A DNA stretch of 64,000 nt. Origin: Minisyncoccota bacterium (GTDB lineage: Bacteria; Patescibacteriota; Minisyncoccia; Phycocordibacterales; UBA9973). The DNA is taken from NCBI GenBank assembly GCA_041674285.1, contig JBAYVZ010000001.1, positions 165,129-229,128 on the forward strand, given 5' to 3'. Positions 1 through 64,000 of this stretch are shown here, piece after piece. The notes beneath the pieces are model-generated. The model had not been told where the DNA came from. It did not search any database and saw only the letters and a list, made by a program, of their open reading frames with translations. Within the stretch, counting starts at the first letter, position 1, and each line of letters begins with the position of its first letter. Position numbers and translations under genes: made by a program.

Positions 1-50
1 CACAACAAGGAAGCGTAACTGCAAATATCTCAAAGGGGGAATTTGATGCT

Positions 51-308
51 TTGTCTAGTAAGCAAAAAAATGATAATAAATTATTACTTAATATTATGAT
101 TGCAGTTGTAATTTTTGTAGTGATTACTTTTTGGATTGAATTATCTTCAATGCATAGAAATTACGAGCAAGATAAGTCATTAATGTTACAGAACAATGAA
201 CTCAACAAAGACTATTTTGATAAGGTCCTTTTATTAAATAATGAGATTCAGGACATTAAAACTAATTTAGAAGTTTTAAAAGCAAAAAATTCATATTTAA
301 AACAATAA
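51..308 (+). CDS. Small membrane coiled-coil protein, FtsB/DivIC-like septum formation initiator (tentative). The frame is open back to window position 1, so the N-terminus may lie upstream.
   Basis: Single TM helix (LLLNIMIAVVIFVVITFWI) followed by a heptad-like coiled-coil of about 50 aa. The track start is TTG. It sits immediately upstream of dnaJ. Confidence 0.3.
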   Translation: MSSKQKNDNKLLLNIMIAVVIFVVITFWIELSSMHRNYEQDKSLMLQNNELNKDYFDKVLLLNNEIQDIKTNLEVLKAKNSYLKQ

Positions 309-309
309 T

Positions 310-1407
310 ATGGCAAAAGATTACTACGAAACATTGGGAATAAAAAAAGACGCATCAAAGGATGAGGTCAAAAAAGCCTTTCATAAGATGGCGCATAAAT
401 ATCATCCTGATAAAAACAAGGGTGATGATTCTAAATTCAAAGAGGTGAATGAAGCGTATCAAACTCTATCTCACGATCAAAAGCGTGCTCAATACGACAG
501 ATTTGGATCCGAGGGCCCAGCTGGTTTTGGTGGTGGCCAAGGAGGAGGATTCGGAGGAGGTCAAGGTTTTGGTGGATTTGATTTCTCTGGATTTGCTCAG
601 GGTCAGGGTGGAATGGAATTCGACATGGGTGATCTAGGTGAAATGTTTGGAGACATGTTCGGAGGTGGCCGTAGAGGGGCCCAGAATCGCCGTGGACGCG
701 ATTTATCTACAGAAATAGACATGAGTTTCGAAGAGTCTATTTTTGGTGCTGACAAGGCTGTGAAGCTCTCAAAACAATCTTCTTGTGCTATCTGTAAAGG
801 TACTGGTGCCAAGGTGGGAACAAAGATGGACGAGTGTAAAACATGTAATGGTCAGGGGCAAATCAGAGAGATAAAAAGATCAATTCTCGGCTCATTCCAA
901 AGTGTAAAATCTTGCGACACTTGTACAGGTACAGGAAAAATTCCTCATGAGAAATGTAGTGAATGTAGTGGCAAGGGTGTCTTACACAAGCAAGAGAATA
1001 TCAATGTAGCCATCCCAGCTGGACTGCATAACGGTGAGACTATCAGGATGACCGGATATGGCGAGGCGATGAAGGGTGCGCCATCTGGCGACCTATACAT
1101 CAGACTAAATGTAAAACCACACAAGACATACAGGAGAGACGGGAATAATCTGATGACAGATATCCATATCAAGCTCACAGATGCTATGCTAGGTACTGAA
1201 TACAAATTAGAGACATTGGATGGCAATCTGGATATAAAGATCCCTGCAGGAGTAAATCACGGAGAACTATTACGCGTAAAAGGCAAGGGTGTACCAAATG
1301 GCTCACACAGAGGGGATATAATAATCCGCATTCAGGTAAAGATGCCTAGCAAGCTATCCAAAAAAGCTCACGAGGCAGTAGAAAAATTAAAAGAAGAGGG
1401 GATATAA
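310..1407 (+). CDS. dnaJ: Chaperone DnaJ (Hsp40)
   Basis: J-domain with the HPD motif (KYHPDKN) and a Gly/Phe-rich linker. Four CxxCxGxG zinc-finger repeats and a C-terminal substrate-binding domain are present. Confidence 0.95.
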   Translation: MAKDYYETLGIKKDASKDEVKKAFHKMAHKYHPDKNKGDDSKFKEVNEAYQTLSHDQKRAQYDRFGSEGPAGFGGGQGGGFGGGQGFGGFDFSGFAQGQGGMEFDMGDLGEMFGDMFGGGRRGAQNRRGRDLSTEIDMSFEESIFGADKAVKLSKQSSCAICKGTGAKVGTKMDECKTCNGQGQIREIKRSILGSFQSVKSCDTCTGTGKIPHEKCSECSGKGVLHKQENINVAIPAGLHNGETIRMTGYGEAMKGAPSGDLYIRLNVKPHKTYRRDGNNLMTDIHIKLTDAMLGTEYKLETLDGNLDIKIPAGVNHGELLRVKGKGVPNGSHRGDIIIRIQVKMPSKLSKKAHEAVEKLKEEGI

Positions 1408-1427
1408 GAATATTTTTATATAAAAAA

Positions 1428-1456
1428 ACAGCTCATATCAGTGAGCTGTTTTTTGA
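1428..1456 (+). terminator. Rho-independent terminator after dnaJ
   Basis: Hairpin ACAGCTCAT-atca-GTGAGCTGT followed by a T-run. Confidence 0.7.
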
Positions 1457-1500
1457 CTTAATCTATTATATATGTTAAAAATTAAGAAAATCCAATACAT

Positions 1501-2184
1501 ATGAAAAAAGATATTAAAATCGCAAACTATTCAGATCTAAAACCTATTAAGGTTATAGAGTCTGCCGAGAAAATGGTAAACATCTCACAGTTACTAAAGG
1601 ATTGTATTTGTGTGTACTTACCACAGTCAAACGACATGATTAATTATGTCGGGAATGATTTGTGGCTGAGAGAGAGCGTGGCTTTAAAAATTGAAAGAAT
1701 TTCTATTCAATTAAGATTAAAATATCCAACGTACAGACTAAAGATTGTATACGGATATCGTCATCTAGAAATTCAAACTAAACGTTTTTATTTAAGGAGA
1801 GACAAATTAAAAGAATCAAATCCTGAAATGAACGAAGAAGATTTACTAGAGCTCGCAAATACAATGGTAGCAAATCCGGAAACAGCAGGCCATCCTACGG
1901 GTGGAGCTGTAGACTTAACTATTACTACGCCCGATGGAGACTTAGATATGGGTACAGAGTATGCTGATTTTTCAATGCCAGAAGAAATAAAAATGTATTG
2001 CCCTCATTTAACTGAAACACAGAAAAGCAACAGGAAATTACTTTGCGATCTTATGATCACAGAAGAATTTGCACCTTTTTATGGTGAGTGGTGGCATTAT
2101 TCTTATGGTGACAGAGAATGGGCCTGGTTTTACAACAAACCAAATGCCATTTACAGTCAAATCGAATTTAGAAATATTTTCTAA
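1501..2184 (+). CDS. D-Ala-D-Ala dipeptidase-like zinc peptidase (M15 / VanX family)
   Basis: The motifs HPTGGAVDL and EWWHYSY match the VanX/DdpX signature (His-x-x-G-x-A-x-D and E-W-W-H). Size is about 227 aa. Confidence 0.65.
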   Translation: MKKDIKIANYSDLKPIKVIESAEKMVNISQLLKDCICVYLPQSNDMINYVGNDLWLRESVALKIERISIQLRLKYPTYRLKIVYGYRHLEIQTKRFYLRRDKLKESNPEMNEEDLLELANTMVANPETAGHPTGGAVDLTITTPDGDLDMGTEYADFSMPEEIKMYCPHLTETQKSNRKLLCDLMITEEFAPFYGEWWHYSYGDREWAWFYNKPNAIYSQIEFRNIF

Positions 2185-2188
2185 AAAA

Positions 2189-2218
2189 AGCCCCAATCAT
2201 AAAGATTGGGGCTTTTTT
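2189..2218 (+). terminator. Rho-independent terminator
   Basis: Hairpin AGCCCCAATC-ataaa-GATTGGGGCT followed by TTTTTT. Confidence 0.7.
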
Positions 2219-2289
2219 AATAATATCCAACTATTTACATTTGTAAATATTTTGATACTATTCTAAAATAGATTGCACACATTAAATAT

Positions 2290-2997
2290 ATGATAAAAAA
2301 ACCAACAAAAAAAATAGGAATACTAGGAGGCGCAGGACCAGCGGCAACTGCAAACTTTTTCAATGACATAGTCACAATTTCTCAGACTAAATACGGAGCA
2401 GAGCAAGATACCGAATTCCCTGAAGTTATTCTGTATAACATGCCAATGGAAGGGTTCAATGAGACTGGTTTTGCTGATCCTGAATCAGTAAAAGGTCAAC
2501 TAATATCAGGTGTTCAGAAGCTTGAGTCTTGGGGTGCTGATTTTATAGCACTACCTTGCAATACTATCCACCACTTCACAAAAGAAATGCGTGATTCTAT
2601 AAAAATTCCAATAATAAGCATTATTGAATCCACAGTAGATAGTGTAAAGAAAAATGAGATAAAGAGTGTAGGAATATTATCATCTAGAAGCACTCGAGAA
2701 TTATCACTATATAAAAATGCACTTGAAAATGAGGGAATTAATGTATTCGAAGCTGACGAAAATGAGCAACAACACCTCGACAACATAGTACTAAAGGTTA
2801 TGTCTGGAACTCAAGGAGAAAAAGAAATGAAAGAAATGAATGCTATGGTAGACAGGATGAGTGAACTAGGAGTCCAGGGTGTTATTTTAGGCTGTACAGA
2901 GCTACCACTAGCAATAAATCAATCTGATTCCGGTACAAAGCTTTTTAATACGATCAAGATCCTGGCTGAATATTCTGTAGACGAAGCATACAAATAG
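2290..2997 (+). CDS. Aspartate/glutamate-family amino-acid racemase (Asp racemase-like)
   Basis: N-terminal IGILGGAGPAAT motif and a second catalytic-cysteine motif ILGCTELPL, both typical of the Asp/Glu/hydantoin racemase family. Confidence 0.75.
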   Translation: MIKKPTKKIGILGGAGPAATANFFNDIVTISQTKYGAEQDTEFPEVILYNMPMEGFNETGFADPESVKGQLISGVQKLESWGADFIALPCNTIHHFTKEMRDSIKIPIISIIESTVDSVKKNEIKSVGILSSRSTRELSLYKNALENEGINVFEADENEQQHLDNIVLKVMSGTQGEKEMKEMNAMVDRMSELGVQGVILGCTELPLAINQSDSGTKLFNTIKILAEYSVDEAYK

Positions 2998-3004
2998 AAA
3001 CAAA

Positions 3005-3040
3005 AAATCCCTGTACTAGAACAGTACAAGGATTTTTATC
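3005..3040. terminator. Bidirectional hairpin terminator between the convergent racemase and the 206-aa gene
   Basis: Inverted repeat CCTGTACT-agaac-AGTACAAGG flanked by A-run and T-run. Confidence 0.55.
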
Positions 3041-3041
3041 T

Positions 3042-3662
3042 TTAAGCCGATTGATGTATCGGAATGGATTCATGGTGAACATGACTCTGTGGCGGATAAT
3101 GATCAACCTGATGAAAGCTACCATCTTTTTCAAAAAGGATAATTGAGAAGTTTAAATCTTTTAGATTTAGCTTACCTAAAATCTTAATGAGATGCTCTTG
3201 TTCTGTCCCGTAATACGAAGGTAGTATATTTATAATATTTTTATACCCTAATTCATATTTATAGACAGTTAAAGCTGCATCAAGGAGTACACATAGAGGA
3301 ATTCCGCTACTATTAGTAATAGGAAAACCTGAAATATAATACTTTCCATCTTTTTGGTTTAGGTGAGCTCTTTTCTTTTTTTGTTCTAAATTCAACAATT
3401 TTTCCAAGATCTCCTTTGCTTTGTCTACCATCTTTGATTCAAAAACCAAAATATCAGGATCAAATAATAGTTCGACAACATCCTCACTTTTTTCAAAATG
3501 AGAAACATTGGCCAGAGGGTGGAAATCATCAACAAAGAGCATTGTTTTGTCGGAGGGCTGTCTTACTTTATTTAGTATTTCAACACCAGTAGTAGACCAG
3601 ATCGTTGGTCCATAAGCTGAATAATAATGTCCAGCTTCGATAATACGTATTACTTTATCCAT
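3042..3662 (-). CDS. Hypothetical protein (206 aa), no recognisable motif
   Basis: Long ORF with protein-like composition. No family recognised by eye. Confidence 0.4.
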   Translation of the reverse strand: MDKVIRIIEAGHYYSAYGPTIWSTTGVEILNKVRQPSDKTMLFVDDFHPLANVSHFEKSEDVVELLFDPDILVFESKMVDKAKEILEKLLNLEQKKKRAHLNQKDGKYYISGFPITNSSGIPLCVLLDAALTVYKYELGYKNIINILPSYYGTEQEHLIKILGKLNLKDLNFSIILFEKDGSFHQVDHYPPQSHVHHESIPIHQSA

Positions 3663-3813
3663 AGTTCAAATTGTTTGTTTTTTAGAATTAAACCATATTT
3701 CAAATAAAAAGGAAATACCAATAGGTATATATTTACATTTTGTCAAATTCGTGTATAATTATCAGTATTATTATTTATCTCAGGTTGGTTAAGAGCCCGC
3801 TTGTCATAAAGAG

Positions 3814-5196
3814 ATGAACAAAAATGTATCCGCTTCTAAGAAGCTTTGGAAGCTCGGAATGAAAGAGTTTAATACTCAATATTTTGATTATAGTAAAGAG
3901 GGTGATCTGATTATCAAAGAAGGTCACAATATTTACAACGTACGATACCTTGCAGAAAAATTCGGAACATCACTAGAGATACTGATGCCTTTTGTTGTTG
4001 AAGAGAGATTGGAGGACTTCCTAGACCTAGCAGAGAGTATGTCTAAAAAGGTGGGATACAAAGGTAAATTCTTTTACCACTATCCTATGAAAGTGAATCA
4101 GAACAAAGAGGTAGTTATGTCTATCGTGGGCGAAGGTGCGCACCTAGAGACTTCATCATTTAATGACCTGTATTTGATAAAGAAGATGCTCGAGCAAGAG
4201 ACCTTCAACCCAAACATCCGTATTCTTTGTTCAGGACCTAAAACAGACAAATACATAAATCTTATCGATGATCTACAGCACAAAGGAATCAAGATATTCC
4301 CACTAATCGAGGGCCCAAATGAGCTCAAATTCCTACAGCACTCAAAATATGATGTGGGTATTCGCCTAGATATGCCAGTAAAGGCAGATTCGTACTGGAA
4401 CAAGCCGATTGACCGTTTTGGTTTTTCTGCAAAAGAAATACTAGAGATGGGTAGCTTCAAAAATCTAAAGATTGTTCACTACCACATTGGCTCACAAATT
4501 GAAAAATTGTCTGACGTCCTGGGTCCTATAAAGTATGCATTGGATGTGTACTTTAAACTCAAGGAAAAGAATCCGTCTCTAGATACATTAGATATCGGTG
4601 GAGGTATGCCTATTCCATATACTCGCACAAAGAGTTATCCTATAGACAAGCTAATGGAAAAGGTTTTCGAATTGATCAAGAAAGAATCTGAAAAGCATGA
4701 GATGCCTCAGCCAAACCTAGTATGTGAATGGGGTCGCTATATAGTAGCTCCTGCACAGATCACAGTTTTCAAGATTATCGATACAAAAACAATAAACCAC
4801 AAAAAAGCTGCTGCAAAGAAATGGTATGTGATAGACGGTAGCTTTATGAATGACCTCCTAGACACTTGGGCAATAGGTCAAAAATGGTCTATAGCTCCAG
4901 TCTCAGCCAAGAGAGATCATAAATTAAACGACGTATGGCTAGCAGGATCGTCTTGTGATTCCGATGACATATACACTGGGGTAAATGGCACAGTTTCATT
5001 GCCAGATTATGATTCCAATGAAGGTGGAGACCCTATGTACATAGCAGTATTCGATACTGGTGCATACCAGGATCCTCTAGCGGCGCACCATTGTATGCTA
5101 TCCTCACCAGCAAAGATCATAATAGAGAATGGTCACGTAGTAATAGCTCGTAAGAGAGAAACTCCCGAAGATGTAGGTAAAGACTTTGGTTGGTAG
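3814..5196 (+). CDS. PLP-dependent fold-type-III basic-amino-acid decarboxylase (Orn/DAP/Arg decarboxylase family), probably arginine decarboxylase
   Basis: PLP-lysine region (YHYPMKVNQN), HYHIGSQ motif, EWGRYIVAP (the EPGR-like motif), and CDSDD plus DTGAYQD C-terminal motifs. An arginase/agmatinase-family gene lies elsewhere in the window. Confidence 0.6.
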   Translation: MNKNVSASKKLWKLGMKEFNTQYFDYSKEGDLIIKEGHNIYNVRYLAEKFGTSLEILMPFVVEERLEDFLDLAESMSKKVGYKGKFFYHYPMKVNQNKEVVMSIVGEGAHLETSSFNDLYLIKKMLEQETFNPNIRILCSGPKTDKYINLIDDLQHKGIKIFPLIEGPNELKFLQHSKYDVGIRLDMPVKADSYWNKPIDRFGFSAKEILEMGSFKNLKIVHYHIGSQIEKLSDVLGPIKYALDVYFKLKEKNPSLDTLDIGGGMPIPYTRTKSYPIDKLMEKVFELIKKESEKHEMPQPNLVCEWGRYIVAPAQITVFKIIDTKTINHKKAAAKKWYVIDGSFMNDLLDTWAIGQKWSIAPVSAKRDHKLNDVWLAGSSCDSDDIYTGVNGTVSLPDYDSNEGGDPMYIAVFDTGAYQDPLAAHHCMLSSPAKIIIENGHVVIARKRETPEDVGKDFGW

Positions 5197-5200
5197 AGAG

Positions 5201-5247
5201 AAATCCCTCGTTTCAATATCGAAAGATGTTGACGAGGGATTTTTGTT
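5201..5247 (+). terminator. Rho-independent terminator after the decarboxylase
   Basis: Stem AAATCCCTCGT ... ACGAGGGATTT followed by TTTTG. Confidence 0.7.
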
Positions 5248-5330
5248 GTGTAATATGCTCAATGTTATATAATATATATATATTAGTAGTTAGTTTAATC
5301 TTGGCAGATTATCTGCCAACAAATTTAATT

Positions 5331-6317
5331 ATGCAAAATAAATTTATTAAAAAGTACGCACCATTGTTAATGTTTGGAGTAATATTTTACTCTGGATCAG
5401 TCAATGCTGAAGAAAATTTGACTATTTCCAACACATCAAGTGATGACTCACTAAAAACTTCAGTAGAAGTAGAACACGAAGAAAATGAGGGTATGGATGA
5501 CAAAAATGATGATCGCCTTAGATTCGGAGCAAAAGATGAAGAAAGAAAGCTAAAACTAGACCAGAAGATGGAAGATCGTAAGATAAAGATCGAGGATCGT
5601 AAAATCAAAATGGAAGAAAATAAAGCTGATTTTGAAAAAAGAATAGAAGACAAAAAGATTAAATTCGAAGAAAAAAAGGAAGGGAAGAAGGTAGAGATAG
5701 AAGCAAAGAGGGAAGAGATGTTGAAAAATGTCCTAGAGAAGAGAAAGGAATTTGAATTAAAAAAAGAAGCTTTAAAAACAGAAATGAAATCAAAAGCTGA
5801 CGCAGCAAAAGAAGCTTTAAAAAAGACTCTTGGGATAATGAAAGATGAGAAGAAAAAGGCATCAGTTGAAAATATCGCAAATATCATAGATAATGCAAAC
5901 AAAAATACTGGCACACGATTTACAAATACTGTCAATAGTGTTGAAAATGTATTAGTTTCTATAAAGTCTAGATCAGAGAAAGTTGGAGCTACAGGAGCAG
6001 ATACAACAGCAGTTCTAGCTGAGATATCAAAAGCAGAAGCTCTTATCACAGAAGCCCGAACAGCTATTTCTACTCAGTCAGCAAAAGTTTATACTATAGA
6101 TGTAACAGATTCTACAAAAGTTAAAGAAGCTATGAAGGCTACTCGCGATCTATTCAATGCAGACATAAAAGCTGTTCAAGAAAAGGTAAAGCTAGCTCGT
6201 GATGGCGTCAAAAAAGCAGCCGATGTCCTAAAGAAGACAACACCAAAGCCAGCTCCAGCAGCAACACCAGTCACAACAGAAGCTAATGTAGAAGCTACAG
6301 TAAATACAACAAATTAA
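5331..6317 (+). CDS. Secreted Lys/Glu-rich coiled-coil repeat protein (hypothetical)
   Basis: Signal peptide at the internal Met (MQNKFIKKYAPLLMFGVIFYSGSVNA). Internal EDRKIK/EEKK repeats and a C-terminal Pro/Thr/Ala tail. The track ORF starts earlier, at 5190, overlapping the terminator. Confidence 0.5.
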   Translation: MQNKFIKKYAPLLMFGVIFYSGSVNAEENLTISNTSSDDSLKTSVEVEHEENEGMDDKNDDRLRFGAKDEERKLKLDQKMEDRKIKIEDRKIKMEENKADFEKRIEDKKIKFEEKKEGKKVEIEAKREEMLKNVLEKRKEFELKKEALKTEMKSKADAAKEALKKTLGIMKDEKKKASVENIANIIDNANKNTGTRFTNTVNSVENVLVSIKSRSEKVGATGADTTAVLAEISKAEALITEARTAISTQSAKVYTIDVTDSTKVKEAMKATRDLFNADIKAVQEKVKLARDGVKKAADVLKKTTPKPAPAATPVTTEANVEATVNTTN

Positions 6318-6345
6318 TTAAATTATTAAAATAATATAAATAAAT

Positions 6346-6585
6346 ATGGACAAAAATAAATTAACTATTGGCGCTATTGTATTGATAATATTGATTGCCC
6401 TGGGTGCATACTACGCATCTACTAGCCAGGAAAGAGAGATGCAAAAAGAAGAAGTAAACAGTCTAGACCAAGCTACTGAGGCTGATACAACAGAATCTAT
6501 CGATGAATCTCTAAAAAATATAGATATCGAGTCAGGAACAGAAGCAGACATTAATTCAATAGACCAAGAGCTAAAAGTTCTATAA
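6346..6585 (+). CDS. Small membrane protein with an acidic C-terminal tail (hypothetical)
   Basis: One TM helix (LTIGAIVLIILIALGAYYA) followed by a D/E/S/T-rich tail. Confidence 0.4.
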   Translation: MDKNKLTIGAIVLIILIALGAYYASTSQEREMQKEEVNSLDQATEADTTESIDESLKNIDIESGTEADINSIDQELKVL

Positions 6586-6596
6586 TGTGTTATATT

Positions 6597-6626
6597 TAAA
6601 AGGCATCCTTATGGGTGCCTTTTAAA
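6597..6626 (+). terminator. Rho-independent terminator
   Basis: Hairpin AAAGGCATCC-ttat-GGGTGCCTTT followed by T/A. It overlaps the GTG start proposed by the ORF track at 6615. Confidence 0.6.
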
Positions 6627-6629
6627 TAT

Positions 6630-7880
6630 ATGAGTATGAACAATAATCTAGATTTTGATGTGATAGTTGTCGGTGGTGGCGCCTCAGGAATGATGGCGGC
6701 TATTACAGCTGCACGTGCAGGACGCAAAGTATGTATAATCGAAAAGAATAAGAAGCTTGGGGAGAAATTAAAGATTACGGGTGGTGGTAGATGCAATGTG
6801 ACGAATGCCGAAGAAGACATCCACAAGCTACTATCTATATACGGAGACGCAAAAGACTTTTTATACTCTCCATTTTCTCAATTTAGCAACTTAGATACTT
6901 TTAAATTCTTTGAAGATTTAGGATTGCCTCTAGTCGTCCAGGCGCGCAAGCGTGCTTTTCCTCATACAGAGAAAGCGGTAGATGTATTGAATGTAATGGA
7001 AAAAGAAGTAAAGAAGCTCAACATTCATATGGTTATGGGTAATGCTGTTCGCAATATAATCCACACAGAATCTAGAATAAAAAAAGTAGAGACGGCAAAA
7101 GGTTCATATAGCGCGGAATCTTTTATTATTTCTACCGGAGGATTATCTCACCCAGAGACCGGATCTACTGGTGATGGATTCAATTTCCTTCGGGATCTAG
7201 GTCATAAAGTAAAGAATCCGACACCTACGATAGTACCACTAGCTGTAGCTGACAATTGGGTCAAAGAGCTCGCTGGAGTATCTGTAGACCTCATGAAGAT
7301 TACATTTTATCTTGAAGGTAAAAAATATTTTTCAAAAAAAGGGAAGATACTCTTTACTCATTTTGGGCTCTCTGGACCACTGATATTGAACTCTTCAGCT
7401 CAAGTCCAAGAATTATTATACGATGGCATAGTAACTGCAAAGATAGACCTATACCCAGATCACGACATAGCAATGCTAGACAAAAAAATTCTAAAAATAT
7501 TTGATGAGAATAAAAATAAAAACTTTGGAACTATTTTTAAATTAATAGTACCTGAGGGGATGCATAAATCTCTCCACACATTTTTTACTGATATAGATTT
7601 TGATACAAAGGTGCATAGCATATCCAAGGAAAACCGCAGAAAGATAATAGACATATTAAAGGCGTTACCTATTGAGATAGAGGGCCTGATGGGCTACGAG
7701 CGCGCTGTGGTGGCCGATGGAGGCGTCACTCTGACCGAGATAGATATGAAAACCATGAATTCAAAAATCATAAAAAATCTATATGTGACAGGGGACTTGC
7801 TGGATATAAACAAGCGTTCAGGAGGATTTCCACTCCAGTTATGCTGGACTACAGGATATGTAGCTGGTAAAAATGCATAG
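6630..7880 (+). CDS. FAD-dependent oxidoreductase, HI0933 / YhiN (BaiN-like) flavoprotein family
   Basis: Rossmann motif DVIVVGGGASGMMAAITAA near the N-terminus and GGGRCNVTN. The C-terminus matches HI0933-like proteins. Start moved to the ATG at 6630, outside the terminator hairpin. Confidence 0.7.
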   Translation: MSMNNNLDFDVIVVGGGASGMMAAITAARAGRKVCIIEKNKKLGEKLKITGGGRCNVTNAEEDIHKLLSIYGDAKDFLYSPFSQFSNLDTFKFFEDLGLPLVVQARKRAFPHTEKAVDVLNVMEKEVKKLNIHMVMGNAVRNIIHTESRIKKVETAKGSYSAESFIISTGGLSHPETGSTGDGFNFLRDLGHKVKNPTPTIVPLAVADNWVKELAGVSVDLMKITFYLEGKKYFSKKGKILFTHFGLSGPLILNSSAQVQELLYDGIVTAKIDLYPDHDIAMLDKKILKIFDENKNKNFGTIFKLIVPEGMHKSLHTFFTDIDFDTKVHSISKENRRKIIDILKALPIEIEGLMGYERAVVADGGVTLTEIDMKTMNSKIIKNLYVTGDLLDINKRSGGFPLQLCWTTGYVAGKNA

Positions 7881-7910
7881 AAATAGCCAACAGTACGATA
7901 GTACTGTTGG

Positions 7911-8405
7911 CTATTTTAAAACTTGGACAGAATGCAGATTCATATCTGTATCTAGATACATTCTGTAATGAATCTTGATATCATCTTCATCTTTTACAAA
8001 GAAAAAAATATCGTGATTCATGGGTACCTCTATGAGCATATAAGGAGCTCCTGGGTCCTGATAAATGATTAATTTATGTTTCAAATTAACGCTATTCTTG
8101 TGTTTAAACAAGACTATTGCTGTGTTAATCTTGGGAACTTTTGATTTACACAAAAAAGTACGTCCTAGATTTGAGTCGTAATAAAAATCTAAATCATAGA
8201 TCATATCATCTTTTATGTCAGGAGGGGAACTGCGACTCAAATATCTTCGAACAGCAATGGGGGGATACGAGCTATTACTCAATCTGATATAGTAGTCGTT
8301 ATTTTCAGCCTTGTAGACGGGTATACCTATGGATACCAGGTCATTCTTCACAGTGAATGTTTTCATCTTAATATTTGTTTTATTTTTAATATAACCAATA
8401 CACAA
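7911..8405 (-). CDS. Hypothetical protein (164 aa)
   Basis: ORF only. Divergent from the next gene. Confidence 0.35.
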   Translation of the reverse strand: MCIGYIKNKTNIKMKTFTVKNDLVSIGIPVYKAENNDYYIRLSNSSYPPIAVRRYLSRSSPPDIKDDMIYDLDFYYDSNLGRTFLCKSKVPKINTAIVLFKHKNSVNLKHKLIIYQDPGAPYMLIEVPMNHDIFFFVKDEDDIKIHYRMYLDTDMNLHSVQVLK

Positions 8406-8486
8406 TAAAAGTCAAAATACTGCGAATCATATATGATATTGACTATGTGTGGTTTTATGTATTATAATACAAAAAAATTTCACATT

Positions 8487-9098
8487 ATGAATACACCCAA
8501 AAACCAAGGTCCGCTACAGGATCTTTTAGGCAAATTGTTTTCTGGATATGTTAAGAGTCCGCTCTCTGGAATCTGCTTTGAATTTACAAAAGATAAAGAT
8601 GATGAATTGAGAGTCTTTACAATGAAAAAACAAATAGACCAGGACAAATTAATATCTTATGAGTCCAACGAGATTGACCCAACATTAGGAAAATTTCACA
8701 TACCCAACAGAGGTATCGTAAAAAAAGAAGATGAAAATACCAGTAGAATTTACCATCCAAATAAATTTTTATTACTAGTAGAACCATCCAAGAAATTCAA
8801 GACAATGCTAGAATCAGTATCAGAGATTGAACACACAGTACTGATAAGCGAACTAGTAAAGCACCACTGGTTGTACCACTCTGAAGTATTTCCTCAAAGA
8901 CAAGAAGGTCCGATTGAGCTCTCTGTGCAATTCAAGTCTCTTAAATTTTCATATGGATACATAGGTGATTATCCATACACTATGAAAAATGAAAAGGACC
9001 AGAAAATTTACCTTAGCATCTATGAGGGGATTGAAGTATTCAAAGAATTAGATCCAGACTATGACAGGATTCCATTAATAGGAAAACAGTCTAAGTAG
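8487..9098 (+). CDS. Hypothetical protein (about 204 aa from the internal Met MNTPKNQ)
   Basis: ORF only. A TATAAT-like hexamer (TGTATTATAAT) lies about 25 bp upstream. A hairpin terminator follows at about 9105-9150. Confidence 0.35.
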   Translation: MNTPKNQGPLQDLLGKLFSGYVKSPLSGICFEFTKDKDDELRVFTMKKQIDQDKLISYESNEIDPTLGKFHIPNRGIVKKEDENTSRIYHPNKFLLLVEPSKKFKTMLESVSEIEHTVLISELVKHHWLYHSEVFPQRQEGPIELSVQFKSLKFSYGYIGDYPYTMKNEKDQKIYLSIYEGIEVFKELDPDYDRIPLIGKQSK

Positions 9099-9249
9099 AA
9101 ATCAGATACTCGACGCGGGTGCAGGATTATATATCTTGCTCCGCGTTGTTTTTTATATTCAATGTCGTAAAAGATATATTGTGCGACACTCACATATAAA
9201 AAACACCTATGAAAAAAGGGCTTTTCAGCCCTTCCCTCAATATATTATT

Positions 9250-10182
9250 TTAAGAATCTAGACCATTAATACATGCATTGAATTTAATTACCTGCATATT
9301 ATAATCTTCGATCTGGGATTTTAATTTCTGGAGCAGTGAATTATAAGAGGACGCTAGGGAATTGTAATCATTAATTTGCTCATTTGTGGTTTTACCCCCA
9401 TACACTCCCCCGCTATCTATATTATTCTTTTGGATATCCAATTCTTTTTGATAATTATCTATTTTTTTCTGATTTAAACTGATCGCAGTATCTAGTACTT
9501 TGTCTATACTAGGACACAGGCTCTTTGGTGTACCAAAATGTTGTACTGCCATCCACACATTGCGACCATTGTATTTACCTTGACCCACGGCTATACCGAT
9601 CTCTGTATATTTAGAATTGAGGATGTTTGCTCTGTGTCCGGGGCTATCCATCCATGCTTTAACTAGATCATAATTATCTTTGAAATTTCCGAGAGCTAGA
9701 TTTTCGCCAATCACTATGTACTCATATCCTACCTGATTACCCAGATCTCCCACTCCTTTACCTCCAGGAGAATTGTGTTCGAAATACTGCTTCTCGAACA
9801 TGTCTTTTACTTTAATCTCAGCAGAAGTATTTAATTTTCTATTTAGAGAAAGTGGGAGTAGATCTGAGGTGTCTTTTCTAAATACATTTGTAGAATTTAA
9901 TATGCCGTCTACGGTCAGAGATTGATTGTTGATTGTTCCGGTGATTAGTGGATCTATGACCCGGAGAGGCTCTGGTTCATTTACAATCTTTTTGATGATG
10001 TCTATCTTTGACTGAGGCTCTGGATTTAGGTCAAATACAGGGCTAGTATCAGATTTTAAATCAGCATTATTCTCATCGATAAAAGAGAGGGTATGCACAT
10101 ACAAGTCTTTTATCTCTACCCTATATGAGTAAAAAAGCATAGAAACCAATACTATTATGATTATATTTGAAAGTGTACGCAT
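9250..10182 (-). CDS. Secreted CAP / SCP / PR-1-like domain protein
   Basis: N-terminal TM/signal sequence. C-terminal CAP-domain motifs FEHNSPGG, GENLA and VKAWMDSPGHRANIL. A hairpin plus T-run terminator lies downstream at about 9208-9232. Confidence 0.7.
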   Translation of the reverse strand: MRTLSNIIIIVLVSMLFYSYRVEIKDLYVHTLSFIDENNADLKSDTSPVFDLNPEPQSKIDIIKKIVNEPEPLRVIDPLITGTINNQSLTVDGILNSTNVFRKDTSDLLPLSLNRKLNTSAEIKVKDMFEKQYFEHNSPGGKGVGDLGNQVGYEYIVIGENLALGNFKDNYDLVKAWMDSPGHRANILNSKYTEIGIAVGQGKYNGRNVWMAVQHFGTPKSLCPSIDKVLDTAISLNQKKIDNYQKELDIQKNNIDSGGVYGGKTTNEQINDYNSLASSYNSLLQKLKSQIEDYNMQVIKFNACINGLDS

Positions 10183-10367
10183 TTGATTTATATTATAAAT
10201 ATACTATATATTTTAGCATTTTTAGGGATATTTCCCATATAAAACAAGGCCCCATCTACCCCTTGATTTTATCAGAGAATTCAGGTATACTAATACAAGT
10301 TTAATTATAAGGTATTTATCAAAAGTTTTCTAGGCTTTATGGCCCTGAAAACAGATGTTTTAACATT

Positions 10368-10640
10368 ATGGCACATAGGAAAGCTGGCGGTAGCGCTAAA
10401 AACTTAACAGATTCAAATCCAAAGTATCTAGGTACTAAGCTTTATGCTGGTCAAACTGCAAAAGCTGGTTCAATCATCATTCGTCAGCGTGGTACAAAAA
10501 TCTTAGCTGGTACAAATGTTGATACAGGAAAAGATCATACCCTTTTTGCACTCAAAGAAGGTAAAATTAAATTTACAACAAAAAGAAAAATAAACTTTAA
10601 CGGAACTACTTCAGTTAAAAAAGTTGTAAACGTAATATAA
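10368..10640 (+). CDS. rpmA: 50S ribosomal protein L27
   Basis: MAHRKAGGS ... [12 protein letters not shown] ... GKDHTLFA matches the L27 signature along its full length. Confidence 0.93.
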
Positions 10641-10643
10641 TAA

Positions 10644-10671
10644 AAAACCTCTCACACGAGAGGTTTTTTTA
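10644..10671 (+). terminator. Rho-independent terminator after rpmA
   Basis: Hairpin AAAACCTCTC-acac-GAGAGGTTTT followed by TTT. Confidence 0.75.
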
Positions 10672-10675
10672 ATAT

Positions 10676-11119
10676 CTATTTGTTTATTATTTGAATTTTG
10701 CACTCCCCTATTTCGTCACCTTTTTTAATCTTGAAAGAATGACTTCCCAATTCTTTTATTGGATTCGGTATGACTATAGAATGATCGTCTACAATATTCC
10801 CAGTTTTTTCTTTGATTAATTTTACAATATCTTTTGGAGATACAGCAGAGAAAAGATGCCCTTTTTCATTTGCTTTTATAGTCAGTGATAGTGATTCATT
10901 ATTTATCCTGTCTACCATACTATAAAATATAGCTACTTCTTCATCGTGCTTTTTTTGCATGGACTTTTTCTTGCTCTCTACTACTGCTATTGCATTGGGA
11001 GTAGCCAGTTCAGCTAATCCTTTTGCTATTAGAACATTGCGAGCATATCCATCTGCAAATTCTTTAATGTCGTATTTTTTACCAATCTTTTGTATGTCTG
11101 CCAATAATATAACTTTCAT
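10676..11119 (-). CDS. rplI: 50S ribosomal protein L9
   Basis: MKVILLADIQKIGKKYDIKEFADGYARN matches the L9 N-domain. Length is 147 aa. Confidence 0.85.
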   Translation of the reverse strand: MKVILLADIQKIGKKYDIKEFADGYARNVLIAKGLAELATPNAIAVVESKKKSMQKKHDEEVAIFYSMVDRINNESLSLTIKANEKGHLFSAVSPKDIVKLIKEKTGNIVDDHSIVIPNPIKELGSHSFKIKKGDEIGECKIQIINK

Positions 11120-11237
11120 CCCATTAGAAGTAGATAATCTTTAGATTATCGTACATTATTTAACTAATAATATCGAATATAAATAATTTTTTTAAATAGA
11201 CCCCGTGTTAAAACAACATATATGACTTCTAACGGGA
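11120..11237 (+). repeat. TIR-bounded intergenic element, subtype 2 (copy A), 118 bp
   Basis: Begins CCCATTAGAAG, directly abutting the rplI start codon (CAT on the plus strand), and ends CTTCTAACGGGA. It contains the hairpin GATAATC-ttta-GATTATC. It is nearly identical to the copies at 13980 and 31095 (the latter reverse-complemented). Confidence 0.85.
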
Positions 11238-11286
11238 TTCATATATAGAATATAACACTATAAAATACCTCATGCAAATACCAATA

Positions 11287-11313
11287 CAAAAGGCCCCCAA
11301 GGGGCCTTTTGTA
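11287..11313. terminator. Hairpin terminator downstream of ctpA
   Basis: AAAAGGCCCC-caa-GGGGCCTTTT. Confidence 0.7.
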
Positions 11314-11315
11314 TA

Positions 11316-12542
11316 TTAATTACCTTTTAATATCTCTACTGCTTTATCTAGCTGGGGATCTTTTTTTTCTAGAATATCTTTAGCTGTGATAGGAACCACA
11401 TGATCAGGAGTAAGACCCTTCTCAGATATAGAGTCACCATTAGGGGTGAGCCATCGAGCTATTGTGACTTTTAATGATGTATCTTTTGTTATCTCGACGA
11501 CCTCCTGCACAGAGCCTTTTCCGAAAGTTTTTTCTCCTACGATAACAGCCACACCATTTTGCTGCAAAGCCCCAGCGAGTATCTCAGACGCAGAAGCGGA
11601 GCCTCCATCTACAATAATAGCCAATTTTAATTCATCAGTAAAAACTTTTGGTCCACGACTTTTTATTACATCAGGCTTTCTCTTTTCTCCATAATCCTCC
11701 GTAACAATAACCTTACCAGCATCTAAAAACCAATTAGAGATATTTACAGCAGAATCTAGATATCCACCAGGGTTACCTCGCAAGTCTACAACTAGCTTGT
11801 CGTATTTAGTCTTGCTAAATTCTAGTAATGCTTGACGGAATAATTCTGCAGAATTTTCAGAGAAACTATATAGACTTATAATGAACACTCCATCTTCGCG
11901 AGCTTCTGTATCTATCGTAGGTATCTCTATCGTGTCACGAGTGATAGACACATCCCTAGGAGACTTCTCACCCTTGCGATAAATGTTTAAGACAACATCA
12001 GTACCCTTTTCCCCTCGTATCAAACTTATAGCCTTGTCTACTGTCATATCGGTTGTATCAACTTTATCTATTTTAAGTATTTTATCTCCAGATTTCAATC
12101 CTACCTTAAAAGCAGGAGTATCCCTCAGCGGTGCTACTATTGTCAGAATTTTGTCTTTTATACCAATCTCTGCTCCGATACCACCAAATGATCCATGTAT
12201 GCTATCACTAAATAGCTTGCTCTCTTCTGGTGGAAAGAAAACAGTATAGGGGTCGCCTAGTGACGAGGCTAAGCCTTGCACTGCACCCCATACTTTTTCT
12301 TGGTCTGTCTTCTTGTTTGCATATATAGATTTTTCATTTATCTTTTGCCATACTTTCCAAAAAGGCGCAAAATCTGCATTTGTAGACACAGTGGAATCTG
12401 TAGTATTAGAAATATTTATTACTGGTAAAATTTCTGGCTGTTGTTTTTTACCAAAGAAATATCCTCCCCAGAATACACCGACTACTAACACGAAAGAAGC
12501 TATTGTGAAAAAATATTTCGAATTTAATTTTATTTGTTTCAT
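11316..12542 (-). CDS. ctpA: Carboxyl-terminal processing protease (S41 peptidase with PDZ domain)
   Basis: N-terminal TM anchor, PDZ domain (GLKSGDKILKID), S41 motifs (NPGGYLDSAV, DGGSASASEILAG) and TFGKGSVQ. Confidence 0.85.
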   Translation of the reverse strand: MKQIKLNSKYFFTIASFVLVVGVFWGGYFFGKKQQPEILPVINISNTTDSTVSTNADFAPFWKVWQKINEKSIYANKKTDQEKVWGAVQGLASSLGDPYTVFFPPEESKLFSDSIHGSFGGIGAEIGIKDKILTIVAPLRDTPAFKVGLKSGDKILKIDKVDTTDMTVDKAISLIRGEKGTDVVLNIYRKGEKSPRDVSITRDTIEIPTIDTEAREDGVFIISLYSFSENSAELFRQALLEFSKTKYDKLVVDLRGNPGGYLDSAVNISNWFLDAGKVIVTEDYGEKRKPDVIKSRGPKVFTDELKLAIIVDGGSASASEILAGALQQNGVAVIVGEKTFGKGSVQEVVEITKDTSLKVTIARWLTPNGDSISEKGLTPDHVVPITAKDILEKKDPQLDKAVEILKGN

Positions 12543-12551
12543 TGAATTTTA

Positions 12552-13760
12552 TTAATTTTGTAGCTTGAGAGCTTTTGGTGTATAGACATTCTTGGGATCC
12601 CATAACATCCAAGAAGTGACCCCTATCTTTTCTGAACTATCTATTTGAGCTCGAACTAGACTCTCTGTATATGTAGCACCCATATCAAAGTCTTGTAACC
12701 AAGGACGAATTTTTGATTTTGGTAGGCCCATAGCTTCTGTTTTCTTTATGGCACCTAGTATTGAATTGTTTATTACAGTACCAGGATTGGCTGCAGGATT
12801 TTTCAATCCATATTGACCTGCTGGATAATGAGATGGGTACACCATAGGGGCTATGTAGTCGAAGTGTGGTATTATCTTTTCCCATATCTGACCTATGCCC
12901 ATATCATCTTTTGCCTCAGTAGTCAGACCAAATACATCAGCGGAGGTGATTATATTATTTTCTTTTTTGACTTCAGAATTTAGGCTGGAGAAAAATTTCT
13001 CTAGGTTGTCAGAGCGAGTAGTACCTTCTTTTAATTTATAATTTATATCTTTCATATTTCCATCAGAAGGATATCTAATATAATCAAAATTTATCTCATC
13101 AAATCCTATAGCATACGAAGCCTTTGCTATTGCTACTGTATAATGCAGTACTTCTTCTTGGGCAGGATCTAGAAACGATAAACCCTTTCTATCTTTCCAC
13201 ACTTTACCATCACTCTTGCGAGTTATAGCCCACTCTGGTTTTTTGGAAGTTAAGTATGAATCTTGAAATACAGATACACGACCAATTACGTATATATTTT
13301 TCTTATGCAAATCTTCTATAAATGTATCCATATCTCGCACACGATTCTCCACGGAGCCTAATTCCGTAATAAATGGGTCAGCTGTTTTAAAAGACACACG
13401 ACCAGTAGCATCTTTTATATCTATAACTACAGCATTCAGTTCTGTTGTGTCTATTATGTCGACGAGCTTTGACCTACGACTAGGAACTCCAGCTATCCAA
13501 CTGGACATATAAAGAGCTTTTACTTGATCTGGGGTAGAGATATGAGTAGCGATCCTAGGCACTACCTCATCAGACAATACAGATACAGGATCTAAGCCTG
13601 GAGCGGACTCTGAATTCGAGGCAATATTTAGGTTATCATTGAGATTACTAGGTGAATCTTTCTTACTAAAAACAAAAAGATACAAGAAAAAACAAACCAG
13701 CACAAAAACAAACATCATGATGAAATTTCTAAAATGTTTTTTCTTGATTATTATTGTCAT
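12552..13760 (-). CDS. Membrane-anchored putative glycoside-hydrolase-like TIM-barrel protein (DUF4015/GHL-like); tentative
   Basis: N-terminal TM helix, then about 340 aa with alternating beta/alpha character and conserved acidic residues (DEINFDYIRYP). The family assignment is from memory and is not strong. Confidence 0.35.
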   Translation of the reverse strand: MTIIIKKKHFRNFIMMFVFVLVCFFLYLFVFSKKDSPSNLNDNLNIASNSESAPGLDPVSVLSDEVVPRIATHISTPDQVKALYMSSWIAGVPSRRSKLVDIIDTTELNAVVIDIKDATGRVSFKTADPFITELGSVENRVRDMDTFIEDLHKKNIYVIGRVSVFQDSYLTSKKPEWAITRKSDGKVWKDRKGLSFLDPAQEEVLHYTVAIAKASYAIGFDEINFDYIRYPSDGNMKDINYKLKEGTTRSDNLEKFFSSLNSEVKKENNIITSADVFGLTTEAKDDMGIGQIWEKIIPHFDYIAPMVYPSHYPAGQYGLKNPAANPGTVINNSILGAIKKTEAMGLPKSKIRPWLQDFDMGATYTESLVRAQIDSSEKIGVTSWMLWDPKNVYTPKALKLQN

Positions 13761-13763
13761 ATT

Positions 13764-13979
13764 TTATTGATTAGGATTGTTGCTATCTACAAATGGCTGC
13801 ATGTTGTTTTCTTCTGAATATATTCTCCTTTTTGCATTTCGGTAAAAATGGTAACCAACAAAAGAAACAAGTAAACCCAAAATGCTTATTAATAGTGACC
13901 TAAAAAAACTAGGGATTCCCATGTAAGGCAAAATAGCGATTAATATTCCTACGATTAAAAGTATGCGTTCTTTTCTCAT
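13764..13979 (-). CDS. Small 2-TM membrane protein (71 aa, hypothetical)
   Basis: Two hydrophobic helices. Its start codon abuts the terminus of element copy B. Confidence 0.4.
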   Translation of the reverse strand: MRKERILLIVGILIAILPYMGIPSFFRSLLISILGLLVSFVGYHFYRNAKRRIYSEENNMQPFVDSNNPNQ

Positions 13980-14098
13980 CCCGTTAGAAGTAGATAATCT
14001 TTAGATTATCGTACATAAATTAAATAATAATATCGAATATAAATATTTTCTTAAAACAAAATCCGTAGCTTGAATGACATATATGACTTCGCACGGGA
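13980..14098 (+). repeat. TIR-bounded intergenic element, subtype 2 (copy B), 119 bp
   Basis: Begins CCCGTTAGAAGTAGATAATCTTTAGATTATCG and ends in the degenerate CTTCGCACGGGA. It is collinear with copy A and with the reverse complement of copy G. Confidence 0.85.
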
Positions 14099-14121
14099 CT
14101 CATTATTTGATTATAAACTAT

Positions 14122-14811
14122 TTAAGAACGAGCTACAATGACAACAAATTCTCCACGGACTTTATCTGTATTTTTTGTAAAGTAGTCAAGGGTATAAGAG
14201 GCGTCACCTTTGACAAATTGCTCGAAAGTCTTGGTCAATTCACGGCAAACAACAACTGTACGCTTTTCATCGAGCACACTCGATAGTGATTCCAGAGTCT
14301 TCATTATTCTATGACTTGATTCATAGAATACATAAGTACGATCATTCCCCGCGATTTCCTTGAATAGAGTCTCTCTCCCCTTTTTATGAGGCAAAAATCC
14401 GAGAAAGATAAAATCGGCAGCAGATACACCAGAAGCTGATATGGCAGATACGAGAGCACTAGCACCTGGTATAGGTACCACGCGAGCTTCGGAGCCAAAT
14501 GATTCATATACTTGGGCGACTAGCATGACACCTGGGTCTGAGATACATGGAGTACCCGCATCGGATACTAGTGCGAGATTTTTACCCTCTTCGAGCATTT
14601 GAATAATTACATTTTCTTTATTCTTTGTACTGTGGGCGTGGTAACTCACACATTTTGTATGTATATCGTATTTATTGAGGAGTACGCGTGTAGTGCGAGT
14701 ATCCTCGCAGAGTATCGTATCTACCTCTCCTAGTATGCGAATAGCCCGGAGAGTCATATCCTCGAGGTTGCCGATCGGTGTCGCTACTATGTATAGTGTG
14801 CCTTTTTCCAT
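14122..14811 (-). CDS. rsmI: 16S rRNA (cytidine1402-2'-O)-methyltransferase RsmI
   Basis: Tetrapyrrole-methylase fold. The N-terminus MEKGTLYIVATPIGNLEDMTLRAIRIL is the RsmI hallmark. Start placed at this internal Met rather than the track start at 14856. Confidence 0.85.
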   Translation of the reverse strand: MEKGTLYIVATPIGNLEDMTLRAIRILGEVDTILCEDTRTTRVLLNKYDIHTKCVSYHAHSTKNKENVIIQMLEEGKNLALVSDAGTPCISDPGVMLVAQVYESFGSEARVVPIPGASALVSAISASGVSAADFIFLGFLPHKKGRETLFKEIAGNDRTYVFYESSHRIMKTLESLSSVLDEKRTVVVCRELTKTFEQFVKGDASYTLDYFTKNTDKVRGEFVVIVARS

Positions 14812-14861
14812 ATGTGGATTATATAGCAAAAAGGCATAAAAACCAATCGTAAGCATAAATA

Positions 14862-14898
14862 AAAACCAGTCCCAAGCACGACTTAGGACTGGTTTTAA
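14862..14898. terminator. Hairpin terminator downstream of the DoxX gene
   Basis: AAAACCAGTCC ... GGACTGGTTTT. Confidence 0.65.
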
Positions 14899-14913
14899 AT
14901 TGAGAAACTTAAA

Positions 14914-15276
14914 TTACAGGAACATAAGAAGTGCACCAATGAGGGCAACGTTCTTCATAAATGCGATTTGATCATTCATCTTCGCTTGAGCATCTTTTTC
15001 TTCCCAGAAATTGTGCATCATGAATGTAGTAGGCACCATGAACAATGTCAAAATCAATGCTGAAGCATTAGTATAAGCAGGACTTATAGCGAGCAAAATA
15101 CCTGCACCTCCGACTACTAGCATCACACCAGTGATGAGAACTGCCAATTCTGGCATAGGCACCTTCTTGAATTTTGCATAACCAGCAAGACTCTTTTGAT
15201 TTCTAAAATGATTAATACCTGAATAAAGAAAATACGCCCCAAACAAAACACGCCCTAATATTGCTAATGCCATCAT
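14914..15276 (-). CDS. DoxX-family membrane protein
   Basis: 120 aa with 3-4 TM helices and a typical DoxX N-terminus (LGRVLFGAYFLYSGINHF). Confidence 0.65.
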   Translation of the reverse strand: MMALAILGRVLFGAYFLYSGINHFRNQKSLAGYAKFKKVPMPELAVLITGVMLVVGGAGILLAISPAYTNASALILTLFMVPTTFMMHNFWEEKDAQAKMNDQIAFMKNVALIGALLMFL

Positions 15277-15380
15277 AATGATTTTGATTCTGCGGAATCA
15301 CTTCGCACACGCGATGCTATCCGATTAACTGTTAATATGCACATAGTATACCATACACATACTTGCATTCAACAAACATA

Positions 15381-15408
15381 AAAACCTCAGTAATTCTGAG
15401 GTTTTTAT
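15381..15408. terminator. Hairpin terminator downstream of gatB
   Basis: AAAACCTCAG-taattc-TGAGGTTTTT. Confidence 0.7.
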
Positions 15409-15425
15409 TGTAAAACTATTTAGAT

Positions 15426-16838
15426 TTAAGCGAGGAGTTCCTTTAGAATCTTTTGGACTAGAGCTGGGTTAGCTGATCCTTTAGTTTCTTTCATAATCTG
15501 TCCTACTAGTGACATCAGTGCATTCTCCTTGCCACCTTTGTACGTAGCGACGACTTGAGGATTCGCATCGATGATCTTTTGTGCGATTTCCTTTAATGCA
15601 CCTTCATCATTCTTCTGTATCAAATCTTTTTCTGTAGCAATCTTCATCGGTGATTCATCTGCGATTACAATCATAGCTAGGATATCCTTTGCTGCGCGAG
15701 ATGAGATAAGACCATCTGTAGTCATACGAATCAATTCTGCAAAGTGCTCGTTGTTCGGTAGATTTATCTCTGGATTGGATTTCTTCAGTCCTAGGTAGTC
15801 TGAGGTGATATAGTTTGAAGCAGTCTTGATCTGCTCAGGGCCATTTAGTTTTGCCGCCACTCCTTCGAACCATTCAGCCAATTTCATATCTCCTACATAA
15901 CTCTCAATATCTTCATCTTTGATGCCATAGTCCTTTTGATATCGAGCACGCTTTGCACTCGGTAGCTCTGGTAGATCATCGCGTAGTTCTTGCATATTGA
16001 ACATCTTGCTCAGATAGAATTTTGGGATATCTGGATCTGGGAAATATCTGTAGTCATCGGCAGTCTCCTTTCTACGCTGAGAGAAAGTCTTTTGCTTTGC
16101 ATCATCCCATCCACGAGTCTCTTTTACTATCTCTTCAATCTTGCCTGCTTCTATTAGGTCTATCATGCGCTTTTGTTCGTAGATAGCAGCACGTTCAGCT
16201 GATTTGAATGAAGCAATATTTTTCACTTCTACTGGTATACCGAATAAATCCTTCTCAGTAGATACAGAGATATTCACCTCGACACGCATCTGACCTTTTT
16301 CCATATTTGCATCTGACACACCGAGATATCGTAGTAGCATCTGTAGCTCTTTTGCAAAATTTCCGATCTGCTCAATGTCATGTATCACAGGCTCGGTCAC
16401 TAGCTCCATGAGCGGCACTCCAGCACGATTGAAATCTACCAGAGATCCATCTGCACTGTGGGATGATGTCGCTGTATCCTCCTCGAGGTGTACACGAGTG
16501 ATATCCACCCCTGCCAATTTACCACCTTTGACTATTGGGTATTTATATTGTGAAATCTGATATGCTTTTGGAATATCTGGATAAAAGTAGTTTTTACGGT
16601 CAAATTCAGTGAAATCGGAAACTTCCCCATCTATAGCCATTCCTACGCGTACGACGCTCTCTATGGCCTTTTTATTACATACTGGGAGGGTTCCTGGGTG
16701 GGCCATACATACTGGGCATACGTTGTAATTTGGGTGATTTTCCTCGGGATCGTTCTTGCACCCGCAAAACATCTTGGAGACTGTATTCAGCTCCGCATGA
16801 ATTTCAAGACCTATTGTTGTGTAGTATTTCTGTGACAT
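15426..16838 (-). CDS. gatB: Asp-tRNA(Asn)/Glu-tRNA(Gln) amidotransferase subunit B
   Basis: N-terminus YTTIGLEIHAELNT...KMFCGC. The full-length GatB/GatE fold is followed by a C-terminal YqeY-like helical domain. Confidence 0.9.
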   Translation of the reverse strand: MSQKYYTTIGLEIHAELNTVSKMFCGCKNDPEENHPNYNVCPVCMAHPGTLPVCNKKAIESVVRVGMAIDGEVSDFTEFDRKNYFYPDIPKAYQISQYKYPIVKGGKLAGVDITRVHLEEDTATSSHSADGSLVDFNRAGVPLMELVTEPVIHDIEQIGNFAKELQMLLRYLGVSDANMEKGQMRVEVNISVSTEKDLFGIPVEVKNIASFKSAERAAIYEQKRMIDLIEAGKIEEIVKETRGWDDAKQKTFSQRRKETADDYRYFPDPDIPKFYLSKMFNMQELRDDLPELPSAKRARYQKDYGIKDEDIESYVGDMKLAEWFEGVAAKLNGPEQIKTASNYITSDYLGLKKSNPEINLPNNEHFAELIRMTTDGLISSRAAKDILAMIVIADESPMKIATEKDLIQKNDEGALKEIAQKIIDANPQVVATYKGGKENALMSLVGQIMKETKGSANPALVQKILKELLA

Positions 16839-16856
16839 AAAGAGATTATAGCAAAA

Positions 16857-16886
16857 AAAACACCCATACTCTAGTGTGGGTGTTTT
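16857..16886. terminator. Hairpin terminator between the RDD gene and gatB
   Basis: AACACCCATACTCTAGTGTGGGTGTT flanked by A-run and T-run. Confidence 0.7.
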
Positions 16887-16892
16887 TAAAAC

Positions 16893-17534
16893 TTACAGGA
16901 TGTCTCTTAGTGAAGAATCTACATTTTGATTTTGATTCATCATTTTGATGTTAGCTTTTTCTCTAGCTTTCACCAATGACTGCAAAGCGATTGAAGCCAT
17001 TATCCCTATGATAGCTATAATAATGAGAGTGATAATGATAGTAGCTATGACGCTTCTCTTGTTTGATTTTTTTAATTCAACCCAATCAATTGATTTTACA
17101 TTTTCAGCAGTATATTCATCGGGAACTACAGTTGTTTTTGCCCATTTATCATGCCAACCAAAAGGATTCTTGTTATTCAGAAAACTAAGAACTTCAAAAG
17201 GAACAAATCGACTCAGAGATCTAATTAAAATTTGCTTTTGAGTCGGTGTACTACCATCTAGACTTACAACCTTTGTTTTTGTAATCCATTTACCTGGTGT
17301 TTTCTGCCAAAGACTTTCAAATATAAAATAAAAAACTATTGTAGAGAATATAACCAAAAGATTTGATACCAAACCATATGTCGTAATAAATATACTCATT
17401 ATTATGATTAATACATAAGTACAAACATAATCAACAACATGATTGATTAGTCGCTTCTTAAAGTGCACAGGCTTATAACCCACTACTACACTGTCTTTGC
17501 TTTCTGTCATGAAATTTAAAATAAATATGTACAA
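16893..17534 (-). CDS. RDD-family membrane protein
   Basis: An RDD-like region (LWQKTPGKWITKTKVV) between TM helices. An alternative start is the Met at 17510. Confidence 0.55.
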   Translation of the reverse strand: MYIFILNFMTESKDSVVVGYKPVHFKKRLINHVVDYVCTYVLIIIMSIFITTYGLVSNLLVIFSTIVFYFIFESLWQKTPGKWITKTKVVSLDGSTPTQKQILIRSLSRFVPFEVLSFLNNKNPFGWHDKWAKTTVVPDEYTAENVKSIDWVELKKSNKRSVIATIIITLIIIAIIGIMASIALQSLVKAREKANIKMMNQNQNVDSSLRDIL

Positions 17535-17677
17535 ATTTTGACTAAAAATTCTCTATATACATAATGAATATTATAAACATATTATACAACATAATGCTCA
17601 AAATATATAAAATTACATTTAACATATCAAACAAAATGTGATAATATCTATCCATTGCCCAAGTGGGTAATATGTAA

Positions 17678-17759
17678 GCCCGAGTGGCGGAATTGGTATA
17701 CGCGCACGACTTAAAATCGTGTCTCGCAAGGGATGCGGGTTCGACCCCCGCCTCGGGCA
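17678..17759 (+). tRNA. tRNA-Leu, anticodon UAA
   Basis: Cloverleaf readable by eye: acceptor GCCCGAG/CTCGGGC, anticodon stem CACGA/TCGTG with loop CTTAAAA (anticodon TAA), long variable arm (class II tRNA), T-arm GCGGGTTCGACCCCCGC, and discriminator A. No encoded CCA. Confidence 0.85.
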
Positions 17760-17764
17760 CAAGT

Positions 17765-17796
17765 AAAAAAGACCTCGCAAGAGGTTCTTTTTTATT
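17765..17796 (+). terminator. Rho-independent terminator after the tRNA
   Basis: AAAAAAGACCTC-gcaa-GAGGTTCTTTTTT. Confidence 0.7.
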
Positions 17797-17988
17797 TGTG
17801 CCCGAGAGAAAATGAACTGCTTCATTTTCATGCGGGGCGTCGAAAAGCTTTTCCTTGTGAACGAAGTTCAAGGAAAAGGTATACTGCCCCTGTAAGGGGA
17901 GACCACCCCGCCTCATACTTGTGACCAGTACCCAACTTTGCAAATCTAAAAGTACCCACCCCATAGGACGAGACCGCCCCGCCTCATA

Positions 17989-18912
17989 TTATAGATTTTC
18001 TCTCATCCTGTTAACTAGCTGTAAGAGTATTTGAGATCTCTCAGCCAATGAATTCATCGCGTATCTTAATTCTTTAATCTTATCCTCCATTTCCGGGTCT
18101 TCGATTTCTATTGATAATTTACTTGCATCCTCTTGTAGTGAGTTTGAAAAACGTCTAACTCCATAAGCAAGTTTTTCTAAATTTTCACTGCTTTCTTTAA
18201 ATGAAGATCCTCTTAATATCTGAATTTCCTCAAACATAACAGCCAATCTATTGATCTGATTTGTAAGACTAGATACGGATTCTGGACCAAAAGCTGAATC
18301 AAAATTTTGCAATTTTTTAATACCAGAGACCATCATATGAAATCTGTCGCTATCCTGTATTTGAGTTAGACCTTGTTGTTGTCTTTCGTAGAGAGCATCC
18401 AGCATTGTCTTAGAATTTAGAGATATATCTTCTGTGGCGTCTTTTAATTTATTTTCAATAATTTTATTTTCTTCATTCTTTCTAGATTCTTTAAATTCTA
18501 AGACCTTTGCATCCAAGCTTTCTTTTACTTGTTTCAATTTTTCAATGGAGTCCATTTCCGTCTTGACTGATGGAGGTAATTCATCAGAAACAGGCAATCC
18601 CAATTCAATTCGAACTTGATTTAATTTATCCTGAGTATCTTTAACTACTTCACTTTTTCTTTCAATCCCCTGATCTGTCTTTTCTGTCTTTGTCGCAAGA
18701 TAAGCCAAAAAACTAGCTCTATCTTCATCTTCGTTTTTTATTTCTTGCTTTTCAGGACTTACATTTTCAACTTCAACTTTTTTGCTAGAAAAAGTATCAT
18801 CAAAACCACCATCTTTTTCAAAAGTTTTTTCATCGTTTGATTTTTCAGATTGATCAGCTACTCTCTCTGCTCCACCAGAAGGTCTCCCCCGAAACATTTC
18901 ATTATTTGCCAT
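17989..18912 (-). CDS. Acidic coiled-coil protein (hypothetical, 307 aa)
   Basis: Glu/Lys/Asp-rich sequence with long predicted helices. No motif recognised. It lies upstream, on the same strand, of a small TM protein and an M23 peptidase. Confidence 0.4.
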   Translation of the reverse strand: MANNEMFRGRPSGGAERVADQSEKSNDEKTFEKDGGFDDTFSSKKVEVENVSPEKQEIKNEDEDRASFLAYLATKTEKTDQGIERKSEVVKDTQDKLNQVRIELGLPVSDELPPSVKTEMDSIEKLKQVKESLDAKVLEFKESRKNEENKIIENKLKDATEDISLNSKTMLDALYERQQQGLTQIQDSDRFHMMVSGIKKLQNFDSAFGPESVSSLTNQINRLAVMFEEIQILRGSSFKESSENLEKLAYGVRRFSNSLQEDASKLSIEIEDPEMEDKIKELRYAMNSLAERSQILLQLVNRMRENL

Positions 18913-18943
18913 ATTTACATTTTAACACATAAACATTGTACAA

Positions 18944-18978
18944 AAAAACCGACCAGGCAGGACCTGGTCGGTTTTACG
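18944..18978. terminator. Hairpin terminator downstream of the 101-aa gene
   Basis: AAAAACCGACCAGG-cag-GACCTGGTCGGTTTT. Confidence 0.7.
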
Positions 18979-18981
18979 CTC

Positions 18982-19287
18982 TTAATTTGAAGTTTTACTT
19001 AAATTAAAATTACTCTTTAGTTCTTCAGGTATTTCACCTTTATTCAGTTTATCTATTGTATTTTGATTTACACCTAGACTGTCTACTTGAGTCTTTAGGC
19101 TGTTCACAGTAGGGTCGACGACAAGGGTTTTAAAAACCATAGTGGGGATAGAACGGAGGTATGCCATATTTTCTTTAAACTGAGGAGATTCGAAAATACT
19201 TTTTAGATTATACTGAGTGACCAAAATCAGACCGATTATGACTATAAATAGAAACAGTACACTTCCCTTTTGTTTATTCTGTTGCAT
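18982..19287 (-). CDS. Small membrane protein (101 aa, hypothetical)
   Basis: A single N-terminal TM helix. Confidence 0.4.
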   Translation of the reverse strand: MQQNKQKGSVLFLFIVIIGLILVTQYNLKSIFESPQFKENMAYLRSIPTMVFKTLVVDPTVNSLKTQVDSLGVNQNTIDKLNKGEIPEELKSNFNLSKTSN

Positions 19288-19308
19288 ATATAGATAATAC
19301 CATTATGA

Positions 19309-20613
19309 TTATTTTTTGACCATTGCAGAAGTAATTTTTGGTAGGTACAACATCGGATCCAGGTATGCACTAGTAGGAGCGATAGGCATTATAAATGTCT
19401 TGCCGGCACAAGATATACTAGGCACAGTATCGACTCGCGCACCCTGAGATGCGTATACAGTCACATGCAAATGTGGACCCGTAGAGTGACCGGTATTCCC
19501 ACTATACCCTACGATGTCACCTGTACTCACCTCATCTCCAGCTTTTGCGGTATAAGACGAAAGGTGTCCGTATGTAGTAGATAGACCATTGTCATACTTT
19601 ATAAATACCCACTTTCCAAAAGATGCTTTCTTGCAATATAGATCTGTGTCTCCTACACCCATCACAACACCATTGGCCATAGATTTCACGGGTGTACCGA
19701 TCGGGGCACGAAAATCCACGCCAGAGTGAGATCCAGATGCATATAGACGCCCAGAAGCAGAAGTCTTGCCGAATAATTGAGTGATGAATACCTTATCCAA
19801 TGGCCAAGAAAATACCTCGGAACCAGCAGATGGTATCAGCTTTGGGTTCAACAAGAACTTTAATTTTGATTCATAATCTCTGATATCTTTTTCAAATTGA
19901 TCACGAATCTTGATCTGCTCGGCTAATATCTTTTTGTATTCAGCTTCTTTATTCTTAGTCTCCTGCAAAAGATTGTCTTTTTCTGATTTTGTAATCTCGA
20001 TTGTTTTCTGTTTTTGGACTAGGGTATTCTTGAGAGTTTTCAAATTTTTCTCCTCTATTTCTTTTTTGGTTTTAGATACGAGAAGTTGATCTTTGTCATC
20101 TGATAATTCTTCGATGGATTTATCGAGCTTTGTACTCACAGACATCACAGAATTGTAATTAAAAGAAGCATCACTAAGATCCTCGGATGATAGTATCCTC
20201 TCTAACTGTGTGATACTTTCATTTTGATATTGTTCGTATAGTAATTTTGCTATAACCCTACGACTGACATCTATATCACTCTGCGTCTCTTTTATGTCAC
20301 TATTCAATGTACCGATTACGAGACCTGTCTTTTTGATTTGTTTTTCAATTTTTTGTTTTTCTGCGAGCAGTTTAGATCTAGTCAAAGTCAGCTCTTTTAT
20401 GATACTCGCTAGAGTTGTTTTCTCTGAAGAAGTCACATCTATCATACCCTGATATCTAGCTATCTCGCGGTCAATCTTGGCTATCTCAGCACTAGCACTA
20501 TCTATGCGCTCCCTCATCTGCTCTGCAGTCTCGGCATTCACGTCAAAAGAAAAGAAGGACATATAAATGCCTATGGTTAAAAAAACAAATAGAGGTAAAA
20601 ATTTTATTTTCAC
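19309..20613 (-). CDS. M23-family metallopeptidase with N-terminal coiled coil (EnvC/NlpD-like murein hydrolase or activator)
   Basis: Signal/TM sequence, a long coiled-coil, and C-terminal LytM motifs (HSGVDF...G, GYSGNTGHSTGPHLHVTVY). Confidence 0.8.
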   Translation of the reverse strand: MKIKFLPLFVFLTIGIYMSFFSFDVNAETAEQMRERIDSASAEIAKIDREIARYQGMIDVTSSEKTTLASIIKELTLTRSKLLAEKQKIEKQIKKTGLVIGTLNSDIKETQSDIDVSRRVIAKLLYEQYQNESITQLERILSSEDLSDASFNYNSVMSVSTKLDKSIEELSDDKDQLLVSKTKKEIEEKNLKTLKNTLVQKQKTIEITKSEKDNLLQETKNKEAEYKKILAEQIKIRDQFEKDIRDYESKLKFLLNPKLIPSAGSEVFSWPLDKVFITQLFGKTSASGRLYASGSHSGVDFRAPIGTPVKSMANGVVMGVGDTDLYCKKASFGKWVFIKYDNGLSTTYGHLSSYTAKAGDEVSTGDIVGYSGNTGHSTGPHLHVTVYASQGARVDTVPSISCAGKTFIMPIAPTSAYLDPMLYLPKITSAMVKK

Positions 20614-20628
20614 CTCTACAGTATACTA

Positions 20629-22110
20629 CTATTTTGTTAAAATTTGAATTGCTGACTTCAATCTCTCTATTGTTTCCTTTTTACCCAATATTTCCATCAG
20701 CATAAATGGGTCTGGGGATTTATCTCTACCTGATAGAGCATATCGTATAGGCCAGAGAATATCGCCTCTACCCACTTCCTCGGCGTATGGCCAGATAGAT
20801 TCCTTTATAAAGTCTTTATTGAAATTCTCTTCTAGGATCCCGTCTACGATAATTATAGATTTATCAAGATATGATGCTAGTATTTCATATTTATTCTCTT
20901 GTGGAATTTTTGATGATTTAAAGAATAATACATCTTTTTCGTATACAGGCTTACCAAAATAGTAGACGAGCTCTCCAGCGAGAGCCATCGTCTCCACATC
21001 TAGGCCTTTGCTCACTCTATCTATAACTACAGGAGTTATATTGTGGACTATTTCATTTGAAAAACCAGGTAGACCCTTGATAGACTCTGGTATAAATTTC
21101 AAAATATACTCCTCTTGATCTTCATAAGAAAGTTTTTTCAAATACTCTTTATTTAGCCAATCCAATTTTTCATCATTGAATTGTGCTCCAGATTTCTGAA
21201 TACGTGAGATATCAAATTCATTGGCTATTTCAGATGCGGACATCACCTCTCTATCGTCACCAGGATTCCACCCTAGGAATGCCAAGAAGTTCACCATAGT
21301 CTCTGGCAAGTATCCCTCTTTTCGGTAGTCTAATATATCTTTGGCTCCGTCTCTCTTACCGAGCTTTTTATTTCCACCAGTGGCCATGATGGGTGGCAGT
21401 GTAGCAAAAATAGGTGGCACGATATCGAGTCCTTCATATATAGACAGGAATTTGGGAGTAGAAGATATGAATTCTTGGCCACGCATGACATGAGTCACAC
21501 CCATCTCTATATCGTCTACTATGTGTGCAAAGTTATATGTAGGATATCCATCCCCTTTGATTAGTATGATATCGTCGAGTGCTTCCTCTCCAGCAGAAAG
21601 ATCACCAAATACTAGATCGTACCATTCATACCTCTTTATATTTGGGACTTTGAATCGTAGAGGTGCCCTGCCGTCCCACTCTTTATCGTGGTCTGGTCTA
21701 TGCTCTCTATACAGGAATGGTCTCTTTTCTTCTTCAGCTTTTTGGCGAAATACAGCTACCTCTTCCTCTGTATAAGGATCAGGGTAGGCTAGACCTTTTT
21801 CTAGTAATTTCATCGCATATTTTTTATACAAATCCAATCTTTGTGATTGTATATATGGAGCATGTGGACCATCTATACCAGGACCCTCATCCCAATCTAT
21901 ACCTAGCCATTTTAGAGATTCAAAAATATGCTCGATTGAACCTGATACTTCTCGCTCTTTGTCTGTATCCTCGATGCGCAGGATAAAAGTACCATTGTTC
22001 CTCTTTGCCCATAGATAGGCGAACAATGCGGTACGAACATTTCCCACATGCATAAAACCTGTAGGTGAAGGAGCAAAACGTGTAACTATTTTTTTATTAT
22101 CTGTATTCAT
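20629..22110 (-). CDS. gltX: Glutamyl-tRNA synthetase
   Basis: Class I HIGH-region variant (VTRFAPSPTGFMHVGNVRTALF). The length and C-terminal anticodon-binding domain fit GltX. The related glutaminyl-tRNA synthetase is possible but less likely, given gatB is present. Confidence 0.85.
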   Translation of the reverse strand: MNTDNKKIVTRFAPSPTGFMHVGNVRTALFAYLWAKRNNGTFILRIEDTDKEREVSGSIEHIFESLKWLGIDWDEGPGIDGPHAPYIQSQRLDLYKKYAMKLLEKGLAYPDPYTEEEVAVFRQKAEEEKRPFLYREHRPDHDKEWDGRAPLRFKVPNIKRYEWYDLVFGDLSAGEEALDDIILIKGDGYPTYNFAHIVDDIEMGVTHVMRGQEFISSTPKFLSIYEGLDIVPPIFATLPPIMATGGNKKLGKRDGAKDILDYRKEGYLPETMVNFLAFLGWNPGDDREVMSASEIANEFDISRIQKSGAQFNDEKLDWLNKEYLKKLSYEDQEEYILKFIPESIKGLPGFSNEIVHNITPVVIDRVSKGLDVETMALAGELVYYFGKPVYEKDVLFFKSSKIPQENKYEILASYLDKSIIIVDGILEENFNKDFIKESIWPYAEEVGRGDILWPIRYALSGRDKSPDPFMLMEILGKKETIERLKSAIQILTK

Positions 22111-22227
22111 CCCGTTAGAGATAGGAAATGTTTACATTTCCGTATATTTTTAATTTTAGTAAATAATACGACTTATGTTTATATAATACTTAATGTTAGA
22201 GATAAAACAAACAAATCTCTAACGGGA
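22111..22227 (+). repeat. TIR-bounded intergenic element, subtype 1 (copy C), 117 bp
   Basis: CCCGTTAGAGATAGGAAATGTTTACATTTCC ... ATCTCTAACGGGA. The left terminus directly abuts the gltX start codon. Internal hairpin GGAAATG-ttta-CATTTCC. Confidence 0.85.
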
Positions 22228-22240
22228 GACCTATATTTTA

Positions 22241-23368
22241 TTAAGCTTCATGAGCAAGTGCCATATCTATGGCTTCTTGGGCTATCTTTGTAGCTGCGTC
22301 TGGAGTAGAGAAAGCTTTCGCTTTTTCTTTCATCTGATTCAATCTATCTGTATTATTCATAAGTTTATCGATCTCTGCTACGAGTACATGTGGTGTCAGA
22401 TTTGCCTCTTCTAGTACATCGCAAGCTCCAGCTCGAGCATAAGAGAATGCATTCTTTCTCTGATGGTCACCATTTGAATTTGTGATCGGTATGATGATAG
22501 ATGGCACACCCCAAGCTGCAATCTCGAATATCGTAGACCCTGCACGAGAGATGACTAGTGTCGCTGCGCCTGCAGCCATCTTTGTAGTTAGATTGTTTAG
22601 GTACGGATATGCCAAGTAACGAGCCTTGTATGGATTCTTTTCTAGCATCAAATCAGAGCGCAATTTTACTTCTTCAAAATTCTTTGGACCAGCCTGATGT
22701 ATAATCTGATATTTTGATATTAGATCAGGTAGCGCCTCGATCAATGTACTGTTTATGATTTCTGCACCCTGTGACCCGCCTACTACAAATATAGTCTGCA
22801 CATCACGACTGAGTTTAAAGAATTCAAACATGCCAGTAGTAGCGGCAGCAGATACTTCGCGTCGAACAGGCTGACCTACCCATGCAGTTTTATCTTTTGG
22901 AAACTGCTCACCTGCTTCTGGGTATGACACAGCGATACGTTTTGCAAATTTTGAAGCCCAAAGATTCAATCGTCCAGCACTAGAATCTGATTCATGGACG
23001 ATCACTGGTATACGCAAAATCTTTGCTGCGAATACAGCTGGGAATGAGGCATATCCGCCCTTTGATATAACTACATCAGGATATATAGAGAAGAGTCTAA
23101 TCAAGCCATAGAATAGGCCGGTAGCAGTTTTGAATAAATCCAAGAAATTTAAGATAGATGAGTATGTGCGCATCTTGCCTGCAGGCACACCCACAAATTC
23201 GATATTATTCTCAAAAAGCATCCTTTTATCATAAGGTGCATCTGACATATAATATAACTTTACATCTAGTATTTTCTCTTTATCTACAAGCTTATTTATC
23301 TCTTCGGCAATAGCGATAAGTGGATAAAAATGACCACCAGTACCACCTCCTGTCAACAATATTTTCAT
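22241..23368 (-). CDS. murG: UDP-N-acetylglucosamine--N-acetylmuramyl-(pentapeptide) pyrophosphoryl-undecaprenol N-acetylglucosamine transferase MurG
   Basis: MKILLTGGGTGGHFYPLIAIA N-terminus and GT28 C-terminal domain. Start placed at the internal Met rather than the track start at 23563. Confidence 0.85.
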   Translation of the reverse strand: MKILLTGGGTGGHFYPLIAIAEEINKLVDKEKILDVKLYYMSDAPYDKRMLFENNIEFVGVPAGKMRTYSSILNFLDLFKTATGLFYGLIRLFSIYPDVVISKGGYASFPAVFAAKILRIPVIVHESDSSAGRLNLWASKFAKRIAVSYPEAGEQFPKDKTAWVGQPVRREVSAAATTGMFEFFKLSRDVQTIFVVGGSQGAEIINSTLIEALPDLISKYQIIHQAGPKNFEEVKLRSDLMLEKNPYKARYLAYPYLNNLTTKMAAGAATLVISRAGSTIFEIAAWGVPSIIIPITNSNGDHQRKNAFSYARAGACDVLEEANLTPHVLVAEIDKLMNNTDRLNQMKEKAKAFSTPDAATKIAQEAIDMALAHEA

Positions 23369-23417
23369 AGTATTAGTATAGCTTATTTTTAAAAATTTGA
23401 AAAATAACAAACAAAAA

Positions 23418-23450
23418 CTGCTTAAAGCAATTTTTGTTTGCTTTAAGCAG
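23418..23450. terminator. Hairpin terminator between the 166-aa gene and murG
   Basis: CTGCTTAAAGCAA-tttttgttt-GCTTTAAGCAG. Confidence 0.55.
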
Positions 23451-23951
23451 TTAATAATCTTTCCCAAAGTCAGGTTGTGTACCGTATGTCGGATAGGAAT
23501 TATGTCTTTCCTGTTCTTCCCTACTACTATAGAGTAAATCTCTAAATTCATCGGCTTGTTCACTACGCCTTACTTTGTGTTCTTCTTCCATTTTAAATTT
23601 CTCTTCCTTCATCCACAAAAGTGCACCTTTGAGTAATTTATACTCTGAATGTTTTTTGTTCTCAAAAAAATCTCGATGGATCATATACTCATTTAGATTT
23701 TCAGCAGAAACAAATGCTTTCTGGAAAAGTTTAAAATTCCTCCAACAATAAATCATAGCCAGAATCTTTACAGTAATAACTTCGGGGATAGGGCAATTAT
23801 TTTCTTTTAAATAATTGAACACAATATCTTTGTTATGTTCTATGGGGTAGATACTCATCCTACCGTACATATCATCCATAACAACTTTATTCAAATGTTC
23901 AACATTAAAATCAAATCTACCTATTTTTAAAATTTGGTTTTCATTTTTCAT
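23451..23951 (-). CDS. Hypothetical protein (166 aa) inserted in the dcw cluster
   Basis: ORF only. Basic/acidic C-terminal tail. No motif recognised. Confidence 0.4.
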   Translation of the reverse strand: MKNENQILKIGRFDFNVEHLNKVVMDDMYGRMSIYPIEHNKDIVFNYLKENNCPIPEVITVKILAMIYCWRNFKLFQKAFVSAENLNEYMIHRDFFENKKHSEYKLLKGALLWMKEEKFKMEEEHKVRRSEQADEFRDLLYSSREEQERHNSYPTYGTQPDFGKDY

Positions 23952-24012
23952 GTCTTTATATTTTTAAGACATAGTACAATTTACACCCCCGATTAGTCAA
24001 TTATTTAAATAT

Positions 24013-24044
24013 TTACACTCCAAACCTTAAGGTTTAGGGTGTAA
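24013..24044. promoter_or_regulatory. Imperfect 32-bp palindrome TTACACTCCAAACC-TTAAGG-TTTAGGGTGTAA (copy 1 of 2)
   Basis: Inverted-repeat symmetry centred on TTAAGG. A related copy lies at 24568-24604. The two flank the wHTH/Cas2-like gene. Confidence 0.45.
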
Positions 24045-24050
24045 TTTTGA

Positions 24051-24548
24051 TTACTTGATTGTATACCCTTTTGCTAGTTTAAAAGTTTTAAAATTCTCAT
24101 TCAATTTTATCTCTTTTACGTATTTCTTAAAATCCTCTGGAAGTGGAGATGGACCCACCCATACACTACGTTGGATCATAATAAAATGAAATTGTCTCAG
24201 TTCCCTTCGGAACCAATTCCTAGCTGAAGTTTGATTGTCTGGTATGTCATAAATGATCAACAAGTCTTTAGGATCTTTATCTGTTTTTTCTGTTGAAAAT
24301 TTTTTAAAAACAATCTTTTCTTTTGATTTTAAAAACTTCTCGCCCAGCTGTGTTATAGAATATACACCGTTTAACTCTTTTATGTATCCTTTACTCTTTA
24401 GGCCAGAGCACCTACTAGCCAGAGTTTGATGTTTATAATATTTAAAATCAGGTAAACCCAAAAACCCTGTCTTGACGCCTTTATAACTAACAAATTTTTT
24501 GTTTTTATTTTTACTTAAATATTTTAGAATTTCTCTCTCTATACTCAT
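24051..24548 (-). CDS. Winged-helix DNA-binding domain fused to a Cas2-like / PaaX-C-like domain (putative regulator); tentative
   Basis: The N-terminal ~70 aa are HTH-like (SYKGVKTGFLGLPDFKYY...GYIKELNGVYSITQLGEKFL). The C-terminal ~90 aa carry a Cas2-like beta-alpha-beta pattern (LLIIYDIPD ... ARNWFRRELRQFHF ... IQRSVWVG). Assignment is from pattern only. Confidence 0.4.
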   Translation of the reverse strand: MSIEREILKYLSKNKNKKFVSYKGVKTGFLGLPDFKYYKHQTLASRCSGLKSKGYIKELNGVYSITQLGEKFLKSKEKIVFKKFSTEKTDKDPKDLLIIYDIPDNQTSARNWFRRELRQFHFIMIQRSVWVGPSPLPEDFKKYVKEIKLNENFKTFKLAKGYTIK

Positions 24549-24567
24549 AATAAAATTTTAGCACACT

Positions 24568-24604
24568 TTACATTTCAATCCGTAAGGTTTCAGGTGTAAA
24601 TCGA
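24568..24604. promoter_or_regulatory. Imperfect palindrome TTTACATTTCAATCC-GTAAGG-TTTCAGGTGTAAA (copy 2 of 2)
   Basis: About 30/38 identity to copy 1. It lies between the ftsW stop and the start of the wHTH/Cas2-like gene. Confidence 0.45.
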
Positions 24605-24627
24605 TAATAGATAGTAATTTTTTAAAA

Positions 24628-25731
24628 TTAAGCAGTTTTCTTTTGTTCTCGTGAGATGTTCAATATGATACCGATGATACCTGTAGCTAGGAGCAGATTC
24701 GTACCACCATGAGATACAAATTCTAACGGCACCCCCGTGAGCGGGAATACTCCGATGATAGATGCGATATTCATAAATGATTGAGCCGTGAACAGAGTGA
24801 TGATACCGATAGTAAATATCTTACTGAATGAGTCTGGCGAATAATATGCTATCTTGTACCCTCGCAAAGCAAAAGCTACAAAAAGGAATATGAGTAAAGT
24901 CGAACCGATGAATCCTACTTCTTCACCGATGACTGCGAAAATTGAGTCCCCTTGTGGTTCTGGAAGGTAATTGAATTTCTGTATACTCTGACCTAGTCCT
25001 CTACCAGCCACACCACCCGATCCCAGGGCGATCAGAGACTGCTGGAGCTGATAGGATGATCCTGATGGATCATATGATGGGTCCATAAAAGTTTTTACAC
25101 GCTCGAGAAGATATGGCTTTGTCATGACTAGTCCACCAAAAGCTAGCATCGCCACCATAATCATCATCAGTATATATTTCCATGGCATACCAGACACGAA
25201 TAGCATGACCAATGCGGTCGCAGACATGAGGATCAGACTCTTTGTATCAGGCTGATTGATCAGGATAGTAGCGATCAGCCCGAGTAGTACCACTAGTGGC
25301 AGCACGCTCCACCTCCAATCAGAAACCTTTGTCTTCACCCAAGACAGCCAAGCAGCAAAATACAGAACAAAAGCAATCTTAAGAAATTCCACAGGCTGGA
25401 AAGACAATCCAAATACATTGATCCACCTCTTTGCACCTCCATGAGAGAATCCGACATGTGGCACAAAGACCAGACAAGTCAGCACGATAGCTCCAATAAA
25501 TATATATAGCGAGTATGCCCTCCAGAATTTATACGGAATCTTCATCGTAAAAAACATAGCCACCAATCCACCAAGTAGCCCAAAGACAAATTGATTGAAC
25601 ATCACTCCGTAGAATTTCGCTTCATTCTTGGCAAGTATCCCCAGAGATGAAGAGGTAAACATAACAGCCCCTACTACTATGAGAGCCACAACTATACCAA
25701 AAAATACTTTGTCGATGTGTTTTGTTTTCAT
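24628..25731 (-). CDS. ftsW: Peptidoglycan glycosyltransferase FtsW/RodA (SEDS family)
   Basis: About 10 TM helices and SEDS motifs (GSGGVAGRGLGQS, LPEPQGDSIFAVIGEEVGFIG). Confidence 0.85.
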   Translation of the reverse strand: MKTKHIDKVFFGIVVALIVVGAVMFTSSSLGILAKNEAKFYGVMFNQFVFGLLGGLVAMFFTMKIPYKFWRAYSLYIFIGAIVLTCLVFVPHVGFSHGGAKRWINVFGLSFQPVEFLKIAFVLYFAAWLSWVKTKVSDWRWSVLPLVVLLGLIATILINQPDTKSLILMSATALVMLFVSGMPWKYILMMIMVAMLAFGGLVMTKPYLLERVKTFMDPSYDPSGSSYQLQQSLIALGSGGVAGRGLGQSIQKFNYLPEPQGDSIFAVIGEEVGFIGSTLLIFLFVAFALRGYKIAYYSPDSFSKIFTIGIITLFTAQSFMNIASIIGVFPLTGVPLEFVSHGGTNLLLATGIIGIILNISREQKKTA

Positions 25732-25848
25732 CCCGTTAGAGATAGGAAATGTTTACATTTCCGTATATTTTTAATTTCTAGTAAATAATACGACTTTATT
25801 TTTTAAACAACCGTAGTTAGAGATAAAACAAACGCATCTCTAACGGGA
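25732..25848 (+). repeat. TIR-bounded intergenic element, subtype 1 (copy D), 117 bp
   Basis: CCCGTTAGAGATAGGAAATGTTTACATTTCCGTATATTTTTAATTTCTAGTAAATAATACGACTT ... CATCTCTAACGGGA. It abuts the ftsW start codon and is >85% identical to copy C. Confidence 0.85.
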
Positions 25849-25854
25849 TTCATG

Positions 25855-26904
25855 CTAACTCACGATGTAGAGGATTACACCCAAGATAGAAGTAATAATG
25901 CTCACTACCCAGTATCTCATAACAACTTTGTATTTAGACCAACCCATAGCTTCAAAATGATGGTGCAATGGGGCAAATAAGAAAACCTTTTTACCATTTC
26001 TAAATTTACGAGAAAACATCTGAATCAAAACAGACAGAGATGTGATAAATAGAGGAAATGCAATTATAGGTAGCAAGAGTACAGTATCAGTTAGAAAGGC
26101 CAACACCGATATAGTAACAGTCAGACCCATCATGCCAGTCTCCCCCATATAAAAACGAGCCGGCGGAATATTGAACCAGAGAAATACGAGTATTCCTCCG
26201 GTTATCACAGCACAAAATGCTGCTAAATCTATCTGCCCATTAAAGAATGAGATAAAAGTATAAGCGGCAAATATAGATGCCAGAACTCCACCAGCTAGAC
26301 CGTCGACACCATCGATAACACTACCTGACCATACAGCTAACATGACTAGTATGAAAGCTGGAATAAATAAAAATCCTAATTCAACAAATCCATAACTAGG
26401 TATGTAGATAGAGCTGATCCCCAGCTTGCTATAGAACCACCAGCTGATCAGTACTCCGAGAACCAATATGATAGATAATTTTATAAAACGTAAAACCATA
26501 GGATCTCTCCTCCACATACCAGTACCAAAAATCTGTATCAGATCATCTCCCAGTCCGATAATAGAAGCCAATATCAATGTGAACAATGGCAATATTGTCT
26601 GTCCGCGAGATATGAAATACATCTTTTCTGTCCAAGCAGAATTATAAGAAATATTTAAAATAAGAAAAATAAAAATAGTAAAGAGTGCAGACATCCACAC
26701 CACCGTACCCCCGACACGAGGAGTAGACACCTCAGCCACCCCGTCATGAATCTTTTCAAAATCCCCCTTCACTACATTTTCATTGCGAGAAGTACTCTTC
26801 CACATCTTATATTTATAAAAATAATGAGTCAGAATTGGAGTCAGGAAAATACCTGAAATAAAAGAGACTGCTGCTGGTAATAATATTTTTATTGCATTAG
26901 TCAT
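25855..26904 (-). CDS. mraY: Phospho-N-acetylmuramoyl-pentapeptide transferase MraY
   Basis: Polytopic membrane protein with the FYMGETG motif and the LHHHFEAMGW motif characteristic of MraY. Confidence 0.8.
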   Translation of the reverse strand: MTNAIKILLPAAVSFISGIFLTPILTHYFYKYKMWKSTSRNENVVKGDFEKIHDGVAEVSTPRVGGTVVWMSALFTIFIFLILNISYNSAWTEKMYFISRGQTILPLFTLILASIIGLGDDLIQIFGTGMWRRDPMVLRFIKLSIILVLGVLISWWFYSKLGISSIYIPSYGFVELGFLFIPAFILVMLAVWSGSVIDGVDGLAGGVLASIFAAYTFISFFNGQIDLAAFCAVITGGILVFLWFNIPPARFYMGETGMMGLTVTISVLAFLTDTVLLLPIIAFPLFITSLSVLIQMFSRKFRNGKKVFLFAPLHHHFEAMGWSKYKVVMRYWVVSIITSILGVILYIVS

Positions 26905-27433
26905 TGTTTTGATTGTTGATTGTATTGTTTAATCGAGCGACCACATTCTCATAATCAGGTAGATCCTCTATCTTTGTCACGCCCATATATGACAGAGTTT
27001 CGATTGTAGGCTTGTACAGAATTCTCCTAGTGTCTTTTGAGTCAGATTCTTTTGCTACTAATCCTCGGACTAGCAAATTACGGAGAATAAAACTAGAATT
27101 CACTCCACGGATATAATCTATCTCACTACGAGTCACGCCATTTTTATACAGGACGATGGACAGTGTCTCTAGTGTCGCCTTGGATAATTCCTTTGTTATC
27201 TCATCTTTGCGTAGTGACTCTATTACAGGAGATAGCTCTTTTGATACAGACATCATAACTTCATCGCCATTGCGAACCAGGGCCACACCACGAGAAGATA
27301 GTGATTCAGAAAGAGAATTGCAGGCATTATCTACCTCCTCCATAGACACAGATAAAATATCGGCGATTTTCTTTATCGTCATACTCTCGCCTTTATAAAA
27401 AAGTAATCCTTCTATTTTTTGTTCTAATTGCAT
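26897..27433 (-). CDS. scpB: Segregation and condensation protein B
   Basis: Tandem winged-helix pattern (LEGLLFYKGESMTIKKIADIL, ETLSIVLYKNGVTRSEIDYIRGVNSSFILRNL). It overlaps mraY by 8 bp. Confidence 0.8.
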   Translation of the reverse strand: MQLEQKIEGLLFYKGESMTIKKIADILSVSMEEVDNACNSLSESLSSRGVALVRNGDEVMMSVSKELSPVIESLRKDEITKELSKATLETLSIVLYKNGVTRSEIDYIRGVNSSFILRNLLVRGLVAKESDSKDTRRILYKPTIETLSYMGVTKIEDLPDYENVVARLNNTINNQNND

Positions 27434-27465
27434 AAAATTAATTAAGTGAATTAATTCACCCCCCC

Positions 27466-28221
27466 TTAAGGAACGATTTGTTTACTAATACTCATATCTT
27501 CAAAATGATTGTTCTGCATCACGTCTATCAACCCTTCTCTGACTAATTCTAACATAGCGAGAAATGAAACGATAACATGGACCTTGACCTCACGATGATC
27601 CCCTCCTCCATGACTCTTTGCAAAATCTCGGAAAGATAAATTCATCGCATTTTGTATCCTGTCTGTCAGATTATTTATCATCTCATCCATGCTTATCACC
27701 TTTTTTATCTCTACTTCGGGTAATGGTTCGGCTTTCTTTGGAATATTTTGCAGTACTTCATTTACCAGACTTGCCATATTGGCGATAGTGATATTTTTAT
27801 CCGGAGAAAAAATAACTTCATTGAAATTCCTATCCAGTGGTGCATGGAAAATCTGCTGACCAAAATTCTCACGGACTTTTACACTCACATCTTTTACTAT
27901 CTTGTACAGAGACAATCTAGATTCTAGATCCACAATCTTTTCCTCTTCATCTTTTGATAGTGCTAGATTTGGCAACAATGATTTTGATTTGATTAAAATC
28001 AGAGTAGAAGCAATAAGAATAAAATAAGACACATCCGATACACTCTTTTCAGTCGGAATATCAGACATACTTTTAACATAAGAGATATAATCATTCGTCA
28101 CATCAGATAGCGATATCTCGTTAACAAAAAGCTTCCTACTCTCTATAAGAGAAAGTAGGAGCTCTAGTGGCCCTTCAAATGAACCTGCTTTTACTTTGTA
28201 AAATGTAGCAGTTTCTTCCAT
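27466..28221 (-). CDS. scpA: Segregation and condensation protein A (kleisin)
   Basis: N-terminus FEGPLELLLSLIESRKL, diagnostic of ScpA. About 250 aa. Confidence 0.8.
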   Translation of the reverse strand: MEETATFYKVKAGSFEGPLELLLSLIESRKLFVNEISLSDVTNDYISYVKSMSDIPTEKSVSDVSYFILIASTLILIKSKSLLPNLALSKDEEEKIVDLESRLSLYKIVKDVSVKVRENFGQQIFHAPLDRNFNEVIFSPDKNITIANMASLVNEVLQNIPKKAEPLPEVEIKKVISMDEMINNLTDRIQNAMNLSFRDFAKSHGGGDHREVKVHVIVSFLAMLELVREGLIDVMQNNHFEDMSISKQIVP

Positions 28222-28227
28222 ATTATT

Positions 28228-29544
28228 TTAATATCCTTCGCCTTCACCGCTTAGTCGTTCATCGATTCTATTCATATCGCGCGGGAACATACAAGCTTCA
28301 CGCACATTTTTAAGTCCGAGCAATTGCATGGTGATACGCTCTGCACCAAATGCGAATCCACCTTCGGGTGGGACACCGTACTTGAATGCTTCTAGGAACA
28401 TTTTTACCTTTGCTGGATCCATACCCCAAGTCTTTACATTTTCCATAAGTTGATCGTATTTATTTACACGACGTCCACCAGATAGCCACTCGAGACCACG
28501 ACACAATAGGTCCATACCTTCATTGTATTCTGGCTCTTCAGGATTTGCATAGACATAAAAAGGTTTTTGACGAGTTGGGAAACCATACACAAAGACAAAG
28601 TCTGAGCCTGTCTCATTTTTTACTATCTCACATATTTCTCTCTCATCTTGAGCATTCAAATCCTTTTCACCGCGAACATCACGAGCATAGACATCAAATA
28701 TTTTTTGTTGAACTTCACGAAGTGAATATGTAGGAGTTTTCTCTATCATCACAGGCAAAGTAGCATCGAGCAATTTTAAGTGCTCTGCATTTTTCTCTTC
28801 TACTTGCTTCAATATATATCTCACAGTATCTTCGGCCATATCACGTACATCTTCCCAAGAATCGATAAATCCCATCTCAGCATCGAGTGACACTATCTCT
28901 GTAAGGTGACGAGTTGTAGAGGATGGCTCTGCACGAAAAACTTTGTTCACAGAAAAACATCGCTCAAAAGCAGACATTACTATTTGCTTGTAGAGCTGTG
29001 GAGATTGTGAAAGGTATGCCTTTTTACCAAAGTAATCCAATTGAAAAACTTCTGCACCACCCTCAGCAGTAGCAGGGACCATAGACGGAGCCTGGAATTC
29101 AAAGAACATATTCTGCTTCATAAATTCACGGAATGAATCGATGATAGTCTCACTCACTTTGAATACTGCTTGGATTTTAGGCTGGCGTAGAACAAGAGCA
29201 CGATTGTCTAGCTCTGTAGTCAGCTCTAGATTATAACCAGTCAAAGACATATCAAAAGGTAGAGTCTCGGCTTCTGCTAGAACCTCTATACCCTGTATCT
29301 CAAGCTCGAGTTCACCATTGAGTACTCCAGCTTTTACATTTCTCTCTGGACGAGGATTTACCTTGCCTTTTACTTTTACTACGAATTCACCACGTAGAGT
29401 TTTCCCCACTTCTAGGGCCTCTGTATAATTTGGCAGTATCACACCTTGTACTCGGCCAGTCATATCGCGGAAATCTAGGAATATCATCTTGCCTTGATCA
29501 CGGCGAACATCTACCCATCCAGCGATAGTCACCTCTTCACCCAT
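28228..29544 (-). CDS. aspS: Aspartyl-tRNA synthetase, archaeal/eukaryal-type short form (asparaginyl-tRNA synthetase not excluded)
   Basis: N-terminal OB fold, class II motifs (FRAE...RHLTE, QSPQLYKQ, GGGAERITMQLLG), 438 aa. gatB in the window suggests Asn-tRNA is made by transamidation, favouring a non-discriminating AspRS. Confidence 0.75.
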   Translation of the reverse strand: MGEEVTIAGWVDVRRDQGKMIFLDFRDMTGRVQGVILPNYTEALEVGKTLRGEFVVKVKGKVNPRPERNVKAGVLNGELELEIQGIEVLAEAETLPFDMSLTGYNLELTTELDNRALVLRQPKIQAVFKVSETIIDSFREFMKQNMFFEFQAPSMVPATAEGGAEVFQLDYFGKKAYLSQSPQLYKQIVMSAFERCFSVNKVFRAEPSSTTRHLTEIVSLDAEMGFIDSWEDVRDMAEDTVRYILKQVEEKNAEHLKLLDATLPVMIEKTPTYSLREVQQKIFDVYARDVRGEKDLNAQDEREICEIVKNETGSDFVFVYGFPTRQKPFYVYANPEEPEYNEGMDLLCRGLEWLSGGRRVNKYDQLMENVKTWGMDPAKVKMFLEAFKYGVPPEGGFAFGAERITMQLLGLKNVREACMFPRDMNRIDERLSGEGEGY

Positions 29545-29583
29545 CTTCTTATTTAAATCTTTTATGTATGTTCTGTTTTTCTT

Positions 29584-29700
29584 CCCATTAGAGATAGGAA
29601 ATGTTCACATTTCCGTATATTTTTAATTTCTATTAATAATACGACTTAATTTTTTAAAACAATTTACGTTAGACATCTTACAAGCACATCTCTAACGGGA
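29584..29700 (+). repeat. TIR-bounded intergenic element, subtype 1 (copy E), 117 bp
   Basis: CCCATTAGAGATAGGAAATGTTCACATTTCC ... ATCTCTAACGGGA, 40 bp from the aspS start. Its right terminus abuts the stop codon of the 70-aa ORF. Confidence 0.8.
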
Positions 29701-29913
29701 CTAGTGTATATATTGAGGAATCTGTTCACATGGATACCCTATCATAAAAGTCAGACCTACTAGTATCCAATAAAATGGGGCAAAAGCAAAATAGATCACT
29801 TTGTCATTTTTCCACATTGGTAGATACCATTTTTGGACTTTCATAAATAGCATAGACAAAGGTATGTTTATGACATTTAAAAGTATGAGTACAATACTAA
29901 GGAAGAATTTCAT
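29701..29913 (-). CDS. Small 2-TM membrane protein (70 aa) exactly filling the gap between element copies E and F
   Basis: Two hydrophobic helices. The start codon abuts the copy F terminus and the stop codon abuts the copy E terminus. Coding status is uncertain. Confidence 0.3.
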   Translation of the reverse strand: MKFFLSIVLILLNVINIPLSMLFMKVQKWYLPMWKNDKVIYFAFAPFYWILVGLTFMIGYPCEQIPQYIH

Positions 29914-30030
29914 CCCGCTTAGAAGCAGATCGCGATCAGCTCGCTTTTTTGCTTGATTATATTAATAATATTTTTAAAGCTTTTTTCCATATTTTTGTTT
30001 TTTAAATTGCGATCGCGGCTTCTAACGGGA
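29914..30030 (+). repeat. TIR-bounded intergenic element, subtype 3 (copy F), 117 bp
   Basis: CCCGCTTAGAAGC ... GCTTCTAACGGGA. The termini match the family but the interior is different and GC-richer, with palindromes GATCGCGATC and GCGATCGC. Confidence 0.7.
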
Positions 30031-30039
30031 TTCATATAA

Positions 30040-30984
30040 TTAAAAGTCTACTCCAACTTTTGTACGAACATCCTGCATCTTTTTCAATACCTGATTTCGA
30101 GCCTTATCACGACCATCTTGTAATATCTTCTTTACTTCGTCGATATTGTCTTCGTAGTATTTTCTCTTGTCTCTCATCGGACCTATGAATGCGATCACAT
30201 CTGACAGTAGTGCCTCTTTTAGATCTTTGTATTTACCTTCATGCTTTGCATATAAATCAGCTAGATACGCTTCGTCGCGGAATAGTTTATGTATAGCATA
30301 TACATTCTCAGGTCTCTTGCCGGTAGAATCTGTGACGATACCCATCACAGCCTTCTTTATCTCCTCGTCTGTTCCGAATAGTGGTATGACATTGTCGTAG
30401 CTCTTGCTCATCTTTCGTCCATCGATACCTGGTACGACTGCTACATTGTCCATGATTAGTGGCTCTGGCAATTTGAAAGTCTCGCCGTATGCATTGTTGA
30501 ATTTCTGTGCGATATCGCGTGCGTATTCGATATGCTGTTTTTGATCTTGCCCTACTGGTACAATATCTGAATCTTGGATCAGGATATCTGCCGCCATGAG
30601 AACTGGATAGTCGAATAGTCCTACACTAGCCTCCTTGCCCTTTGCCTCAGTATCCTTGTATGCATGTGCACGCTCGAGGAATGGCACAGTGACCAGACAA
30701 TTGAAATACCAACATAGCTCTGTGACCTCTGCTATGTCTGATTGCTTGAATAAGCAAACCTTCTTTGGGTCCAGCCCGCACGCCAGGTAGTCCATAGTGA
30801 TATTTAGTATTGATTTTGATAGCTTTTCCTTGTCTTGTACTGTAGTGATAGCGTGGAGGTCAGCTATAAATATAGATGTCTCGTATTGGTCCTGCAGGTC
30901 CACAAACTGACGAATAGCCCCAAAATAATTACCAAGATGCATGTCCCCAGTAGGTTTTATACCTGAAAGTAAAACTTTTTTCAT
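30040..30984 (-). CDS. trpS: Tryptophanyl-tRNA synthetase
   Basis: KKVLSGIKPTGDMHLGNYFGAI N-terminus (class I HIGH-like) and a KMSKS motif. About 315 aa from the internal Met; the track start is at 31023. Confidence 0.85.
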   Translation of the reverse strand: MKKVLLSGIKPTGDMHLGNYFGAIRQFVDLQDQYETSIFIADLHAITTVQDKEKLSKSILNITMDYLACGLDPKKVCLFKQSDIAEVTELCWYFNCLVTVPFLERAHAYKDTEAKGKEASVGLFDYPVLMAADILIQDSDIVPVGQDQKQHIEYARDIAQKFNNAYGETFKLPEPLIMDNVAVVPGIDGRKMSKSYDNVIPLFGTDEEIKKAVMGIVTDSTGKRPENVYAIHKLFRDEAYLADLYAKHEGKYKDLKEALLSDVIAFIGPMRDKRKYYEDNIDEVKKILQDGRDKARNQVLKKMQDVRTKVGVDF

Positions 30985-31094
30985 ATATATGAATAATAGC
31001 AAAAAACCAAAACTTTTGCACATTTAGTCCACAGTTTTATCCCATTTTGTCTGTTTGCGATATTTTGACGGATTGATAGAATACATAACATGGT

Positions 31095-31213
31095 CCCGTT
31101 AGAAGTCATATATGTCATTCAAGCTACGGAGACTGTTTAAATAAATTATTTATATTCGATATTATTAGTTAAATTATGTACGATGATCTAAAGATTATCT
31201 ACTTCTAACGGGA
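31095..31213 (-). repeat. TIR-bounded intergenic element, subtype 2 (copy G), 119 bp, inverted relative to copies A/B
   Basis: Reverse complement of the copy A/B sequence. Its right terminus CTTCTAACGGG-ATG supplies the nucleotides immediately preceding, and overlapping, the dnaB start codon. Confidence 0.85.
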
Positions 31214-32619
31214 TGGCTATCAAAAAAGAAAATCTCAGAGTCCCTCCACAGAGTGTGGATTCAGAAAAAGCAGTCCTCGGATCTATCATGCTCCGACCTG
31301 GTGCAATACACGAAATCACAGATATTATAAACAGTGATTCTTTTTATGCTGGCAAACATGCTCAGATCTGGAATATCATGAATGAGCTCTCTGCAAAGGG
31401 TGATCCTATCGACCTAATCTCTGTATCACACAGACTAGGCGAAAAAGGCATGATTGATCAGGTGGGTGGTATCGGGTATTTATCTGAATTGACTAATGCA
31501 GTCCCCGCTTCTACAAACATCCGCCACTATGCAGATATAGTAAATAAAAAACATGTACTCCGAAAAGTTATTGAAGCTGGATCAGATATTTCTGAACTCG
31601 GTTTCAAAGAAGACATTGAAGATATCCTAGATGTAGTGAATCAGGCGGAGAAGCGCATCATGGGTGTGGGCGGATTCTCAAAAGGCAAAACATTCCAATC
31701 TCTAAAAGAATCCCTACCCGAGGCTTGGGAGCGCCTAGAAAAGCTCCACGAGAACAAGGGTATGCTCCGCGGTGTTCCTACAGGATTCCGAGATCTCGAC
31801 AATCTACTATCTGGTTTTCAAAAGTCTGACCTAGTCATCCTCGCTGCCCGTCCATCTGTCGGTAAGACAGCCTTTGCTCTGAACATCGCTCGTCATGCAG
31901 CGTCCAAGCACCAGATACCTACAGTCATTTTCTCACTAGAAATGGGAACTCAGCAGCTAGTAGACAGAATGCTCGCCGCTGATGCCAATGTGAATGCTTG
32001 GAATTTGCGAACTGGAAATATCTCTGCAGAGAGTGAATTTTCAAAGATTCGCGACTCCCTAGACAAACTAGCCAAGGCTCCGATCTTTATCGATGATATC
32101 GCCGGAAATACTATCGGCCGTATGCGCTCTGTATGCCGTCGTGTGCACGCCGAGCATGGTATAGGATTAATATTAGTCGACTACCTACAGCTGATGTCTA
32201 CAGCAAAGAGTTATGATAATATGGTGAACCAAGTAACTGAAATATCTCACTCTCTCAAGGCTCTAGCCAAAGAGTTCGACGTGCCAGTCATCGCCCTATC
32301 TCAGCTATCTCGTGCTGTGGAGCAGCGTGGGGGCAAGCCTCGATTATCTGACCTCCGTGACTCTGGATCTATCGAGCAGGACGCCGACGTCGTGATGTTC
32401 ATCCACCGAGAAGACAAAGGTAAAGATGAGAGTGAGCGTACAAATATCGCCGAGATACTAGTGGAAAAGCACAGAAATGGACCAGTGGGTCATGTACAGC
32501 TATACTTTGATGATAAACTAGGTGCATTCCTAGACCTTGAAAAAGGCAACCTAAATGGCTTTGCGGCAATGGCAAATTCCCAAATATCATCCCCTCAAAA
32601 TGGATTGGATGGATTTTAA
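31213..32619 (+). CDS. dnaB: Replicative DNA helicase DnaB
   Basis: N-terminal DnaB domain (PPQSVDSEKAVLGSIM) and RecA-like domain with Walker A (ARPSVGKTAFALNIA). Confidence 0.93.
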   Translation: MAIKKENLRVPPQSVDSEKAVLGSIMLRPGAIHEITDIINSDSFYAGKHAQIWNIMNELSAKGDPIDLISVSHRLGEKGMIDQVGGIGYLSELTNAVPASTNIRHYADIVNKKHVLRKVIEAGSDISELGFKEDIEDILDVVNQAEKRIMGVGGFSKGKTFQSLKESLPEAWERLEKLHENKGMLRGVPTGFRDLDNLLSGFQKSDLVILAARPSVGKTAFALNIARHAASKHQIPTVIFSLEMGTQQLVDRMLAADANVNAWNLRTGNISAESEFSKIRDSLDKLAKAPIFIDDIAGNTIGRMRSVCRRVHAEHGIGLILVDYLQLMSTAKSYDNMVNQVTEISHSLKALAKEFDVPVIALSQLSRAVEQRGGKPRLSDLRDSGSIEQDADVVMFIHREDKGKDESERTNIAEILVEKHRNGPVGHVQLYFDDKLGAFLDLEKGNLNGFAAMANSQISSPQNGLDGF

Positions 32620-32627
32620 TTATGAAT

Positions 32628-32746
32628 CCCGTTAGAGATGTGCTTGTCATATTTCTAGTATTGGGTAACATATAAAGATTAAGTCGTATTATTTACTAAA
32701 AAATTAAAATATACGGTAATGTAAACATTACCTATCTCTAACGGGA
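32628..32746 (-). repeat. TIR-bounded intergenic element, subtype 1 (copy H), 119 bp, inverted relative to copies C/D/E
   Basis: CCCGTTAGAGATGTGCTTGT ... GGTAATGTAAACATTACCTATCTCTAACGGG-ATG. Its right terminus abuts the recR start codon. Hairpin variant GGTAATG-taaa-CATTACC. Confidence 0.85.
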
Positions 32747-33354
32747 TGAATCAAATAGAAATACTCGCACAACTTTTCAAGGAATTTCCAGGTATTGGTG
32801 AAAGACAAGCCAAGCGTTTTGTGTATTTCCTACTCCACAAAAATCCTACATACATCCGCGAGCTCAGTGATGCGATAGTCGCAGTCAAAAATACAATAAA
32901 GCAATGTCCCTCATGCTACCTATTCTTTCAGTCTGAGCGCGACAGTCTATGTGATACATGTCGTGATTCTAAGACAGACCATACTTCCCTATTGATTATC
33001 GAAAAAGATGCAGATTACGAGAGTATTAAAAAGAGTAAGAATTATAGTGGGATGTATTTCATCCTAGGCGGATTGATACCTATAGTCACAAAAGATACAC
33101 CCAATTTTGTCCGAGTAAATGAATTGATGAGAGTGATTGAGAATAGATTTAAAAATGAAGGACTAAAAGAAATAATTATTGCCCTATCGCTGAATCCTCA
33201 AGGAGAAAACACTGACACATATATCCGTGAATTACTAAATAGTTATGATGGCAAGATCAAGATATCGAGCCTAGGCCGTGGACTATCCACAGGTTCAGAG
33301 CTCGAATACGCCGACAGTGAGACAATAAAAAACGCCCTTAGGAATAGGTCATAA
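32746..33354 (+). CDS. recR: Recombination protein RecR
   Basis: HhH motif (FPGIGERQAKRFVYFLL), C4 zinc finger (CPSCYLF...CDTC) and a Toprim domain. Confidence 0.9.
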   Translation: MNQIEILAQLFKEFPGIGERQAKRFVYFLLHKNPTYIRELSDAIVAVKNTIKQCPSCYLFFQSERDSLCDTCRDSKTDHTSLLIIEKDADYESIKKSKNYSGMYFILGGLIPIVTKDTPNFVRVNELMRVIENRFKNEGLKEIIIALSLNPQGENTDTYIRELLNSYDGKIKISSLGRGLSTGSELEYADSETIKNALRNRS

Positions 33355-33409
33355 GAAATACCCCAATAGTCAAAGACTCTTGGGGTATTTACGTAGTAGT
33401 TTTCTCTCA

Positions 33410-34096
33410 TCATAATGTAAACTTTTTATGATCAGCAATGACAGAATACTGAAGTCCAACAAAGAACTCCAATTTCCCTTCATAAACCTGACCTGTTCCT
33501 AACATTAGTATTGAGTGCCATTTTGGATACTCTACACCACCTTGAAACAATAAAAAATCATGTCCATTACGAATTCTACCTGATGATTGGAATACTATTC
33601 CAAAATTCTTGTTAATCCACATGGGATGAGTCAAAAGCATATAAGATACTTCCACACCACCGACACGATGCTCGGCTGTACCATAAGTAGAATAATTTAA
33701 ACCTACATTACAATTCAAGAATGGCTTTGTAAACCACTCAATTTCTTGCATATAGAATTTAATCCCTGTTTGAAAGTGATTTTTTTCAGGATGAATCCCG
33801 AATAGATCATTTTCAAAAGAAAAAGAAAGGTGTAATGGACCATAAATCTTAGGGTCCAAGGAGACAGAATAATCTTGAAAACCATTTGTGAGATTGTACT
33901 CATAAAACCAAGTTGCCTTGATATGATTAAATCCCACCAATCCATTTGTATTCACCATAAATTGATGTTCATGGGGTGAATAAGCAGCTTCAACTTCAGC
34001 TACTTTCAAAGGATTGTGATTTTCATCAGAATGTTGAGAGTTTGCATCTAGTGCTCCGAGCACTAGCACTGCAAAGAGTAGATTTTTAAGGTGCAT
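33410..34096 (-). CDS. Secreted beta-rich protein (hypothetical; possible outer-membrane or cell-wall associated)
   Basis: Signal peptide (MHLKNLLFAVLVLGALDANS) followed by aromatic-rich alternating segments. Confidence 0.4.
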   Translation of the reverse strand: MHLKNLLFAVLVLGALDANSQHSDENHNPLKVAEVEAAYSPHEHQFMVNTNGLVGFNHIKATWFYEYNLTNGFQDYSVSLDPKIYGPLHLSFSFENDLFGIHPEKNHFQTGIKFYMQEIEWFTKPFLNCNVGLNYSTYGTAEHRVGGVEVSYMLLTHPMWINKNFGIVFQSSGRIRNGHDFLLFQGGVEYPKWHSILMLGTGQVYEGKLEFFVGLQYSVIADHKKFTL

Positions 34097-34215
34097 AAAT
34101 ATTAAGTTAATATAGTCGTTTGGTTTTATAGAACCTCATGGGTTCATCAGATCTAGTAAAACCAAACGACTCTCCGTTTGACAACTTAACTTTTCTGTAT
34201 TATAACATAATCCTA

Positions 34216-34250
34216 CAGAAAAAGCAAGCCCCCACCGGATGGTGGGGGCT
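34216..34250. terminator. Hairpin terminator downstream of rplU
   Basis: AGCCCCCACC-ggat-GGTGGGGGCT with a T-run on the minus strand. Confidence 0.7.
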
Positions 34251-34267
34251 TTGCCTTGTGAGTGTGA

Positions 34268-34585
34268 TTATTTTATTGCTGAGATCTTTACTTCGACAAA
34301 AAGCTGACGATGACCATTTCTCTTCAAATATCGGCTCTTTTGCTTGTATTTTACAACCTTTACTGTCTTTCCGCGTCCTGATCTCTGGAATAGTGATTCT
34401 ACAGTAGCGCCTTTTATATAAGGTTCACCGATTGTAGTATCTGTACCGTTATCTACTAATAGCACCTTGTCAAAAACTATCTTGTCGCCAAGAGTAAAAT
34501 CCCTTGCAAGTTTCTCAACTTTCAAGACATCGCCTACTGCGACTTTATATTGCTTTCCACCTGTTTCAATAACTGCAAATTCCAT
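34268..34585 (-). CDS. rplU: 50S ribosomal protein L21
   Basis: MEFAVIETGGKQYKVAVGDVLKVEKL matches L21. Start placed at this internal Met; the track start is at 34654. Confidence 0.88.
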   Translation of the reverse strand: MEFAVIETGGKQYKVAVGDVLKVEKLARDFTLGDKIVFDKVLLVDNGTDTTIGEPYIKGATVESLFQRSGRGKTVKVVKYKQKSRYLKRNGHRQLFVEVKISAIK

Positions 34586-34644
34586 AGTGGATATATAATA
34601 CACAAAAGTTTTGAAAATTGCAAGGGGGGCGGTATAATATCCAT

Positions 34645-35448
34645 ATGATTTCAAAATACACCTATAAAGGACTCACTTGGATAGACTTGGAAAACCCTAC
34701 AAAGGGCGAGGTCGACCATATAGATGAAGACTATAGCATCCCCTCTTCTTTTGCTACAGAACTACTAAATAATGACCCAGATATAGGTATCAGTGGCCAA
34801 GAAGACACCGTCTGCGCAGTATTGAATTTTCCTAAAATCAAAAACAACAAAAATACTATAATAAATCAAAAAGTCACGTTCCTAGTCGGACGAGATTTTA
34901 TCATTACATCCCACGATCACAAGATAGATACGATATCGGAGTTCTCCAAGAAGCTAGAAATAAAACTTTCTCTAGAACAACCACTCCCAGTATCCAATGC
35001 GAGCCTGGTGTACTTCTCTATGGTAAAGACTCTGATAAATAGCAATATGGAAAATCAAAAAGAGATAGAGATTCAGATTGAGAATATCGAGAAAAAGCAT
35101 CGCAAGAATTCAAAAAAGATAGTCAGCCAGATTATGAATCTAAAAAAGATCTTGATAGATTTCAAGTACAATACAGAAATCCAGCGGAGTATGCTACCGT
35201 ATTTTGATTACTACGCAGAGAGCTTTTTCAAGATAGACACTCGAAGACATACAAATGAGATGGTCATAGAGTGTGCAAGATTAGAGAGTGTACTACATAT
35301 GCAGTCAGGCACATTGGACAATATCTCAAATATGATAAATATAATCATAGACAAGAGAATCCACCGATTGATATTTGTCTTCTCATTCTTTGCTATACTT
35401 GCTCTATCCGCTATATTAATCCTACGAATAACCAATATTAACTTCTAA
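34645..35448 (+). CDS. CorA-like divalent-cation transporter homologue (divergent, no GMN motif seen); tentative
   Basis: The N-terminus has the W-I-D-L-x-N-P-T layout of CorA cytoplasmic domains, plus a long coiled-coil and a C-terminal TM helix. A TATAAT lies 8 bp upstream. Confidence 0.3.
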   Translation: MISKYTYKGLTWIDLENPTKGEVDHIDEDYSIPSSFATELLNNDPDIGISGQEDTVCAVLNFPKIKNNKNTIINQKVTFLVGRDFIITSHDHKIDTISEFSKKLEIKLSLEQPLPVSNASLVYFSMVKTLINSNMENQKEIEIQIENIEKKHRKNSKKIVSQIMNLKKILIDFKYNTEIQRSMLPYFDYYAESFFKIDTRRHTNEMVIECARLESVLHMQSGTLDNISNMINIIIDKRIHRLIFVFSFFAILALSAILILRITNINF

Positions 35449-35452
35449 ACAT

Positions 35453-36850
35453 ATGCCCCTTATACTCAAAAATACATTAACTAGAACAGAAGAAGTTTTC
35501 GAGCCTACCAATAAAGACTCTGTATCTTTGTATACCTGTGGGCCTACTGTCTACAACTATCCCCACATAGGCAATTACCGTGCATATGTATTTGGCGATA
35601 TCCTAAAGCGTACTCTCTCCTATCTTGGATACAATGTGAAGCACATCATGAATATCACAGACATAGACGACAAGACTATTCGTGACTCTATTGCTGGGGG
35701 CAAGACTCTAGCAGAATTTACAGAATTCTACACACAGGAATTTTACAAAGATATCGAAGCACTCCATATCGTACGTGCAGAAAAATACACAAAGGCTACA
35801 GACTACATAGATGAGATGGTGAAGATGATAGAGACTTTAATAGAGAAAGGTTTTGCATATAGAGGTGATGATGGCTCTGTTTATTTTGATATTGCAAAAG
35901 ACAAAAATTATGGACAACTCGTAAAACTTGAGAATAAGATTGATGTAAATTCTGACTGTGCCCTCGCTAATCAAGAAAAAAAGTATAATCGTATAAATAA
36001 TGATGAATATGATAAAGAGAACATTTCTGATTTCGCATTATGGAAAGCTTGGGATGAGAATGATGGTGAAGTATTCTGGGAGACCAGTCTAGGAAAAGGA
36101 CGCCCTGGCTGGCACATAGAATGCTCTGCGATGAGTATAGCCGAGCTCGGTGACCATATCGACATCCACACTGGAGGAGTCGACAATATGTTCCCTCACC
36201 ATGAGAATGAGATCGCCCAATCCGAATGCGCCACAGGACACCAATTTGTAAAATACTGGATGCACAATGAGCACCTGATGGTAGATGGCAAGAAGATGTC
36301 CAAGTCAGCGGGTAATTTCTATACCCTCCGAGATATCGAGAAACTAGGAATCACTCCGTTGGCATACCGTTATTGGCTCTATACGGGCAATTACGACACG
36401 AAAGTGAACTTTACGATTGATGCTGTGTCTGGTGCACAAACAGCCCTAGAACGCCTCTATACTGCATATAGAGATTTAGGAAACAATCTGGAAGTCGGAC
36501 TTCCAGATATGAGATACAAGACAAAATTCACTGAATTTATCAGTGACAATCTAAATACTCCAAAAGCCCTAGCCCTTGTGTGGGAATTGGTAAAGGATGA
36601 CAGTGTATCCCCTGCAGATAAAAAAGCGACTCTCCTTGATTTAGACAATGTTCTTGGTTTTGGTTTCGAGAATCTAAAAGAAGAGACTGATATAGAGATC
36701 CCAGCTGAAGTATTAAAATTGGCAGATGCTCGTACAGTGGCTCGCAATGAAAAGAATTGGTCCGAGAGCGACAAACTCCGCGACCAGATCAAAGATCTCG
36801 GCTACGAGATCAAAGACACAGATACCGGACATAAAATCTCTAGAATATAA
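35453..36850 (+). CDS. cysS: Cysteinyl-tRNA synthetase
   Basis: YTCGPTVYNYPHIGNYRAYVFGDIL (HIGH motif), KMSKS motif, 465 aa. Confidence 0.92.
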   Translation: MPLILKNTLTRTEEVFEPTNKDSVSLYTCGPTVYNYPHIGNYRAYVFGDILKRTLSYLGYNVKHIMNITDIDDKTIRDSIAGGKTLAEFTEFYTQEFYKDIEALHIVRAEKYTKATDYIDEMVKMIETLIEKGFAYRGDDGSVYFDIAKDKNYGQLVKLENKIDVNSDCALANQEKKYNRINNDEYDKENISDFALWKAWDENDGEVFWETSLGKGRPGWHIECSAMSIAELGDHIDIHTGGVDNMFPHHENEIAQSECATGHQFVKYWMHNEHLMVDGKKMSKSAGNFYTLRDIEKLGITPLAYRYWLYTGNYDTKVNFTIDAVSGAQTALERLYTAYRDLGNNLEVGLPDMRYKTKFTEFISDNLNTPKALALVWELVKDDSVSPADKKATLLDLDNVLGFGFENLKEETDIEIPAEVLKLADARTVARNEKNWSESDKLRDQIKDLGYEIKDTDTGHKISRI

Positions 36851-36886
36851 AAATCTCCCACAGGTCCGACCTGTGGGAGATTTTTA
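36851..36886 (+). terminator. Rho-independent terminator after cysS
   Basis: AAATCTCCCACAGG-tccgac-CTGTGGGAGATTT followed by a T-run. Confidence 0.8.
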
Positions 36887-36926
36887 TATTGTATTATGCT
36901 AGCACCTAGAATCTAACTACTAGAAC

Positions 36927-38606
36927 CTAATTCACTGCTTCGAGTTCAATAAAGAAAGTAGAACCTTTACCCATACCTTCTGAATTCACTCCTACATGAC
37001 CCTTGTGTGCATCTACTATTTCTTTTGCTAGATATAGACCGAGTCCTGATCCGCTAGTGTTCATACGGGCACCTTCACCACGAGCGAATTTCTGGAATAG
37101 CGTAGCCTTGATCTCTGGAGATACACCCATACCAGTATCTTTTATCTCTACGAGAACCTTATTGTCTTTATTAGATAAAGTTACTTCAATACTACCCTGT
37201 TTTGTGTATTTTATAGAATTGTCTATCAGGTTTAGGACCACTTGGCGGAGCTTTTCTTTATCTCCGTGAACCTTGTGATTCCCTGCATCTTCTGAGTAGG
37301 TTAGCTTTAATCCTTTTTTATTTGCAGTGATAGATAAATCTTCAGATGTGGTCTTTACTATCTCTGTCATACTGAAATCCACCATCACATACTTCATTCC
37401 ACCAGATTCAATTTTGGGCACATTGAGCAAGTCCTCTACGACAAGGGTCAGATTTTGACTAGATTGAAATATTCTTTCCACAGCTTCTTTTGCTTTTGGT
37501 CCAATCTCTCCAAAGTCACCCTCGACTACCATAGATGCATAACCCTTTATAGCCGTGAGCGGTGATCGGAGCTGATGTGAAGCCAGTGAAAGGAACTCTG
37601 TTTTTAACTTATCAACATTTATCAATTTCGCATTTGATTCTTCGAGCTTGATATTTGATTCTTCTAATCTCATTTTTGAAGATTCCAAATCTACAGACAA
37701 TTGCTCGATACGTACACGCTGATCACTCTCCCTCTTTAGATTTCTGTATAGGATAATAGAGAGTCCTAGTGTCAGAGCTACAGTCACAATAGTCAGCAAT
37801 GTATCTGCCCCTCCATTGATAAAGAATAATTGCCCACCCATGAGTATAACCAATCCTCCGACCAGATAGTGGGTACCTAGCATGTTGAAGTGGAATATAT
37901 CTAGCTCAAATACAGCATAGATAATAGCTATGAGGAAAAGAGGCATGGCAAACAAACTATACAGATTGTATTCATATACACCTGTCACAGATGCTATGTA
38001 TTCTGTAATTCCAAAAACAGACAAGAATAAAAATATAGACCCTAGAACGATCAAATCTGCCTTTTTATCTTCCGGAGGTTGCTCGATAAAAAATGCTCTG
38101 ATTATATACCCCAATATTGTAAGACCGATGATACCCTCAATTACAAGCTTGTAGATATCTAAAGTATTATTATTTAATGCTTCGCAAAATGAATGATCAA
38201 AACCAATAACGGAATTATTTGTAATTGTAATCACAAAAGGAACAACAAGAGCTAGTATAAATAATATTTTTATATAATTATTTATATCTCTTTCATAGAT
38301 AAACGTAAGTACAAAATAGAGAGACAAAAGAAAGAAAACAATCTCGATATAAGGCAAAACAGACCAGAAAGAATAAACAAGGTCGTAATTTGTTGATGTC
38401 CAAATAACAACATCGCCAATTAGCCAAACACAGAAAGACAAAATAAACGATAAAAATAGTTTAGAAAATAAGTTAAATTTAGATTTAAATAAAATAAACA
38501 AAGACAATACCAATGATAGCAACATTGGAACTATGTGTGAGTATTTTGCCAAAAGTTCAAGACTTCCCCCAGTCACGCTTGTGCAAGTATTAATTATTTC
38601 ATTCAT
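36927..38606 (-). CDS. Sensor histidine kinase with a multi-pass membrane N-terminal domain
   Basis: About 7 TM helices, a coiled-coil, H-box (LASHQLRSPLTAIKGYASMV) and HATPase N/G1/G2 boxes (NLIDNSIKYT, DTGMGV, GSGLGL). Confidence 0.85.
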   Translation of the reverse strand: MNEIINTCTSVTGGSLELLAKYSHIVPMLLSLVLSLFILFKSKFNLFSKLFLSFILSFCVWLIGDVVIWTSTNYDLVYSFWSVLPYIEIVFFLLSLYFVLTFIYERDINNYIKILFILALVVPFVITITNNSVIGFDHSFCEALNNNTLDIYKLVIEGIIGLTILGYIIRAFFIEQPPEDKKADLIVLGSIFLFLSVFGITEYIASVTGVYEYNLYSLFAMPLFLIAIIYAVFELDIFHFNMLGTHYLVGGLVILMGGQLFFINGGADTLLTIVTVALTLGLSIILYRNLKRESDQRVRIEQLSVDLESSKMRLEESNIKLEESNAKLINVDKLKTEFLSLASHQLRSPLTAIKGYASMVVEGDFGEIGPKAKEAVERIFQSSQNLTLVVEDLLNVPKIESGGMKYVMVDFSMTEIVKTTSEDLSITANKKGLKLTYSEDAGNHKVHGDKEKLRQVVLNLIDNSIKYTKQGSIEVTLSNKDNKVLVEIKDTGMGVSPEIKATLFQKFARGEGARMNTSGSGLGLYLAKEIVDAHKGHVGVNSEGMGKGSTFFIELEAVN

Positions 38607-38609
38607 ATT

Positions 38610-39410
38610 TTATTTAATATTATTTTTAATTAAAGAGAGGTGCGAATACCAAAAATCTTCAGTTTCAATATCCATGGGTGGAATAGGGACGATCAGAGGT
38701 TTAAGACCTGTCAAATTTATAACTTTTTCCAACGCAGGCAAAACAACTTCCTTAGTAAAATCACCTTCACTGTCAGTAGAAACTAGAAAATTTTCAAATA
38801 ATATACCGTGGCAAACAAAAAATAAAAAAAAGTTAAAATAAACAAAATGTATAGAATCAGCATTGTTTTCTTTATACCAACTTGATTCATCATGAAAATA
38901 AATATCACTTAAACCATACAATCCAAACAACTTATGATGAAAATCTATAAGTGATTCGTCCCATTTAGTTTTAATTTCTTTAATTTTTTTACCGTTATAA
39001 ATATTAAAGTCTACTATATTTATTTTTTCAACAATATCATCTCCCTTTTTATCTAAACCGTCACTGACATGAATTTGACCCAATGAATGCTTATACTTAT
39101 TGTTTGATGTAAATTTATCATCATAATACTCAAAAAATATAGGCTTCAAATTGTTTTCACGCGCCAAACCAACAAAAGCTCTACACTCGTGATTGGGTGT
39201 AGCTAACTGCCTAGCAATAACAGCACAATTTTTGTCATTTAAAATTTCAGGTATTTCTCCAGCAAAAAGATCTTTGATCTTATTAACCAAATCAACATCT
39301 TTTTGCCTTTCTTCAAGTAGTCTTAGCGCATCAGATAAAGGAGTATACACTACTTGATTAAAGATATTGTGATCCGACATTATAGTATTGTAATCGCCGA
39401 TTGAAGACAT
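38610..39410 (-). CDS. Hypothetical cytoplasmic protein (266 aa) translationally coupled to the histidine kinase
   Basis: Its stop lies 4 bp from the kinase start. No motif recognised. Confidence 0.4.
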   Translation of the reverse strand: MSSIGDYNTIMSDHNIFNQVVYTPLSDALRLLEERQKDVDLVNKIKDLFAGEIPEILNDKNCAVIARQLATPNHECRAFVGLARENNLKPIFFEYYDDKFTSNNKYKHSLGQIHVSDGLDKKGDDIVEKINIVDFNIYNGKKIKEIKTKWDESLIDFHHKLFGLYGLSDIYFHDESSWYKENNADSIHFVYFNFFLFFVCHGILFENFLVSTDSEGDFTKEVVLPALEKVINLTGLKPLIVPIPPMDIETEDFWYSHLSLIKNNIK

Positions 39411-39413
39411 ATA

Positions 39414-39833
39414 TTATTTCTTTTTATTAACCTTTACTTCTTCGACTACAGGAATAACTATTTCTTCTTCTGCAGGCTCCGGGACCACGCATACCTCGCC
39501 TGCGATATCTTCTTCTGTACACTCAGTCTTTTCCGCCTGTATCGCTCCGGACTCTATAGCTGAAGTACAATCTTCATTTACACAAGCAGAAAAATCACGA
39601 GCTTTGATCGTGTATTGATTATAATAAGACAAATTATTTGGAGGACATTCTCCGTCTATGGAGCAGTCTCGATAGAAGCAAGTTTCTTTTGTATTATCAC
39701 AAGCAGTATCGACTATAAAATTATAGTCTTTTTTGAAATAGAAAAAATAAAAAGAAGTAGCGATAACAACAGCACAACTTATTAATAATATATAGAGAAA
39801 TACATTATGACTTTTTGGTTCTTCTTCAGGCAT
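39414..39833 (-). CDS. Membrane-anchored Cys-rich small protein (139 aa, about 10 Cys, acidic tail)
   Basis: N-terminal TM helix followed by a C-x-n-C-rich segment (CDNTKETCFYRDCSIDGEC ... CVNEDC). Confidence 0.4.
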   Translation of the reverse strand: MPEEEPKSHNVFLYILLISCAVVIATSFYFFYFKKDYNFIVDTACDNTKETCFYRDCSIDGECPPNNLSYYNQYTIKARDFSACVNEDCTSAIESGAIQAEKTECTEEDIAGEVCVVPEPAEEEIVIPVVEEVKVNKKK

Positions 39834-39897
39834 GTATTTATTTTACCATAGAATGCAAAACAAAAACATACAACTGGGTTATAAACTGAATAATAAG

Positions 39898-39906
39898 TGT
39901 TATAAT
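39898..39906 (+). promoter_or_regulatory. Extended -10 (TGtTATAAT) 6 nt before the ATG at 39913; a possible leaderless promoter
   Basis: TGTTATAAT directly upstream of the start codon. No -35 was evaluated. Confidence 0.25.
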
Positions 39907-39912
39907 GTTTAC

Positions 39913-40806
39913 ATGGAACAGAACAATTTTACAGGTAAAAACATAAATGAAAATTCGATAAATAATGCTCAAAAAAAATTAGATAATGCGCAAGAACATC
40001 AAGCGATTGAAAATAGTAATTCATACAGAGAACCCACAGAGCATGAAGTATTACTGATAAGTAAATCTAAGGAGGTAGTCAGAAAAGAATTATCAAGATT
40101 AGGGGTTGAGGCTAGATTAGATGAATATAAAATTAAATTTTTAGACAAGAACAAGGGTACAGGTAGCTACAATTCAGACTCAAGAATCATAGAAATAGAC
40201 AGTAAATATAAACCTGATACTATTCTAAATACCAAATATTATCTATTTAGAATACTCTCTAAATTAAACCCGGAGTCGAAAACGATAAGTAATTTTAAAA
40301 CAATAATCCATGAAATGATACATGCAAAATCATTTCATAAATACAAGATTGAGAATAATGAAGTATCTTCTTACAGGAATGGATATTTAACAAAGAATGA
40401 TAAGGGTGCATACTTCCGAGGACTAAATGAAGCTATAACAGAAAAAACTGTTTTAGATATTTTAAACGATGAAAATAAAAAAATTAAAATTAATTTAAAT
40501 ATACTAGAAACAAAATACAGAGTAGAATTAAAAATTATAGAAAATATAGTAAAAAAGATCGCAAAAAAAGAAGGAAAGGAAGAAAAAGAAATCTGGGATA
40601 TCTTTAAAGAAGGTCATTTTTCGGGTAACATGATGCATTTAAGAAAAATTGAAGAAAATTTTGGAGAGGGGTCACTCAGAATATTGGCAAAAATGGGCTC
40701 AAATGAAAAACTAACGAGTAAAGAAAATTTGCTTTGCTATATATATTTTTCAACAAATTCTATCTTTATTAAAAAGACAATATTAAATAAATTTAAAAAT
40801 GAATAA
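39913..40806 (+). CDS. Hypothetical Asn/Lys-rich protein with an HExxH motif (IIHEMIHAKSFH); putative zincin-like metallopeptidase
   Basis: HEMIH followed by a third His five residues downstream. Start trimmed to the internal Met, since the track start would overlap the divergent gene. Confidence 0.35.
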   Translation: MEQNNFTGKNINENSINNAQKKLDNAQEHQAIENSNSYREPTEHEVLLISKSKEVVRKELSRLGVEARLDEYKIKFLDKNKGTGSYNSDSRIIEIDSKYKPDTILNTKYYLFRILSKLNPESKTISNFKTIIHEMIHAKSFHKYKIENNEVSSYRNGYLTKNDKGAYFRGLNEAITEKTVLDILNDENKKIKINLNILETKYRVELKIIENIVKKIAKKEGKEEKEIWDIFKEGHFSGNMMHLRKIEENFGEGSLRILAKMGSNEKLTSKENLLCYIYFSTNSIFIKKTILNKFKNE

Positions 40807-41161
40807 TAATCTTAAAATATACAAAGTAAAAAACAAGGAATACAAGAACTATTTTGTACCAAAAGAAAAAAGAGCTCCTGCTTTCGGTCAAGCATTTCCA
40901 TATGAAAAAAAAGGAGGATACGCTGAAGTCAGAAATGACTTAAATCCGATAGTGAAGAGGTTTGTCACAGAGCATGAGTTGTATCACCTCACAGACAACT
41001 CAAAATGGCTTGGAAGATTAGGAATGGAAATTAGGGCAAATATTATTCCAGGCATAAAAAATCCGATTGGTTTTATATATACTATTATTTATACAATATT
41101 TTCAAAAGAGAGAATAAAATTATACTACGAGATGATATTTAAAAAGTCGCACATGAAATAA
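40799..41161 (+). CDS. Small HExxH protein (VTEHELYHL); ImmA/IrrE- or SprT-like minimal metallopeptidase (tentative)
   Basis: HELYH motif. It overlaps the upstream gene by 8 bp, so the two probably form an operon. Confidence 0.35.
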   Translation: MNNNLKIYKVKNKEYKNYFVPKEKRAPAFGQAFPYEKKGGYAEVRNDLNPIVKRFVTEHELYHLTDNSKWLGRLGMEIRANIIPGIKNPIGFIYTIIYTIFSKERIKLYYEMIFKKSHMK

Positions 41162-41198
41162 ATTATCATGTACGACTTATCATCAGAAAAAATTAATT

Positions 41199-41513
41199 TT
41201 ATTTAGTCAGCTTAATTCCATTAATCTTGATGAACCAATTGATCGCTTTTTTAGCGATTGGTTTTAAAAATGGAGCAATTTCTAAAATAGAAGCACCAGG
41301 CCTCCCTAAGAAACTGTAATAAGCACGAATAAACAAAATTTTACCTTTTTCGGTTCCTTGGGCCAAAATTTTATCTCTCCAAACTCTCAATGAATCTGTA
41401 ATATAATCATCCTGCCCGTAACAAGCAGTAACTACAAAACATTTAAAATTTGGACTAAAATTAGGTCCATCATTAGAAACTAAAGGTTTTTTTTGTTTTT
41501 CAACCTCTTTCAT
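41199..41513 (-). CDS. Hypothetical protein (104 aa)
   Basis: ORF only. Confidence 0.3.
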   Translation of the reverse strand: MKEVEKQKKPLVSNDGPNFSPNFKCFVVTACYGQDDYITDSLRVWRDKILAQGTEKGKILFIRAYYSFLGRPGASILEIAPFLKPIAKKAINWFIKINGIKLTK

Positions 41514-41620
41514 GTCTTTTTCTCCTTTCTAGATTTTTGTATTATTCTTTAAGCAATTAAAAGAACCTTAATCTTTAAAAAGTATACTACATAAAAATTT
41601 AAAAGTCAATATGAAGGATA

Positions 41621-42145
41621 TTAAAGATTATATTTCCATCCTGGTTGCCATTCCCATGGAGTCTTTATGTATTCCTCTAACTCTACGCCATTTATAAAAT
41701 GCTCTAGACCTAGTTGAGTTGCGCGATGGCCGATGATTACAATATTTTCATAATTAGATTTTTTTAAATCGGCGATAAAACTTTCCATACGAGCCATTGC
41801 ATCTTTAACACTCTCACCATTCATGTATGGAGTATCAATATGATCAATCAGACTACCAAACACTAGTTTTTTATCTCCGCCCTCTAGGTCTCCGTAATTG
41901 TATTCTCGAAGTCTTGAATCAGAAAAAGTAGGAATATTACGTTCACCAAAGATTAATTCTGCTGTATCTATAGCTCTCTGTGAGTCAGAAGTAAAAACCG
42001 CATCGAATAAAACATCAGCGTACCGAGTACGATCATTAATCCCCTGTTCTCTACCTTTTTCAGATAAAGGAGAGTTCCTCCATCCAGAAGCCAGTCCAGA
42101 TTCATTGTCTACACTAGTTTTATGTGATTCAAATATAATTTTCAT
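41621..42145 (-). CDS. Histidine phosphatase superfamily protein (phosphoglycerate-mutase-like) with a degenerate RHG motif
   Basis: SDSQRAIDTA and a C-terminal IIGHRATQ motif fit the family. The N-terminal catalytic region reads ESHKTS instead of RHGE. Confidence 0.55.
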   Translation of the reverse strand: MKIIFESHKTSVDNESGLASGWRNSPLSEKGREQGINDRTRYADVLFDAVFTSDSQRAIDTAELIFGERNIPTFSDSRLREYNYGDLEGGDKKLVFGSLIDHIDTPYMNGESVKDAMARMESFIADLKKSNYENIVIIGHRATQLGLEHFINGVELEEYIKTPWEWQPGWKYNL

Positions 42146-42147
42146 AT

Positions 42148-43068
42148 TTACATTAGCAAGAACACACTTCCTACTATCATCACCACGATGGCGATGATTT
42201 TTGGGATTAGGACTTTTTTGGTGATGTTCTCGTTCACTATATGTGGGAAGAATTTTGTCCCGATGATAGTCAAGAATAGTACTATAGCAGGCTGGAATGT
42301 ACCTACGAGATATACCATAGTCACAGGTGCTAGCAATAGTGCAAAGTTTGTTAAAAGATTACCAGAGATAGTAGCCAGTTCACTCACTGTATTTACGATA
42401 AAAATCTTTACACCACCCTTGTGGTTCATATTCATAAATTCTTCTCTGTATTTAGGCACGAATAGATATATTATGAGGCCAGATATTCCGAGGCCAATAT
42501 ATTCCCAGAATGATGACACCCAGAAGTCCCCTTCGATGGTCACATATTTAAATATAATCCCAGATAGAGCTACTAGCACGCAAGCGATGAGCATATAGAA
42601 TACTGGCTTTCTCTTTACTTGTCTCTTTTCTGTACTAAAATCAATAGATAGGAATACTAATCCTAGGAGCATGATGACAGTACCTAGGATCTGATTATTA
42701 TTGAGTGTCTCCCCAAGGAATAGATAGCCAAATATGTAGCCAAACATGGGAACAGTCAGGAACCATGGGGCCACATTTGATACATCTTCAATCTCCAATG
42801 CATATAGATACAATACTATCCATACGATAGTGATGAATCCAGTGAGTCCGAGTAGCAATGCATCTGTTATCGATATCTCAAATAATCCTCGCACAAAAAA
42901 TGCGATAAAGAATGCAATGAAGAATCCTATGAGACTAGAGAACAGTACTAGCCCTCCAGAACTGTGTTCCTTTTCCCTATCTGAATATTTAGCTATTAGA
43001 TATTGATCGGCTATATTGACCAATGCCCATAAAAATGGAGCCCCCAATGCAATTAAAAACCAATTCAT
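42148..43068 (-). CDS. EamA/DMT-superfamily permease (10 TM)
   Basis: Two repeated 5-TM halves. The N-terminal LIALGAPFLWALVNIADQYL resembles an EamA domain. Confidence 0.6.
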   Translation of the reverse strand: MNWFLIALGAPFLWALVNIADQYLIAKYSDREKEHSSGGLVLFSSLIGFFIAFFIAFFVRGLFEISITDALLLGLTGFITIVWIVLYLYALEIEDVSNVAPWFLTVPMFGYIFGYLFLGETLNNNQILGTVIMLLGLVFLSIDFSTEKRQVKRKPVFYMLIACVLVALSGIIFKYVTIEGDFWVSSFWEYIGLGISGLIIYLFVPKYREEFMNMNHKGGVKIFIVNTVSELATISGNLLTNFALLLAPVTMVYLVGTFQPAIVLFLTIIGTKFFPHIVNENITKKVLIPKIIAIVVMIVGSVFLLM

Positions 43069-43167
43069 ATGAGTATATTATATCACACAAATAAAATACT
43101 ATAATTTTGACAAAAAAATATTTCAGGATATAATGCGCAAAAACCCACAATTTAATATAAAAAACCA

Positions 43168-43989
43168 ATGAAAGAGTATTTTGTAATTGAAGGACAAAAT
43201 GAAGGTCCTACTAGTGTGATTATGGCAGGTATTCATGGCAATGAACCTTGCGGAGTAAGAGCTTTTAAAAAGCTAGAACACAAATTAAAGATCAAGTCAG
43301 GAAAAGTAATTTTTCTTTTAGGTAATCCTGTTGCCCTGAAAGACAACGTTCGATTTGTTGAACAAAACATGAATCGAATGTTTGCCGAGCAAAACAAGGA
43401 GTACACAGAAGAAGAGAAAAATTCCTACGAGTACCGCAGGGCACAATTCATCAAAATGTTCTTAGATGAAGCAGATGCCCTGTTAGACATCCACTCCACA
43501 CGAAACAAAAGTCTTCCATTTGTTTTTACAGAAGGCAATGCTTTTGATATCGTAAATTATTTCCCAAAAGAAGTTTCCCGTATCGTTATAAACATAAACG
43601 AATACGAACCAGGTGGCACTGATGGGTACATGTACGAGAAAGATAAAATTGGTATTTGTATTGAGTGTGGTCAACACGACAGCAAAAATGCTGACAAAGT
43701 AGCCATAAAGTCCATAATGATTTTCCTGCAAAAACGCGGGCATATAAAAGATTCTACAAAGAAAAAATTACCAAAAGAAATTGTTATGGTAAATAGTATT
43801 TATTTTACGAAGACAGACAATTTCAAAATGGCAAAACAATTTGTAGATTTTGAAAAAATCAAAATGGATCAATTAATAGGCACAGACGGCAATGAAGAAA
43901 TCCGGGCAAAACAAAAAGGATTAATCATGTTTGCTCATGATTGCGACAAGATCGGATCTGAAGCATTCTTGATGACTAAAAAGATATAA
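43168..43989 (+). CDS. Succinylglutamate desuccinylase / aspartoacylase-family zinc hydrolase (AstE/AspA, M14-like)
   Basis: The motifs GIHGNEPCG and LDIHST match the family's Zn-binding His/Glu and downstream His. Confidence 0.65.
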   Translation: MKEYFVIEGQNEGPTSVIMAGIHGNEPCGVRAFKKLEHKLKIKSGKVIFLLGNPVALKDNVRFVEQNMNRMFAEQNKEYTEEEKNSYEYRRAQFIKMFLDEADALLDIHSTRNKSLPFVFTEGNAFDIVNYFPKEVSRIVININEYEPGGTDGYMYEKDKIGICIECGQHDSKNADKVAIKSIMIFLQKRGHIKDSTKKKLPKEIVMVNSIYFTKTDNFKMAKQFVDFEKIKMDQLIGTDGNEEIRAKQKGLIMFAHDCDKIGSEAFLMTKKI

Positions 43990-44010
43990 AAGCCAAATGA
44001 TTAAATTTAG

Positions 44011-44046
44011 CACCCCATAAAGAGAATTCTTTATGGGGTGTTTTTA
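44011..44046 (+). terminator. Rho-independent terminator
   Basis: CACCCCATAAAGAGAATTCTTTATGGGGTG followed by TTTTT. Confidence 0.75.
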
Positions 44047-44098
44047 TTGCAAAACAATAGTATTTTGATACAATGCTTTTATCTATATGGGATAGTAT

Positions 44099-44214
44099 CC
44101 CGTTAGAGATGTGTTTGTTATTTTTTTAATCTTGGAACAATAAAAGAAAAAGTCGTATTTTTAATATAAATTAATCAGATACGGAAATGTAAACATTTCC
44201 TATCTCTAACGGGA
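44099..44214 (-). repeat. TIR-bounded intergenic element, subtype 1 (copy I), 116 bp, inverted
   Basis: CCCGTTAGAGATGTGTTTGT ... ACGGAAATGTAAACATTTCCTATCTCTAACGGG-ATG. Its right terminus abuts the arginase-family start codon. Confidence 0.85.
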
Positions 44215-45104
44215 TGGTAGATTCAATAATCAGTGCAAAGAAAATCGAAGATGCAGATGTAGTCATACTATCAGCTGCATATGAAAAGACAGCTTCTAGT
44301 CGCAAAGGTACAGCCAGCGGTCCATCAGCAGTTATGAAGATGCTCGACAGCAAGCTTGAGCTTTTTGACCGCAACTACAAGAAGAATGTATGCGAATATG
44401 TAAAGATAGGTCACAAAGATGTGGGCAATATCAGCAAGATGACTCCACAAAAAGCATTAGACAAGATAGTGGCAGAATCTACAAAGATCTTAGATAAAGA
44501 TAAATTTGTATTCCTCCTCGGTGGAGAGCATTCTGTATCTCTAGGACTCCTCACTGCCCTCTCTAAAAAAATAAATCCAAAAGACGTAACAGTAGTCCAG
44601 ATAGATGCACACTGCGATCTACGCAATGATGACAGTGACTACAGTGATGATCCTACAAATCTGGCTCATTCATGTGTCCTACGCCGTGTAAACGAGCTAG
44701 GTTACCCATTAGTACAGGTAGGTATCCGTACATATTTCAAAGGTGAATACGAATACTTCTCTGACCCAAAGAACAATATCAAGACTTTTGAATGGGGCAA
44801 TGATAAAAAAGTACCGACAGTAGAGGAAATAGTAAAATCAATCAAGACAAAGTATGTATATATAACTATCGACGTAGATGGATTTGATCCGGCTCATATG
44901 CCAGGCACAGGCACATCAGTCCAAGGGGGTCTCGAGTGGTGGTACGGAGTAGAACTACTAGAAAAGATTGTGAAATCAAAAGAACTCGTAGGTGCAGACA
45001 TAGTAGAAGTCTCCCCTATGAAAGACTCCGTCCTGACAGAGTACGGAGCAGCCCAACTACTCTACGGAATGGTAGCTCACAAATACAGAAACAAATTAAA
45101 ATAA
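44214..45104 (+). CDS. Arginase/agmatinase/formiminoglutamase-family ureohydrolase (likely agmatinase)
   Basis: Mn-binding motifs GGEHS, QIDAHCDLRND and ITIDVDGFDPAH, and SVQGGL. The decarboxylase gene elsewhere in the window favours agmatinase. Confidence 0.75.
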   Translation: MVDSIISAKKIEDADVVILSAAYEKTASSRKGTASGPSAVMKMLDSKLELFDRNYKKNVCEYVKIGHKDVGNISKMTPQKALDKIVAESTKILDKDKFVFLLGGEHSVSLGLLTALSKKINPKDVTVVQIDAHCDLRNDDSDYSDDPTNLAHSCVLRRVNELGYPLVQVGIRTYFKGEYEYFSDPKNNIKTFEWGNDKKVPTVEEIVKSIKTKYVYITIDVDGFDPAHMPGTGTSVQGGLEWWYGVELLEKIVKSKELVGADIVEVSPMKDSVLTEYGAAQLLYGMVAHKYRNKLK

Positions 45105-45110
45105 AAAGAA

Positions 45111-45146
45111 AAAATCTGCAAATCAATTTCTTGATTTGCAGATTTT
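45111..45146 (+). terminator. Rho-independent terminator
   Basis: AAAATCTGCAAATCAA-tttc-TTGATTTGCAGATTTT followed by TTAT. Confidence 0.75.
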
Positions 45147-45155
45147 TTATTTTCG

Positions 45156-45638
45156 TCACATTTTTTTAGGTACTTGCCATTTTTTACTTTGGCAATTATA
45201 CACATAATACAGTTCATTCTTTCCTACAGCTCTCATCATTAACTGAAAATTAAAGCTGTCTAAAAGGTAGACCATATCTTGTGGATAGTACCATCCATAC
45301 GGATCATTTGTAGGATTTACAATCTCTTCAAAAATAAAAGAATTACTCACACTATCAAATCCTTTATTTTCAAATAGGACAGAGAAAATTCTGTCATTCC
45401 TAAAATTCACCACTGCATAGTCCCCGCAGGCAGTATGCCATTCATAGGCAACGTACGCAGATCTTTTGTAAAACGGAGTAGTATCTCTACGGTAAATCTG
45501 CACGTCCTGATTATCGTACAGCAATCTAATCTGGGCACCAAAATTAAAGGTGGCCACAGATGATGGAGTGACATTTGTTTTTGAGCTCATGCAAGAGCTG
45601 AAAAACAAGCAAAAAGGTAAAATGTATAAGTATTTCAT
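45156..45638 (-). CDS. Putative lipoprotein (hypothetical)
   Basis: Lipobox-like LFFSSC after an N-terminal hydrophobic segment. Aromatic-rich mature region. Confidence 0.45.
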   Translation of the reverse strand: MKYLYILPFCLFFSSCMSSKTNVTPSSVATFNFGAQIRLLYDNQDVQIYRRDTTPFYKRSAYVAYEWHTACGDYAVVNFRNDRIFSVLFENKGFDSVSNSFIFEEIVNPTNDPYGWYYPQDMVYLLDSFNFQLMMRAVGKNELYYVYNCQSKKWQVPKKM

Positions 45639-45695
45639 ATTGGTAAGAATTTTTTAACACAATACCACAATACACACAAAATGTCCATACAAACA

Positions 45696-45737
45696 AAAAT
45701 CCTCGCAAGGACGGTCCTTGCGAGGATTTTTGTTTTT
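45696..45737. terminator. Bidirectional hairpin terminator
   Basis: AAAATCCTCGCAAGG-acggt-CCTTGCGAGGATTTT with flanking A/T runs. Confidence 0.75.
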
Positions 45738-46486
45738 TATATTTTACTTCCTACTTCTATGCCTAGATTTTTTGATGCATTTTGTCTCTGTAATACTATC
45801 TCGATAAATCTTTTATCTTTATATCCGGAGCTACCTTTTGTAAAGTATGCCTTGCCGTCTTTTGGTACATCGGTGAGTCTCTCGATAAAATCATAATCAG
45901 ATGTAGAGTTTCTCAATTCTTGATCGTGCTCGTATACGATAGTAGTCTTGCAGTTACCAAAGCAATCCACATACCAGACAAAATTGTCATTACCAAAATC
46001 AAAGATCTCCCCTATTTTTGCATTTATATCTTTACCTTGGAAAATCCAATTTGTAAGATGAGGTAGATATTCATAGCTTCGGAATTGTGATTCAGATATT
46101 CTCCTAGCTTCCTCCTCTGGTAGGAACTGACTACATACAGTATATACATCAGTCTCCTGTATTTCCGACATGAGACCGAGCTTCTTTGCGAGAGTAAAAC
46201 AATTTGGCGTACCTACTACGGTGATGTTTCCAGCCTTACCAAAACAAAACGGTATACCATTTGGGTATTTATCTTTAGTTCCGCGTGGAGCTACATTCAC
46301 CACGATGATACCCGATGTACCACTGTAGGCATCCAGTGCATCGACTAGACAGCCGGCAGCTTCTAGATCGTGTGATACTCCTATGAAATTTAAATTAGCA
46401 CTATCACCTATTAGTGATTTGTATCTTATCTCTTGGCGTCCACGAGCATTTGCATCAGCACAGTCTGAAATAATAGTTATCTGCAT
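45737..46486 (-). CDS. SAM hydrolase / SAM-dependent halogenase-like protein (DUF62 family); tentative
   Basis: N-terminus MQITIISDCAD (compare the TDFG start of DUF62 proteins) and a C-terminal VDCFGNCKTT motif (compare D-x-FGN-x-x-TN). About 250 aa. Confidence 0.4.
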   Translation of the reverse strand: MQITIISDCADANARGRQEIRYKSLIGDSANLNFIGVSHDLEAAGCLVDALDAYSGTSGIIVVNVAPRGTKDKYPNGIPFCFGKAGNITVVGTPNCFTLAKKLGLMSEIQETDVYTVCSQFLPEEEARRISESQFRSYEYLPHLTNWIFQGKDINAKIGEIFDFGNDNFVWYVDCFGNCKTTIVYEHDQELRNSTSDYDFIERLTDVPKDGKAYFTKGSSGYKDKRFIEIVLQRQNASKNLGIEVGSKI

Positions 46487-46489
46487 ATA

Positions 46490-47512
46490 TTATCCTAGGT
46501 ATTTTGCTATCAATTCATTTGCCTTTGCAGGATTTGCTTTTGCCTCTAGTAGTGCAGTCATCATCAGTGGAGCTACGATTGTAGCATCACTCTCGACTAC
46601 GAACATAGGTGTATCTTGGGTGAGTTTATCCCAAGTGATTTTTTCATTTGGAGTAGCTCCAGAGTATGATCCGTATGATGTAGTAGAATCAGAGATCTGA
46701 CAGAAGTATGCCCATGGCTTTGCAGGTAGCTCCATGTCGTATTTAAGAGATGGCACTACGCAAATTGGGAAATCTCCGGCTATACCTCCACCGATTTGGA
46801 AGAATCCGATACCAGCACCTTCTGAAAGCTTTTGATATTGATCATAAAATTCACCCATGTATTCAATACCTGACTTTGCGATTAGGGCACTCGCATCACC
46901 ATGCTTTACATGAGATGCAAAGATGTTTCCAAAAGTAGAATCTTCGTATCCTGGGACTACTATAGGTAGATTGTGTTCTGCTGCAGCTAATAGCCAGCAT
47001 TCTTCAGCTTTACCTTCATGCTTTTCCTTGTCTAGGGCCTGGATAAGCTCATAGAAATATTCATGCCAAAAACGGCGCTCATTGTTCTTTGTAGCATTTT
47101 CCCACATTGGTACGATATGCTTTTCAACAGCACGAAAAGCCTCATCCTCGGGGATACTAGTATCTGTCACACGGCGCATACGATTCTCCAGGATCTTTGT
47201 ATCGTCTTCTTTTGTAAAGTAACGATAATCAGGAAAGTCTTTATAGCTACTATGCGCAACAAGGCGAAATAGTGACTCTTCTAAGTTCGCACCCGTCACA
47301 GACATGCCATGTATTAGTCCTGCACGGATAGCCGGAGCCAGAGTGATACCTAGCTGAGCAGAAGACATAGCTCCAGCCACAGCCCAAAACATCTTTCCCC
47401 CATTCTCTATATGGCGCCAATATGCGATAGTCGCATCACGAGTAGCACGTGAATTAAAGTTCTTGTAATTCTTAAGGATAAATTCTAATGTTGGTAATTG
47501 TGTGTTTTCCAT
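46490..47512 (-). CDS. Deoxyhypusine synthase-like protein (DHS / homospermidine-synthase-like NAD-dependent aminobutyl transferase family)
   Basis: AGAMSSAQLG...GLIHGMSVTGANLEESL aligns with the DHS NAD-binding core. 340 aa. Confidence 0.55.
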   Translation of the reverse strand: MENTQLPTLEFILKNYKNFNSRATRDATIAYWRHIENGGKMFWAVAGAMSSAQLGITLAPAIRAGLIHGMSVTGANLEESLFRLVAHSSYKDFPDYRYFTKEDDTKILENRMRRVTDTSIPEDEAFRAVEKHIVPMWENATKNNERRFWHEYFYELIQALDKEKHEGKAEECWLLAAAEHNLPIVVPGYEDSTFGNIFASHVKHGDASALIAKSGIEYMGEFYDQYQKLSEGAGIGFFQIGGGIAGDFPICVVPSLKYDMELPAKPWAYFCQISDSTTSYGSYSGATPNEKITWDKLTQDTPMFVVESDATIVAPLMMTALLEAKANPAKANELIAKYLG

Positions 47513-47545
47513 GCAAAAATTATACTCCGAAAATACCCTAAACGC

Positions 47546-47577
47546 AATTCTCCGCCAACATTGTGGCGGAGAATTTA
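47546..47577. terminator. Hairpin terminator downstream of pth
   Basis: ATTCTCCGCCAACA-ttg-TGGCGGAGAAT. Confidence 0.6.
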
Positions 47578-48138
47578 TTAGTTGTATTTTGTCATCGCTT
47601 TTTCGTAACCCTGAGATACTGTAGTGGTCAAAATATCAGAGACTAAGGGTGAGATATATTTTTCTAGAATATCCAACTCTTCTTTAGAGAAATTACCGAG
47701 CACATCCGGCTTGCGCAGAGTGCCAGTGTTATCGAGTATCGATACACCTACACGTATACGTACAAATTCCCGAGATGAGAGCTGTGCCATTATAGATTTG
47801 ATACCATTATGTCCACCATCACCTCTATCATGAGATATCTTTATCTTGCCGAGTGGTAGGTCTATATCATCTTGTACTACGATGATATCATTGTTTGTAA
47901 AATTATATTCTTTGACTAGATACGGGAGGATATTACCAGTATCATTCATAAAAGTCTCAGGTTTTGCAAAAATTATATCCTCATCAGATAGATTAATATG
48001 AGCCAAATTTGAATTCGCATATTTATTAAAACTCCAATCAAGATTTTTATTTAAATTATCAAAAACAATCCAAGCCACATTGTGCCTGGTGTGTGCATAT
48101 TTTTCTCCTGGGTTACCCAGACCGATAATTAATTTCAT
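47578..48138 (-). CDS. pth: Peptidyl-tRNA hydrolase
   Basis: MKLIIGLGNPGEKYAHTRHNVAW and a DLPLGKIKI...GGHNGIKS motif. Confidence 0.9.
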   Translation of the reverse strand: MKLIIGLGNPGEKYAHTRHNVAWIVFDNLNKNLDWSFNKYANSNLAHINLSDEDIIFAKPETFMNDTGNILPYLVKEYNFTNNDIIVVQDDIDLPLGKIKISHDRGDGGHNGIKSIMAQLSSREFVRIRVGVSILDNTGTLRKPDVLGNFSKEELDILEKYISPLVSDILTTTVSQGYEKAMTKYN

Positions 48139-48238
48139 TTTTAAATTTTACCAAAAATTGATAAAACTAGCTAATTTGAATCATGACACATACCCTCCTA
48201 TTCCGTCAAATATATTTATGTGGTAAAATAGCATATAT

Positions 48239-48847
48239 ATGGAAAATAATACCGAAGAAACAAAGGTAATTTTGAAAAAAGACAAAAAAGCATGGATTAA
48301 AGAACAATTACTCAATATTTGGGATCTGGTCAAATTTATGGCCCTAGCTCTTATAATAGTCATCCCTATCCGTACATACATAGCTCAGCCATTTATAGTA
48401 TCGGGTGAATCCATGGTCCCGACATTCCAAGACGGAGAATACCTCATCGTAGACGAGCTCTCTTATAATATGGGTAATATAAAGCGTGGAGATGTTGTCA
48501 TCTTTAAATACCCACATGACCCATCTAGATATTTTATTAAAAGAATCATAGGCTTACCGAATGAAAAAATAGAGATATCAGGTCAAAAAGTAAAGATCGA
48601 GAACAAAGCAAATCCAGATGGATTTATCATAGATGAACCATACATAAATGAAAATTTTTCGACTAATGAAAAATACGACACAGGACCCAATGGATACTTT
48701 GTAATGGGAGACAACAGAAACAGAAGCTCAGATTCAAGAGTATGGGGTGTAGTTGATAAGAAATTTTTAATAGGCAGGGCTTATCTTCGACTACTACCAT
48801 TTAATTCGATAGACTATCTACCAGGAGAATATAACCAAGAAAAATAA
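48239..48847 (+). CDS. lepB: Signal peptidase I
   Basis: TM anchor; catalytic Ser (SGESMVPT) and Lys (RGDVVIF) boxes; GDNRNRSSDSR box. Confidence 0.88.
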   Translation: MENNTEETKVILKKDKKAWIKEQLLNIWDLVKFMALALIIVIPIRTYIAQPFIVSGESMVPTFQDGEYLIVDELSYNMGNIKRGDVVIFKYPHDPSRYFIKRIIGLPNEKIEISGQKVKIENKANPDGFIIDEPYINENFSTNEKYDTGPNGYFVMGDNRNRSSDSRVWGVVDKKFLIGRAYLRLLPFNSIDYLPGEYNQEK

Positions 48848-48848
48848 A

Positions 48849-50150
48849 ATGAGTACACCAAATAAAAAAACAAATAAAGAAGCACCCGTATCTGTAAAAG
48901 GTATGCGTGATTTTATAGATGAGCAGTACTACCTATACCAGGGTTTTTTTGAAAAAGCACAAGAGATAGCTGTTTACTACGGATTCAAGCCAATCAAAAC
49001 TCCAATAGTCGAATTCAAGGATGTATACACAGCCGGAGTCGGTGAAGGTACAGATATCGTAGACAAAGAAATGTACAACTTCAAGACAAAGGGTGGCGAC
49101 GAGCTCGCTCTGCGCCCAGAAGGTACCGCGGGTGCTATGCGTGCGTATATAGAGCACGGAATGCAATCACTACCTCAGCCAGTGATGCTCTACTACTATG
49201 GACCATTCTTTCGTCATGACAATCCTCAGCGTGGTCGCTATCGTGAGCTACATCAATTCGGCCTGGAGATCATGGGTACAGAAAAGAGTATCGCTGACGC
49301 ATTAATAATAAAGACTACCATTGCCATACTAGAAGAAGTAGGAGCCAAGAATCTTGTTGTAGATATAAATTCTATTGGAGACAAGGAGTCTCGACCTGCA
49401 TATGTAAAAGAGCTAGTAAATTATTACAAAAAGCACCTCAATGAACTAGGCGCTATAGACAAAGATAGACTCAAGACAAATCCACTACGAATACTAGATT
49501 CCAAGGACCCAAAGACTATATTGGTAAATGAAGGGGCCCCCGATGCCGTATCTTTTTTGACTGGTGATTCAAAAAAGCACTTCAAGCAAGTATTAGAGTA
49601 CCTAGAAGAGATGGGCGTACCCTATCGCATAAACAAGAATCTAGTTCGAGGTCTTTCTTATTACACTCACACAGTGTTTGAGATTATAGAGATACCCGAA
49701 GATGAAGGTCTCCCACCACTAACTATCGCTGGAGGTGGTCGCTACGACTACCTAGCTCGCATGCTCGGTAGCAAGAAGGATGTGCCTAGTATGGGTGTAG
49801 GTATTGGAGTAGATAGAGTCATCGAGTCACCTTGGTACAACAGACCTCTACCTAGAGTATCGAAGAAGCCAAAGATGTATTTTATCCAGTTAGGATTTGA
49901 AGCAAAACTAAAATCACTAAATGTTATAGAGATATTACGTAAGGCCAAGATACCAATAGCCCAATCTTTGTCAAAAGACAGCCTAGGATCACAGTTAGCT
50001 GTCGCTGAGAAGATGGGACTACACTACGCTATTATTTTTGGACAAAAAGAGGCAATGGAAAATACAGTTATCGTCCGAGATATGACTACTCGATCCCAAG
50101 AGACAGTCAAGATATCCAAACTCCTTGATTACGTAAAGAATCTAAAATAA
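48849..50150 (+). CDS. hisS: Histidyl-tRNA synthetase
   Basis: Class II motifs (FRHDNPQRGRYREFHQ, GGGRYDYL) and a C-terminal anticodon-binding domain. Confidence 0.9.
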   Translation: MSTPNKKTNKEAPVSVKGMRDFIDEQYYLYQGFFEKAQEIAVYYGFKPIKTPIVEFKDVYTAGVGEGTDIVDKEMYNFKTKGGDELALRPEGTAGAMRAYIEHGMQSLPQPVMLYYYGPFFRHDNPQRGRYRELHQFGLEIMGTEKSIADALIIKTTIAILEEVGAKNLVVDINSIGDKESRPAYVKELVNYYKKHLNELGAIDKDRLKTNPLRILDSKDPKTILVNEGAPDAVSFLTGDSKKHFKQVLEYLEEMGVPYRINKNLVRGLSYYTHTVFEIIEIPEDEGLPPLTIAGGGRYDYLARMLGSKKDVPSMGVGIGVDRVIESPWYNRPLPRVSKKPKMYFIQLGFEAKLKSLNVIEILRKAKIPIAQSLSKDSLGSQLAVAEKMGLHYAIIFGQKEAMENTVIVRDMTTRSQETVKISKLLDYVKNLK

Positions 50151-50153
50151 ATT

Positions 50154-50690
50154 ATGGCAGTTGAAATTGTACAAAATGGGCACCCCGTATTGAGAGAAAT
50201 AGCAAAAGCTATCCCAATAAAAGACATTCAATCCGAAAAAGTCCAAAAGATTTTAAAAGATATGTCAAAAGCATTAGCATCCCAAGATGATGGGGTGGCT
50301 ATTGCTGCACCTCAGATTGCAGTAGCTTTACGTATATTTACTATTTCTGGTCGTGTATTTGATGATGAATTTATACGAGGAGAAAAGAACCTAAAAGAAA
50401 AGAAACATAAAGACGTAGTCTGTATAAACCCTATATTTAAAAAAGTATCTAAAGATAAAAAATTAATGGCCGAAGGCTGTCTATCTGTACGACCACTATA
50501 TGGCAAGGTCCGTCGTGCTACTCGCGCAACCATAGAGTCCTATGACGCAGAAGGTATCAAATTTACACTTGATGGCACAGGACTTCTGGCTCATATATTT
50601 CAACACGAGATAGATCACCTAGACGGAATACTGTTTATAGACAAAGCAAAAGACATACACGAATCAGACGGTGAGGGTGAATTTTCATAA
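50154..50690 (+). CDS. def: Peptide deformylase
   Basis: Motifs GVAIAAPQI, EGCLSV and HEIDHLDG, the three PDF boxes. Confidence 0.9.
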   Translation: MAVEIVQNGHPVLREIAKAIPIKDIQSEKVQKILKDMSKALASQDDGVAIAAPQIAVALRIFTISGRVFDDEFIRGEKNLKEKKHKDVVCINPIFKKVSKDKKLMAEGCLSVRPLYGKVRRATRATIESYDAEGIKFTLDGTGLLAHIFQHEIDHLDGILFIDKAKDIHESDGEGEFS

Positions 50691-51523
50691 TGAAAAATAA
50701 TGATAAAAAATTTGTATTTTGGGGTACACCAGATGTAGCTAGTCGCACATTGGATATTTTGTATAGTGCGGGTTTTACCCCAGAGCTGATAGTCACATCA
50801 CCCGATGCTCCATCAGGACGCGGTATGAGCATGACAGCATCCCCTGTATCAGCATGGGCAGAGGAAAAGATGATAGATTGTATTAAACCAGAAAAGATAG
50901 ACGATGAATTCATCAAAACTATATCTGAATACAAAGCTGATCTATTCATCGTAGTAGCCTATGGAAAGATATTGCCTCAAAGCATTATAGATATGCCAAA
51001 ATTTGGCACTATAAATATACATTATTCACTACTACCACTATATCGCGGTGCATCACCAGTAGAGAGCGCACTATTGAGTGGTGACAAAGTCACTGGCATA
51101 TCCATACAACAGATGGCATTTAAAATGGATGCCGGAGACATCATAGATGAAAAAGAAATCAATATAGATATCACAGATACAAAGAGTACTCTCCGCAGTA
51201 AACTCATACAATCAGGAGGAGACCTACTAGTATCCATACTGCCAGATATCTTTACGCAAAGAATAACACTAAAAAAACAAGACGAATCAAAAATTACTTA
51301 TTGTAAAAAGATTAAAAAAGAAGATGGATTGATAAATCTTTCCGATGATAATTTTACAAATTACAATAAATACAGAGCTTATGAAGGATGGCCTAGTGTA
51401 TTCTTTATGTTAGACGGCAAGAGAATAAAAATAAAAAAAGCAAAGTATGAAGATGAAAAATTTGTAATTGAGAGAGTGGTACCCGAAGGTAAAAAAGAAA
51501 TAGATTTTAAATTACTAAAATAA
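50690..51523 (+). CDS. fmt: Methionyl-tRNA formyltransferase
   Basis: FWGTPDVA N-terminus, formyltransferase core (INIHYSLLPLYRGASPV), a short C-terminal domain, and a 1-bp overlap with def. Confidence 0.85.
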   Translation: MKNNDKKFVFWGTPDVASRTLDILYSAGFTPELIVTSPDAPSGRGMSMTASPVSAWAEEKMIDCIKPEKIDDEFIKTISEYKADLFIVVAYGKILPQSIIDMPKFGTINIHYSLLPLYRGASPVESALLSGDKVTGISIQQMAFKMDAGDIIDEKEINIDITDTKSTLRSKLIQSGGDLLVSILPDIFTQRITLKKQDESKITYCKKIKKEDGLINLSDDNFTNYNKYRAYEGWPSVFFMLDGKRIKIKKAKYEDEKFVIERVVPEGKKEIDFKLLK

Positions 51524-51556
51524 AATCTCTCATTTATAAATGAGAGATTTTATTTT
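51523..51556. terminator. Bidirectional hairpin terminator between fmt and the convergent permease gene
   Basis: AAAATCTCTCATTT-ataaa-TGAGAGATTTT followed by ATTTT. Confidence 0.75.
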
Positions 51557-52764
51557 CTTGTAAATGCTTCTTTTGGAGAGAGTCCTGCTGCGCGGTGTGC
51601 TGGCCACCATCCAGATACGAAACCGATAAGGATAGAGAATCCCATGATGAGCAGTACGAACCAAAACGGTACTACGAATAGTTCTAGAGACTCCCCTCCG
51701 AATCTTCTAGCCACAGCAGAGAGCAGGAAGTTAAACAGCTGTCCCAATCCAAATCCGATAGTCACACCTCCGACACCCCCCAGGAATCCCATAAATGATG
51801 CTTCTACGAGGAACAGATTTCGGACATCATAATCAGTAGCTCCGATAGATTTCAATATACCCACCTCGTATATACGTTCCAGGAATGCCACGAGCATTGT
51901 ATTGAACATTCCAATAGCTGACACGATCAGAGCTGTCACCCCAAAAACTCCAAGAACCATTGTGATGATATTGGTGATTTTACGAGCTTGGGTCACCAAG
52001 TCAATACGAGCAGACACAAGCAAGCCTTGTGAGATTAATTTATCACGCAGACCTTCAAGCGTATCAATATCTTTTGCTTTTACCAATGCCTTGCGGTAAA
52101 ATGGCGGATCTCTAGGAAATATTGTGGAATACACCATAGATGTAGGTTGCAAGTTTTCATCAACAACTACACCTTGCAGTGGTAGCGTCTCCACAAAAAA
52201 AGTTTCCTCTTCTGCTAGGTCGACTTTTTCATCTTGAAAAGAAACTTTTAAAGTAAAAGGTTTATCAATCAAAATAGGTTCTATTGGTAAACCTAGAGCA
52301 GATAATGTCTGGCTAGATACTATAGTTCCTTTATTATTTATATCTAAAACCTTACCAATGTTTGGAGTTAACCCAGCAAGACGAAAATAAGATGGCTCAA
52401 TTATCTGAGTATTTACTATCAAACCAGACGTACCCTCAGCACTTATTTCCCCTGGAAATTCAGCTACAGGACTCACCTCGGCTACATCTGGGGAGCTTCT
52501 TAATTCATCGATAAAAGATTTTTTAATTAAAATATTACTCTCTGTAGGATAAGATACTTCCATGGTTATCAGGGAGTCCTCTGTAGTCACCAATTTGCCG
52601 ATCAATATATACTGCAATCCATATCCAAGAGAAACGAGCAGTAGCACCGTCGCAATACCCACAGACATACCCATGATCGTCAAAAAAGCTCTCTGCGGTT
52701 TCGTACGGAAAGATCTAAAAGAAAGAGTTATAAGCTCATTAAATTTTAATTGCTTGTCTAACAT
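51550..52764 (-). CDS. ABC transporter permease, FtsX/MacB-like (4 TM plus a large extracytoplasmic domain)
   Basis: N-terminal TM helix, a periplasmic domain of about 200 aa, and a C-terminal 3-TM FtsX-like domain (GVFGVTALIVSAIGMFNTM ... ILKSIGAT). Confidence 0.75.
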   Translation of the reverse strand: MLDKQLKFNELITLSFRSFRTKPQRAFLTIMGMSVGIATVLLLVSLGYGLQYILIGKLVTTEDSLITMEVSYPTESNILIKKSFIDELRSSPDVAEVSPVAEFPGEISAEGTSGLIVNTQIIEPSYFRLAGLTPNIGKVLDINNKGTIVSSQTLSALGLPIEPILIDKPFTLKVSFQDEKVDLAEEETFFVETLPLQGVVVDENLQPTSMVYSTIFPRDPPFYRKALVKAKDIDTLEGLRDKLISQGLLVSARIDLVTQARKITNIITMVLGVFGVTALIVSAIGMFNTMLVAFLERIYEVGILKSIGATDYDVRNLFLVEASFMGFLGGVGGVTIGFGLGQLFNFLLSAVARRFGGESLELFVVPFWFVLLIMGFSILIGFVSGWWPAHRAAGLSPKEAFTRK

Positions 52765-52770
52765 AGTTTA

Positions 52771-54207
52771 TTATATTTTTTTCAAGTTTACATCTTGAAC
52801 TTCAGAGACACCACTAGAAACAGTTGGATTTGCAGTAGAACCACTCTTTACATTATCAACTATTATACCCTCGAGCACAAGCTCCAATTTATCACCAAAT
52901 ATTTTTGCTGCACGAAAAGATAAACCTAACCCCCCTCTGGAGATAGATAGTGTCAGGAGATCGACAACTTTTGTTCTTGATATAAAGTTACGTATACGAT
53001 CAGAGACTATCTGAGTGAGGGCTTTAACCTCGGGGTTAGTGAGCTCGCGAGTATACCCCTCTACGAGCCAATTACGGAGATTTTGAACTTCATAGAACAT
53101 ATCCACTTCTGGATTCTTTTCCATCATCCTATGAATTCTCCTCATATCACGCCTTCTAGATATCACATCTTCTACGTAGAACAAAACTTTGTCAGCCTTT
53201 TTGTCTTTGAGGCCCAGACCATTTTGATTAAATGATGCCAACAATAACCTCTTGAAGTCTATAGTATCTATCTTATTGGCAAATCTGTATTTTACGATAG
53301 ATTCGAATCTAGACATCTCTTCTAGTGAATATCCACTCATGAGGAAGTTTGCTAACTGATGAGCAGTTATATCATCCCCTGTCGTCTCATCAATTTTTTC
53401 ATCTTTTTTAGGATCAATTAGTGGTTCTATTTTAGGTGGAGAGACTGTCTTTTTATCGTCCACAAATGAAAGCTGGGCATTCATATGCGACACGACAGAC
53501 TCTTCTAGGGTCTTTGGTGTTACGTGTTCCACTTCAGTAACAGAACCATCTTTCATGTGATAGATAGTCTTTACATCACGCAGACTCCAGGCTTCGTGGG
53601 TAACCATGATTATAGTTCTACCATCTTTTTCATTTAGCTCTTTCAAAAATTCCAAAACTTTTTTAGCGTTTACAGAGTCGAGGTTTCCGAGTGGTTCGTC
53701 GGCGATTATTATCGGTGGGTCATTAGCGAGAGCTCTTGCTATACCTACACGCTGCTGTTGACCTCCAGACAATTCAAAAGGGTAACGATTTGCATATTCC
53801 GTTAGAGCCAGACGTTCTAATAATTTTGCAGCTTCTACATCAGCTTTTTCTGATGATATACCTACGAATAGCATAGGCAATGCTACATTTTTCAAAACAG
53901 TTAAAGATGGTACGAGGTTGAACTGCTGAAAGACTATACCTATCCCAGTCTGTCGAAATATAGCCAATTCTTGATTAGTCAGTGTCGAGATATCTTTATC
54001 ATTTATATGTATAGTACCTTCTTGGAAGTGATCAATTCCAGATATAGCGTAGAGCATGGTTGTCTTACCACAACCAGATGGACCGAAAAAAGCGACATAG
54101 TCACCTCTGGCTATATCTATGGTGATATTCTTTAGGGCTTTTACTTCAATATCTTTCCCCTTTTCATACCACAAACTTACATTGTTTAACTTAATTATTG
54201 GTTCCAT
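52771..54207 (-). CDS. ABC transporter ATP-binding protein (MacB/LolD-type) with a C-terminal extension of about 240 aa of unknown function
   Basis: Walker A GPSGCGKTT, Q-loop, signature LSGGQQQRVGIARAL, Walker B IIIADEPLGNLD and H-loop VTHE. About 240 further residues are unrecognised. Confidence 0.8.
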   Translation of the reverse strand: MEPIIKLNNVSLWYEKGKDIEVKALKNITIDIARGDYVAFFGPSGCGKTTMLYAISGIDHFQEGTIHINDKDISTLTNQELAIFRQTGIGIVFQQFNLVPSLTVLKNVALPMLFVGISSEKADVEAAKLLERLALTEYANRYPFELSGGQQQRVGIARALANDPPIIIADEPLGNLDSVNAKKVLEFLKELNEKDGRTIIMVTHEAWSLRDVKTIYHMKDGSVTEVEHVTPKTLEESVVSHMNAQLSFVDDKKTVSPPKIEPLIDPKKDEKIDETTGDDITAHQLANFLMSGYSLEEMSRFESIVKYRFANKIDTIDFKRLLLASFNQNGLGLKDKKADKVLFYVEDVISRRRDMRRIHRMMEKNPEVDMFYEVQNLRNWLVEGYTRELTNPEVKALTQIVSDRIRNFISRTKVVDLLTLSISRGGLGLSFRAAKIFGDKLELVLEGIIVDNVKSGSTANPTVSSGVSEVQDVNLKKI

Positions 54208-54637
54208 GCATTTTGTCTGTGAATAAAATTATTTCTTTAGGCATTATCTCGCCTTTTGCAAGATACCCATCTACTCCCAATTTCAATGCCTCTTCTTTCA
54301 AGATTTCATCTTTTTGACCAGAATAAATAATTATATTTATATTGGAATAATCTTTATTTTTCTTGATACGACTGATGAACCCCAAAGATAATGCCATCTG
54401 GTACGCAGGAGCACTGCACCCTGCCCCCTTTGAAGACATCAGAACATCTAGGAATATTGTATCGGGTCGAGTCTTTGGGTCTTTTAATATATCTTCTGCT
54501 TTCTCAAGAGAAGAGACCATAATTATTTCGTATTTATTACTCTTGCCGTGTATCCAGAATATATCACGAAAATATATACGCATCATTTCGTCATCATCCA
54601 CAAGTAGTATTTTTATTTTCTTTTGATTATTTTCCAT
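54191..54637 (-). CDS. Stand-alone response-regulator receiver (CheY-like) protein
   Basis: KILLVDDDEMMRIYF with an Asp in FLDVLM and a conserved Lys near the C-terminus. No output domain. It overlaps the ABC ATPase gene by 17 bp. Confidence 0.7.
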   Translation of the reverse strand: MENNQKKIKILLVDDDEMMRIYFRDIFWIHGKSNKYEIIMVSSLEKAEDILKDPKTRPDTIFLDVLMSSKGAGCSAPAYQMALSLGFISRIKKNKDYSNINIIIYSGQKDEILKEEALKLGVDGYLAKGEIMPKEIILFTDKMHGTNN

Positions 54638-54681
54638 TTAGATTAAAATTATTTTTACTATTTAATTATAACAAATATAGA

Positions 54682-56520
54682 TTACACAACAAAATCTTTA
54701 TTTAAAATTCCATTTCTTATAATTAAATTTTCTGAAGTATAGACATTTGTATAAGATTCATCGTTATTTTTTTTATCAATTTTGATGTAATATTCCCCTT
54801 TTGGAATCAAACAATAGTAGTTCCCATGCTTGTCTGCAACACGATGAAATATTTCTTTTGTTCCACCTTTGGCAAATATCCTCACGACAGCAAAAGACAA
54901 TGGGAACATTGTATCTTTTTCTCTTATCACTCCGTGTGTTTTTGTTTTTATATTTATCTTTTTAAATATCATCAATACGATATAAAAAGATATAACGACG
55001 ATATTATAAAGATTGAAACCATTAACAATAATCAAGAACACAGCCAACAAGAAACCAGCGTAGAACAAGAAGTTAGAAACAACGGACAATATCCATGCAT
55101 ATGGTGAGTTGAACTTCAAAAGATTTTTATCTTTTTTAGTAAACTCGTTCCAGTCAAAACGCTCCGGATCCATAGGGATATTCTTTGTGATTATTTTACC
55201 CTGCTCGATAAACATATCATCCCCAAAATAAAGATTGTCATAGACACCGTCCGTATCTCGACCTTTTAATTTCAATGATGGGAAAATATAATTATTCTTT
55301 TTTACAGATATACGATAAGTTCCAGATGGTACTAGGAATCCAAAGCGTCCATCCATATCAGTTATCGCGGTAGCTACTTCTTTATTGTTTTTATCTAGCA
55401 ATACTACATACACGGGATCTAGTGGTTGCTTTGTGACACTATCATACACAGTACCCCAGGATTGTCTTTTTTTCTTTAGTCCGACGGCAGAAAGGAATAG
55501 GCTCCATAACCTAATAAAGTTTAAAAAGAAATCTGAGATAGACAGGGCGCTAGCTATCATAGAAGATACGATAGTAGTACTACCTCCCACTACTCCAACT
55601 GTTGTTACTGTTTTTGTTGATATATCTAATCCCGGAGCAAAAGAAACAACTGTTTCTTCTATACCAGAATCGTTTTGTTTTTCTTGGATAATATTGTTAG
55701 TAATAGCGACTGTTTTCTTTGCTACACTAGTTATGATTCCGGATGGTTTTTCTACTACGACATCTGAAGATTTTTTATTGTTAGGAATAGATTTTTCATC
55801 TGTAGGCATTATATATGTGACAGCTCCATCAGGGTTTGTCACAGTACCATTGTTTATCTTTATCACATCCCCACCATAGTAATATTCACCATCGCCTAGC
55901 ACTGGTAAGGGTTTTTGCTTTACGGTAGTAGTATCATTTGTATCTGCAATTGTAGTAGGCTTGTTTGATGGAGGTACGGTCGATGCTGTCACATCTGGAG
56001 CGATGGTTCCGTCTGCTCGCACAGATATAGGCCTCCAATCTGTCACTACTTTATATTCATCAACAGCACAGGAGTCATTGTTTTTACAATTGAATGATAT
56101 TTTTCCAAATTTTTCAGAGTTTGCGTAACCCGCGAATTCTCCATCCGAATTTATGATTACACCACTGAAATTAATCCATCCACCAAATTCAGACGTAGCG
56201 TACCCAGACAGTATTCCTTCTCCATTATTCACGACTCCCCCATCCGACGGTGCAAGATTCACCCATCCTATACCCTCACCCCATGCAAACCCAGATAGGC
56301 CACTATCTGACACTTTGACATTTATACTCCCCTTAAATAATCCAAAATTAATTTTTATATCTTTATTGTCTACACCTTTCGCAGTCTTGTATGTACCGTC
56401 TATCACACCCAAAGTGGTGGACGCATCTATGATGTATGGATTGTTTATCGAGAATACCAAGAATGATATAACGCCAACAAACACAATAAGACTATTTTTA
56501 TTGTGTTTGTATGGTGTCAT
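54682..56520 (-). CDS. Membrane/surface protein with two carboxypeptidase-regulatory-like (CarbopepD_reg) beta-sandwich domains and N-terminal GW-containing repeats (hypothetical)
   Basis: Signal/TM sequence. Repeats SGFAWGEGIGWVNL, EFGGWINFSG and KFGKISFNC. Two segments resemble CarbopepD_reg (TDMDGRFGFLVPSGTYRISVK, ADKHGNYYCLIPKGEYYIKI), separated by TM helices. Confidence 0.45.
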   Translation of the reverse strand: MTPYKHNKNSLIVFVGVISFLVFSINNPYIIDASTTLGVIDGTYKTAKGVDNKDIKINFGLFKGSINVKVSDSGLSGFAWGEGIGWVNLAPSDGGVVNNGEGILSGYATSEFGGWINFSGVIINSDGEFAGYANSEKFGKISFNCKNNDSCAVDEYKVVTDWRPISVRADGTIAPDVTASTVPPSNKPTTIADTNDTTTVKQKPLPVLGDGEYYYGGDVIKINNGTVTNPDGAVTYIMPTDEKSIPNNKKSSDVVVEKPSGIITSVAKKTVAITNNIIQEKQNDSGIEETVVSFAPGLDISTKTVTTVGVVGGSTTIVSSMIASALSISDFFLNFIRLWSLFLSAVGLKKKRQSWGTVYDSVTKQPLDPVYVVLLDKNNKEVATAITDMDGRFGFLVPSGTYRISVKKNNYIFPSLKLKGRDTDGVYDNLYFGDDMFIEQGKIITKNIPMDPERFDWNEFTKKDKNLLKFNSPYAWILSVVSNFLFYAGFLLAVFLIIVNGFNLYNIVVISFYIVLMIFKKINIKTKTHGVIREKDTMFPLSFAVVRIFAKGGTKEIFHRVADKHGNYYCLIPKGEYYIKIDKKNNDESYTNVYTSENLIIRNGILNKDFVV

Positions 56521-56527
56521 ATATTTA

Positions 56528-59500
56528 TTATTTTACGTTATTGATAAAGTTGAATGATTCGTTGAAGTTTTTAAAGATAACATCAACGATAGACTCACTA
56601 GGTCTCGGTGTTATTATAGTACGAATTGGAAGTTTTTTCACATTCTTTGCGTCATCAGATGAAGCTACTTGGAATCGATATACCGTACCTGGCTTGAGTG
56701 TAGTTAGGATAACCACATGATTCAGAGTAAGCTCTGTATCTTCTTGCTTGTTTGCCAATGGCTTATCAGGAGATCCAGATCCTTCCTCGTAGTAAACCAC
56801 AGAGGTAGATGGTTCATCAGTCTTCCATGAGATGATAGTCTGAGTTTTGTCATTTCTACCTACAACCAGTGAACTATCTACTTTTACTTTTGATATTGCA
56901 GGAGCTGTCACATCTGTAGAAGTTTTGATTGTAATTGTTCCCGCTGATTCTACCGTATTTCCTATATCATTTAATCCTGACACATCTACTTGATACAAGG
57001 TTCCAGGATCAAGATTTTCTATTTTTACAACGTGACCAGTACTCCTAATATCATCTGTTCTCTTGTTTACTTTGCCGGTCTTTAGATTCTTGTATTCTAC
57101 GATTGATGAAGTTTTACTATTTGTACTCCACGACACAGTGAATGAATTCTTTGTAAGATTTGTAACAGAAACTTTTATCTTTGAAGCTTTGGTTATAAAG
57201 GTAAAATCTTTTGATTTACCTACGATCTGAGGCAATGAGAATGCTTTTGCCGAGAAGTGGTATTTTGTATTTGATTTTAGATTTATAAGTTTTACTTTGT
57301 GTATAGTTACCTTGCTTGTAGTATCTGATACTTCACCATTATAAGGATTATCTTTTGTCTCATCATAGTAATCATCTGTAGCATAACCAACGAGAGAGAA
57401 TCCTTTGATGTTTGTCTTGTATGTAATCACAGCACTATCCTCAGTAATATCAGTGACCACTGGAGCCTCTACGAATGGAGGCACGAGAGATGGCAATATT
57501 GATTCAATGCTTGATTCTATTTCATTTTGGAATTGCTCGACATTTTCAATCTTGTTTATCTCATCTAGATTCTCACTAAAGAATTTTGTCTTGAAAACTT
57601 GCTTGTCTCCTATAGATACAGCTACATTGCTATATTTATCTACAACTGCTATTCCATAGTAGTAATCTGTACCCACAGTCAAGCCTCCTATATTTATCTT
57701 GTGGTTTGTAGACCATTTAAAGTTACCTTCTGTCTTGCCGAAATCTTTTGTCTTGCCATAATCTACTCCAGCTACAGTCAATCGATCTGTATCAAATGTC
57801 ACTGTTGCTCCGAAAGCTGTAACATCAGATACTTTTATATTTGAAATCACTGGTAGTGTCGTTATCCCAAACATATTATTCTTCTTTAATTCTGCAAGCT
57901 CCTTCTGTAGAGCTTCGTACACAGATAGAGCTACTCCAGATGAACCGCCACCACCACCACTATTTACTACTATGACCTGACCTGCAGCCACAGTCTCTAC
58001 TTCTTGTTCTGGTGATATAGCGATATTCCCTGACCCATCCTCTGATACAACGACATAATAGTATGTAGTAGTAGCAGTGAGTGAATCCATCAGCGCCCAG
58101 TGAGTAGCTTGCTTGTCAGAATCATCACGTAGAGCACTAGATGAATATCCATTGTTAGGATCACCTAAAATATCTTCTGTGACCAAACCTTCCTCATTTT
58201 TTTCAAACGTATTTGTACTCCAATACACTTGAGTATTTGATCGCTCGTTAGTATTCCAACTCACCATCACAACATCACTCTTTATCACAGGAGTAGATAT
58301 ATTTGATATTGTTGGTGGAGCACTATCTTCTACTGTTCTTGTTGCTGTACCTGTTACTGTGCCACCTATACCTTCCGTATAGGTAACCGTATATATCACG
58401 TCACCACCAGAAACTCCGGCAGTAGAACTATTACTACTGATTGTATACGTAACTCCAGGGACATCAGTAACTGGTTGTCCATTTGTAATAAGATTTATTG
58501 ATGTAATACCATCAGCTGAATAAGTAGCACTCCAGTCGTCTGTAGGATAAGGCGCTCCTGGTGCCAAAACTAGAGGATTACTACTAAAAGTAATTGCGGG
58601 TAAGGGCTCATCAATCAAACCGAATCCGACTGCCATAGATACATCTCCTTTGATTTGTGAGAATGTATACCCAGCCTGATAATCATCTACATTCAAAGGT
58701 GTAATTGTGTCTCCGATAGTCACAGATAGAGTCTTTACTTTATGTAGATCTGTATCAGGGACAAATGTGTATGCTGGAGTAGACAGCTTGTCGACGACAA
58801 CATTTCCAGCAGAGATAGTATCTCCATTTGCATCCTTGACTGTTCCTGGACCTGTAATAGTAAGAGTTAGGTTATATGTATCTGCATAATCAACATTAAC
58901 TATTCTTTCTGCAGTAGAAATCCCTCCTGCACTTATCGCTTTGTAAATTATTTTATATTCCCCTACAGCATTAACATTTACCGCACCACTCTTGCTCCAT
59001 AGACATCCATTTTGCGGTGCAGTTGTAGTATCACCCTCTGTACAAGACACATCATTATCTTCTACAGCAGTTATGCCGTCATCGATATATTCTTCTCCGA
59101 GTACTACATCAACTTCAGGATCACCTAACAATGTGATCTCTGGTGCAGTTGTATCTAGAGTAGCAGTGAAAGAAACATTTATAGTTTTATTTTCTTGTAT
59201 ATCTGTGAATGATACAGAAGTAGAATTATTTGCACGAGTCTCACCCCCTACAGTCAGTAAATCTATACTGTATCCATCAGCTGGTGTGATTGTAAATGTA
59301 GCATCATTACCTGTAGTAGCACTTGCTCTTGGTATCGTATACACACTGTTACTTGCTGAGTAACCTGTTAGAGCTTGAGTAGTAGCATCTGCATCAACTG
59401 CTCCATTCGCACCCACAGTCACTGTGACTGTATATGATGCTGCTAGAACGACATTAACTGTTCTACTTTTTATGGTAGACAATCCACCTGAATCTTTTGC

Positions 59501-62500
59501 TGTATATGTATATGTATAGGTTCCTAGTGCATTTGTATTTACAGTTCCAGTTCTTATATATTCACAATCAGTAATAGTTGTACTGAAAGATGACACTGAA
59601 GTACAAGCAGACCCACTATCTTCAATAGTAGCACCAGCATCAGTATATGAACCACTATTAAGAACAACCTCAATACTGTCAGAATCAGTAAGAACTATAG
59701 TAGGAGCGACATTTTCAATATCATCATTGTATATAGTATAAATGAATGTTGATGTTCCTAGTGTCGCATTGTTTGGGTTAGCCAGTGTGACAATAATTGT
59801 TTCCCCTGCCTCAGAATTATCATCATTAGTAACAGTAAACGGAATACTTGCATTTGTAGATCCTGGAGCTATGGTCAAAGTTCCAGTTGTATTTGTCGCA
59901 GTAAAATCAGAATTCAATGTTGCTGTACCATCTGTGGTGATAGTATATGCGACAGTCACACTCTTACCAGAAGCAGGTAGAAGAGATACGTCTATAGTTT
60001 TCGCTGCTGGTGTATCACTTTCGAGACTACTATCATTATCTGTTGTAAATCCGATAGCAGGAGCATCATCATCATCATTTATGGTATATGTATATATTTT
60101 ATTTGTGAGAGCTACAGTCGCCATACCAGAAGACACAGCACTCAGAGTGACGACGATAGTCTCAGGATCTTCGTCTGTAGTATCTGCAGTTATTGGTATT
60201 TGAATAAGAGCAGAATCAGTATTTGCAGGGATAGTCACAGATAGCGGATTTGGAGCAGTGTAATCTGTACCTGCTGTTGCTCCACCTGTTAGAGTATATG
60301 TGACTACTGTATCTGTACCAGATTGAGCTGATATATATACTGGGATATCTATTGTACCAGCTGTATCTTCTGTGTCACTTAATGAAAGTGCATTTTCGTC
60401 AAATGAGACAGTGGCACTGATATCCGCGTCGATAGTATATGTATATGTATTTGTCGGTGATGAAGCACTGGCAATCTCCACATTGTCAGGAGACAATACC
60501 AAAACTACTGTTCTTGAACCCAATACATTTGGATTGTTGTTTACACCTAGTGTGATAACCCCAGTTGTTTGCCCTGCTGGTATTGTGATAAATCCAGCAC
60601 CCAGGTCATAGTCTTCTACTGGTGCAGTAGAGCTCGCATCTGCAGTGTAGTTTACTCTGACATCTTGGTATGAGGCATTTGTAAGTGTGACTGGGATACC
60701 AACTGTATCTACAGTCTCTGCACCATTACTAAATAGAGGTGAATCAAAGGTTATAGCAGGGATAGTATCGTCATTTGTAATTGTATGAGTATATACATCA
60801 TCAACTCCAGTAGTCAAAGTTGCGCCTGGTGCACTATTTATAGTCAATATTACGGTCTCATTTTGTTCATACCCGGTATCTCCAGTTATGTTCAGAGTTA
60901 TATCTGTATACAATTCACCCGCTGGTATAACAGCAGATCCTGACAATGCAGTAAAGTCTGTACCGCTAGTAGCTGTACCAGTTACTGTATATGTAGCTGT
61001 GATAGGACTACTAGATGCGCCAACAATAGAAAGTCTTATTGGAATTACTCCACTATTTGCATTTTCATTCACACTTGAATTATCAGTTACAGTAAATCCT
61101 ATAGCTGGAGCATCATCATTGTCTGTGATTGTATTTGTATATGATGCATTCCCGCCTGATGTAATCTTTGTAGGATCAACATTTAAGATAATAGTCTCTC
61201 CATTGTCTTGGATTGCGTCATCTACAACACTGATAGCAAGTGGTGCTACTAGAGTAGTATCTCCCGCTTCAAATGTCACAGTTCCAGCTGATGAGCCAGT
61301 CTGAGCCATTGTATAGTCGGTAGTAGCATCAGCTGAACCAGTGACAGTGTATGGGAATGATATATCGAGAGGATATGCACGTGATAGTGTCATACCTACA
61401 TTCACCGGCACTACTGGCGTAGCCTCAGCACTTGTACCCGTTAGAGAATCAAATGTGACAGTAGGAGCAGTGAGTACGAGTGGGTCCAATGTTCCATCTT
61501 CAGAATAATCACTCTGACTAGATAGCGGACCGGAGTCAGCAGCCTGATTGTCATGAACTAGGACTCTGATTCCAGTGTTTGAATAAGATCCACCAGCAAG
61601 GTCAACATCATTCTGAGCATTCCATGTGATAGAACCAGAGTAACCACTTGTAGCTATTGAACTATCGACGACTGAGACTAGGCTGTCAGTAGCCATGATC
61701 CATACAGGAGTACCAGTAAATATCGTACTGTTTTGTCTAGTTACCCTTGGTGATGTAGGCCATGTAGCACGTACAATACCAGTGAGAGAATTACTATTCT
61801 TTCCAGTATACTGAAGAACTTCATTGTTTAATTGAATATACCCTCCGCCAGATTTGAATCGAGATACATCAGATACAGGCAGATTACCACTAGACAATGC
61901 TCCAGTCGTCACTACCCCTATATTGTACATAACAACAGCTTCATACTCCGGACTATTTTTTGTACTAGCAGAAGGGTCTGTTAATAGGTAAGATACACTG
62001 ACAACTTTTGTTGTTGTGTTCTGGCTCGGAACAACATTTTCAACTTTTGGAGCAGTAGCTACGCTACCTCCTCCACCTTCACCATAGTCCTGAACACCAT
62101 TGGGTTTAACGTGAGTTTGAACATTCACCGAGATATTACTTCCACTGACCACAGAAAGCTTGTATTTGTAATGTTTTGTAGTATCTAGACCAACATCAAG
62201 GAAATGATAATTACCATTATTATCAGTAGACAAGCCACCTGAAGTATCGACAACAGAATATGATTCTTCGTACGTTATGTTGTCCGAAGATGAAGCTCTT
62301 TGCAGTTTATATGCACCAACTTCATTTGAATCAGCCCAACCGATATACATCGCATAGTAAGAAGTAGCGACATTTGATACGTCTTGGATAGTGAGTGACC
62401 CTGAGGTTACAGGTGCTGGAGTAGATATCAAAACGGGACCAGTCACATTACCATAGGAATCCCTAAATTCATAGTTCAAATCTTTAGCCTCAAAACCAGC

Positions 62501-64000
62501 ATCAAAACCCCAAGATGCAGTAGTATCTCCAGTTATAGACGTCCATGATCCTGTAGTCTGTGGTGTATTTGAAGTATGGTCAGATATCCTATATTCAACA
62601 GTAGATATATCTACAGGCATCGGAATAGTGACAATAGCATCTGAACCACCGGCTGTTCCCGCCTCTACTGTTACAGTAGCGGATGGGGCTTTTTGATCAA
62701 AATTAAATGATGAAGATTCAACATAGTGCACCATTTCACCAGTAGCTCCGTCGTCTGCCAGTAGACGTATTGTCATCGCACTATTTTCCATACCAGATGC
62801 ATCAGTTCTTGCATCCCATACGATACTCTTGTCTGCTGGAGGTGTATCATTTAGACTTTTTGCCTGATATCCATAATCCCCAGATACACTAGGTGCGTAT
62901 ATGTAAATTTTTGTATTCTGAGAATGTGAAGCTGGAGTTGCTTGATTATCAGTAGAAGTAAGACCACTAATTAGATAGTTAACACCCGCACCCCTAGTCA
63001 AACTAAGGACATTACCTGATTTTGTATATTCAATAATTTCATTATCTATAAGAATATATCCTGTGCTTGGAAATAGTGCTCCACTAGACACAGTCATACT
63101 AACAGCAGATGAATTTATTCCACCTGAAGGAACCAATATTCCAGAATCATAGAACAATGAGATACTAAGATTGTCTGACTCGATATCAGTTGCCTTGTAA
63201 CTAAGACTAATAGTGCCATCAGAAGCATGTTGAGACGGCGTAGACAGATTAGAGACTACAGGAGGAGCATTTGTAGAAACAAATGATATATCTGATATGG
63301 TACTAGTATTAGAAGCTCCATCAGTGGACTTTGCTCTTATTTTATAAGTCCTACCGATTTCAAATGGAACACTGGATGTAGAATAAGACCAAGTTGTTGT
63401 CCCAGTAGCTGTATTCCAACTCTCAGTAGTAGATGAGAAATCGGAACCATTATAATAATTACCATTTGATGATCCTCCTACACCGAGATCCTGGATAGAA
63501 ATTTCTACAGTATCCACATTAGACCCTCCTGTGTCAGCAGAAGTTCCAGCCACAGACCTCATGCTGTAAATTTGCTGAGGGGTTGCAGACTGACCAGCAC
63601 TAGTACATCCATTTCCAGGGATAGAACAAAATGCTGTCATAGCCAAAGTCGGAGCATTGACGTCAATCAAAACTGAACCATAACTAGAATACGCCGACTC
63701 ATTCAATGCACGGTCGATGGCTTTTACTCGGAAATACCAAGCACCATTAGCTAGAGTGGATTGATGGGTATAAGAATTTGTACTTGATGTACCATTTCCA
63801 ACATTCTGAGTAAACAAAGAATCGCTTGCCCACTGCACAGAATAAGTAGCCCCCACCATATTAGATTCGGTATCTGTAGAAGCATCCCATGACCATGTCG
63901 GATCACTATCGCTCAGTGGAGTTGATGTAGTTGATGGTGTACCAGGCACAGTAGGCGCAATGCTGTCTACATTTATAAGAGCGCCAGAACAAGCATAATT
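56528..64000 (-). CDS. Giant Ser/Thr-rich surface protein with tandem Calx-beta-like and Fn3/Ig-like domains; N-terminus truncated by the window edge (>2,490 aa)
   Basis: The reading frame stays open to the window end, and the track M at 63949 is a GTG. There are at least 5 repeats with the Calx-beta pattern (D-D-D-A-P-x-I-x-F ... Y-T-V-T-G-T-A-T-x-G-T-D-F/Y-T ... I-P-A-G ... I-T). Fn3-like modules are near the C-terminus. Confidence 0.75.
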   Translation of the reverse strand, partial: NYACSGALINVDSIAPTVPGTPSTTSTPLSDSDPTWSWDASTDTESNMVGATYSVQWASDSLFTQNVGNGTSSTNSYTHQSTLANGAWYFRVKAIDRALNESAYSSYGSVLIDVNAPTLAMTAFCSIPGNGCTSAGQSATPQQIYSMRSVAGTSADTGGSNVDTVEISIQDLGVGGSSNGNYYNGSDFSSTTESWNTATGTTTWSYSTSSVPFEIGRTYKIRAKSTDGASNTSTISDISFVSTNAPPVVSNLSTPSQHASDGTISLSYKATDIESDNLSISLFYDSGILVPSGGINSSAVSMTVSSGALFPSTGYILIDNEIIEYTKSGNVLSLTRGAGVNYLISGLTSTDNQATPASHSQNTKIYIYAPSVSGDYGYQAKSLNDTPPADKSIVWDARTDASGMENSAMTIRLLADDGATGEMVHYVESSSFNFDQKAPSATVTVEAGTAGGSDAIVTIPMPVDISTVEYRISDHTSNTPQTTGSWTSITGDTTASWGFDAGFEAKDLNYEFRDSYGNVTGPVLISTPAPVTSGSLTIQDVSNVATSYYAMYIGWADSNEVGAYKLQRASSSDNITYEESYSVVDTSGGLSTDNNGNYHFLDVGLDTTKHYKYKLSVVSGSNISVNVQTHVKPNGVQDYGEGGGGSVATAPKVENVVPSQNTTTKVVSVSYLLTDPSASTKNSPEYEAVVMYNIGVVTTGALSSGNLPVSDVSRFKSGGGYIQLNNEVLQYTGKNSNSLTGIVRATWPTSPRVTRQNSTIFTGTPVWIMATDSLVSVVDSSIATSGYSGSITWNAQNDVDLAGGSYSNTGIRVLVHDNQAADSGPLSSQSDYSEDGTLDPLVLTAPTVTFDSLTGTSAEATPVVPVNVGMTLSRAYPLDISFPYTVTGSADATTDYTMAQTGSSAGTVTFEAGDTTLVAPLAISVVDDAIQDNGETIILNVDPTKITSGGNASYTNTITDNDDAPAIGFTVTDNSSVNENANSGVIPIRLSIVGASSSPITATYTVTGTATSGTDFTALSGSAVIPAGELYTDITLNITGDTGYEQNETVILTINSAPGATLTTGVDDVYTHTITNDDTIPAITFDSPLFSNGAETVDTVGIPVTLTNASYQDVRVNYTADASSTAPVEDYDLGAGFITIPAGQTTGVITLGVNNNPNVLGSRTVVLVLSPDNVEIASASSPTNTYTYTIDADISATVSFDENALSLSDTEDTAGTIDIPVYISAQSGTDTVVTYTLTGGATAGTDYTAPNPLSVTIPANTDSALIQIPITADTTDEDPETIVVTLSAVSSGMATVALTNKIYTYTINDDDDAPAIGFTTDNDSSLESDTPAAKTIDVSLLPASGKSVTVAYTITTDGTATLNSDFTATNTTGTLTIAPGSTNASIPFTVTNDDNSEAGETIIVTLANPNNATLGTSTFIYTIYNDDIENVAPTIVLTDSDSIEVVLNSGSYTDAGATIEDSGSACTSVSSFSTTITDCEYIRTGTVNTNALGTYTYTYTAKDSGGLSTIKSRTVNVVLAASYTVTVTVGANGAVDADATTQALTGYSASNSVYTIPRASATTGNDATFTITPADGYSIDLLTVGGETRANNSTSVSFTDIQENKTINVSFTATLDTTAPEITLLGDPEVDVVLGEEYIDDGITAVEDNDVSCTEGDTTTAPQNGCLWSKSGAVNVNAVGEYKIIYKAISAGGISTAERIVNVDYADTYNLTLTITGPGTVKDANGDTISAGNVVVDKLSTPAYTFVPDTDLHKVKTLSVTIGDTITPLNVDDYQAGYTFSQIKGDVSMAVGFGLIDEPLPAITFSSNPLVLAPGAPYPTDDWSATYSADGITSINLITNGQPVTDVPGVTYTISSNSSTAGVSGGDVIYTVTYTEGIGGTVTGTATRTVEDSAPPTISNISTPVIKSDVVMVSWNTNERSNTQVYWSTNTFEKNEEGLVTEDILGDPNNGYSSSALRDDSDKQATHWALMDSLTATTTYYYVVVSEDGSGNIAISPEQEVETVAAGQVIVVNSGGGGGSSGVALSVYEALQKELAELKKNNMFGITTLPVISNIKVSDVTAFGATVTFDTDRLTVAGVDYGKTKDFGKTEGNFKWSTNHKINIGGLTVGTDYYYGIAVVDKYSNVAVSIGDKQVFKTKFFSENLDEINKIENVEQFQNEIESSIESILPSLVPPFVEAPVVTDITEDSAVITYKTNIKGFSLVGYATDDYYDETKDNPYNGEVSDTTSKVTIHKVKLINLKSNTKYHFSAKAFSLPQIVGKSKDFTFITKASKIKVSVTNLTKNSFTVSWSTNSKTSSIVEYKNLKTGKVNKRTDDIRSTGHVVKIENLDPGTLYQVDVSGLNDIGNTVESAGTITIKTSTDVTAPAISKVKVDSSLVVGRNDKTQTIISWKTDEPSTSVVYYEEGSGSPDKPLANKQEDTELTLNHVVILTTLKPGTVYRFQVASSDDAKNVKKLPIRTIITPRPSESIVDVIFKNFNESFNFINNVK

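Follow-up and report, generated by a model that had tools for sequence, protein, structure and literature searches.

The nine repeats in the window, the 64-kb stretch of DNA analysed here, are best explained as non-autonomous mini copies of a compact cassette of the Patescibacteria (CPR), mobilised by a nuclease and compatible with host-gene expression through translational coupling, a combined reading to which we give a probability of about 0.6. The cassette is transposon-like, ~280 bp long and found across the Patescibacteria, and its coding capacity is confined to a tiny GIY-YIG nuclease. No earlier description of such a start-codon-targeting cassette, or of its mini copies, was found in the literature.

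Start-codon elements in the window and beyond

Between 11.1 and 44.2 kb of the window are nine repeats of 117–120 bp each (Table 1). Allowing at most one mismatch, TCCCGTTAGARA has 16 matches in the window, 15 of which are element termini, against 0.49 expected from shuffles, and an nhmmer profile made from the nine copies recovers the same nine and no others. Both searches bear out the count given in an earlier, sequence-only reading, the left coordinates of which were all 1 nt too high; the corrected spans start 1 nt lower. The elements are bounded by terminal inverted repeats (TIRs), as that reading held, albeit of effectively 13 bp (TCCCGTTAGAnnn/nnnTCTAACGGGA) rather than 12 bp, with positions 11–13 variable yet still complementary. 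Its three interior subtypes and its hairpin with a 7-bp stem and 4-nt loop are recovered as described. Two of its statements on copy E are corrected here: the copy is not oriented differently, its hairpin lying on the side of the aminoacyl-tRNA synthetase (aaRS) gene as in copies C and D, and the gene, named aspS before, is AsnS-like (451 aa, tRNA-synt_2 and OB fold) and not a long AspS.

On the gene-distal side of copies A, B, D, F, G and H stands a duplicated start (ATGAA, ATGAG or ATGG), which the sequence-only reading had missed. The duplicate upstream of copy I is degenerate (ATAGTA versus ATGGTA), and copy C has no recognisable target duplication. The codon at the copy E junction is AAG in the window and ATG in the sibling contig L120, which differs from the window by 3 SNPs over 8.6 kb, so that in L120 all nine copies adjoin a start codon. 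The gene-proximal repeat of copy F contains a 1-nt bulge. Contigs L121, L126 and L127 end inside the copy H element.

Table 1. Elements of the window, their host genes and the duplicated starts.
Feature	Position	Strand	Description
Copy A	11119–11237	−	Subtype 2; gene-proximal repeat 11119–11131, linker 11132, P2 hairpin 11133–11150
Copy A host gene (rplI)	10676–11119	−	ATG begins with the last base (A) of copy A
Copy A target-site duplication	11238–11242	−	ATGAA, duplicated rplI start; opens uORF MNPVRSHICCFNTGSI-stop
Copy B	13979–14098	−	Subtype 2; P2 hairpin 13993–14010; gene-distal repeat degenerate (TCCCGTGCGAAG)
Copy B host gene (71-aa membrane ORF)	13764–13979	−	ATG adjoins copy B
Copy B duplicated start	14099–14103	−	ATGAG
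Copy C	22110–22227	−	Subtype 1; P2 hairpin 22124–22141; adjoins gltX ATG (20629–22110)
Copy D	25731–25848	−	Subtype 1; P2 hairpin 25745–25762
Copy D host gene (FtsW/RodA family)	24628–25731	−	ATG adjoins copy D
Copy D duplicated start	25849–25853	−	ATGAA
Copy E	29583–29700	−	Subtype 1; P2 hairpin 29597–29614; adjoins AsnS-like aaRS gene (28228–29583)
Copy F	29913–30030	−	'CGCG' class; long-range pairing beside the terminal stem replaces the local hairpin
Copy F host gene (conserved 70-aa membrane ORF)	29701–29913	−	ATG adjoins copy F
Copy F duplicated start	30031–30035	−	ATGAA; 4 nt past the stop of the upstream tRNA-synt_1b gene
Copy G	31094–31213	+	Subtype 2; P2 hairpin 31182–31199; adjoins dnaB ATG (31213–32619)
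Copy G duplicated start	31090–31093	+	ATGG of dnaB
Copy H	32627–32746	+	Subtype 1; P2 hairpin 32715–32732; adjoins recR ATG (32746–33354)
Copy H duplicated start	32622–32626	+	ATGAA of recR; 2 nt past the dnaB stop codon
Copy I	44098–44214	+	Subtype 1; P2 hairpin 44183–44200; adjoins arginase-family ATG (44214–45104)

The nine repeats are very likely mobile elements, forming a dispersed family of MITEs targeted to start codons. Comparison of orthologous loci, as proposed in the sequence-only reading, revealed clean empty sites and target-site duplications: sites E, F and H are empty in L124, site H (recR) is also empty in L122, and site G lacks the element in L122 but has it in L124. At recR, L122 reads ...ggattttaatt-ATGAATCAAATAG with the element absent, and the window reads ...aattATGAA-element-TGAATCAAATAG. 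In the flanks, ATGNN precedes the element and TGNN follows it, where the element's terminal A makes up the missing base of the ATG. Among the matches listed, the identity between the 5′-flank suffix and A plus the 3′-flank prefix is exactly 5 nt long for 82 of 119 elements, 4 nt for 7 and 6 nt for 3, with A-T-G-R-R as the consensus of the target duplication. Insertion duplicates a 4-bp target TNNR, overwhelmingly the TGRR of a start-codon ATGRR; since A is the last base of the repeat, the junction on the gene side is ...CTAACGGG-ATG-RR, which restores the host ORF in full, and a second copy of the start codon remains at the gene-distal end. Elements with CCCC/GGGG termini have plain 4-bp duplications (TTCA, TTTA, TCAA and TTAG). 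Tandem and nested copies are present, the same start codon having been hit repeatedly.

The same termini recur in at least 119 genome stretches of GTDB genomes, nearly all of them from Patescibacteria. In 120 of the 141 elements among the matches listed (85%), the terminal A is the first base of an ATG that leads into an ORF of 50 codons or more. With the hairpin end on the gene side counted as forward, 87 elements are forward and 6 reverse among the matches listed, and the nuclease ORF or its remnant is nearly always directed at the host gene. Within the window, orientation tracks gene direction on both sides of the strand switch at 31 kb, where the sign of the GC skew is unchanged. Empty sites, ATG-containing duplications and the occupancy of gene starts together uphold what the sequence-only reading had offered as its second option, a MITE with a strong insertion preference for gene starts.

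The probable parent cassette and its mini copies

Full-length relatives of the elements (275–286 bp) carry a GIY-YIG nuclease ORF of 83–89 codons between matching repeats, in the order 13-bp TIR, spacer of ~5–10 nt, nuclease ORF and a second repeat overlapping the ORF end. Directed at the host gene, the ORF has its stop either 7 nt before the host ATG or overlapping it. In some cassettes it is in frame from the duplicated host ATG (M-x-PVRD...), and database proteins of 92 aa start with M[DN]PVRD; half of the full-length cassettes are without a recognisable duplicated ATG. GIY-YIG ORFs lie between the same repeats in L087 and L013, and cassette ORFs match Pfam PF01541 with E = 3.6e-16 and 1e-16. 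Metagenomes contain 44 distinct cassettes of 275–309 bp, 30 of them of the TCCC/GGGA type; of these 30, 20 adjoin the ATG of an ORF of at least 40 codons, and in 26 the nuclease stop is at −7 or +1, counted from the last base. The helix P2 is paired at 9 of 9 positions in 38 of the 44 cassettes, with compensatory variants (GGAAGCGCC/GGCGCTTCC, GGAAACGCT/AGCGTTTCC, GGAAGCGTT/AACGCTTCC and others); in the mini copies P2 is a 7-bp hairpin, again with many compensatory variants. No GIY-YIG gene was found within the window.

Positions 1–95 of the MITE profile are collinear with nucleotides 1–100 of the cassette and positions 96–119 with its last 24 nt, and the 118-bp copies therefore appear to be internal-deletion derivatives; on this alignment, descent from the GIY-YIG cassette is likely. 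The presumed deletion would have removed the ~155-nt loop of the conserved 9-bp long-range helix P2, leaving the 5′ ~100 nt, a loop of 3–4 nt and the 3′ ~24 nt.

That the GIY-YIG nuclease is the mobiliser of the elements we put at roughly even odds. It would move full-length and mini copies alike in trans, with the folded or paired termini (P1 and P2), not a long sequence, as its probable recognition feature. Enzymes of the GIY-YIG type act hydrolytically as nucleases, with 2-nt 3′ overhangs as their characteristic product (PMC2988022).

An ordinary DDE-transposon MITE, with the GIY-YIG gene as a passenger, the transposase located elsewhere and the start bias produced by purifying selection alone, is unlikely. 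Some 53–65% of the non-coding ATGRR sites in the window are already start codons, the enrichment could in part reflect target preference and purifying selection alone, and the targets of a small number of elements are not ATG (ATAAA, ACTGA and TATG-shifted). The combination of TIRs and a short target duplication is the signature of DDE transposition. We know of no GIY-YIG enzyme that performs strand transfer, which favours a DDE enzyme and counts against the nuclease as the source of the 4-bp duplication and precise joining. However, both the start occupancy of 85–90% and the 87:6 orientation bias among the matches listed exceed the null expectation, the repeated targeting of one start codon also argues against it, and ~0.9 Mb of loci contained no ORF of transposase size between these repeats. 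Nor does the nuclease look like a passenger, since its ORF spans the cassette from repeat to repeat, its end and the P2 pairing overlap the termini, and cassette length is fixed (275–286 bp).

Expression of the host genes

Judged from the geometry of the cassette, translational coupling may preserve host-gene expression, a proposal as open to doubt as to belief. The duplicated host start, keeping the host promoter, leaderless 5′ end or operon coupling, would drive translation into the element, where ATGNN and the 13-nt repeat would be read as six codons (M-x-P-V-R-D). The stop of the nuclease ORF is either a UAA in the 3′ repeat, 7 nt short of the host AUG, or a UGA that overlaps the AUG; a ribosome terminating there would accordingly open the terminal stem and start anew at the host gene. 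Re-initiation should work in CPR genomes because they have almost no Shine–Dalgarno (SD) sites and many leaderless genes. Of 116 target sites among the matches listed, just 6 have an SD-like motif, 46% lie within operons, and at 21–30% a −10 box is spaced as for a leaderless gene; genes of the window itself follow this pattern.

Of 119 mini copies among the matches listed, 32 keep an open uORF frame through the interior, versus 12–19 of 119 in control frames. Half of the elements among those matches with a length divisible by 3 (L%3=0), 20 of 40, have a uORF extending to the −7 UAA, and in-frame fusions are absent from the 21 elements with L%3=2. Only copy F among the nine window copies has a full coupling uORF, which runs from the duplicated ATG across the whole element and ends 8 nt before the host ATG. 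The other eight either have no uORF beginning at the duplicated start or have one that ends 43–75 nt before the host ATG, and coupling therefore cannot explain the present expression of their essential genes.

The sequence-only reading had preferred a promoter/5′-leader module, in which the element supplies an outward promoter and a leader hairpin and downstream transcription starts inside it; as the primary nature of the elements this is now improbable. It draws on the AT-rich interior with −10-like hexamers, on TATTAT after (A)GTCG/TTCGA in window subtypes 1 and 2, on weak sigma-70-like matches directed gene-ward in copies G and H, on an invariant AC|G at the foot of P2 that is compatible with a Y−1/R+1 start site, and on the promoters carried by other MITEs such as Correia (PMC10969869). 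No −10 hexamer at a fixed distance was found across 39 diverse copies, however, in which only T−8, A−6, T−3, A−2 and C−1 are conserved, weakly to strongly; promoter-like matches in the region number 33 versus 39.5 in shuffles, and the interior is homologous to the 5′ coding part of the nuclease gene, now decayed. Preceding the duplicated dnaB ATGG is a native promoter (TTTGCG-17-TAGAAT), and in two lineages both are conserved upstream of the filled G site, while the centre of the element diverged; the −10 box of the native promoter lies 7 nt from the ATGG copy in the window versus 6 nt from the ATG at the L122 empty site. At the operon-internal sites (~46% of those among the matches listed), read-through transcription is already at hand.

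Less probable still is that the P1 and P2 fold (~20 stacked bp) is a processed RNA element, either cleaved by RNase III or a different RNase or acting as a small ribozyme, so that an mRNA with its 5′ end at or near the AUG would be released and translated without a leader. In favour of this, strong folds are predicted (z = −3 to −5.6), P2 varies in a compensatory manner, leaderless starts are in use in the host, and CPR bacteria retain RNase III (PMC12641178), an enzyme that cuts Correia TIR stems in Neisseria mRNAs (PMC10969869). Against it, an Rfam search, ribozymes included, gave no match even at E ≤ 10, G-U pairs are not in excess over A-C mismatches (8 versus 6, and 10 versus 9), and each stem could just as well reflect structure at the DNA level or coding constraint in the parent cassette. 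As these counts carry no strand-specific signal, they do not distinguish RNA-level from DNA-level structure. In the modelled fold, occlusion of the AUG by a long-range stem is structurally plausible.

Comparison with known systems

Like the CPR mini copies, the Correia/NEMIS elements of Neisseria (~100–155 bp) are non-coding, multi-copy MITEs bounded by TIRs, with a short target duplication and a location mostly just upstream of genes; they are co-transcribed with the neighbouring gene and influence its expression, and their TIRs form an RNA stem (PMC10969869). They differ in having 26-bp TIRs, a TA target, no link to start codons and a range of one genus only, whereas the CPR elements have a 13-bp TIR, target the TGRR of ATGRR with the last base rebuilding the ATG, keep a fixed orientation relative to the gene, are superphylum-wide and have a nuclease-encoding parent.

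The free-standing GIY-YIG homing endonucleases of phage T4, the seg genes, resemble the CPR cassette in being small nuclease cassettes that lack a promoter and lie between conserved genes. Their expression depends on transcripts of the host, in many cases through start and stop codons that overlap or are coupled, and they are tolerated since the neighbouring genes stay undisrupted (PMC2988022). The seg proteins exceed 200 aa and have DNA-binding domains, and their genes lack TIRs and target duplications and spread via double-strand-break repair between homologous genomes. In contrast, the CPR cassette encodes a catalytic domain of ~85 aa only, has TIRs and a 4-bp duplication, adjoins many unrelated host genes and spawns non-coding mini copies. 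Closest among solved structures are single-domain GIY-YIG proteins of the UPF0213/YhbQ type (PDB 1ZG2, BH0048, E = 4e-8; PDB 1YWL, EF2693, E = 6e-3), which share the size and single-domain architecture of the cassette protein. Both are structural-genomics proteins of unassigned function, and we know of no report of this type as mobile or repeat-flanked.

REPINs are likewise short, hairpin-forming, non-autonomous dispersed repeats of many copies, thought to be mobilised in trans by a small nuclease-type gene; the RAYTs, unlike the GIY-YIG nuclease, are HUH/Y1 enzymes, and to our knowledge REPINs have no target duplication, lie mostly downstream of genes and bear no relation to start codons. Rickettsia palindromic elements are, as in the CPR, small, palindromic and mobile, and reduced genomes tolerate them within or beside essential genes. 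They are inserted in frame within ORFs and translated within the host protein, whereas the CPR elements lie outside the ORF and regenerate its start, with only some CCCC/GGGG variants fusing to host ORFs.

Insertion of the mini elements at start codons

The window holds nine mini elements of 117–120 bp (copies A–I, the 118-bp class). A profile built from the nine copies claimed in the sequence-only reading recovers exactly these nine in the window and nothing else; their true spans begin 1 nt to the left of the boundaries first assigned. The terminal motif TCCCGTTAGARA, allowing at most one mismatch, has 16 matches in the window where dinucleotide shuffles predict 0.49, and 15 of the 16 are element termini. 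When the copies are oriented with the hairpin (7-bp stem, 4-nt loop) at the 3′ end, it is that end that adjoins an ORF, and the host ATG takes its A from the last base of ...CTAACGGGA. The host genes include rplI, gltX, dnaB, recR, an FtsW/RodA-family gene, an arginase-family gene and two membrane ORFs of 71 and 70 amino acids. Copy E, thought at first to be differently oriented and to precede aspS, has the orientation of copies C and D and lies at a gene for an AsnS-like class-II synthetase. Between the window and its sibling contig L120 there are three differing positions over 8.6 kb; in the window the next in-frame ATG of the AsnS-like gene is 13 codons downstream of the junction, at 29544. 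The 70-aa membrane ORF that separates copies E and F is a genuine, conserved gene: contig L124, from a relative that has neither element, keeps it between its tRNA-synt_1b and AsnS-like genes. None of the nine window copies encodes a GIY-YIG nuclease gene, and the upstream reading frames (uORFs) that run from the duplicated start are short and unconserved, a full one occurring in copy F alone.

Read in the direction of the gene, most window copies are immediately preceded by ATGAA, ATGAG or ATGG, a repeat of the first bases of the downstream ORF. Empty sites were sought in related Paceibacterota/Nomurabacteria contigs located via RecR homologues. In contig L122 (RecR 89% identical) the dnaB–recR junction reads ...ggattttaatt/ATGAATCAAATAG, with the element absent, and the corresponding window junction reads ...aattATGAA(120 bp)TGAATCAAATAG; the dnaB site is also empty in L122. 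In L124 (82% identical) the recR, AsnS-like and 70-aa-ORF sites are empty and the dnaB site is filled, so occupancy is patchy among close relatives. These clean empty sites, with the duplications flanking the elements, answer in favour of mobility the comparison of orthologous loci that had been proposed from the sequence. Three contigs terminate inside copy H, as often happens where a repeat interrupts an assembly; the elements fragment metagenome assemblies, and they shift start-codon calls, as in the 92-aa 'MDPVRD...' forms of the nuclease described below and a 451-aa versus 438-aa call for an aminoacyl-tRNA synthetase.

Counting the element's A, the duplication is exact over 5 nt in 82/119 elements, over 4 nt in 7/119 and over 6 nt in 3/119 among the matches listed, with consensus A-T-G-R-R; decayed upstream start duplicates in the same matches are mostly ATA or GTG. 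Tandem arrays of elements (E) read ATGAA(E)TGAA(E)TGAA..., and in one case a mini element sits inside another, with the duplication CGAAG. Such tandem and nested copies show that sites of one kind are used repeatedly. Insertion takes place at TNNR, duplicates 4 bp and falls overwhelmingly on ATGRR starts, and the terminal A of the element regenerates the host ATG.

Coordinates and junctions of the elements and associated features (L-numbers denote contigs or loci from other genomes or metagenomes)
Feature	Position	Strand	Detail
Copy E junction codon	29581–29583		AAG in window, ATG in sibling contig L120; T/A difference at 29582
70-aa membrane ORF between copies E and F	29701–29913	minus	Ortholog at L124 1348–1560
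Tandem pairs at one start codon, with 4-nt duplicate between, and nested case	L073 5472–5711; L099 3562–3801; L118 6503–6721; L014 7673–7896; L054 2088–2232		
Head-to-tail element junction			...CTAACGGGA-TGAA-TCCCGTTAG...
Subfamily with compensatory repeat variants	L124 3476–3596; L147; L162; L168; L099 3562–3681		TCCCGTACGA.../...TCGTACGGGA
Nuclease cassette	L087		CCCCGTTAGAGAT-tattt-ATG...(83 codons)...GGCGCTTCC-T-ATCTC-TAA-CGGGG (stop, TAA)
Nuclease cassette	L013		ORF reads through ...TCTAACGGGA/TGAAAAAAATAAAAG; stops at TGA overlapping the ATG of the next gene

A scan of 185,579 species genomes for both termini 85–115 nt apart found termini pairs in at least 119 genome stretches. Nearly all among the matches listed are labelled Patescibacteria, the labels comprising Saccharibacteria, Paceibacterota, Kaiserbacteria, Wolfebacteria, Kazan and other Patescibacteria. 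Roughly 15–20 matches are expected by chance in the full 596 Gb (our own arithmetic), so the handful of non-CPR matches without a duplication or ATG (for example, locus L047) may be chance. Shorter forms of 32–81 nt exist too, and the viral contigs of IMG/VR contain no element matches.

In 120 of 141 elements (85%) among the matches listed, the terminal A opens an ATG with 50 or more codons behind it, a lower bound owing to truncated loci and to the use of UGA as a sense codon in some CPR lineages. A preference for the target sequence, combined with the loss of lethal intragenic hits, would by itself enrich for gene starts. ATGRR occurs in the window 629 times within genes, 31 times at gene starts, 8 of which are occupied by an element, and 28 times in nominally intergenic DNA (about 17 after subtraction of probable unlisted genes); on these counts the two effects alone predict ~53–65% of insertions at starts, against the 85–90% observed. 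The preference for gene starts, offered as an alternative from the sequence alone, is supported.

Elements are oriented with the hairpin end gene-ward by 87:6 among the matches listed (binomial p <1e-15, our own arithmetic), a ratio that symmetric termini alone would not yield. To either side of the strand switch at 31 kb, element orientation matches that of the genes, and GC skew remains negative across it, which argues against a replication-strand explanation. The cumulative GC skew of the window peaks near 8 kb, where the genes switch from plus to minus (1–9000 versus 9000–64000), consistent with a replication terminus-like switch nearby. The right end of the window is taken up by a very large ORF (2473 aa; 56528–63949, minus strand).

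The parent cassette and its deletion derivatives

Two longer repeat-bounded elements containing a small ORF are present in genome loci L087 and L013. Their ORFs are GIY-YIG catalytic domains (PF01541, E = 3.6e-16 and 1e-16), with the UPF0213 proteins 1ZG2 and 1YWL as the closest solved relatives. A metagenome scan with both proteins yielded 80 loci, 53 of them with both repeats by a strict pattern, and de-duplication left 44 distinct cassettes of 275–309 bp. Thirty are of the TCCC/GGGA type (275–286 bp), of which 20 adjoin the ATG of an ORF of at least 40 codons and a single one (L178) is reverse-oriented; in 10 of the 30 the nuclease ORF ends in a TAA lying 7 nt short of the host ATG, and in 16 it ends in a TGA that overlaps this ATG. 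The remaining 14, of the CCCC/GGGG type, have plain 4-bp duplications (TTCA, TTTA, TCAA, TTAG) and either precede starts by a few nucleotides or form fusions with host ORFs. The nuclease family numbers 374 proteins at E ≤ 1e-5, most of them 80–88% identical across CPR lineages. Members of 92 aa start with M[DN]PVRD, the in-frame translation of the duplicated host ATG, 2 further nt and the 5′ repeat, and 5 of the 10 cassettes with a duplicated ATG at −5 are open in frame.

Inserted within the leader-peptide codons of type-IV-pilin-like genes are CCCC...GGGG cassettes at L182 1486–1761, L183 1486–1761 and L204, with the junction ATGAAAAAAGGTTTTA/element/TTTACACTCATAGAG (..KGF/TLIELLV); the nuclease ORF runs in frame into the pilin body (219–261 codons), and prepilin peptidase cleavage between G and F could, speculatively, release both nuclease and pilin. 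Related small GIY-YIG genes without inverted repeats adjoin tRNA gene fragments or duplications (L012 2217–2543; L017 6522–6824), which suggests other mobile lifestyles for the same family.

Mini and full forms correspond at both ends. Positions 1–95 of the mini profile are collinear with cassette nt 1–100, comprising the repeat, a short leader and the opening ~27 codons as far as TTAC-GGAAGCGC, and positions 96–119 align with the last ~24 nt of the cassettes. In the cassette, the second helix (P2) is a 9-bp long-range helix with one arm in the L-R-K-R-L/F codons and the other in the final ORF codons; it is fully paired in 38/44 and covaries at four or more positions. Loss of the ~155-nt P2 loop from the cassette thus yields the mini form, and the cassette is its nuclease-encoding parent. 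From the deletion of this loop follow the hairpin, the invariant AC, the fixed length of ~118 nt, the inherited orientation and a relic of coupling. Among the matches listed, 32/119 mini copies have an open uORF frame downstream of the duplicated ATG, compared with 12–19/119 for control frames. Where the element length is a multiple of three, the uORF extends to the −7 UAA in 20 of 40; where the length leaves a remainder of two, in-frame fusion of the uORF was found in 0/21. The uORF peptides end in ...SYL, ...SYF or ...LTG, as the nuclease does.

The subfamily with compensatory repeat variants occurs on mini copies and nuclease-bearing cassettes alike. The TACG/CGTA repeats of the L124 copy might be taken for in-place compensatory evolution; as the variant is also carried by the nuclease cassettes L147, L162 and L168, it is a subfamily marker. 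Other repeat variants are GAACG/CGTTC and GTACA/TGTAC.

Element fold and host expression signals

The paired terminal repeats (P1) form a 13-bp stem, complementary at each position in 109–119 of 119 elements among the matches listed, and P2 begins after a single T past P1. In the hairpin class, P2 is a 7-bp hairpin preceded by a near-invariant AC, with many compensatory variants (GGAAATC/GATTTCC, GGTCGCC/GGCGACC, GATTGTC/GACAATC, GGAGGCG/CGCCTCC and others); in the 'CGCG' class, 28 elements including copy F among the matches listed, the P2 5′ arm adjoins the 5′ repeat instead. Predicted folds are strong (z = −3 to −5.6), and a terminal stem of, on a rough estimate, ~−18 kcal/mol is set directly on the AUG of housekeeping genes. 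Counts of G-U versus A-C mismatches in the stems show no asymmetry, giving no strand signal. Rfam 15 has no match at the gathering threshold anywhere in the window, and a relaxed cutoff of E ≤ 10, applied to 29.5–32.8 kb, likewise gave nothing for the elements.

A local partner with dG ≤ −8 is available to the gene-distal repeat in 43/113 elements and to the gene-proximal repeat in 7/113 among the matches listed, and this asymmetry is real. On nascent RNA, pairing with this partner (..ACGGGA) could leave the AUG-proximal strand unpaired. In alignment the partner falls within the region that codes for the nuclease N terminus, possibly at the Y-T-G codons, and may be coding sequence inherited from the nuclease ORF; as it sits in the nuclease coding region, we do not claim a 'decoy' hairpin function for the 5′ repeat.

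Among the matches listed, 46% of 116 target sites are operon-internal, with a same-strand upstream ORF ending within 45 nt; 21–30% have a TAnnnT box at leaderless spacing, and a Shine–Dalgarno-like motif is found at only 5%. Window genes are similar, with many showing TGnTAWAAT, 6–9 nt and then ATG. This extended −10 arrangement without Shine–Dalgarno precedes the ORFs at 15426–16838, 17989–18912, 24051–24548, 39414–39833, 46490–47512 and 47578–48138; the one clear AAAGGAG in the window belongs to 41199–41513. This suggests widespread leaderless mRNAs in the Paceibacterota-like genome of the window. Both lineages with a filled dnaB site retain the native promoter TTTGCG-17-TAGAAT along with the duplicated ATGG, while the element centre has diverged, which suggests that the host promoter is still in use.

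A fixed internal promoter was sought in the elements and not found: TATTAT is common to the window subtypes, a family-wide fixed −10 is lacking, and promoter-scan matches do not exceed those in shuffles. A role as intrinsic terminator is set aside, as the subtype 1 P2 hairpin scores solely on the antisense strand, owing to the A-tract before it, and the property is not family-general. A strong bidirectional terminator-like hairpin with a 15–17-bp stem lies elsewhere in the window, at 23416–23452, between converging or adjacent ORFs.

Proposed mechanism and relation to known systems

With a probability of about 0.45, we propose that the ~280-bp cassette represents a previously unrecognised class of prokaryotic transposable element. 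Its sole protein, a GIY-YIG nuclease of ~85 aa, would move the cassette itself and its 118-bp derivatives via their folded termini (P1 and P2), with insertion targeted to start sites. The duplicated host start would express the nuclease from host signals, and the nuclease stop at −7 or +1 would pass the ribosome to the host AUG by termination and re-initiation, unwinding P1; the Shine–Dalgarno-less, leaderless translation of Patescibacteria would permit this. The GIY-YIG protein has no separate DNA-binding domain, so recognition would probably be of the P1/P2 structure. GIY-YIG enzymes are hydrolytic, with 2-nt 3′ overhangs as the usual product (PMC2988022).

If the proposal, to which we give slightly less than even odds, is correct, a selfish element colonises essential genes (dnaB, rplI, gltX, ftsW and aminoacyl-tRNA synthetase genes) in ~1-Mb genomes without killing its host, and this tolerance is tied to CPR translation, with almost no Shine–Dalgarno sites and many leaderless genes. 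The cassette would be, to our knowledge, the smallest known protein-coding mobile element with inverted repeats and the first to target the start codon itself. CPR organisms are otherwise hard to manipulate genetically, and the nuclease with its 13-bp termini could serve as a start-codon-directed insertion tool for them.

The mini copies alone correspond to a MITE, as the sequence-only reading had offered in the alternative: they have terminal inverted repeats, target-site duplications, multiple non-coding copies, polymorphic sites and a longer relative with shared termini, which covers every sequence-level criterion for such elements. A conventional autonomous insertion sequence as their source finds no counterpart, solo repeats paired 150–4000 bp apart in 0.9 Mb of loci being neighbouring separate elements only; one candidate, at L106, consists of tandem and nested minis beside an unrelated ATPase gene. 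Elements of the IS200/IS605-derived PATE type, inserted by HUH enzymes, have subterminal hairpins, no terminal inverted repeats, no duplication and an orientation tied to the replication strand; here the inverted repeats are present, the duplication is proven by empty sites and orientation follows genes. Integron attC sites have the order R''(RYYYAAC)...R'(GTTRRRY) at the 3′ end of cassettes, the reverse of the order found here (GTTAGAG...CTCTAAC), and the elements lie at housekeeping 5′ ends in both chromosomal orientations. Bulge-helix-bulge or intron-like excision is dismissed because the flanks cannot pair.

In the open-access full-text literature we found no description of the repeat sequence or of a start-codon-targeted element of this kind; start codons and Patescibacteria are both absent from a 2024 review of prokaryotic MITEs. 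Functionally closest to the mini copies are the Correia/NEMIS elements, which lie upstream of genes and are co-transcribed, their inverted-repeat stems being cut by RNase III (PMC10969869); those have 26-bp inverted repeats, a TA target and Neisseria hosts, whereas the elements described here have 13-bp repeats, a TGRR target and CPR hosts. The parent shares with free-standing GIY-YIG homing genes a GIY-YIG nuclease (PF01541, E = 3.6e-16). Such genes have neither terminal inverted repeats nor duplications and spread only to the cognate allele, by break repair; the elements here combine inverted repeats and duplications with many unrelated target genes. The parent resembles the free-standing GIY-YIG genes of phage T4, which lack promoters and are translationally coupled (PMC2988022), and differs from them in its inverted repeats, its target duplication, its possession of the catalytic domain only and its many unrelated targets.

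Follow-up and report, generated by a model that had tools for sequence, protein, structure and literature searches.

Why a short gene whose product carries a Cas2-like domain should lie in the dcw cluster, between ftsW and murG and with a long palindrome on either side, is the question raised by this locus. An initial annotation of the window (the whole stretch of 64,000 nucleotides that was analysed, called below the 64-kb window) had described this gene, X, and its downstream neighbour, Y, as a two-gene cassette inserted among cell-wall genes, possibly of the addiction type. The explanation that we consider probable is that X encodes an autorepressed two-domain "mini-PaaX" regulator, devoid of an effector domain and having its operators at its own flanks. 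The X module stands alone as a conserved unit in these candidate-phylum bacteria, and is neither a CRISPR gene nor a toxin cassette. The features of the interval, in the direction of transcription, are the following.

mraY: 25855-26904, minus strand, taken from the list of open reading frames.
ftsW: 24628-25731, minus strand, upstream neighbour of X.
Operator O1 (putative): 24567-24600, no strand, 34-bp imperfect palindrome, on the minus strand TTTACACCTGAAACCTTACGGATTGAAATGTAAA.
Extended -10 of the X promoter: 24555-24563, minus strand, TGCTAAAAT, ending 6 nt before the ATG.
X: 24051-24548, minus strand, 165 aa, N-terminal winged helix and C-terminal Cas2/PaaX_M-fold domain.
Operator O2 (putative): 24011-24044, no strand, 34-bp palindrome, on the minus strand ATTACACCCTAAACCTTAAGGTTTGGAGTGTAAA.
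Promoter-like site of Y: 23971-24000, minus strand, TTGACT, 18 nt, TACTAT.
Y: 23451-23951, minus strand, 166-aa orphan protein, in a slot of variable content downstream of X.
Canonical intrinsic terminator after Y: 23406-23452, minus strand, 15-bp stem followed by a T-run (RNA fold -20.2 kcal/mol, z -4.4).
Promoter-like site of murG: 23375-23403, minus strand, TTTTCA, 17 nt, TATACT, the -10 ending 6 nt before the ATG at 23368.
murG: 22241-23368, minus strand, downstream neighbour of Y.

The open reading frames of X and Y have the coordinates given by the initial annotation, and X is bracketed, as it had reported, by two related palindromes, which are 82% identical over 33 nt. murG is listed as an open reading frame from 23563, its true ATG being at 23368 (MKILLTGGGTGGHF). 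Among the related loci (designated by L and a number where they need to be told apart), the ftsW orthologues of L092 and L095 match Pfam FTSW_RODA_SPOVE and are 94-98% identical, while the murG orthologues of L093, L094 and L096 match Pfam Glyco_transf_28.

As had been proposed from the sequence pattern, the C-terminus of X is Cas2/VapD/PaaX_M-like, Pfam and Foldseek being in agreement. The domain of Cas2/PaaX_M fold occupies residues 94-160 and is preceded by a winged helix, the predicted recognition helix spanning approximately residues 41-53 and the wing residues 56-65. The highest-scoring Pfam family is PaaX_M (PF20803; residues 96-158, 49.1 bits, cut-off 24, E 6e-13), above Cas2 (PF09827; 33.1 bits, cut-off 23.8). 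The NCBIfam PaaX model aligns colinearly, residues 47-149 of X corresponding to model positions 41-142, even if the score of this equivalog (TIGR02277) is only 24.8 bits against a cut-off of 264.55. The best Foldseek match is PaaX of E. coli W (8a39), and VapD (PDB 3ui3, 9kan and 6zn8) and Cas2 chains are also matched. No match to PaaX_C was found in X, which stops at residue 165, directly past the Cas2-like domain. Homologues of 40-90% identity number 658; in the libraries searched, all are named as coming from Parcubacteria-type candidate-phylum bacteria (Nomurabacteria/Paceibacterota), with the exception of one record labelled Saccharibacteria. Conservation is unevenly distributed along the protein, the helix and wing being the least conserved region (23% identity in distant members) and the Cas2-like domain the most conserved one (61%). 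In the latter, D101, R110, R114, Q126 and S128 are invariant in 74 non-redundant proteins, which suggests that this domain may do more than dimerise.

The similarity to Cas2 could be taken to mean that X is a genuine Cas2, serving a CRISPR-Cas system located in another part of the genome; X is matched above cut-off, at the level of the domain only, by the Cas2 models of Pfam, NCBIfam (TIGR01573, 26.3 against a cut-off of 24.5) and PADLOC, and NCBI labels the homologues "CRISPR-associated endonuclease Cas2". Such a role is extremely improbable. No tandem or CRISPR-like array is present in the 64-kb window and no cas gene occurs among the X neighbours with Pfam hits, the neighbours over about 95 loci being housekeeping or orphan genes; moreover, X is fused to a winged helix, is scored higher by PaaX_M than by Cas2, and has putative operators of its own. 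The CRISPR reading was rejected on the lack of an array in the window together with the housekeeping contexts, in agreement with the initial annotation, which had considered a canonical CRISPR role unlikely. The Cas2 label is very probably wrong for the X family in these candidate-phylum genomes; it is assigned by the NCBI pipeline because the cas2 model barely passes its cut-off, and it can inflate counts of CRISPR components. In the literature searched, no paper was found on PaaX together with Cas2, or on Cas2-like proteins in Parcubacteria.

That the palindromes are putative operators of X is strongly supported by comparison of related loci. Within the 64-kb window the palindrome occurs twice, against zero copies expected from shuffled sequences; no further copy exists past O1 and O2, and the inner box alone is found at chance rate. 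The comparison set was composed of about 95 related loci, about 72 non-redundant loci being testable on each side of X. At least 13 of the 17 arm positions are paired in 50% of the upstream and 47% of the downstream regions, against 0.1-0.5% of controls; about 30% of the regions on each side fall below the threshold of 11/17, part of them possibly on account of truncated contigs or misplaced start codons. The placement of the sites is also conserved. O1 ends 18 nt before the ATG of X, spanning the -35/spacer region of its promoter, and among the 51 relatives whose upstream site was scored, the core ends 17-19 nt before the ATG in 35; O2 starts about 6 nt past the stop codon of X and ends 10 nt short of the -35 of the Y promoter, the downstream core beginning 2-6 nt past the stop in 28/51 relatives. 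A -10 box of the form TAnnnT ends 5-10 nt before the ATG of X in 68/71 loci (exactly 6 nt in 51/71) and is TGn-extended in 46/71, and a Shine-Dalgarno-like motif before X was found in 0/71; the distance of 6 nt between the -10 and the ATG of X implies that its mRNA would be leaderless.

Further evidence comes from the way in which the sites change. The two sites within one locus are 0.85 identical and sites of different loci 0.50, and the outer box varies together with the predicted recognition helix of the X protein encoded between them: QTLANRCS is paired with TTACC, QTLASRCSGLKSK (in the window and in L007) with TTACA, QSLLNGCN (L092) with AACTAT, ESVRNNFYYL with T(A/C)CATC, and NSINT..SRLKKK with AGTGAC. 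Among the observations that count against the operator model are that in L007 the outer boxes differ between its two sites, that no palindrome target outside the flanks of X is present in the 64-kb window, which would make for a very small regulon, and that the closest relative does without the module at this locus.

The palindromes might instead act as RNA hairpins, that is, as terminators lacking a U-tract or as processing or stabilising signals insulating X from ftsW and murG transcription. Both sites do lie at gene boundaries, and O2, in the 3' region of X, can form a stable hairpin (-14.5 kcal/mol, z -4.9), without a U-tract. O1, however, is no more stable when folded than shuffled sequence is (-4.8 kcal/mol, z +0.2) and, being located upstream of a leaderless start, would lie outside the X mRNA. 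Symmetry is concentrated in the central and outer boxes, the middle positions being mismatched in about 45% of sites, and many sites of the family have 3-6 internal mismatches with no bias towards wobble pairs (G:T 78, A:C 71, other 155). Neither O1 nor O2 is followed on its 3' side by a T-run, the initial annotation having likewise seen no convincing U-run; true terminators in these genomes look different and are present besides the palindromes, separate canonical ones lying upstream of the palindrome in L005, L021, L022, L024, L027 and L029. Rfam returned only sub-threshold chance matches, and the sequence shared by the two sites of a genome is not required for the function of a hairpin. A role as RNA hairpins is thus distinctly unlikely, and the terminator reading in particular was rejected on the fold of O1, the mismatches, the leaderless start, the separate terminators and the shared site sequence. 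The suggestion of the initial annotation that the palindromes resemble operators for the winged-helix protein more than terminators is borne out by site position, mismatch pattern, covariation with the helix and RNA folds.

According to the operator model, a dimer of X, held together by the Cas2-fold domain as in PaaX, would bind both 34-bp palindromes around its own gene. The recognition helices would read the outer boxes (TTACA...TGTAA here, TTACC...GGTAA in most relatives), about 22-24 bp apart, and the conserved central box (GC/CC-nATn-GC/GG) would also be required for binding. Since O1 abuts the extended -10 box of the putative leaderless promoter, it is proposed that bound X blocks RNA polymerase and thereby represses its own transcription. 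O2 would be a second binding site, which may strengthen repression by looping or else stand as a roadblock or insulator before the transcription unit that follows. Y, for its part, would be expressed from its own promoter and ended by its own terminator, in a permissive and often rewritten slot beside the X module.

Whether X and Y belong together can be judged from the relatives. The ftsW-murG interval, whose comparison the initial annotation had proposed, does not carry both genes in all of them. L095/L096, the closest relative by housekeeping genes (ftsW 98%, murG 95%), has the order ftsW-Y-murG, with neither X nor palindromes, and L096 keeps the promoter of Y (TTGACT, 17 nt, TAGTAT); L093 has ftsW-X-murG, with no Y; in L007 the gene after X is an unrelated one of 118 aa. 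Of 22 distinct loci, 11 have nothing in the slot after X and the others host unrelated families there, the slot proteins of other loci forming only four small BLAST-related groups, none with a Pfam family. As to Y itself, in which the initial annotation had recognised no motif, no family match exists in Pfam, NCBIfam, PADLOC or PHROGs; four homologues are present in a library of 5.8 billion proteins, a profile search of 1.84 billion representatives retrieved its own cluster only, and the AlphaFold model (pLDDT 48) is below the usable range. Judging from sequence and gene order, Y is an independent orphan gene, unrelated to X.

These observations bear on the proposal of a toxin-antitoxin or addiction module made up of X alone or of X and Y, with a VapD/Cas2-like RNase toxin and either the winged helix or Y as the antitoxin. 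The fold of X does resemble that of VapD toxins, the Cas2-type Asp is retained, and autoregulation from flanking operators is common among toxin-antitoxin loci. Nonetheless, the proposal is highly improbable: X has no conserved partner gene, is vertically conserved across the lineage, has the repressor PaaX as its nearest relative in both structure and sequence, and was found on none of the 2.9 million viral contigs, GenBank phages and PLSDB plasmids searched. The toxin-antitoxin module and the two-gene cassette, both put forward by the initial annotation, were rejected because X and Y occur independently of each other and the content of the slot is variable.

The idea of an insertion into the dcw cluster fared differently. 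It holds in a limited sense only: X has the dcw position in one clade, while in most lineages it sits between rpsG and fusA, and the unit can also be cleanly absent. At least seven contexts recur, including the str operon, the dcw cluster, a position upstream of tig, one upstream of an aminoacyl-tRNA synthetase, one beside RsmE, and RNase H/ComEC (in two positions and orientations). Perfect palindromes, as a separate observation, break metagenome assemblies at the X locus.

This distribution is what a minimal mobile or excisable cassette could produce, the palindromes being its ends or recombination sites recognised by X, X a Cas2-fold nuclease, and the adjoining site a place where foreign genes gather. 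A unit of about 620 bp, including both palindromes, is cleanly missing in L095/L096 and retained in more distant relatives; in the absence of the module from this locus, X is dispensable there in the closest relative. In favour of mobility are also the recurrent contexts, the constant accompaniment of X by both sites, the invariance of the Cas2-type Asp (D101) and of several other polar residues, and the variable orphan genes adjoining X, with a third copy of the palindrome bounding cargo genes in L005 and L042 only. We nevertheless regard such a cassette as unlikely, given that no more than one copy of X is present in the window or in any locus examined, that its position is kept within clades and that its identity declines roughly in parallel with that of the genes around it. 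Furthermore, no target-site duplication is recognisable at the junction of the indel, no transposase or recombinase fold was found in X by Pfam or Foldseek, X is missing from the viral, phage and plasmid collections mentioned above, and variable genes are found upstream of X too, as fits a merely permissive intergenic site. A combined and quite improbable possibility is that of a self-regulating, occasionally mobile cassette, in which a catalytically active Cas2-fold X would bind the 34-bp palindromes and cut or join DNA at them, the unit would relocate between operons, and the distal palindrome would be the point of capture or exchange for orphans such as Y; if true, it would represent a Cas2 relative performing DNA transactions outside CRISPR, in the streamlined genomes of candidate-phylum bacteria.

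Taking X as an autorepressed regulator, the family would supply natural helix-operator pairs by the dozen, every operator occurring twice per genome, and thus a data set for the recognition code of PaaX-type winged helices. It would also be a case of a small autonomous regulator residing inside otherwise tight essential operons (str and dcw), and the slot beside it is one of a small number of sites at which these minimal genomes gain and lose orphan genes.

With respect to known systems, the C-terminal domain of X shares with Cas2 the ferredoxin-like fold, the motifs YDI...R...Q.SV and the Asp closing the first strand, invariant in the X family; unlike Cas2, X has no cas1, array or CRISPR context in the regions examined, is fused to a DNA-binding domain and is bracketed by its own putative sites. 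VapD toxins, which form VapD-VapX/VapW pairs, have the same fold, whereas X has no adjacent antitoxin gene, is vertically conserved and resides off mobile replicons. X may also be likened to the REP-associated transposases (RAYTs), which are single-copy, vertically inherited and bracketed by two copies of the REP palindrome that they recognise; RAYTs, however, are HUH nucleases whose palindromes number tens to hundreds of dispersed copies, while X lacks the HUH fold and only its two flanking palindromes are found in 64 kb. From insertion sequences X differs in being single-copy and in having neither a target-site duplication nor a transposase or recombinase fold. The closest parallel is PaaX, the phenylacetyl-CoA-responsive repressor of the paa catabolic genes, whose PaaX_C domain binds phenylacetyl-CoA. 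X departs from it in ending at 165 aa without this C-terminal effector domain, in having no paa genes among its neighbours (ftsW/murG, rpsG/fusA, tig, aminoacyl-tRNA synthetase, RsmE, RNase H/ComEC), in its almost complete confinement, among the homologues found, to Paceibacteria-type candidate-phylum bacteria, and in its predicted second operator past the stop codon, conserved central box and leaderless promoter. In both proteins a Cas2-fold domain comes after an N-terminal winged helix, whose membership of the PaaX type is tentative in X, and the site is a long palindrome with its outer half-sites set far apart, which is TGATTC-N27-GAATCA for E. coli PaaX (PMC9493321) and TT(T)ACC-N22-24-GGTAA(A), with predicted binding, for the X family. 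By sterically excluding RNA polymerase, PaaX represses the promoter of its own gene (PMC9493321), and the architecture of the X sites and their position relative to the -10 appear to match just such a PaaX-type operator lying over its own promoter.

The gene X, one of two between ftsW and murG, is bracketed by two palindromes, the putative operators O1 and O2; its protein appears to match a PaaX-type repressor in the first two domains, and lacks the C-terminal effector domain. In this region of the window all genes are carried on the minus strand, the order of transcription being scpA, scpB, mraY, ftsW, X, Y (an orphan gene), murG and gltX.

25855-26904, minus strand: mraY
24628-25731, minus strand: ftsW
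24567-24600: O1, palindrome upstream of X
24051-24548, minus strand: X (165 aa)
24011-24044: O2, palindrome downstream of X
23451-23951, minus strand: Y (166 aa)
22241-23368, minus strand: murG (ORF listing begins at 23563; true ATG at 23368, MKILLTGGGTGGHF)

Y and murG do not overlap, because murG truly begins at this ATG and not at the listed position. A promoter-like -10 hexamer (TATACT; window 23368-23403) ends 6 nt before it, as in X, and leaderless starts may be common in this genome. Elsewhere the window holds an ORF of 2473 aa (56528-63949, minus strand) and five copies of the 115-118 bp element which the initial annotation had placed, as a TIR element, in this gene order (22111-22226, 25732-25847, 29584-29699, 32628-32745 and 44099-44213); it carries at its two ends perfect inverted repeats of 12 bp (CCCGTTAGAGAT...ATCTCTAACGGG), with a hairpin (GGAAATGTAAACATTTCC) inside. 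Four copies lie directly against a start codon, namely those of gltX, of ftsW and of the ORFs at 32746 and 44214; the fifth would as well if AspRS begins 39 nt upstream of its listed ATG; the element looks like a MITE-like mobile promoter cassette.

Residues 96-158 of X match both Pfam PaaX_M (49 bits, cut-off 24) and Pfam CRISPR_Cas2 (33 bits, cut-off 23.8), and a weak winged-helix match lies near residues 49-79; residues 47-149 are colinear with positions 41-142 of the NCBIfam PaaX equivalog model, at a score far under its cut-off. The AlphaFold model (30 homologues as input, pLDDT 75) displays helices at 3-13 and 43-53, a β-hairpin at 56-65 and then a β-α-β-β-α-β domain, bearing out the Cas2-like fold ascribed to the C-terminal domain in the initial annotation. 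In 74 non-redundant family members (40-100% identity), D101, R110, W112, R114, Q126, S128, W130, G132 and P133, all within residues 96-158 (window 24075-24263), are invariant, a polar conservation which exceeds the needs of dimerisation alone; among distant relatives this domain is the most conserved segment (61%) and the helix plus wing the least (23%). Searches detect 658 homologues, about 165 aa in length; where a source is named, the label is Nomurabacteria, Paceibacterota or Parcubacteria. No relatives were present in 2.9 million viral contigs, GenBank phages or PLSDB plasmids, and the body of literature searched held no paper on this short family. In public annotation of the family (X and homologues such as P0001, P0040, P0057 and P0080), some members are named "CRISPR-associated endonuclease Cas2", because NCBIfam TIGR01573 (cas2) is narrowly passed (26.3 for X, cut-off 24.5), others being "DNA-binding transcriptional regulator PaaX" or hypothetical; the Cas2 label is likely to be a systematic mis-annotation in candidate-phylum genomes.

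O1 and O2 are 82% identical over 33 nt and are the only copies in the 64 kb, shuffled sequence yielding none; no T-run follows either of them, and the description of two related palindromes bracketing X without a U-run was therefore accurate. Related loci were fetched (96 in all), about 72 non-redundant ones per side being testable and analysed. Pairing at 13 or more of the 17 arm positions occurs in 50% of the regions upstream and 47% of those downstream of X, compared with 0.1% of shuffled sequences and 0.5% of other windows of 58 nt taken from the same loci. Nearly all loci share one upstream order, namely the palindrome, TGnTAnnnT, 6 nt and the ATG of X: of the 51 loci scored, 35 have the end of the 34-nt core at 17-19 nt from the ATG, the -10 hexamer ends 5-10 nt before it in 68 of 71 (6 nt in 51; TGn-extended in 46), and a Shine-Dalgarno-like motif is found in none of the 71. 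This is the signature of a predicted leaderless mRNA transcribed from an extended -10 promoter, the palindrome covering the -35/spacer region. On the downstream side, 28 of 51 loci have a palindrome whose start lies 2-6 nt past the stop. The window conforms exactly to this layout: 18 nt separate O1 from the ATG, the -10 reads TGCTAAAAT and lies 6 nt short of the same codon, and a gap of 6 nt (24045-24050) comes between the stop and the 34-nt core of O2. Additional copies occur in a few loci: three upstream and three downstream of X in tandem, with a 43-nt period (L047, 397-514 and 1055-1172), three upstream about 100 nt apart (L068, 4778-5023), and a third copy beyond cargo genes (L005 and L042).

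Four results point to a putative protein-binding site on double-stranded DNA, and support the preference of the initial annotation for operators over terminators. Symmetry, instead of running along a stem, falls mainly in a central box (GC or CC, nATn, GC or GG) and in an outer box lying 12-16 nt away from the centre, and positions 7-9 are mismatched in about 45% of sites; mismatches display no wobble bias (G:T 78, A:C 71, other 155); O1, folded as RNA, is no better than shuffles (-4.8 kcal/mol, z +0.2), compared with -20.2 kcal/mol for the terminator after Y, which has a U-tract; and sites agree within one genome (mean identity 0.85, against 0.50 across genomes), the best match of the upstream site being its own downstream site in 27 of 40 loci. 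In several relatives a canonical terminator (A-tract, GC-stem, T-tract) follows rpsG besides the palindrome. Moreover, the outer box co-varies with the predicted recognition helix of X.

Predicted recognition helices of X and the outer boxes of their sites
QTLANRCS: TTACC
QTLANKFS: TTACCC
QTLASRCSGLKSK (window, L007): TTACA(C/T)
QSLLNGCN (L092): AACTAT
ESVRNNFYYL: T(A/C)CATC
NSINT..SRLKKK: AGTGAC

X of L092 is 79% identical to that of the window overall, and only 6/13 in the helix. The family provides natural helix-operator pairs in which co-variation can be read cleanly. The two sites of L007 disagree in the outer box: upstream (~48-83) it is of window type, TTACAT; downstream (~606-640) it is of L092 type, AACTAT. 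This hints at recombination between lineages or at decay of a site. In E. coli the PaaX site is TGATTC-N27-GAATCA, and PaaX acts as repressor of its own promoter, hindering RNA polymerase there (PMC9493321, a phenylacetate pathway review); the outer half-sites of the X family, N22-24 apart, fit this geometry.

X and Y had been regarded as a two-gene module inserted between ftsW and murG; comparison of this interval among relatives showed them to be separate units. The 3' end of L092 and the 5' end of L094, contigs of one sample, share the same 28-nt palindrome, at which the assembler broke them; X and Y are in fact adjacent there, and together the contigs read ftsW-X-Y-murG, as in the window. 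In L007 (X 90% identical) an unrelated 118-aa gene replaces Y, and in L093 (75%) X directly precedes murG. The nearest relatives by housekeeping genes, L095 and L096 (ftsW 98%, mraY 95%, murG 95%, gltX 89%), carry ftsW-Y-murG, X and the palindrome being missing; as X is found at this site in relatives further away, it is simplest to assume that this lineage cleanly lost or relocated the ~620-bp unit. In the window a promoter-like site and a strong terminator of its own flank Y, which does not need X, given that the Y promoter persists where X is absent. Y evolves fast, being 78-82% identical where ftsW is 94-98%; only four homologues were found, a profile search of 1.84 billion representatives returned only its own cluster, no family matched in Pfam, NCBIfam, PADLOC or PHROGs, and the structure prediction was unusable.

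Homologues of X of 61-72% identity mostly lie between rpsL-rpsG and fusA; X also recurs beside RsmE, ahead of a gene for a class II aminoacyl-tRNA synthetase or for trigger factor, and between RNase H and ComEC or, in the opposite orientation, one gene away. Of 22 distinct loci, 11 have nothing between X and the conserved gene that comes next, and 10 have one to three ORFs there (93-1114 aa), of unrelated groups and without Pfam families; L071 was set aside, as its X-fusA ORFs include rpsL and rpsG and make no cargo slot. Upstream, too, the stretch from rpsG to X holds variable genes (in L001 one for an Lcl_C protein of 197 aa, 5290-5883; in L003 one for a 238-aa protein carrying the C-terminal domain of RNA polymerase alpha, 5149-5865), so that the whole intergenic neighbourhood is permissive. 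X marks a spot of gene turnover inside essential operons. In the rpsG-X-fusA loci fusA has its own promoter and leader; the promoter is conserved (TTGCAA, 17 nt, TGTATATT; L008 2640-2760, and L016, L018, L020-L022, L025, L033, L037), and a terminator-like hairpin (AAGAC...GTCTTTTTATTTTT) that may be an attenuator is conserved in the same leaders. That the palindrome-X-palindrome unit is itself a mobile cassette would be of far greater interest if true, and is quite improbable; the position of X is stable within clades and its identity tracks them, which argues for vertical descent with occasional relocation.

In the proposed mechanism X would dimerise via its Cas2-fold domain, as PaaX does; the position and symmetry pattern of the sites, their co-variation with the helix and the PaaX precedent suggest that it binds O1 and O2 and so represses its predicted leaderless promoter. 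O2 may add to the repression through a loop of ~555 bp, stop read-through, or act on the promoter that follows. The small regulon so predicted would be conserved across a class-level lineage. As for known systems, Cas2 is very unlikely, X being a fusion protein with no array in the window and no cas1 among the annotated neighbours, in agreement with the initial view that a canonical CRISPR role was unlikely; a VapD toxin-antitoxin module is likewise very unlikely, given the lack of a conserved partner gene, and with it the addiction-type module envisaged at first. X is not an orthologue of PaaX, since it has no PaaX_C domain, has no paa genes nearby and scores below the equivalog cut-off, but it would work alike.

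Follow-up and report, generated by a model that had tools for sequence, protein, structure and literature searches.

What does it mean when a small open reading frame fits, to the nucleotide, between two copies of a repeated element? The question is raised by ORF70, which lies between aspS and trpS in a 64,000-nucleotide stretch of DNA from a Minisyncoccota bacterium (hereafter the window, meaning the whole stretch analysed). The initial annotation had proposed that two elements with terminal inverted repeats, copies E and F, exactly bracket this frame, and it offered two readings: either ORF70 is the cargo of a composite element that supplies its expression signals, or the frame is fortuitous. 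Both strands of positions 29400-30200 were read, and the exact abutment was borne out. The locus is laid out as follows:

28228-29583, minus strand: aspS, with a frame open up to the terminus of copy E; its first ATG in the window is at 29544 (Met14)
29583-29700, minus strand: copy E, ORF-less, on the start codon that aspS had ancestrally; its hairpin is gene-proximal
29701-29913, minus strand: ORF70 (213 bp), a conserved 70-aa protein with two predicted transmembrane segments
29913-30030, minus strand: copy F, ORF-less, on the start codon of ORF70; long-range-stem (LR) type
30031-30035, minus strand: ATGAA, the distal copy of F's target duplication, equal to the original ORF70 start codon plus 2 nt
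30040-31023, minus strand: trpS (PF00579), the upstream neighbour of ORF70, with its stop 4 nt before the original ORF70 ATG

Read along the minus strand, the trpS stop TAA (30042-30040) is followed by 4 nt (ttat), ATGAA (30035-30031), copy F, ORF70 and copy E. Copy F runs from TCCCGTTAGAAGCCGCGATCGC to GATCGCGATCTGCTTCTAAGCGGG, and base 29913 is at once the last base of its inverted repeat and the A of the ORF70 ATG. ORF70 reads ATG AAA TTC ... CAC TAG over 70 codons, and its stop TAG (29703-29701) touches the distal terminus of copy E, whose ends are TCCCGTTAGAGATG and CTCTAATGGGA and which begins directly 3' of that stop. After E the strand continues AAG AAA AAC AGA ..., in frame with aspS, the whole junction being cacTAG[E]AAGAAaaacag. 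The two copies lie in direct orientation and belong to different subfamilies.

The termini of E and F recur through the window. The terminal 10-mer TCTAACGGGA, with at most one mismatch, occurs 19 times, against 2.5 +/- 1.5 in shuffled sequence, and 16 of these 19 matches are termini of nine elements of 117-120 nt, A to I; the other three fall inside genes. The distal terminus of B and the proximal terminus of F have diverged too far to be counted. Besides E and F, these copies and ORF71 are:

11119-11237, minus strand: copy A, at the rplI start; ATGAA duplication at 11238-11242
13764-13979, minus strand: ORF71, a small membrane protein, conserved and native to its operon
13979-14098, minus strand: copy B, at the ORF71 start; distal duplication ATGAG at 14099-14103
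22110-22227, minus strand: copy C, at the gltX start; distal duplication not kept
25731-25848, minus strand: copy D, at the ftsW/rodA start; ATGAA duplication at 25849-25853
31094-31213, plus strand: copy G, at the dnaB start; distal ATGG at 31090-31093, with the promoter TTGCGA-16-TAGAAT just upstream
32627-32746, plus strand: copy H, at the recR start; distal ATGAA at 32622-32626 and a P2 hairpin at 32715-32732
44098-44214, plus strand: copy I, at the start of an arginase-fold gene; distal duplication not kept

The host genes are thus rplI, ORF71, gltX, ftsW/rodA (PF01098), aspS, ORF70, dnaB, recR and the arginase-fold gene (PF00491). With each copy oriented towards its gene, translation from the last base of the element gave a real gene N-terminus in 8 of the 9 copies. 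From copy E it gave KKNRTYIKDLNKKMGEEV..., which is how aspS begins except that its ATG is now AAG. The distal flank repeats the first bases of the gene (ATGAA, ATGAG or ATGG) in six copies, and C, E and I have no such duplication. The annotation had also seen that ORF71 is fused by its start codon to copy B, and ORF71 (13979-13764, minus strand) does begin at B's last base; such contact had appeared to be a feature of the small ORFs, and it is in fact found at eight of the nine window copies and, ancestrally, at the ninth. That ninth copy also displaces the annotated aspS start, which had been put at 29544: the ancestral start is at E's proximal terminus, 29583, where the codon is now AAG.

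Neither small ORF is fortuitous. The conservation check that had been proposed returned 134 homologues of ORF70 at E <= 1e-17, nearly all of exactly 70 aa and 54-93% identical, in Paceibacteria/Nomurabacteria genomes, with a dN/dS of 0.07-0.18; ORF71 has 10 homologues of 69-71 aa, 62-93% identical, with a dN/dS of about 0.16. Pfam gave no match for either. ORF70 and ORF71 are resident genes under selection. Moreover, the ORF71 context and its upstream promoter are the same in three relatives that have no copy B (L233, L234 and L235), which speaks against its being the cargo of a composite element.

Empty sites were found in relatives of the window, those syntenic with the ORF70 locus being reached through the ORF70 homologue P0002. 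The F site is empty in L121 and L122, where it reads TAAttatATGAAattc (also gtagactttTAAttatATGAAattcttcc), and filled in the window and in L120, with F between two copies of ATGAA. The E site is empty in L120, L121 and L122 (catTAAaaatATGAAaaacag, also read as catTAAaaatATGAAaaacagaac), and in all three aspS starts at the ATG of that site and encodes 451 aa. At the E junction of the window, a deletion has removed 9 nt, namely the distal ATGAA and the spacer, bringing the ORF70 stop into contact with the repeat, and a mutation has turned the proximal ATG into AAG. The B site is empty in L233, L234 and L235 (ttTATAATcaaataATGAGaaaag, with a leaderless-type promoter), the A site is empty in L234 and filled in L233, and the G site is empty in L120 (TAGAATggaaggATGGCT). 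For F, B, A and G, the empty and filled pairs show insertion at the start codon with duplication of ATGRR.

The same relatives decide the question of cargo. That E and F together form a composite transposon, carrying ORF70 and supplying its expression signals, agrees with the exact flanking and with the fact that the sequence immediately upstream of ORF70 is wholly copy F. The order trpS-ORF70-aspS, however, occurs without any element in L121, L122 and L129 and with F only in L120. It is kept, without F, throughout the more distant L123-L129, and one of these, L128, has an element of a different subfamily at the aspS ATG, a site that is empty in its close relative L129; aspS was thus hit independently in L128. 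ORF70 therefore holds the same position with no element, with F alone or with an aspS element alone. E and F also differ in their histories and junctions: they are of different subfamilies, F is flanked by a duplication of its own, and the junction of E corresponds to the aspS site as it stands when empty. Finally, E and G, which only the window has, and D and H, which it has in common with L120, behave as single copies. We rejected membership of the composite transposons on these grounds and give this reading practically no credence. Rather, the comparison of sites shows that E and F, both ORF-less members (MITEs, miniature inverted-repeat elements) of one family, inserted independently of each other. 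They are separate events at two neighbouring start codons, and ORF70 is not cargo; it looks bracketed because insertions struck both its own start and that of aspS, 4 nt past its stop, and because the distal edge of E then lost 9 nt.

The start-codon rule holds far beyond this genome. The pattern TCCCGTTAGA-N85-112-TCTAACGGGA, scanned in one genome per species, gave at least 119 loci; exact 10-nt termini were required, so the counts describe the best-conserved members. Nearly all of the listed loci are from candidate-phyla-radiation (CPR) bacteria (Saccharibacteria, Paceibacterota, many Parcubacteria lineages, Kazan and Levybacteria), with a few from Omnitrophota, Elusimicrobia or oddly labelled metagenome-assembled genomes, and viral contigs contained no match to the family. 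Among the matches listed, an ATG is flush with exactly one end in 124 of 134 elements, and an ORF of at least 50 codons follows 111 of the 118 testable copies (~94%). The 5-nt duplication is perfect in 91 of the 130 oriented copies among these matches and 4/5 in 13; in the same 130 copies it is ATGAA 57 times, ATGGA 16 times and ATGAG 11 times, followed by rarer types. Its last two bases covary, and positions +4/+5 are almost always purines, again among the matches listed. Tandem double insertions exist, for example in L082. The product of an insertion is ATGRR, the element (TCCCGTTAGA...TCTAACGGG), ATGRR and the gene, the final A (or G) of the inverted repeat being the first base of the host start codon; the host genes are functionally unrelated to one another. 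Of the 694 ATGRR sites in the window, 29 coincide with gene starts and 28 lie between genes without being starts. Random hits on ATGRR with purging of the intragenic ones would predict about 50% at starts, against the 9 of 9 in the window and 94% in the scan. These patterns show that the family inserts at start codons, with A/TGRR as its target (slash, point of insertion).

The copies share two helices. P1, the terminal stem, is present in 130 of 130 minimum-free-energy folds of the copies listed, and its positions 11-13 vary in sequence yet remain 97-98% complementary, a figure that drops to about 70% when the partners are shuffled. P2 adjoins the gene-proximal arm, from which it is spaced by T(A/G), and among the matches listed it takes two forms: a local 7-bp hairpin, found in 55 copies with 41 distinct stems, and a long-range extension of the stem with a CGC//TG asymmetric loop, found in 57 copies including F. 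The hairpin is at the gene-proximal end in the 55 copies and at the distal end in 8 of the matches listed; in copy E it occupies 29597-29614. The pattern of substitutions indicates that both P1 and P2 are maintained by compensatory change. G-T and A-C mismatches in the helices are symmetric in number (14:8, 7:6 and 11:7), and the near-perfect Watson-Crick pairing leans slightly towards helices that act at the DNA rather than the RNA level. Rfam 15 gave no match on the elements at the gathering threshold, the only match in the window being tRNA-Leu, and at a permissive E <= 5 nothing overlapped E, F, G or H.

Some members of the family are longer and encode a protein. The first two long segments bounded by the repeats, in L097 and L015, each have an 84-aa ORF that matches PF01541 at 59.6 bits (cut-off 22.6). 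Such full-length elements measure about 278 bp (273-286), have the same terminal inverted repeats as the short copies, and contain as their sole ORF this GIY-YIG protein, a stand-alone putative nuclease of the UPF0213/YhbQ/Slx1-like type that consists of the catalytic domain alone; by sequence match, the closest solved structures are the UPF0213 proteins 1ZG2 and 1YWL. We found 374 homologues, of which the best 120 share 80-100% identity and have lengths of 83, 84 or 92 aa. In 69 of 80 metagenome loci the nuclease ORF is bracketed by the repeats, and in every context examined the gene lies 4-5 nt upstream of a gene on the same strand. The host ATG is flush with the element in 47 of these 69 loci; most of the others have a flush GTG and a CCCC 5' end.

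From repeat to repeat, the element is taken up by the nuclease ORF. This ORF starts 5-10 nt inside the 5' repeat and stops either at a TAA in the 3' repeat (25 elements) or, ending in ...LTG, at a TGA that overlaps the host ATGA (35 elements). L130, for example, reads TACAAT-actaga-ATGGA/TCCCGTTAGAGATTACTT ATG ... TCC TAT CTC TAA CGGG/ATGGAAATT, and in L143 the frame opened by the distal ATG runs on into the nuclease, giving the 92-aa form. The terminal pair of the full-length elements is T-A in 48, C-G in 10 and T-G in 3. This pair covaries. The element thus contributes the first base of the host start codon, and what is strictly duplicated is TGRR. For the nuclease we found a dN/dS of 0.13 and invariant Y.Y, YTG, LRKR, HN, YYE and N motifs (R, H, E and N columns). 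Its coding sequence also builds P2: codons of the DLRKRL motif (~nt 92) pair with C-terminal codons (~nt 255), and P2 is complementary at 9 of 9 positions in 54 of 61 full-length elements, with many compensatory variants.

How do the short copies relate to this element? A short copy in L015 aligns to positions 1-104 and 257-280 of the full-length profile, which makes it a full-length element with a deletion between the P2 strands. Most short copies are too diverged internally to be aligned in this way, and in these the CGGGATA and AGTCGA motifs appear to resemble the codons of YTGYT and ARSRE. The nuclease gene is absent from the 64-kb window. The short copies (105-132 bp) number nine in 64 kb, have only relic peptide frames, end in terminal inverted repeats with a stem of 13 bp or longer in 130 of 130 copies listed, show target-site duplications against empty sites (F, B, A and G), and have a candidate autonomous partner with the same ends in the ~278-bp GIY-YIG elements. 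They form a family of MITEs that is phased to start codons and has a GIY-YIG element as its partner, and they pass all structural tests for MITEs but one: the partner's sole ORF, the PF01541 catalytic domain, belongs to none of the recognised transposase classes (DDE, DEDD, HUH, Ser or Tyr), and the 8-kb loci showed no larger element.

Fixed elements at the front of genes could also be something else, a cis-regulatory leader (an RNA switch or operator module) that is immobile and vertically inherited upstream of a regulon. The termini are conserved across phyla, P1 and P2 covary, and the position relative to the AUG is fixed, all of which a leader would show. In addition, F is identical at 117 of 117 positions between the window and L120 and D at 118 of 118, while the genes adjoining them are 84-88% identical and ORF70 has a dS of 0.62, so that F and D are more conserved than their neighbours. 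For A the identity is about 98%, and H, which L120 also has, is conserved at its ends but diverged between them. The F and D identities point either to recent spread into the same sites, by homing or by gene conversion through recombination, or to strong constraint; they do not fit old neutral copies, and they fit homing or gene conversion better than old vertical copies. Against a leader, presence and absence differ between genomes that are ~90% identical in nucleotides, with clean target duplications; the host genes are unrelated; and there are tandem double copies (L082), a protein-coding full-length form and no Rfam match. We regard an inherited leader as very improbable, although an inserted copy may have a secondary regulatory effect.

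Having taken the copies as mobile, we weighed what moves them. Ordinary MITEs might be mobilised by a conventional transposase that we did not see, for example an IS1380/piggyBac-like enzyme, the GIY-YIG ORF being a passenger or a nested homing gene. Terminal inverted repeats with a short duplication are indeed what DDE elements have; IS1380/piggyBac-like elements have repeats that start CC and duplications of 4-5 bp, and piggyBac-type ends begin CCC. GIY-YIG enzymes, moreover, are hydrolytic nucleases and are not known as transposases. Against this reading, the ORF spans the element from repeat to repeat, the repeat supplies its stop and its codons form P2. Likewise, these repeats enclose 69 of the 80 nuclease relatives, the nuclease element has given rise to some short copies by internal deletion, and in the loci of ~8 kb, at least 119 in number, there was no larger element with these repeats, only variants of 71-80 nt and 190-280 nt. 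A hidden transposase thus seems unlikely to us, though it is the strongest of the three alternatives.

The reading that we prefer is that of separate start-codon insertions beside resident ORFs, by a family with a GIY-YIG full-length form and the P1 and P2 helices. We infer that the nuclease mobilises the family. It would drive mobility probably by cutting structured (P1/P2) DNA or ATGRR target DNA, host repair and ligation would complete the insertion, and the short copies would be internal-deletion derivatives mobilised in trans. As a mechanism, our best guess is an Slx1-like structure-selective nuclease acting on P1/P2 DNA and on ATGRR targets. The size of the protein counts against mobility driven by the nuclease, as it is an 84-aa catalytic domain with neither a DNA-binding domain nor strand-transfer activity. 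Taken as a whole, with this mobility and the coupling discussed below included, the preferred reading is in our judgement highly probable.

Among known systems, the nearest in outline are the Correia elements of Neisseria, the enterobacterial ERIC and the pneumococcal RUP and BOX. These too measure ~100-150 bp, have terminal inverted repeats and a short duplication, occur in many intergenic copies, are co-transcribed with flanking genes and are polymorphic between strains. They differ in deriving from or depending on DDE-type insertion sequences and in using loose intergenic sites (TA for Correia), whereas the start-codon family has start-codon phasing, a donated first base and a GIY-YIG full-length partner. 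REPIN/RAYT and the palindromes derived from IS200/IS605 are likewise short and non-autonomous, with a long hairpin under structural covariation and mobilisation in trans by a small nuclease-type enzyme, which for the start-codon family is putative. In contrast, they use HUH Y1 enzymes, make no duplication, have subterminal repeats and lack start-codon phasing; membership of these groups was rejected here on the presence of terminal repeats and duplications.

GIY-YIG homing endonucleases such as T4 Seg and I-TevI resemble the family as selfish nuclease genes lying between host genes or at their edge, and identical copies in diverged flanks, as for F and D, are what homing predicts. Unlike the elements described here, they have a C-terminal DNA-binding domain and a long cognate site, lack inverted repeats and duplications, and have not spawned ORF-less copies at dozens of unrelated genes; our protein is 83-92 aa, is the catalytic domain only, and its targets share only ATGRR. 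UPF0213/YhbQ/YazA proteins (PDB 1ZG2 and 1YWL) are the best sequence match among solved structures, and the prokaryotic stand-alone UPF0213/YhbQ type is described as the minimal GIY-YIG variant (PMC1564403). Slx1, founder of the family to which the YhbQ/YazA type belongs, is a structure-selective nuclease (PMC7017083). By analogy, such an activity would suit an element that folds into P1 and P2. YhbQ-type genes differ in being treated as single-copy housekeeping or repair genes, and in the literature we found no report of one bounded by inverted repeats and target duplications.

Insertions tolerated through translation are known from yeast mitochondrial byp and T4 gene 60, which also have matching short repeats at their edges. 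Those lie inside a coding sequence and are hopped by the ribosome, while the start-codon family lies upstream of the AUG and its upstream ORF ends at or beside that AUG. Other candidates were tried and rejected. Integron attC sites need RYYYAAC ... GTTRRRY, and here the order is GTTAGAG ... CTCTAAC, with GTT outermost. Self-cleaving ribozymes, RNase III or tRNA-like processing sites and Xer/dif did not suit conserved bases that are helical, an element that is mobile as DNA and motifs that do not fit.

How, then, is a gene expressed once an element sits on its start codon? In copy F, the distal ATGAA opens an upstream ORF of 38 codons (30035-29919, MNPVRSRDRNLKNKNMEKSFKNIINIIKQKSELIAICF), and the TAA that closes this frame belongs to the 3' inverted repeat and leaves 5 nt to the ATG of ORF70. 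The frame of the distal ATG is open to the repeat's TAA or to the ATGA in 34 of 100 short copies, against at most 3 of 100 for control frames. In ~60% of short copies, A-E and G-I included, the upstream ORF stops more than 30 nt before the host ATG, so simple termination-reinitiation is not the general mode. Upstream of the distal ATG, a TATAAT-like -10 box peaks at 6 nt (18 cases with a 6-nt spacer), and such a box lies within 5-8 nt in 28 of 130 short copies listed and at 18 of 59 full-length sites. Examples of the leaderless type are seen at the A, B and G sites where these are empty, and in the promoter upstream of G in the window. In the window genome, SD-like motifs precede 6 of 59 genes and leaderless-type boxes 12 of 59. 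From these boxes, many targets appear to be leaderless.

We propose that the element takes over the start signals of the host gene, in many cases a leaderless promoter whose TSS is the A of the ATG, and that the host gene would then be translated by termination-reinitiation at the host AUG. Where the upstream ORF stops early (A-E and G-I), its translation may melt the 5' arm of P1, which is otherwise paired up to the AUG. We infer from these frames that host genes are expressed by translational coupling. Three other explanations of expression were rejected. An internal sigma-70 promoter gave 13 in the scan against 10.2 in shuffles, with -10-like boxes spread evenly over both strands; an antisense terminator, that is, a terminator-like hairpin and T-run, is found only in AT-rich copies; and for bridging of an SD to the AUG by the closed stem, a distal SD core is present in 21 of 129 copies with no positional peak, in a genome that hardly uses SD.

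We found no description of this family in the literature, in which subscription journals were thinly covered, and an earlier account is possible. A larger claim can be put forward tentatively, at slightly less than even odds in our estimate: that the ~278-bp element stands for a class of autonomous mobile DNA not recognised before in prokaryotes, and the smallest known, with a bare Slx1/YhbQ-like GIY-YIG nuclease as its sole protein and a conserved two-helix DNA fold, integrating at the first base of start codons (often a leaderless +1), living off the initiation signals of the host gene, to which translation returns by stop-start coupling, and occupying with its ORF-less derivatives 10-15% of gene starts in some CPR genomes.

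For the genome studied here, copies A-I make up about a quarter of all non-coding DNA in the window, and among the start codons that they occupy are those of the essential genes dnaB, recR, aspS, gltX, ftsW and rplI. Because the copies lie on start codons, start-site calling, as for aspS here, and models of CPR gene expression are affected. If the nuclease is the mobilising enzyme, a GIY-YIG-based element of ~280 bp would join the known transposase classes and would be a clear case of target choice tied to the start points of translation or transcription. The genes that bear the elements are natural constructs for leaderless initiation and termination-reinitiation in hosts that are almost without Shine-Dalgarno sequences.

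At copy E, the inverted-repeat element inserted at the ancestral aspS start (window 29544-29592, minus strand), the ancestral start codon is AAG at the element junction. Relatives have ATG at that site, from which their aspS encodes 451 aa. Through a C-to-T change, the E repeat (CTAATGGG) has also gained an out-of-frame ATG, the first codon of an 8-codon ORF. Window aspS probably starts at Met14 (29544); the alternative would be a sequencing error.

In the more distant relative L123 (560-868), a 311-nt spacer separates ORF70, the resident 70-aa gene, from aspS. Within this spacer, GGGTGGCACCGCG precedes a terminator-like hairpin, and the whole looks like a T-box leader of aspS. The closer relative L120 has an additional gene between dnaB and trpS (2290-2835; 181 aa, no Pfam family on record). 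This gene is missing from the window, where copy G, the element at dnaB, and some 70 nt make up the whole dnaB-trpS interval.

Of the 64 kb, non-coding DNA besides the elements amounts to no more than about 3.3 kb; the nine elements account for a further 1.1 kb. Across the window (59-64 gene starts), Shine-Dalgarno motifs precede 6 of 59 genes, the genome being nearly devoid of them, and a TATAAT-like box lies 5-8 nt upstream of the ATG in 12 of 59. Because such boxes stand so close to the ATG in many genes, the sequence suggests that leaderless expression is widespread in this genome. Other window features are:

17888-17917 and 17959-17988: a pair of GC-rich direct repeats of 30 nt each (CCCTGTAAGGGGAGACCACCCCGCCTCATA), with 80% similarity to one another and 71 nt apart, just 3' of tRNA-Leu (17678-17760)
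56528-63949, minus strand: 2473-codon ORF, presumably encoding a giant surface protein, with internal 51-nt repeats at 60045, 60744 and 61092

Among the loci compared, AYYTG|TCCCG recurs as a distal flank (away from the host gene) replacing the usual target duplication ATGRR, in the forms ACTTG, ATCTG and ACCTG, with CTTGG in L139. It is found irrespective of the proximal ATGNN and usually follows a -10 box, where the transcription start would be expected. Copies also vary in size, and in L061 (about 2089-2231) and L082 they are nested or arranged in tandem.

AYYTG-type distal junction: L023, L028, L056, L139, L154, L165, L167, L177, L179, L211
Very short copies, same repeats, 71-80 nt, some GC-rich: L039 4315-4392, L044 2169-2244, L046 159-238, L071 2235-2305, L073 433-511
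Longer ORF-less copies, same repeats, 190-280 nt: L094 858-1049, L081 1251-1482, L098 7264-7546

Two copies are 100% identical between the window and L120: F, at the ORF70 start (29913-30030 versus 3884-4000), and D, at ftsW/rodA (25731-25848 versus 8072-8189). Since the adjoining genes differ by 12-16% between these genomes (dS ~0.6), this identity suggests that homing or gene conversion took place recently, or else that constraint is unusually strong.
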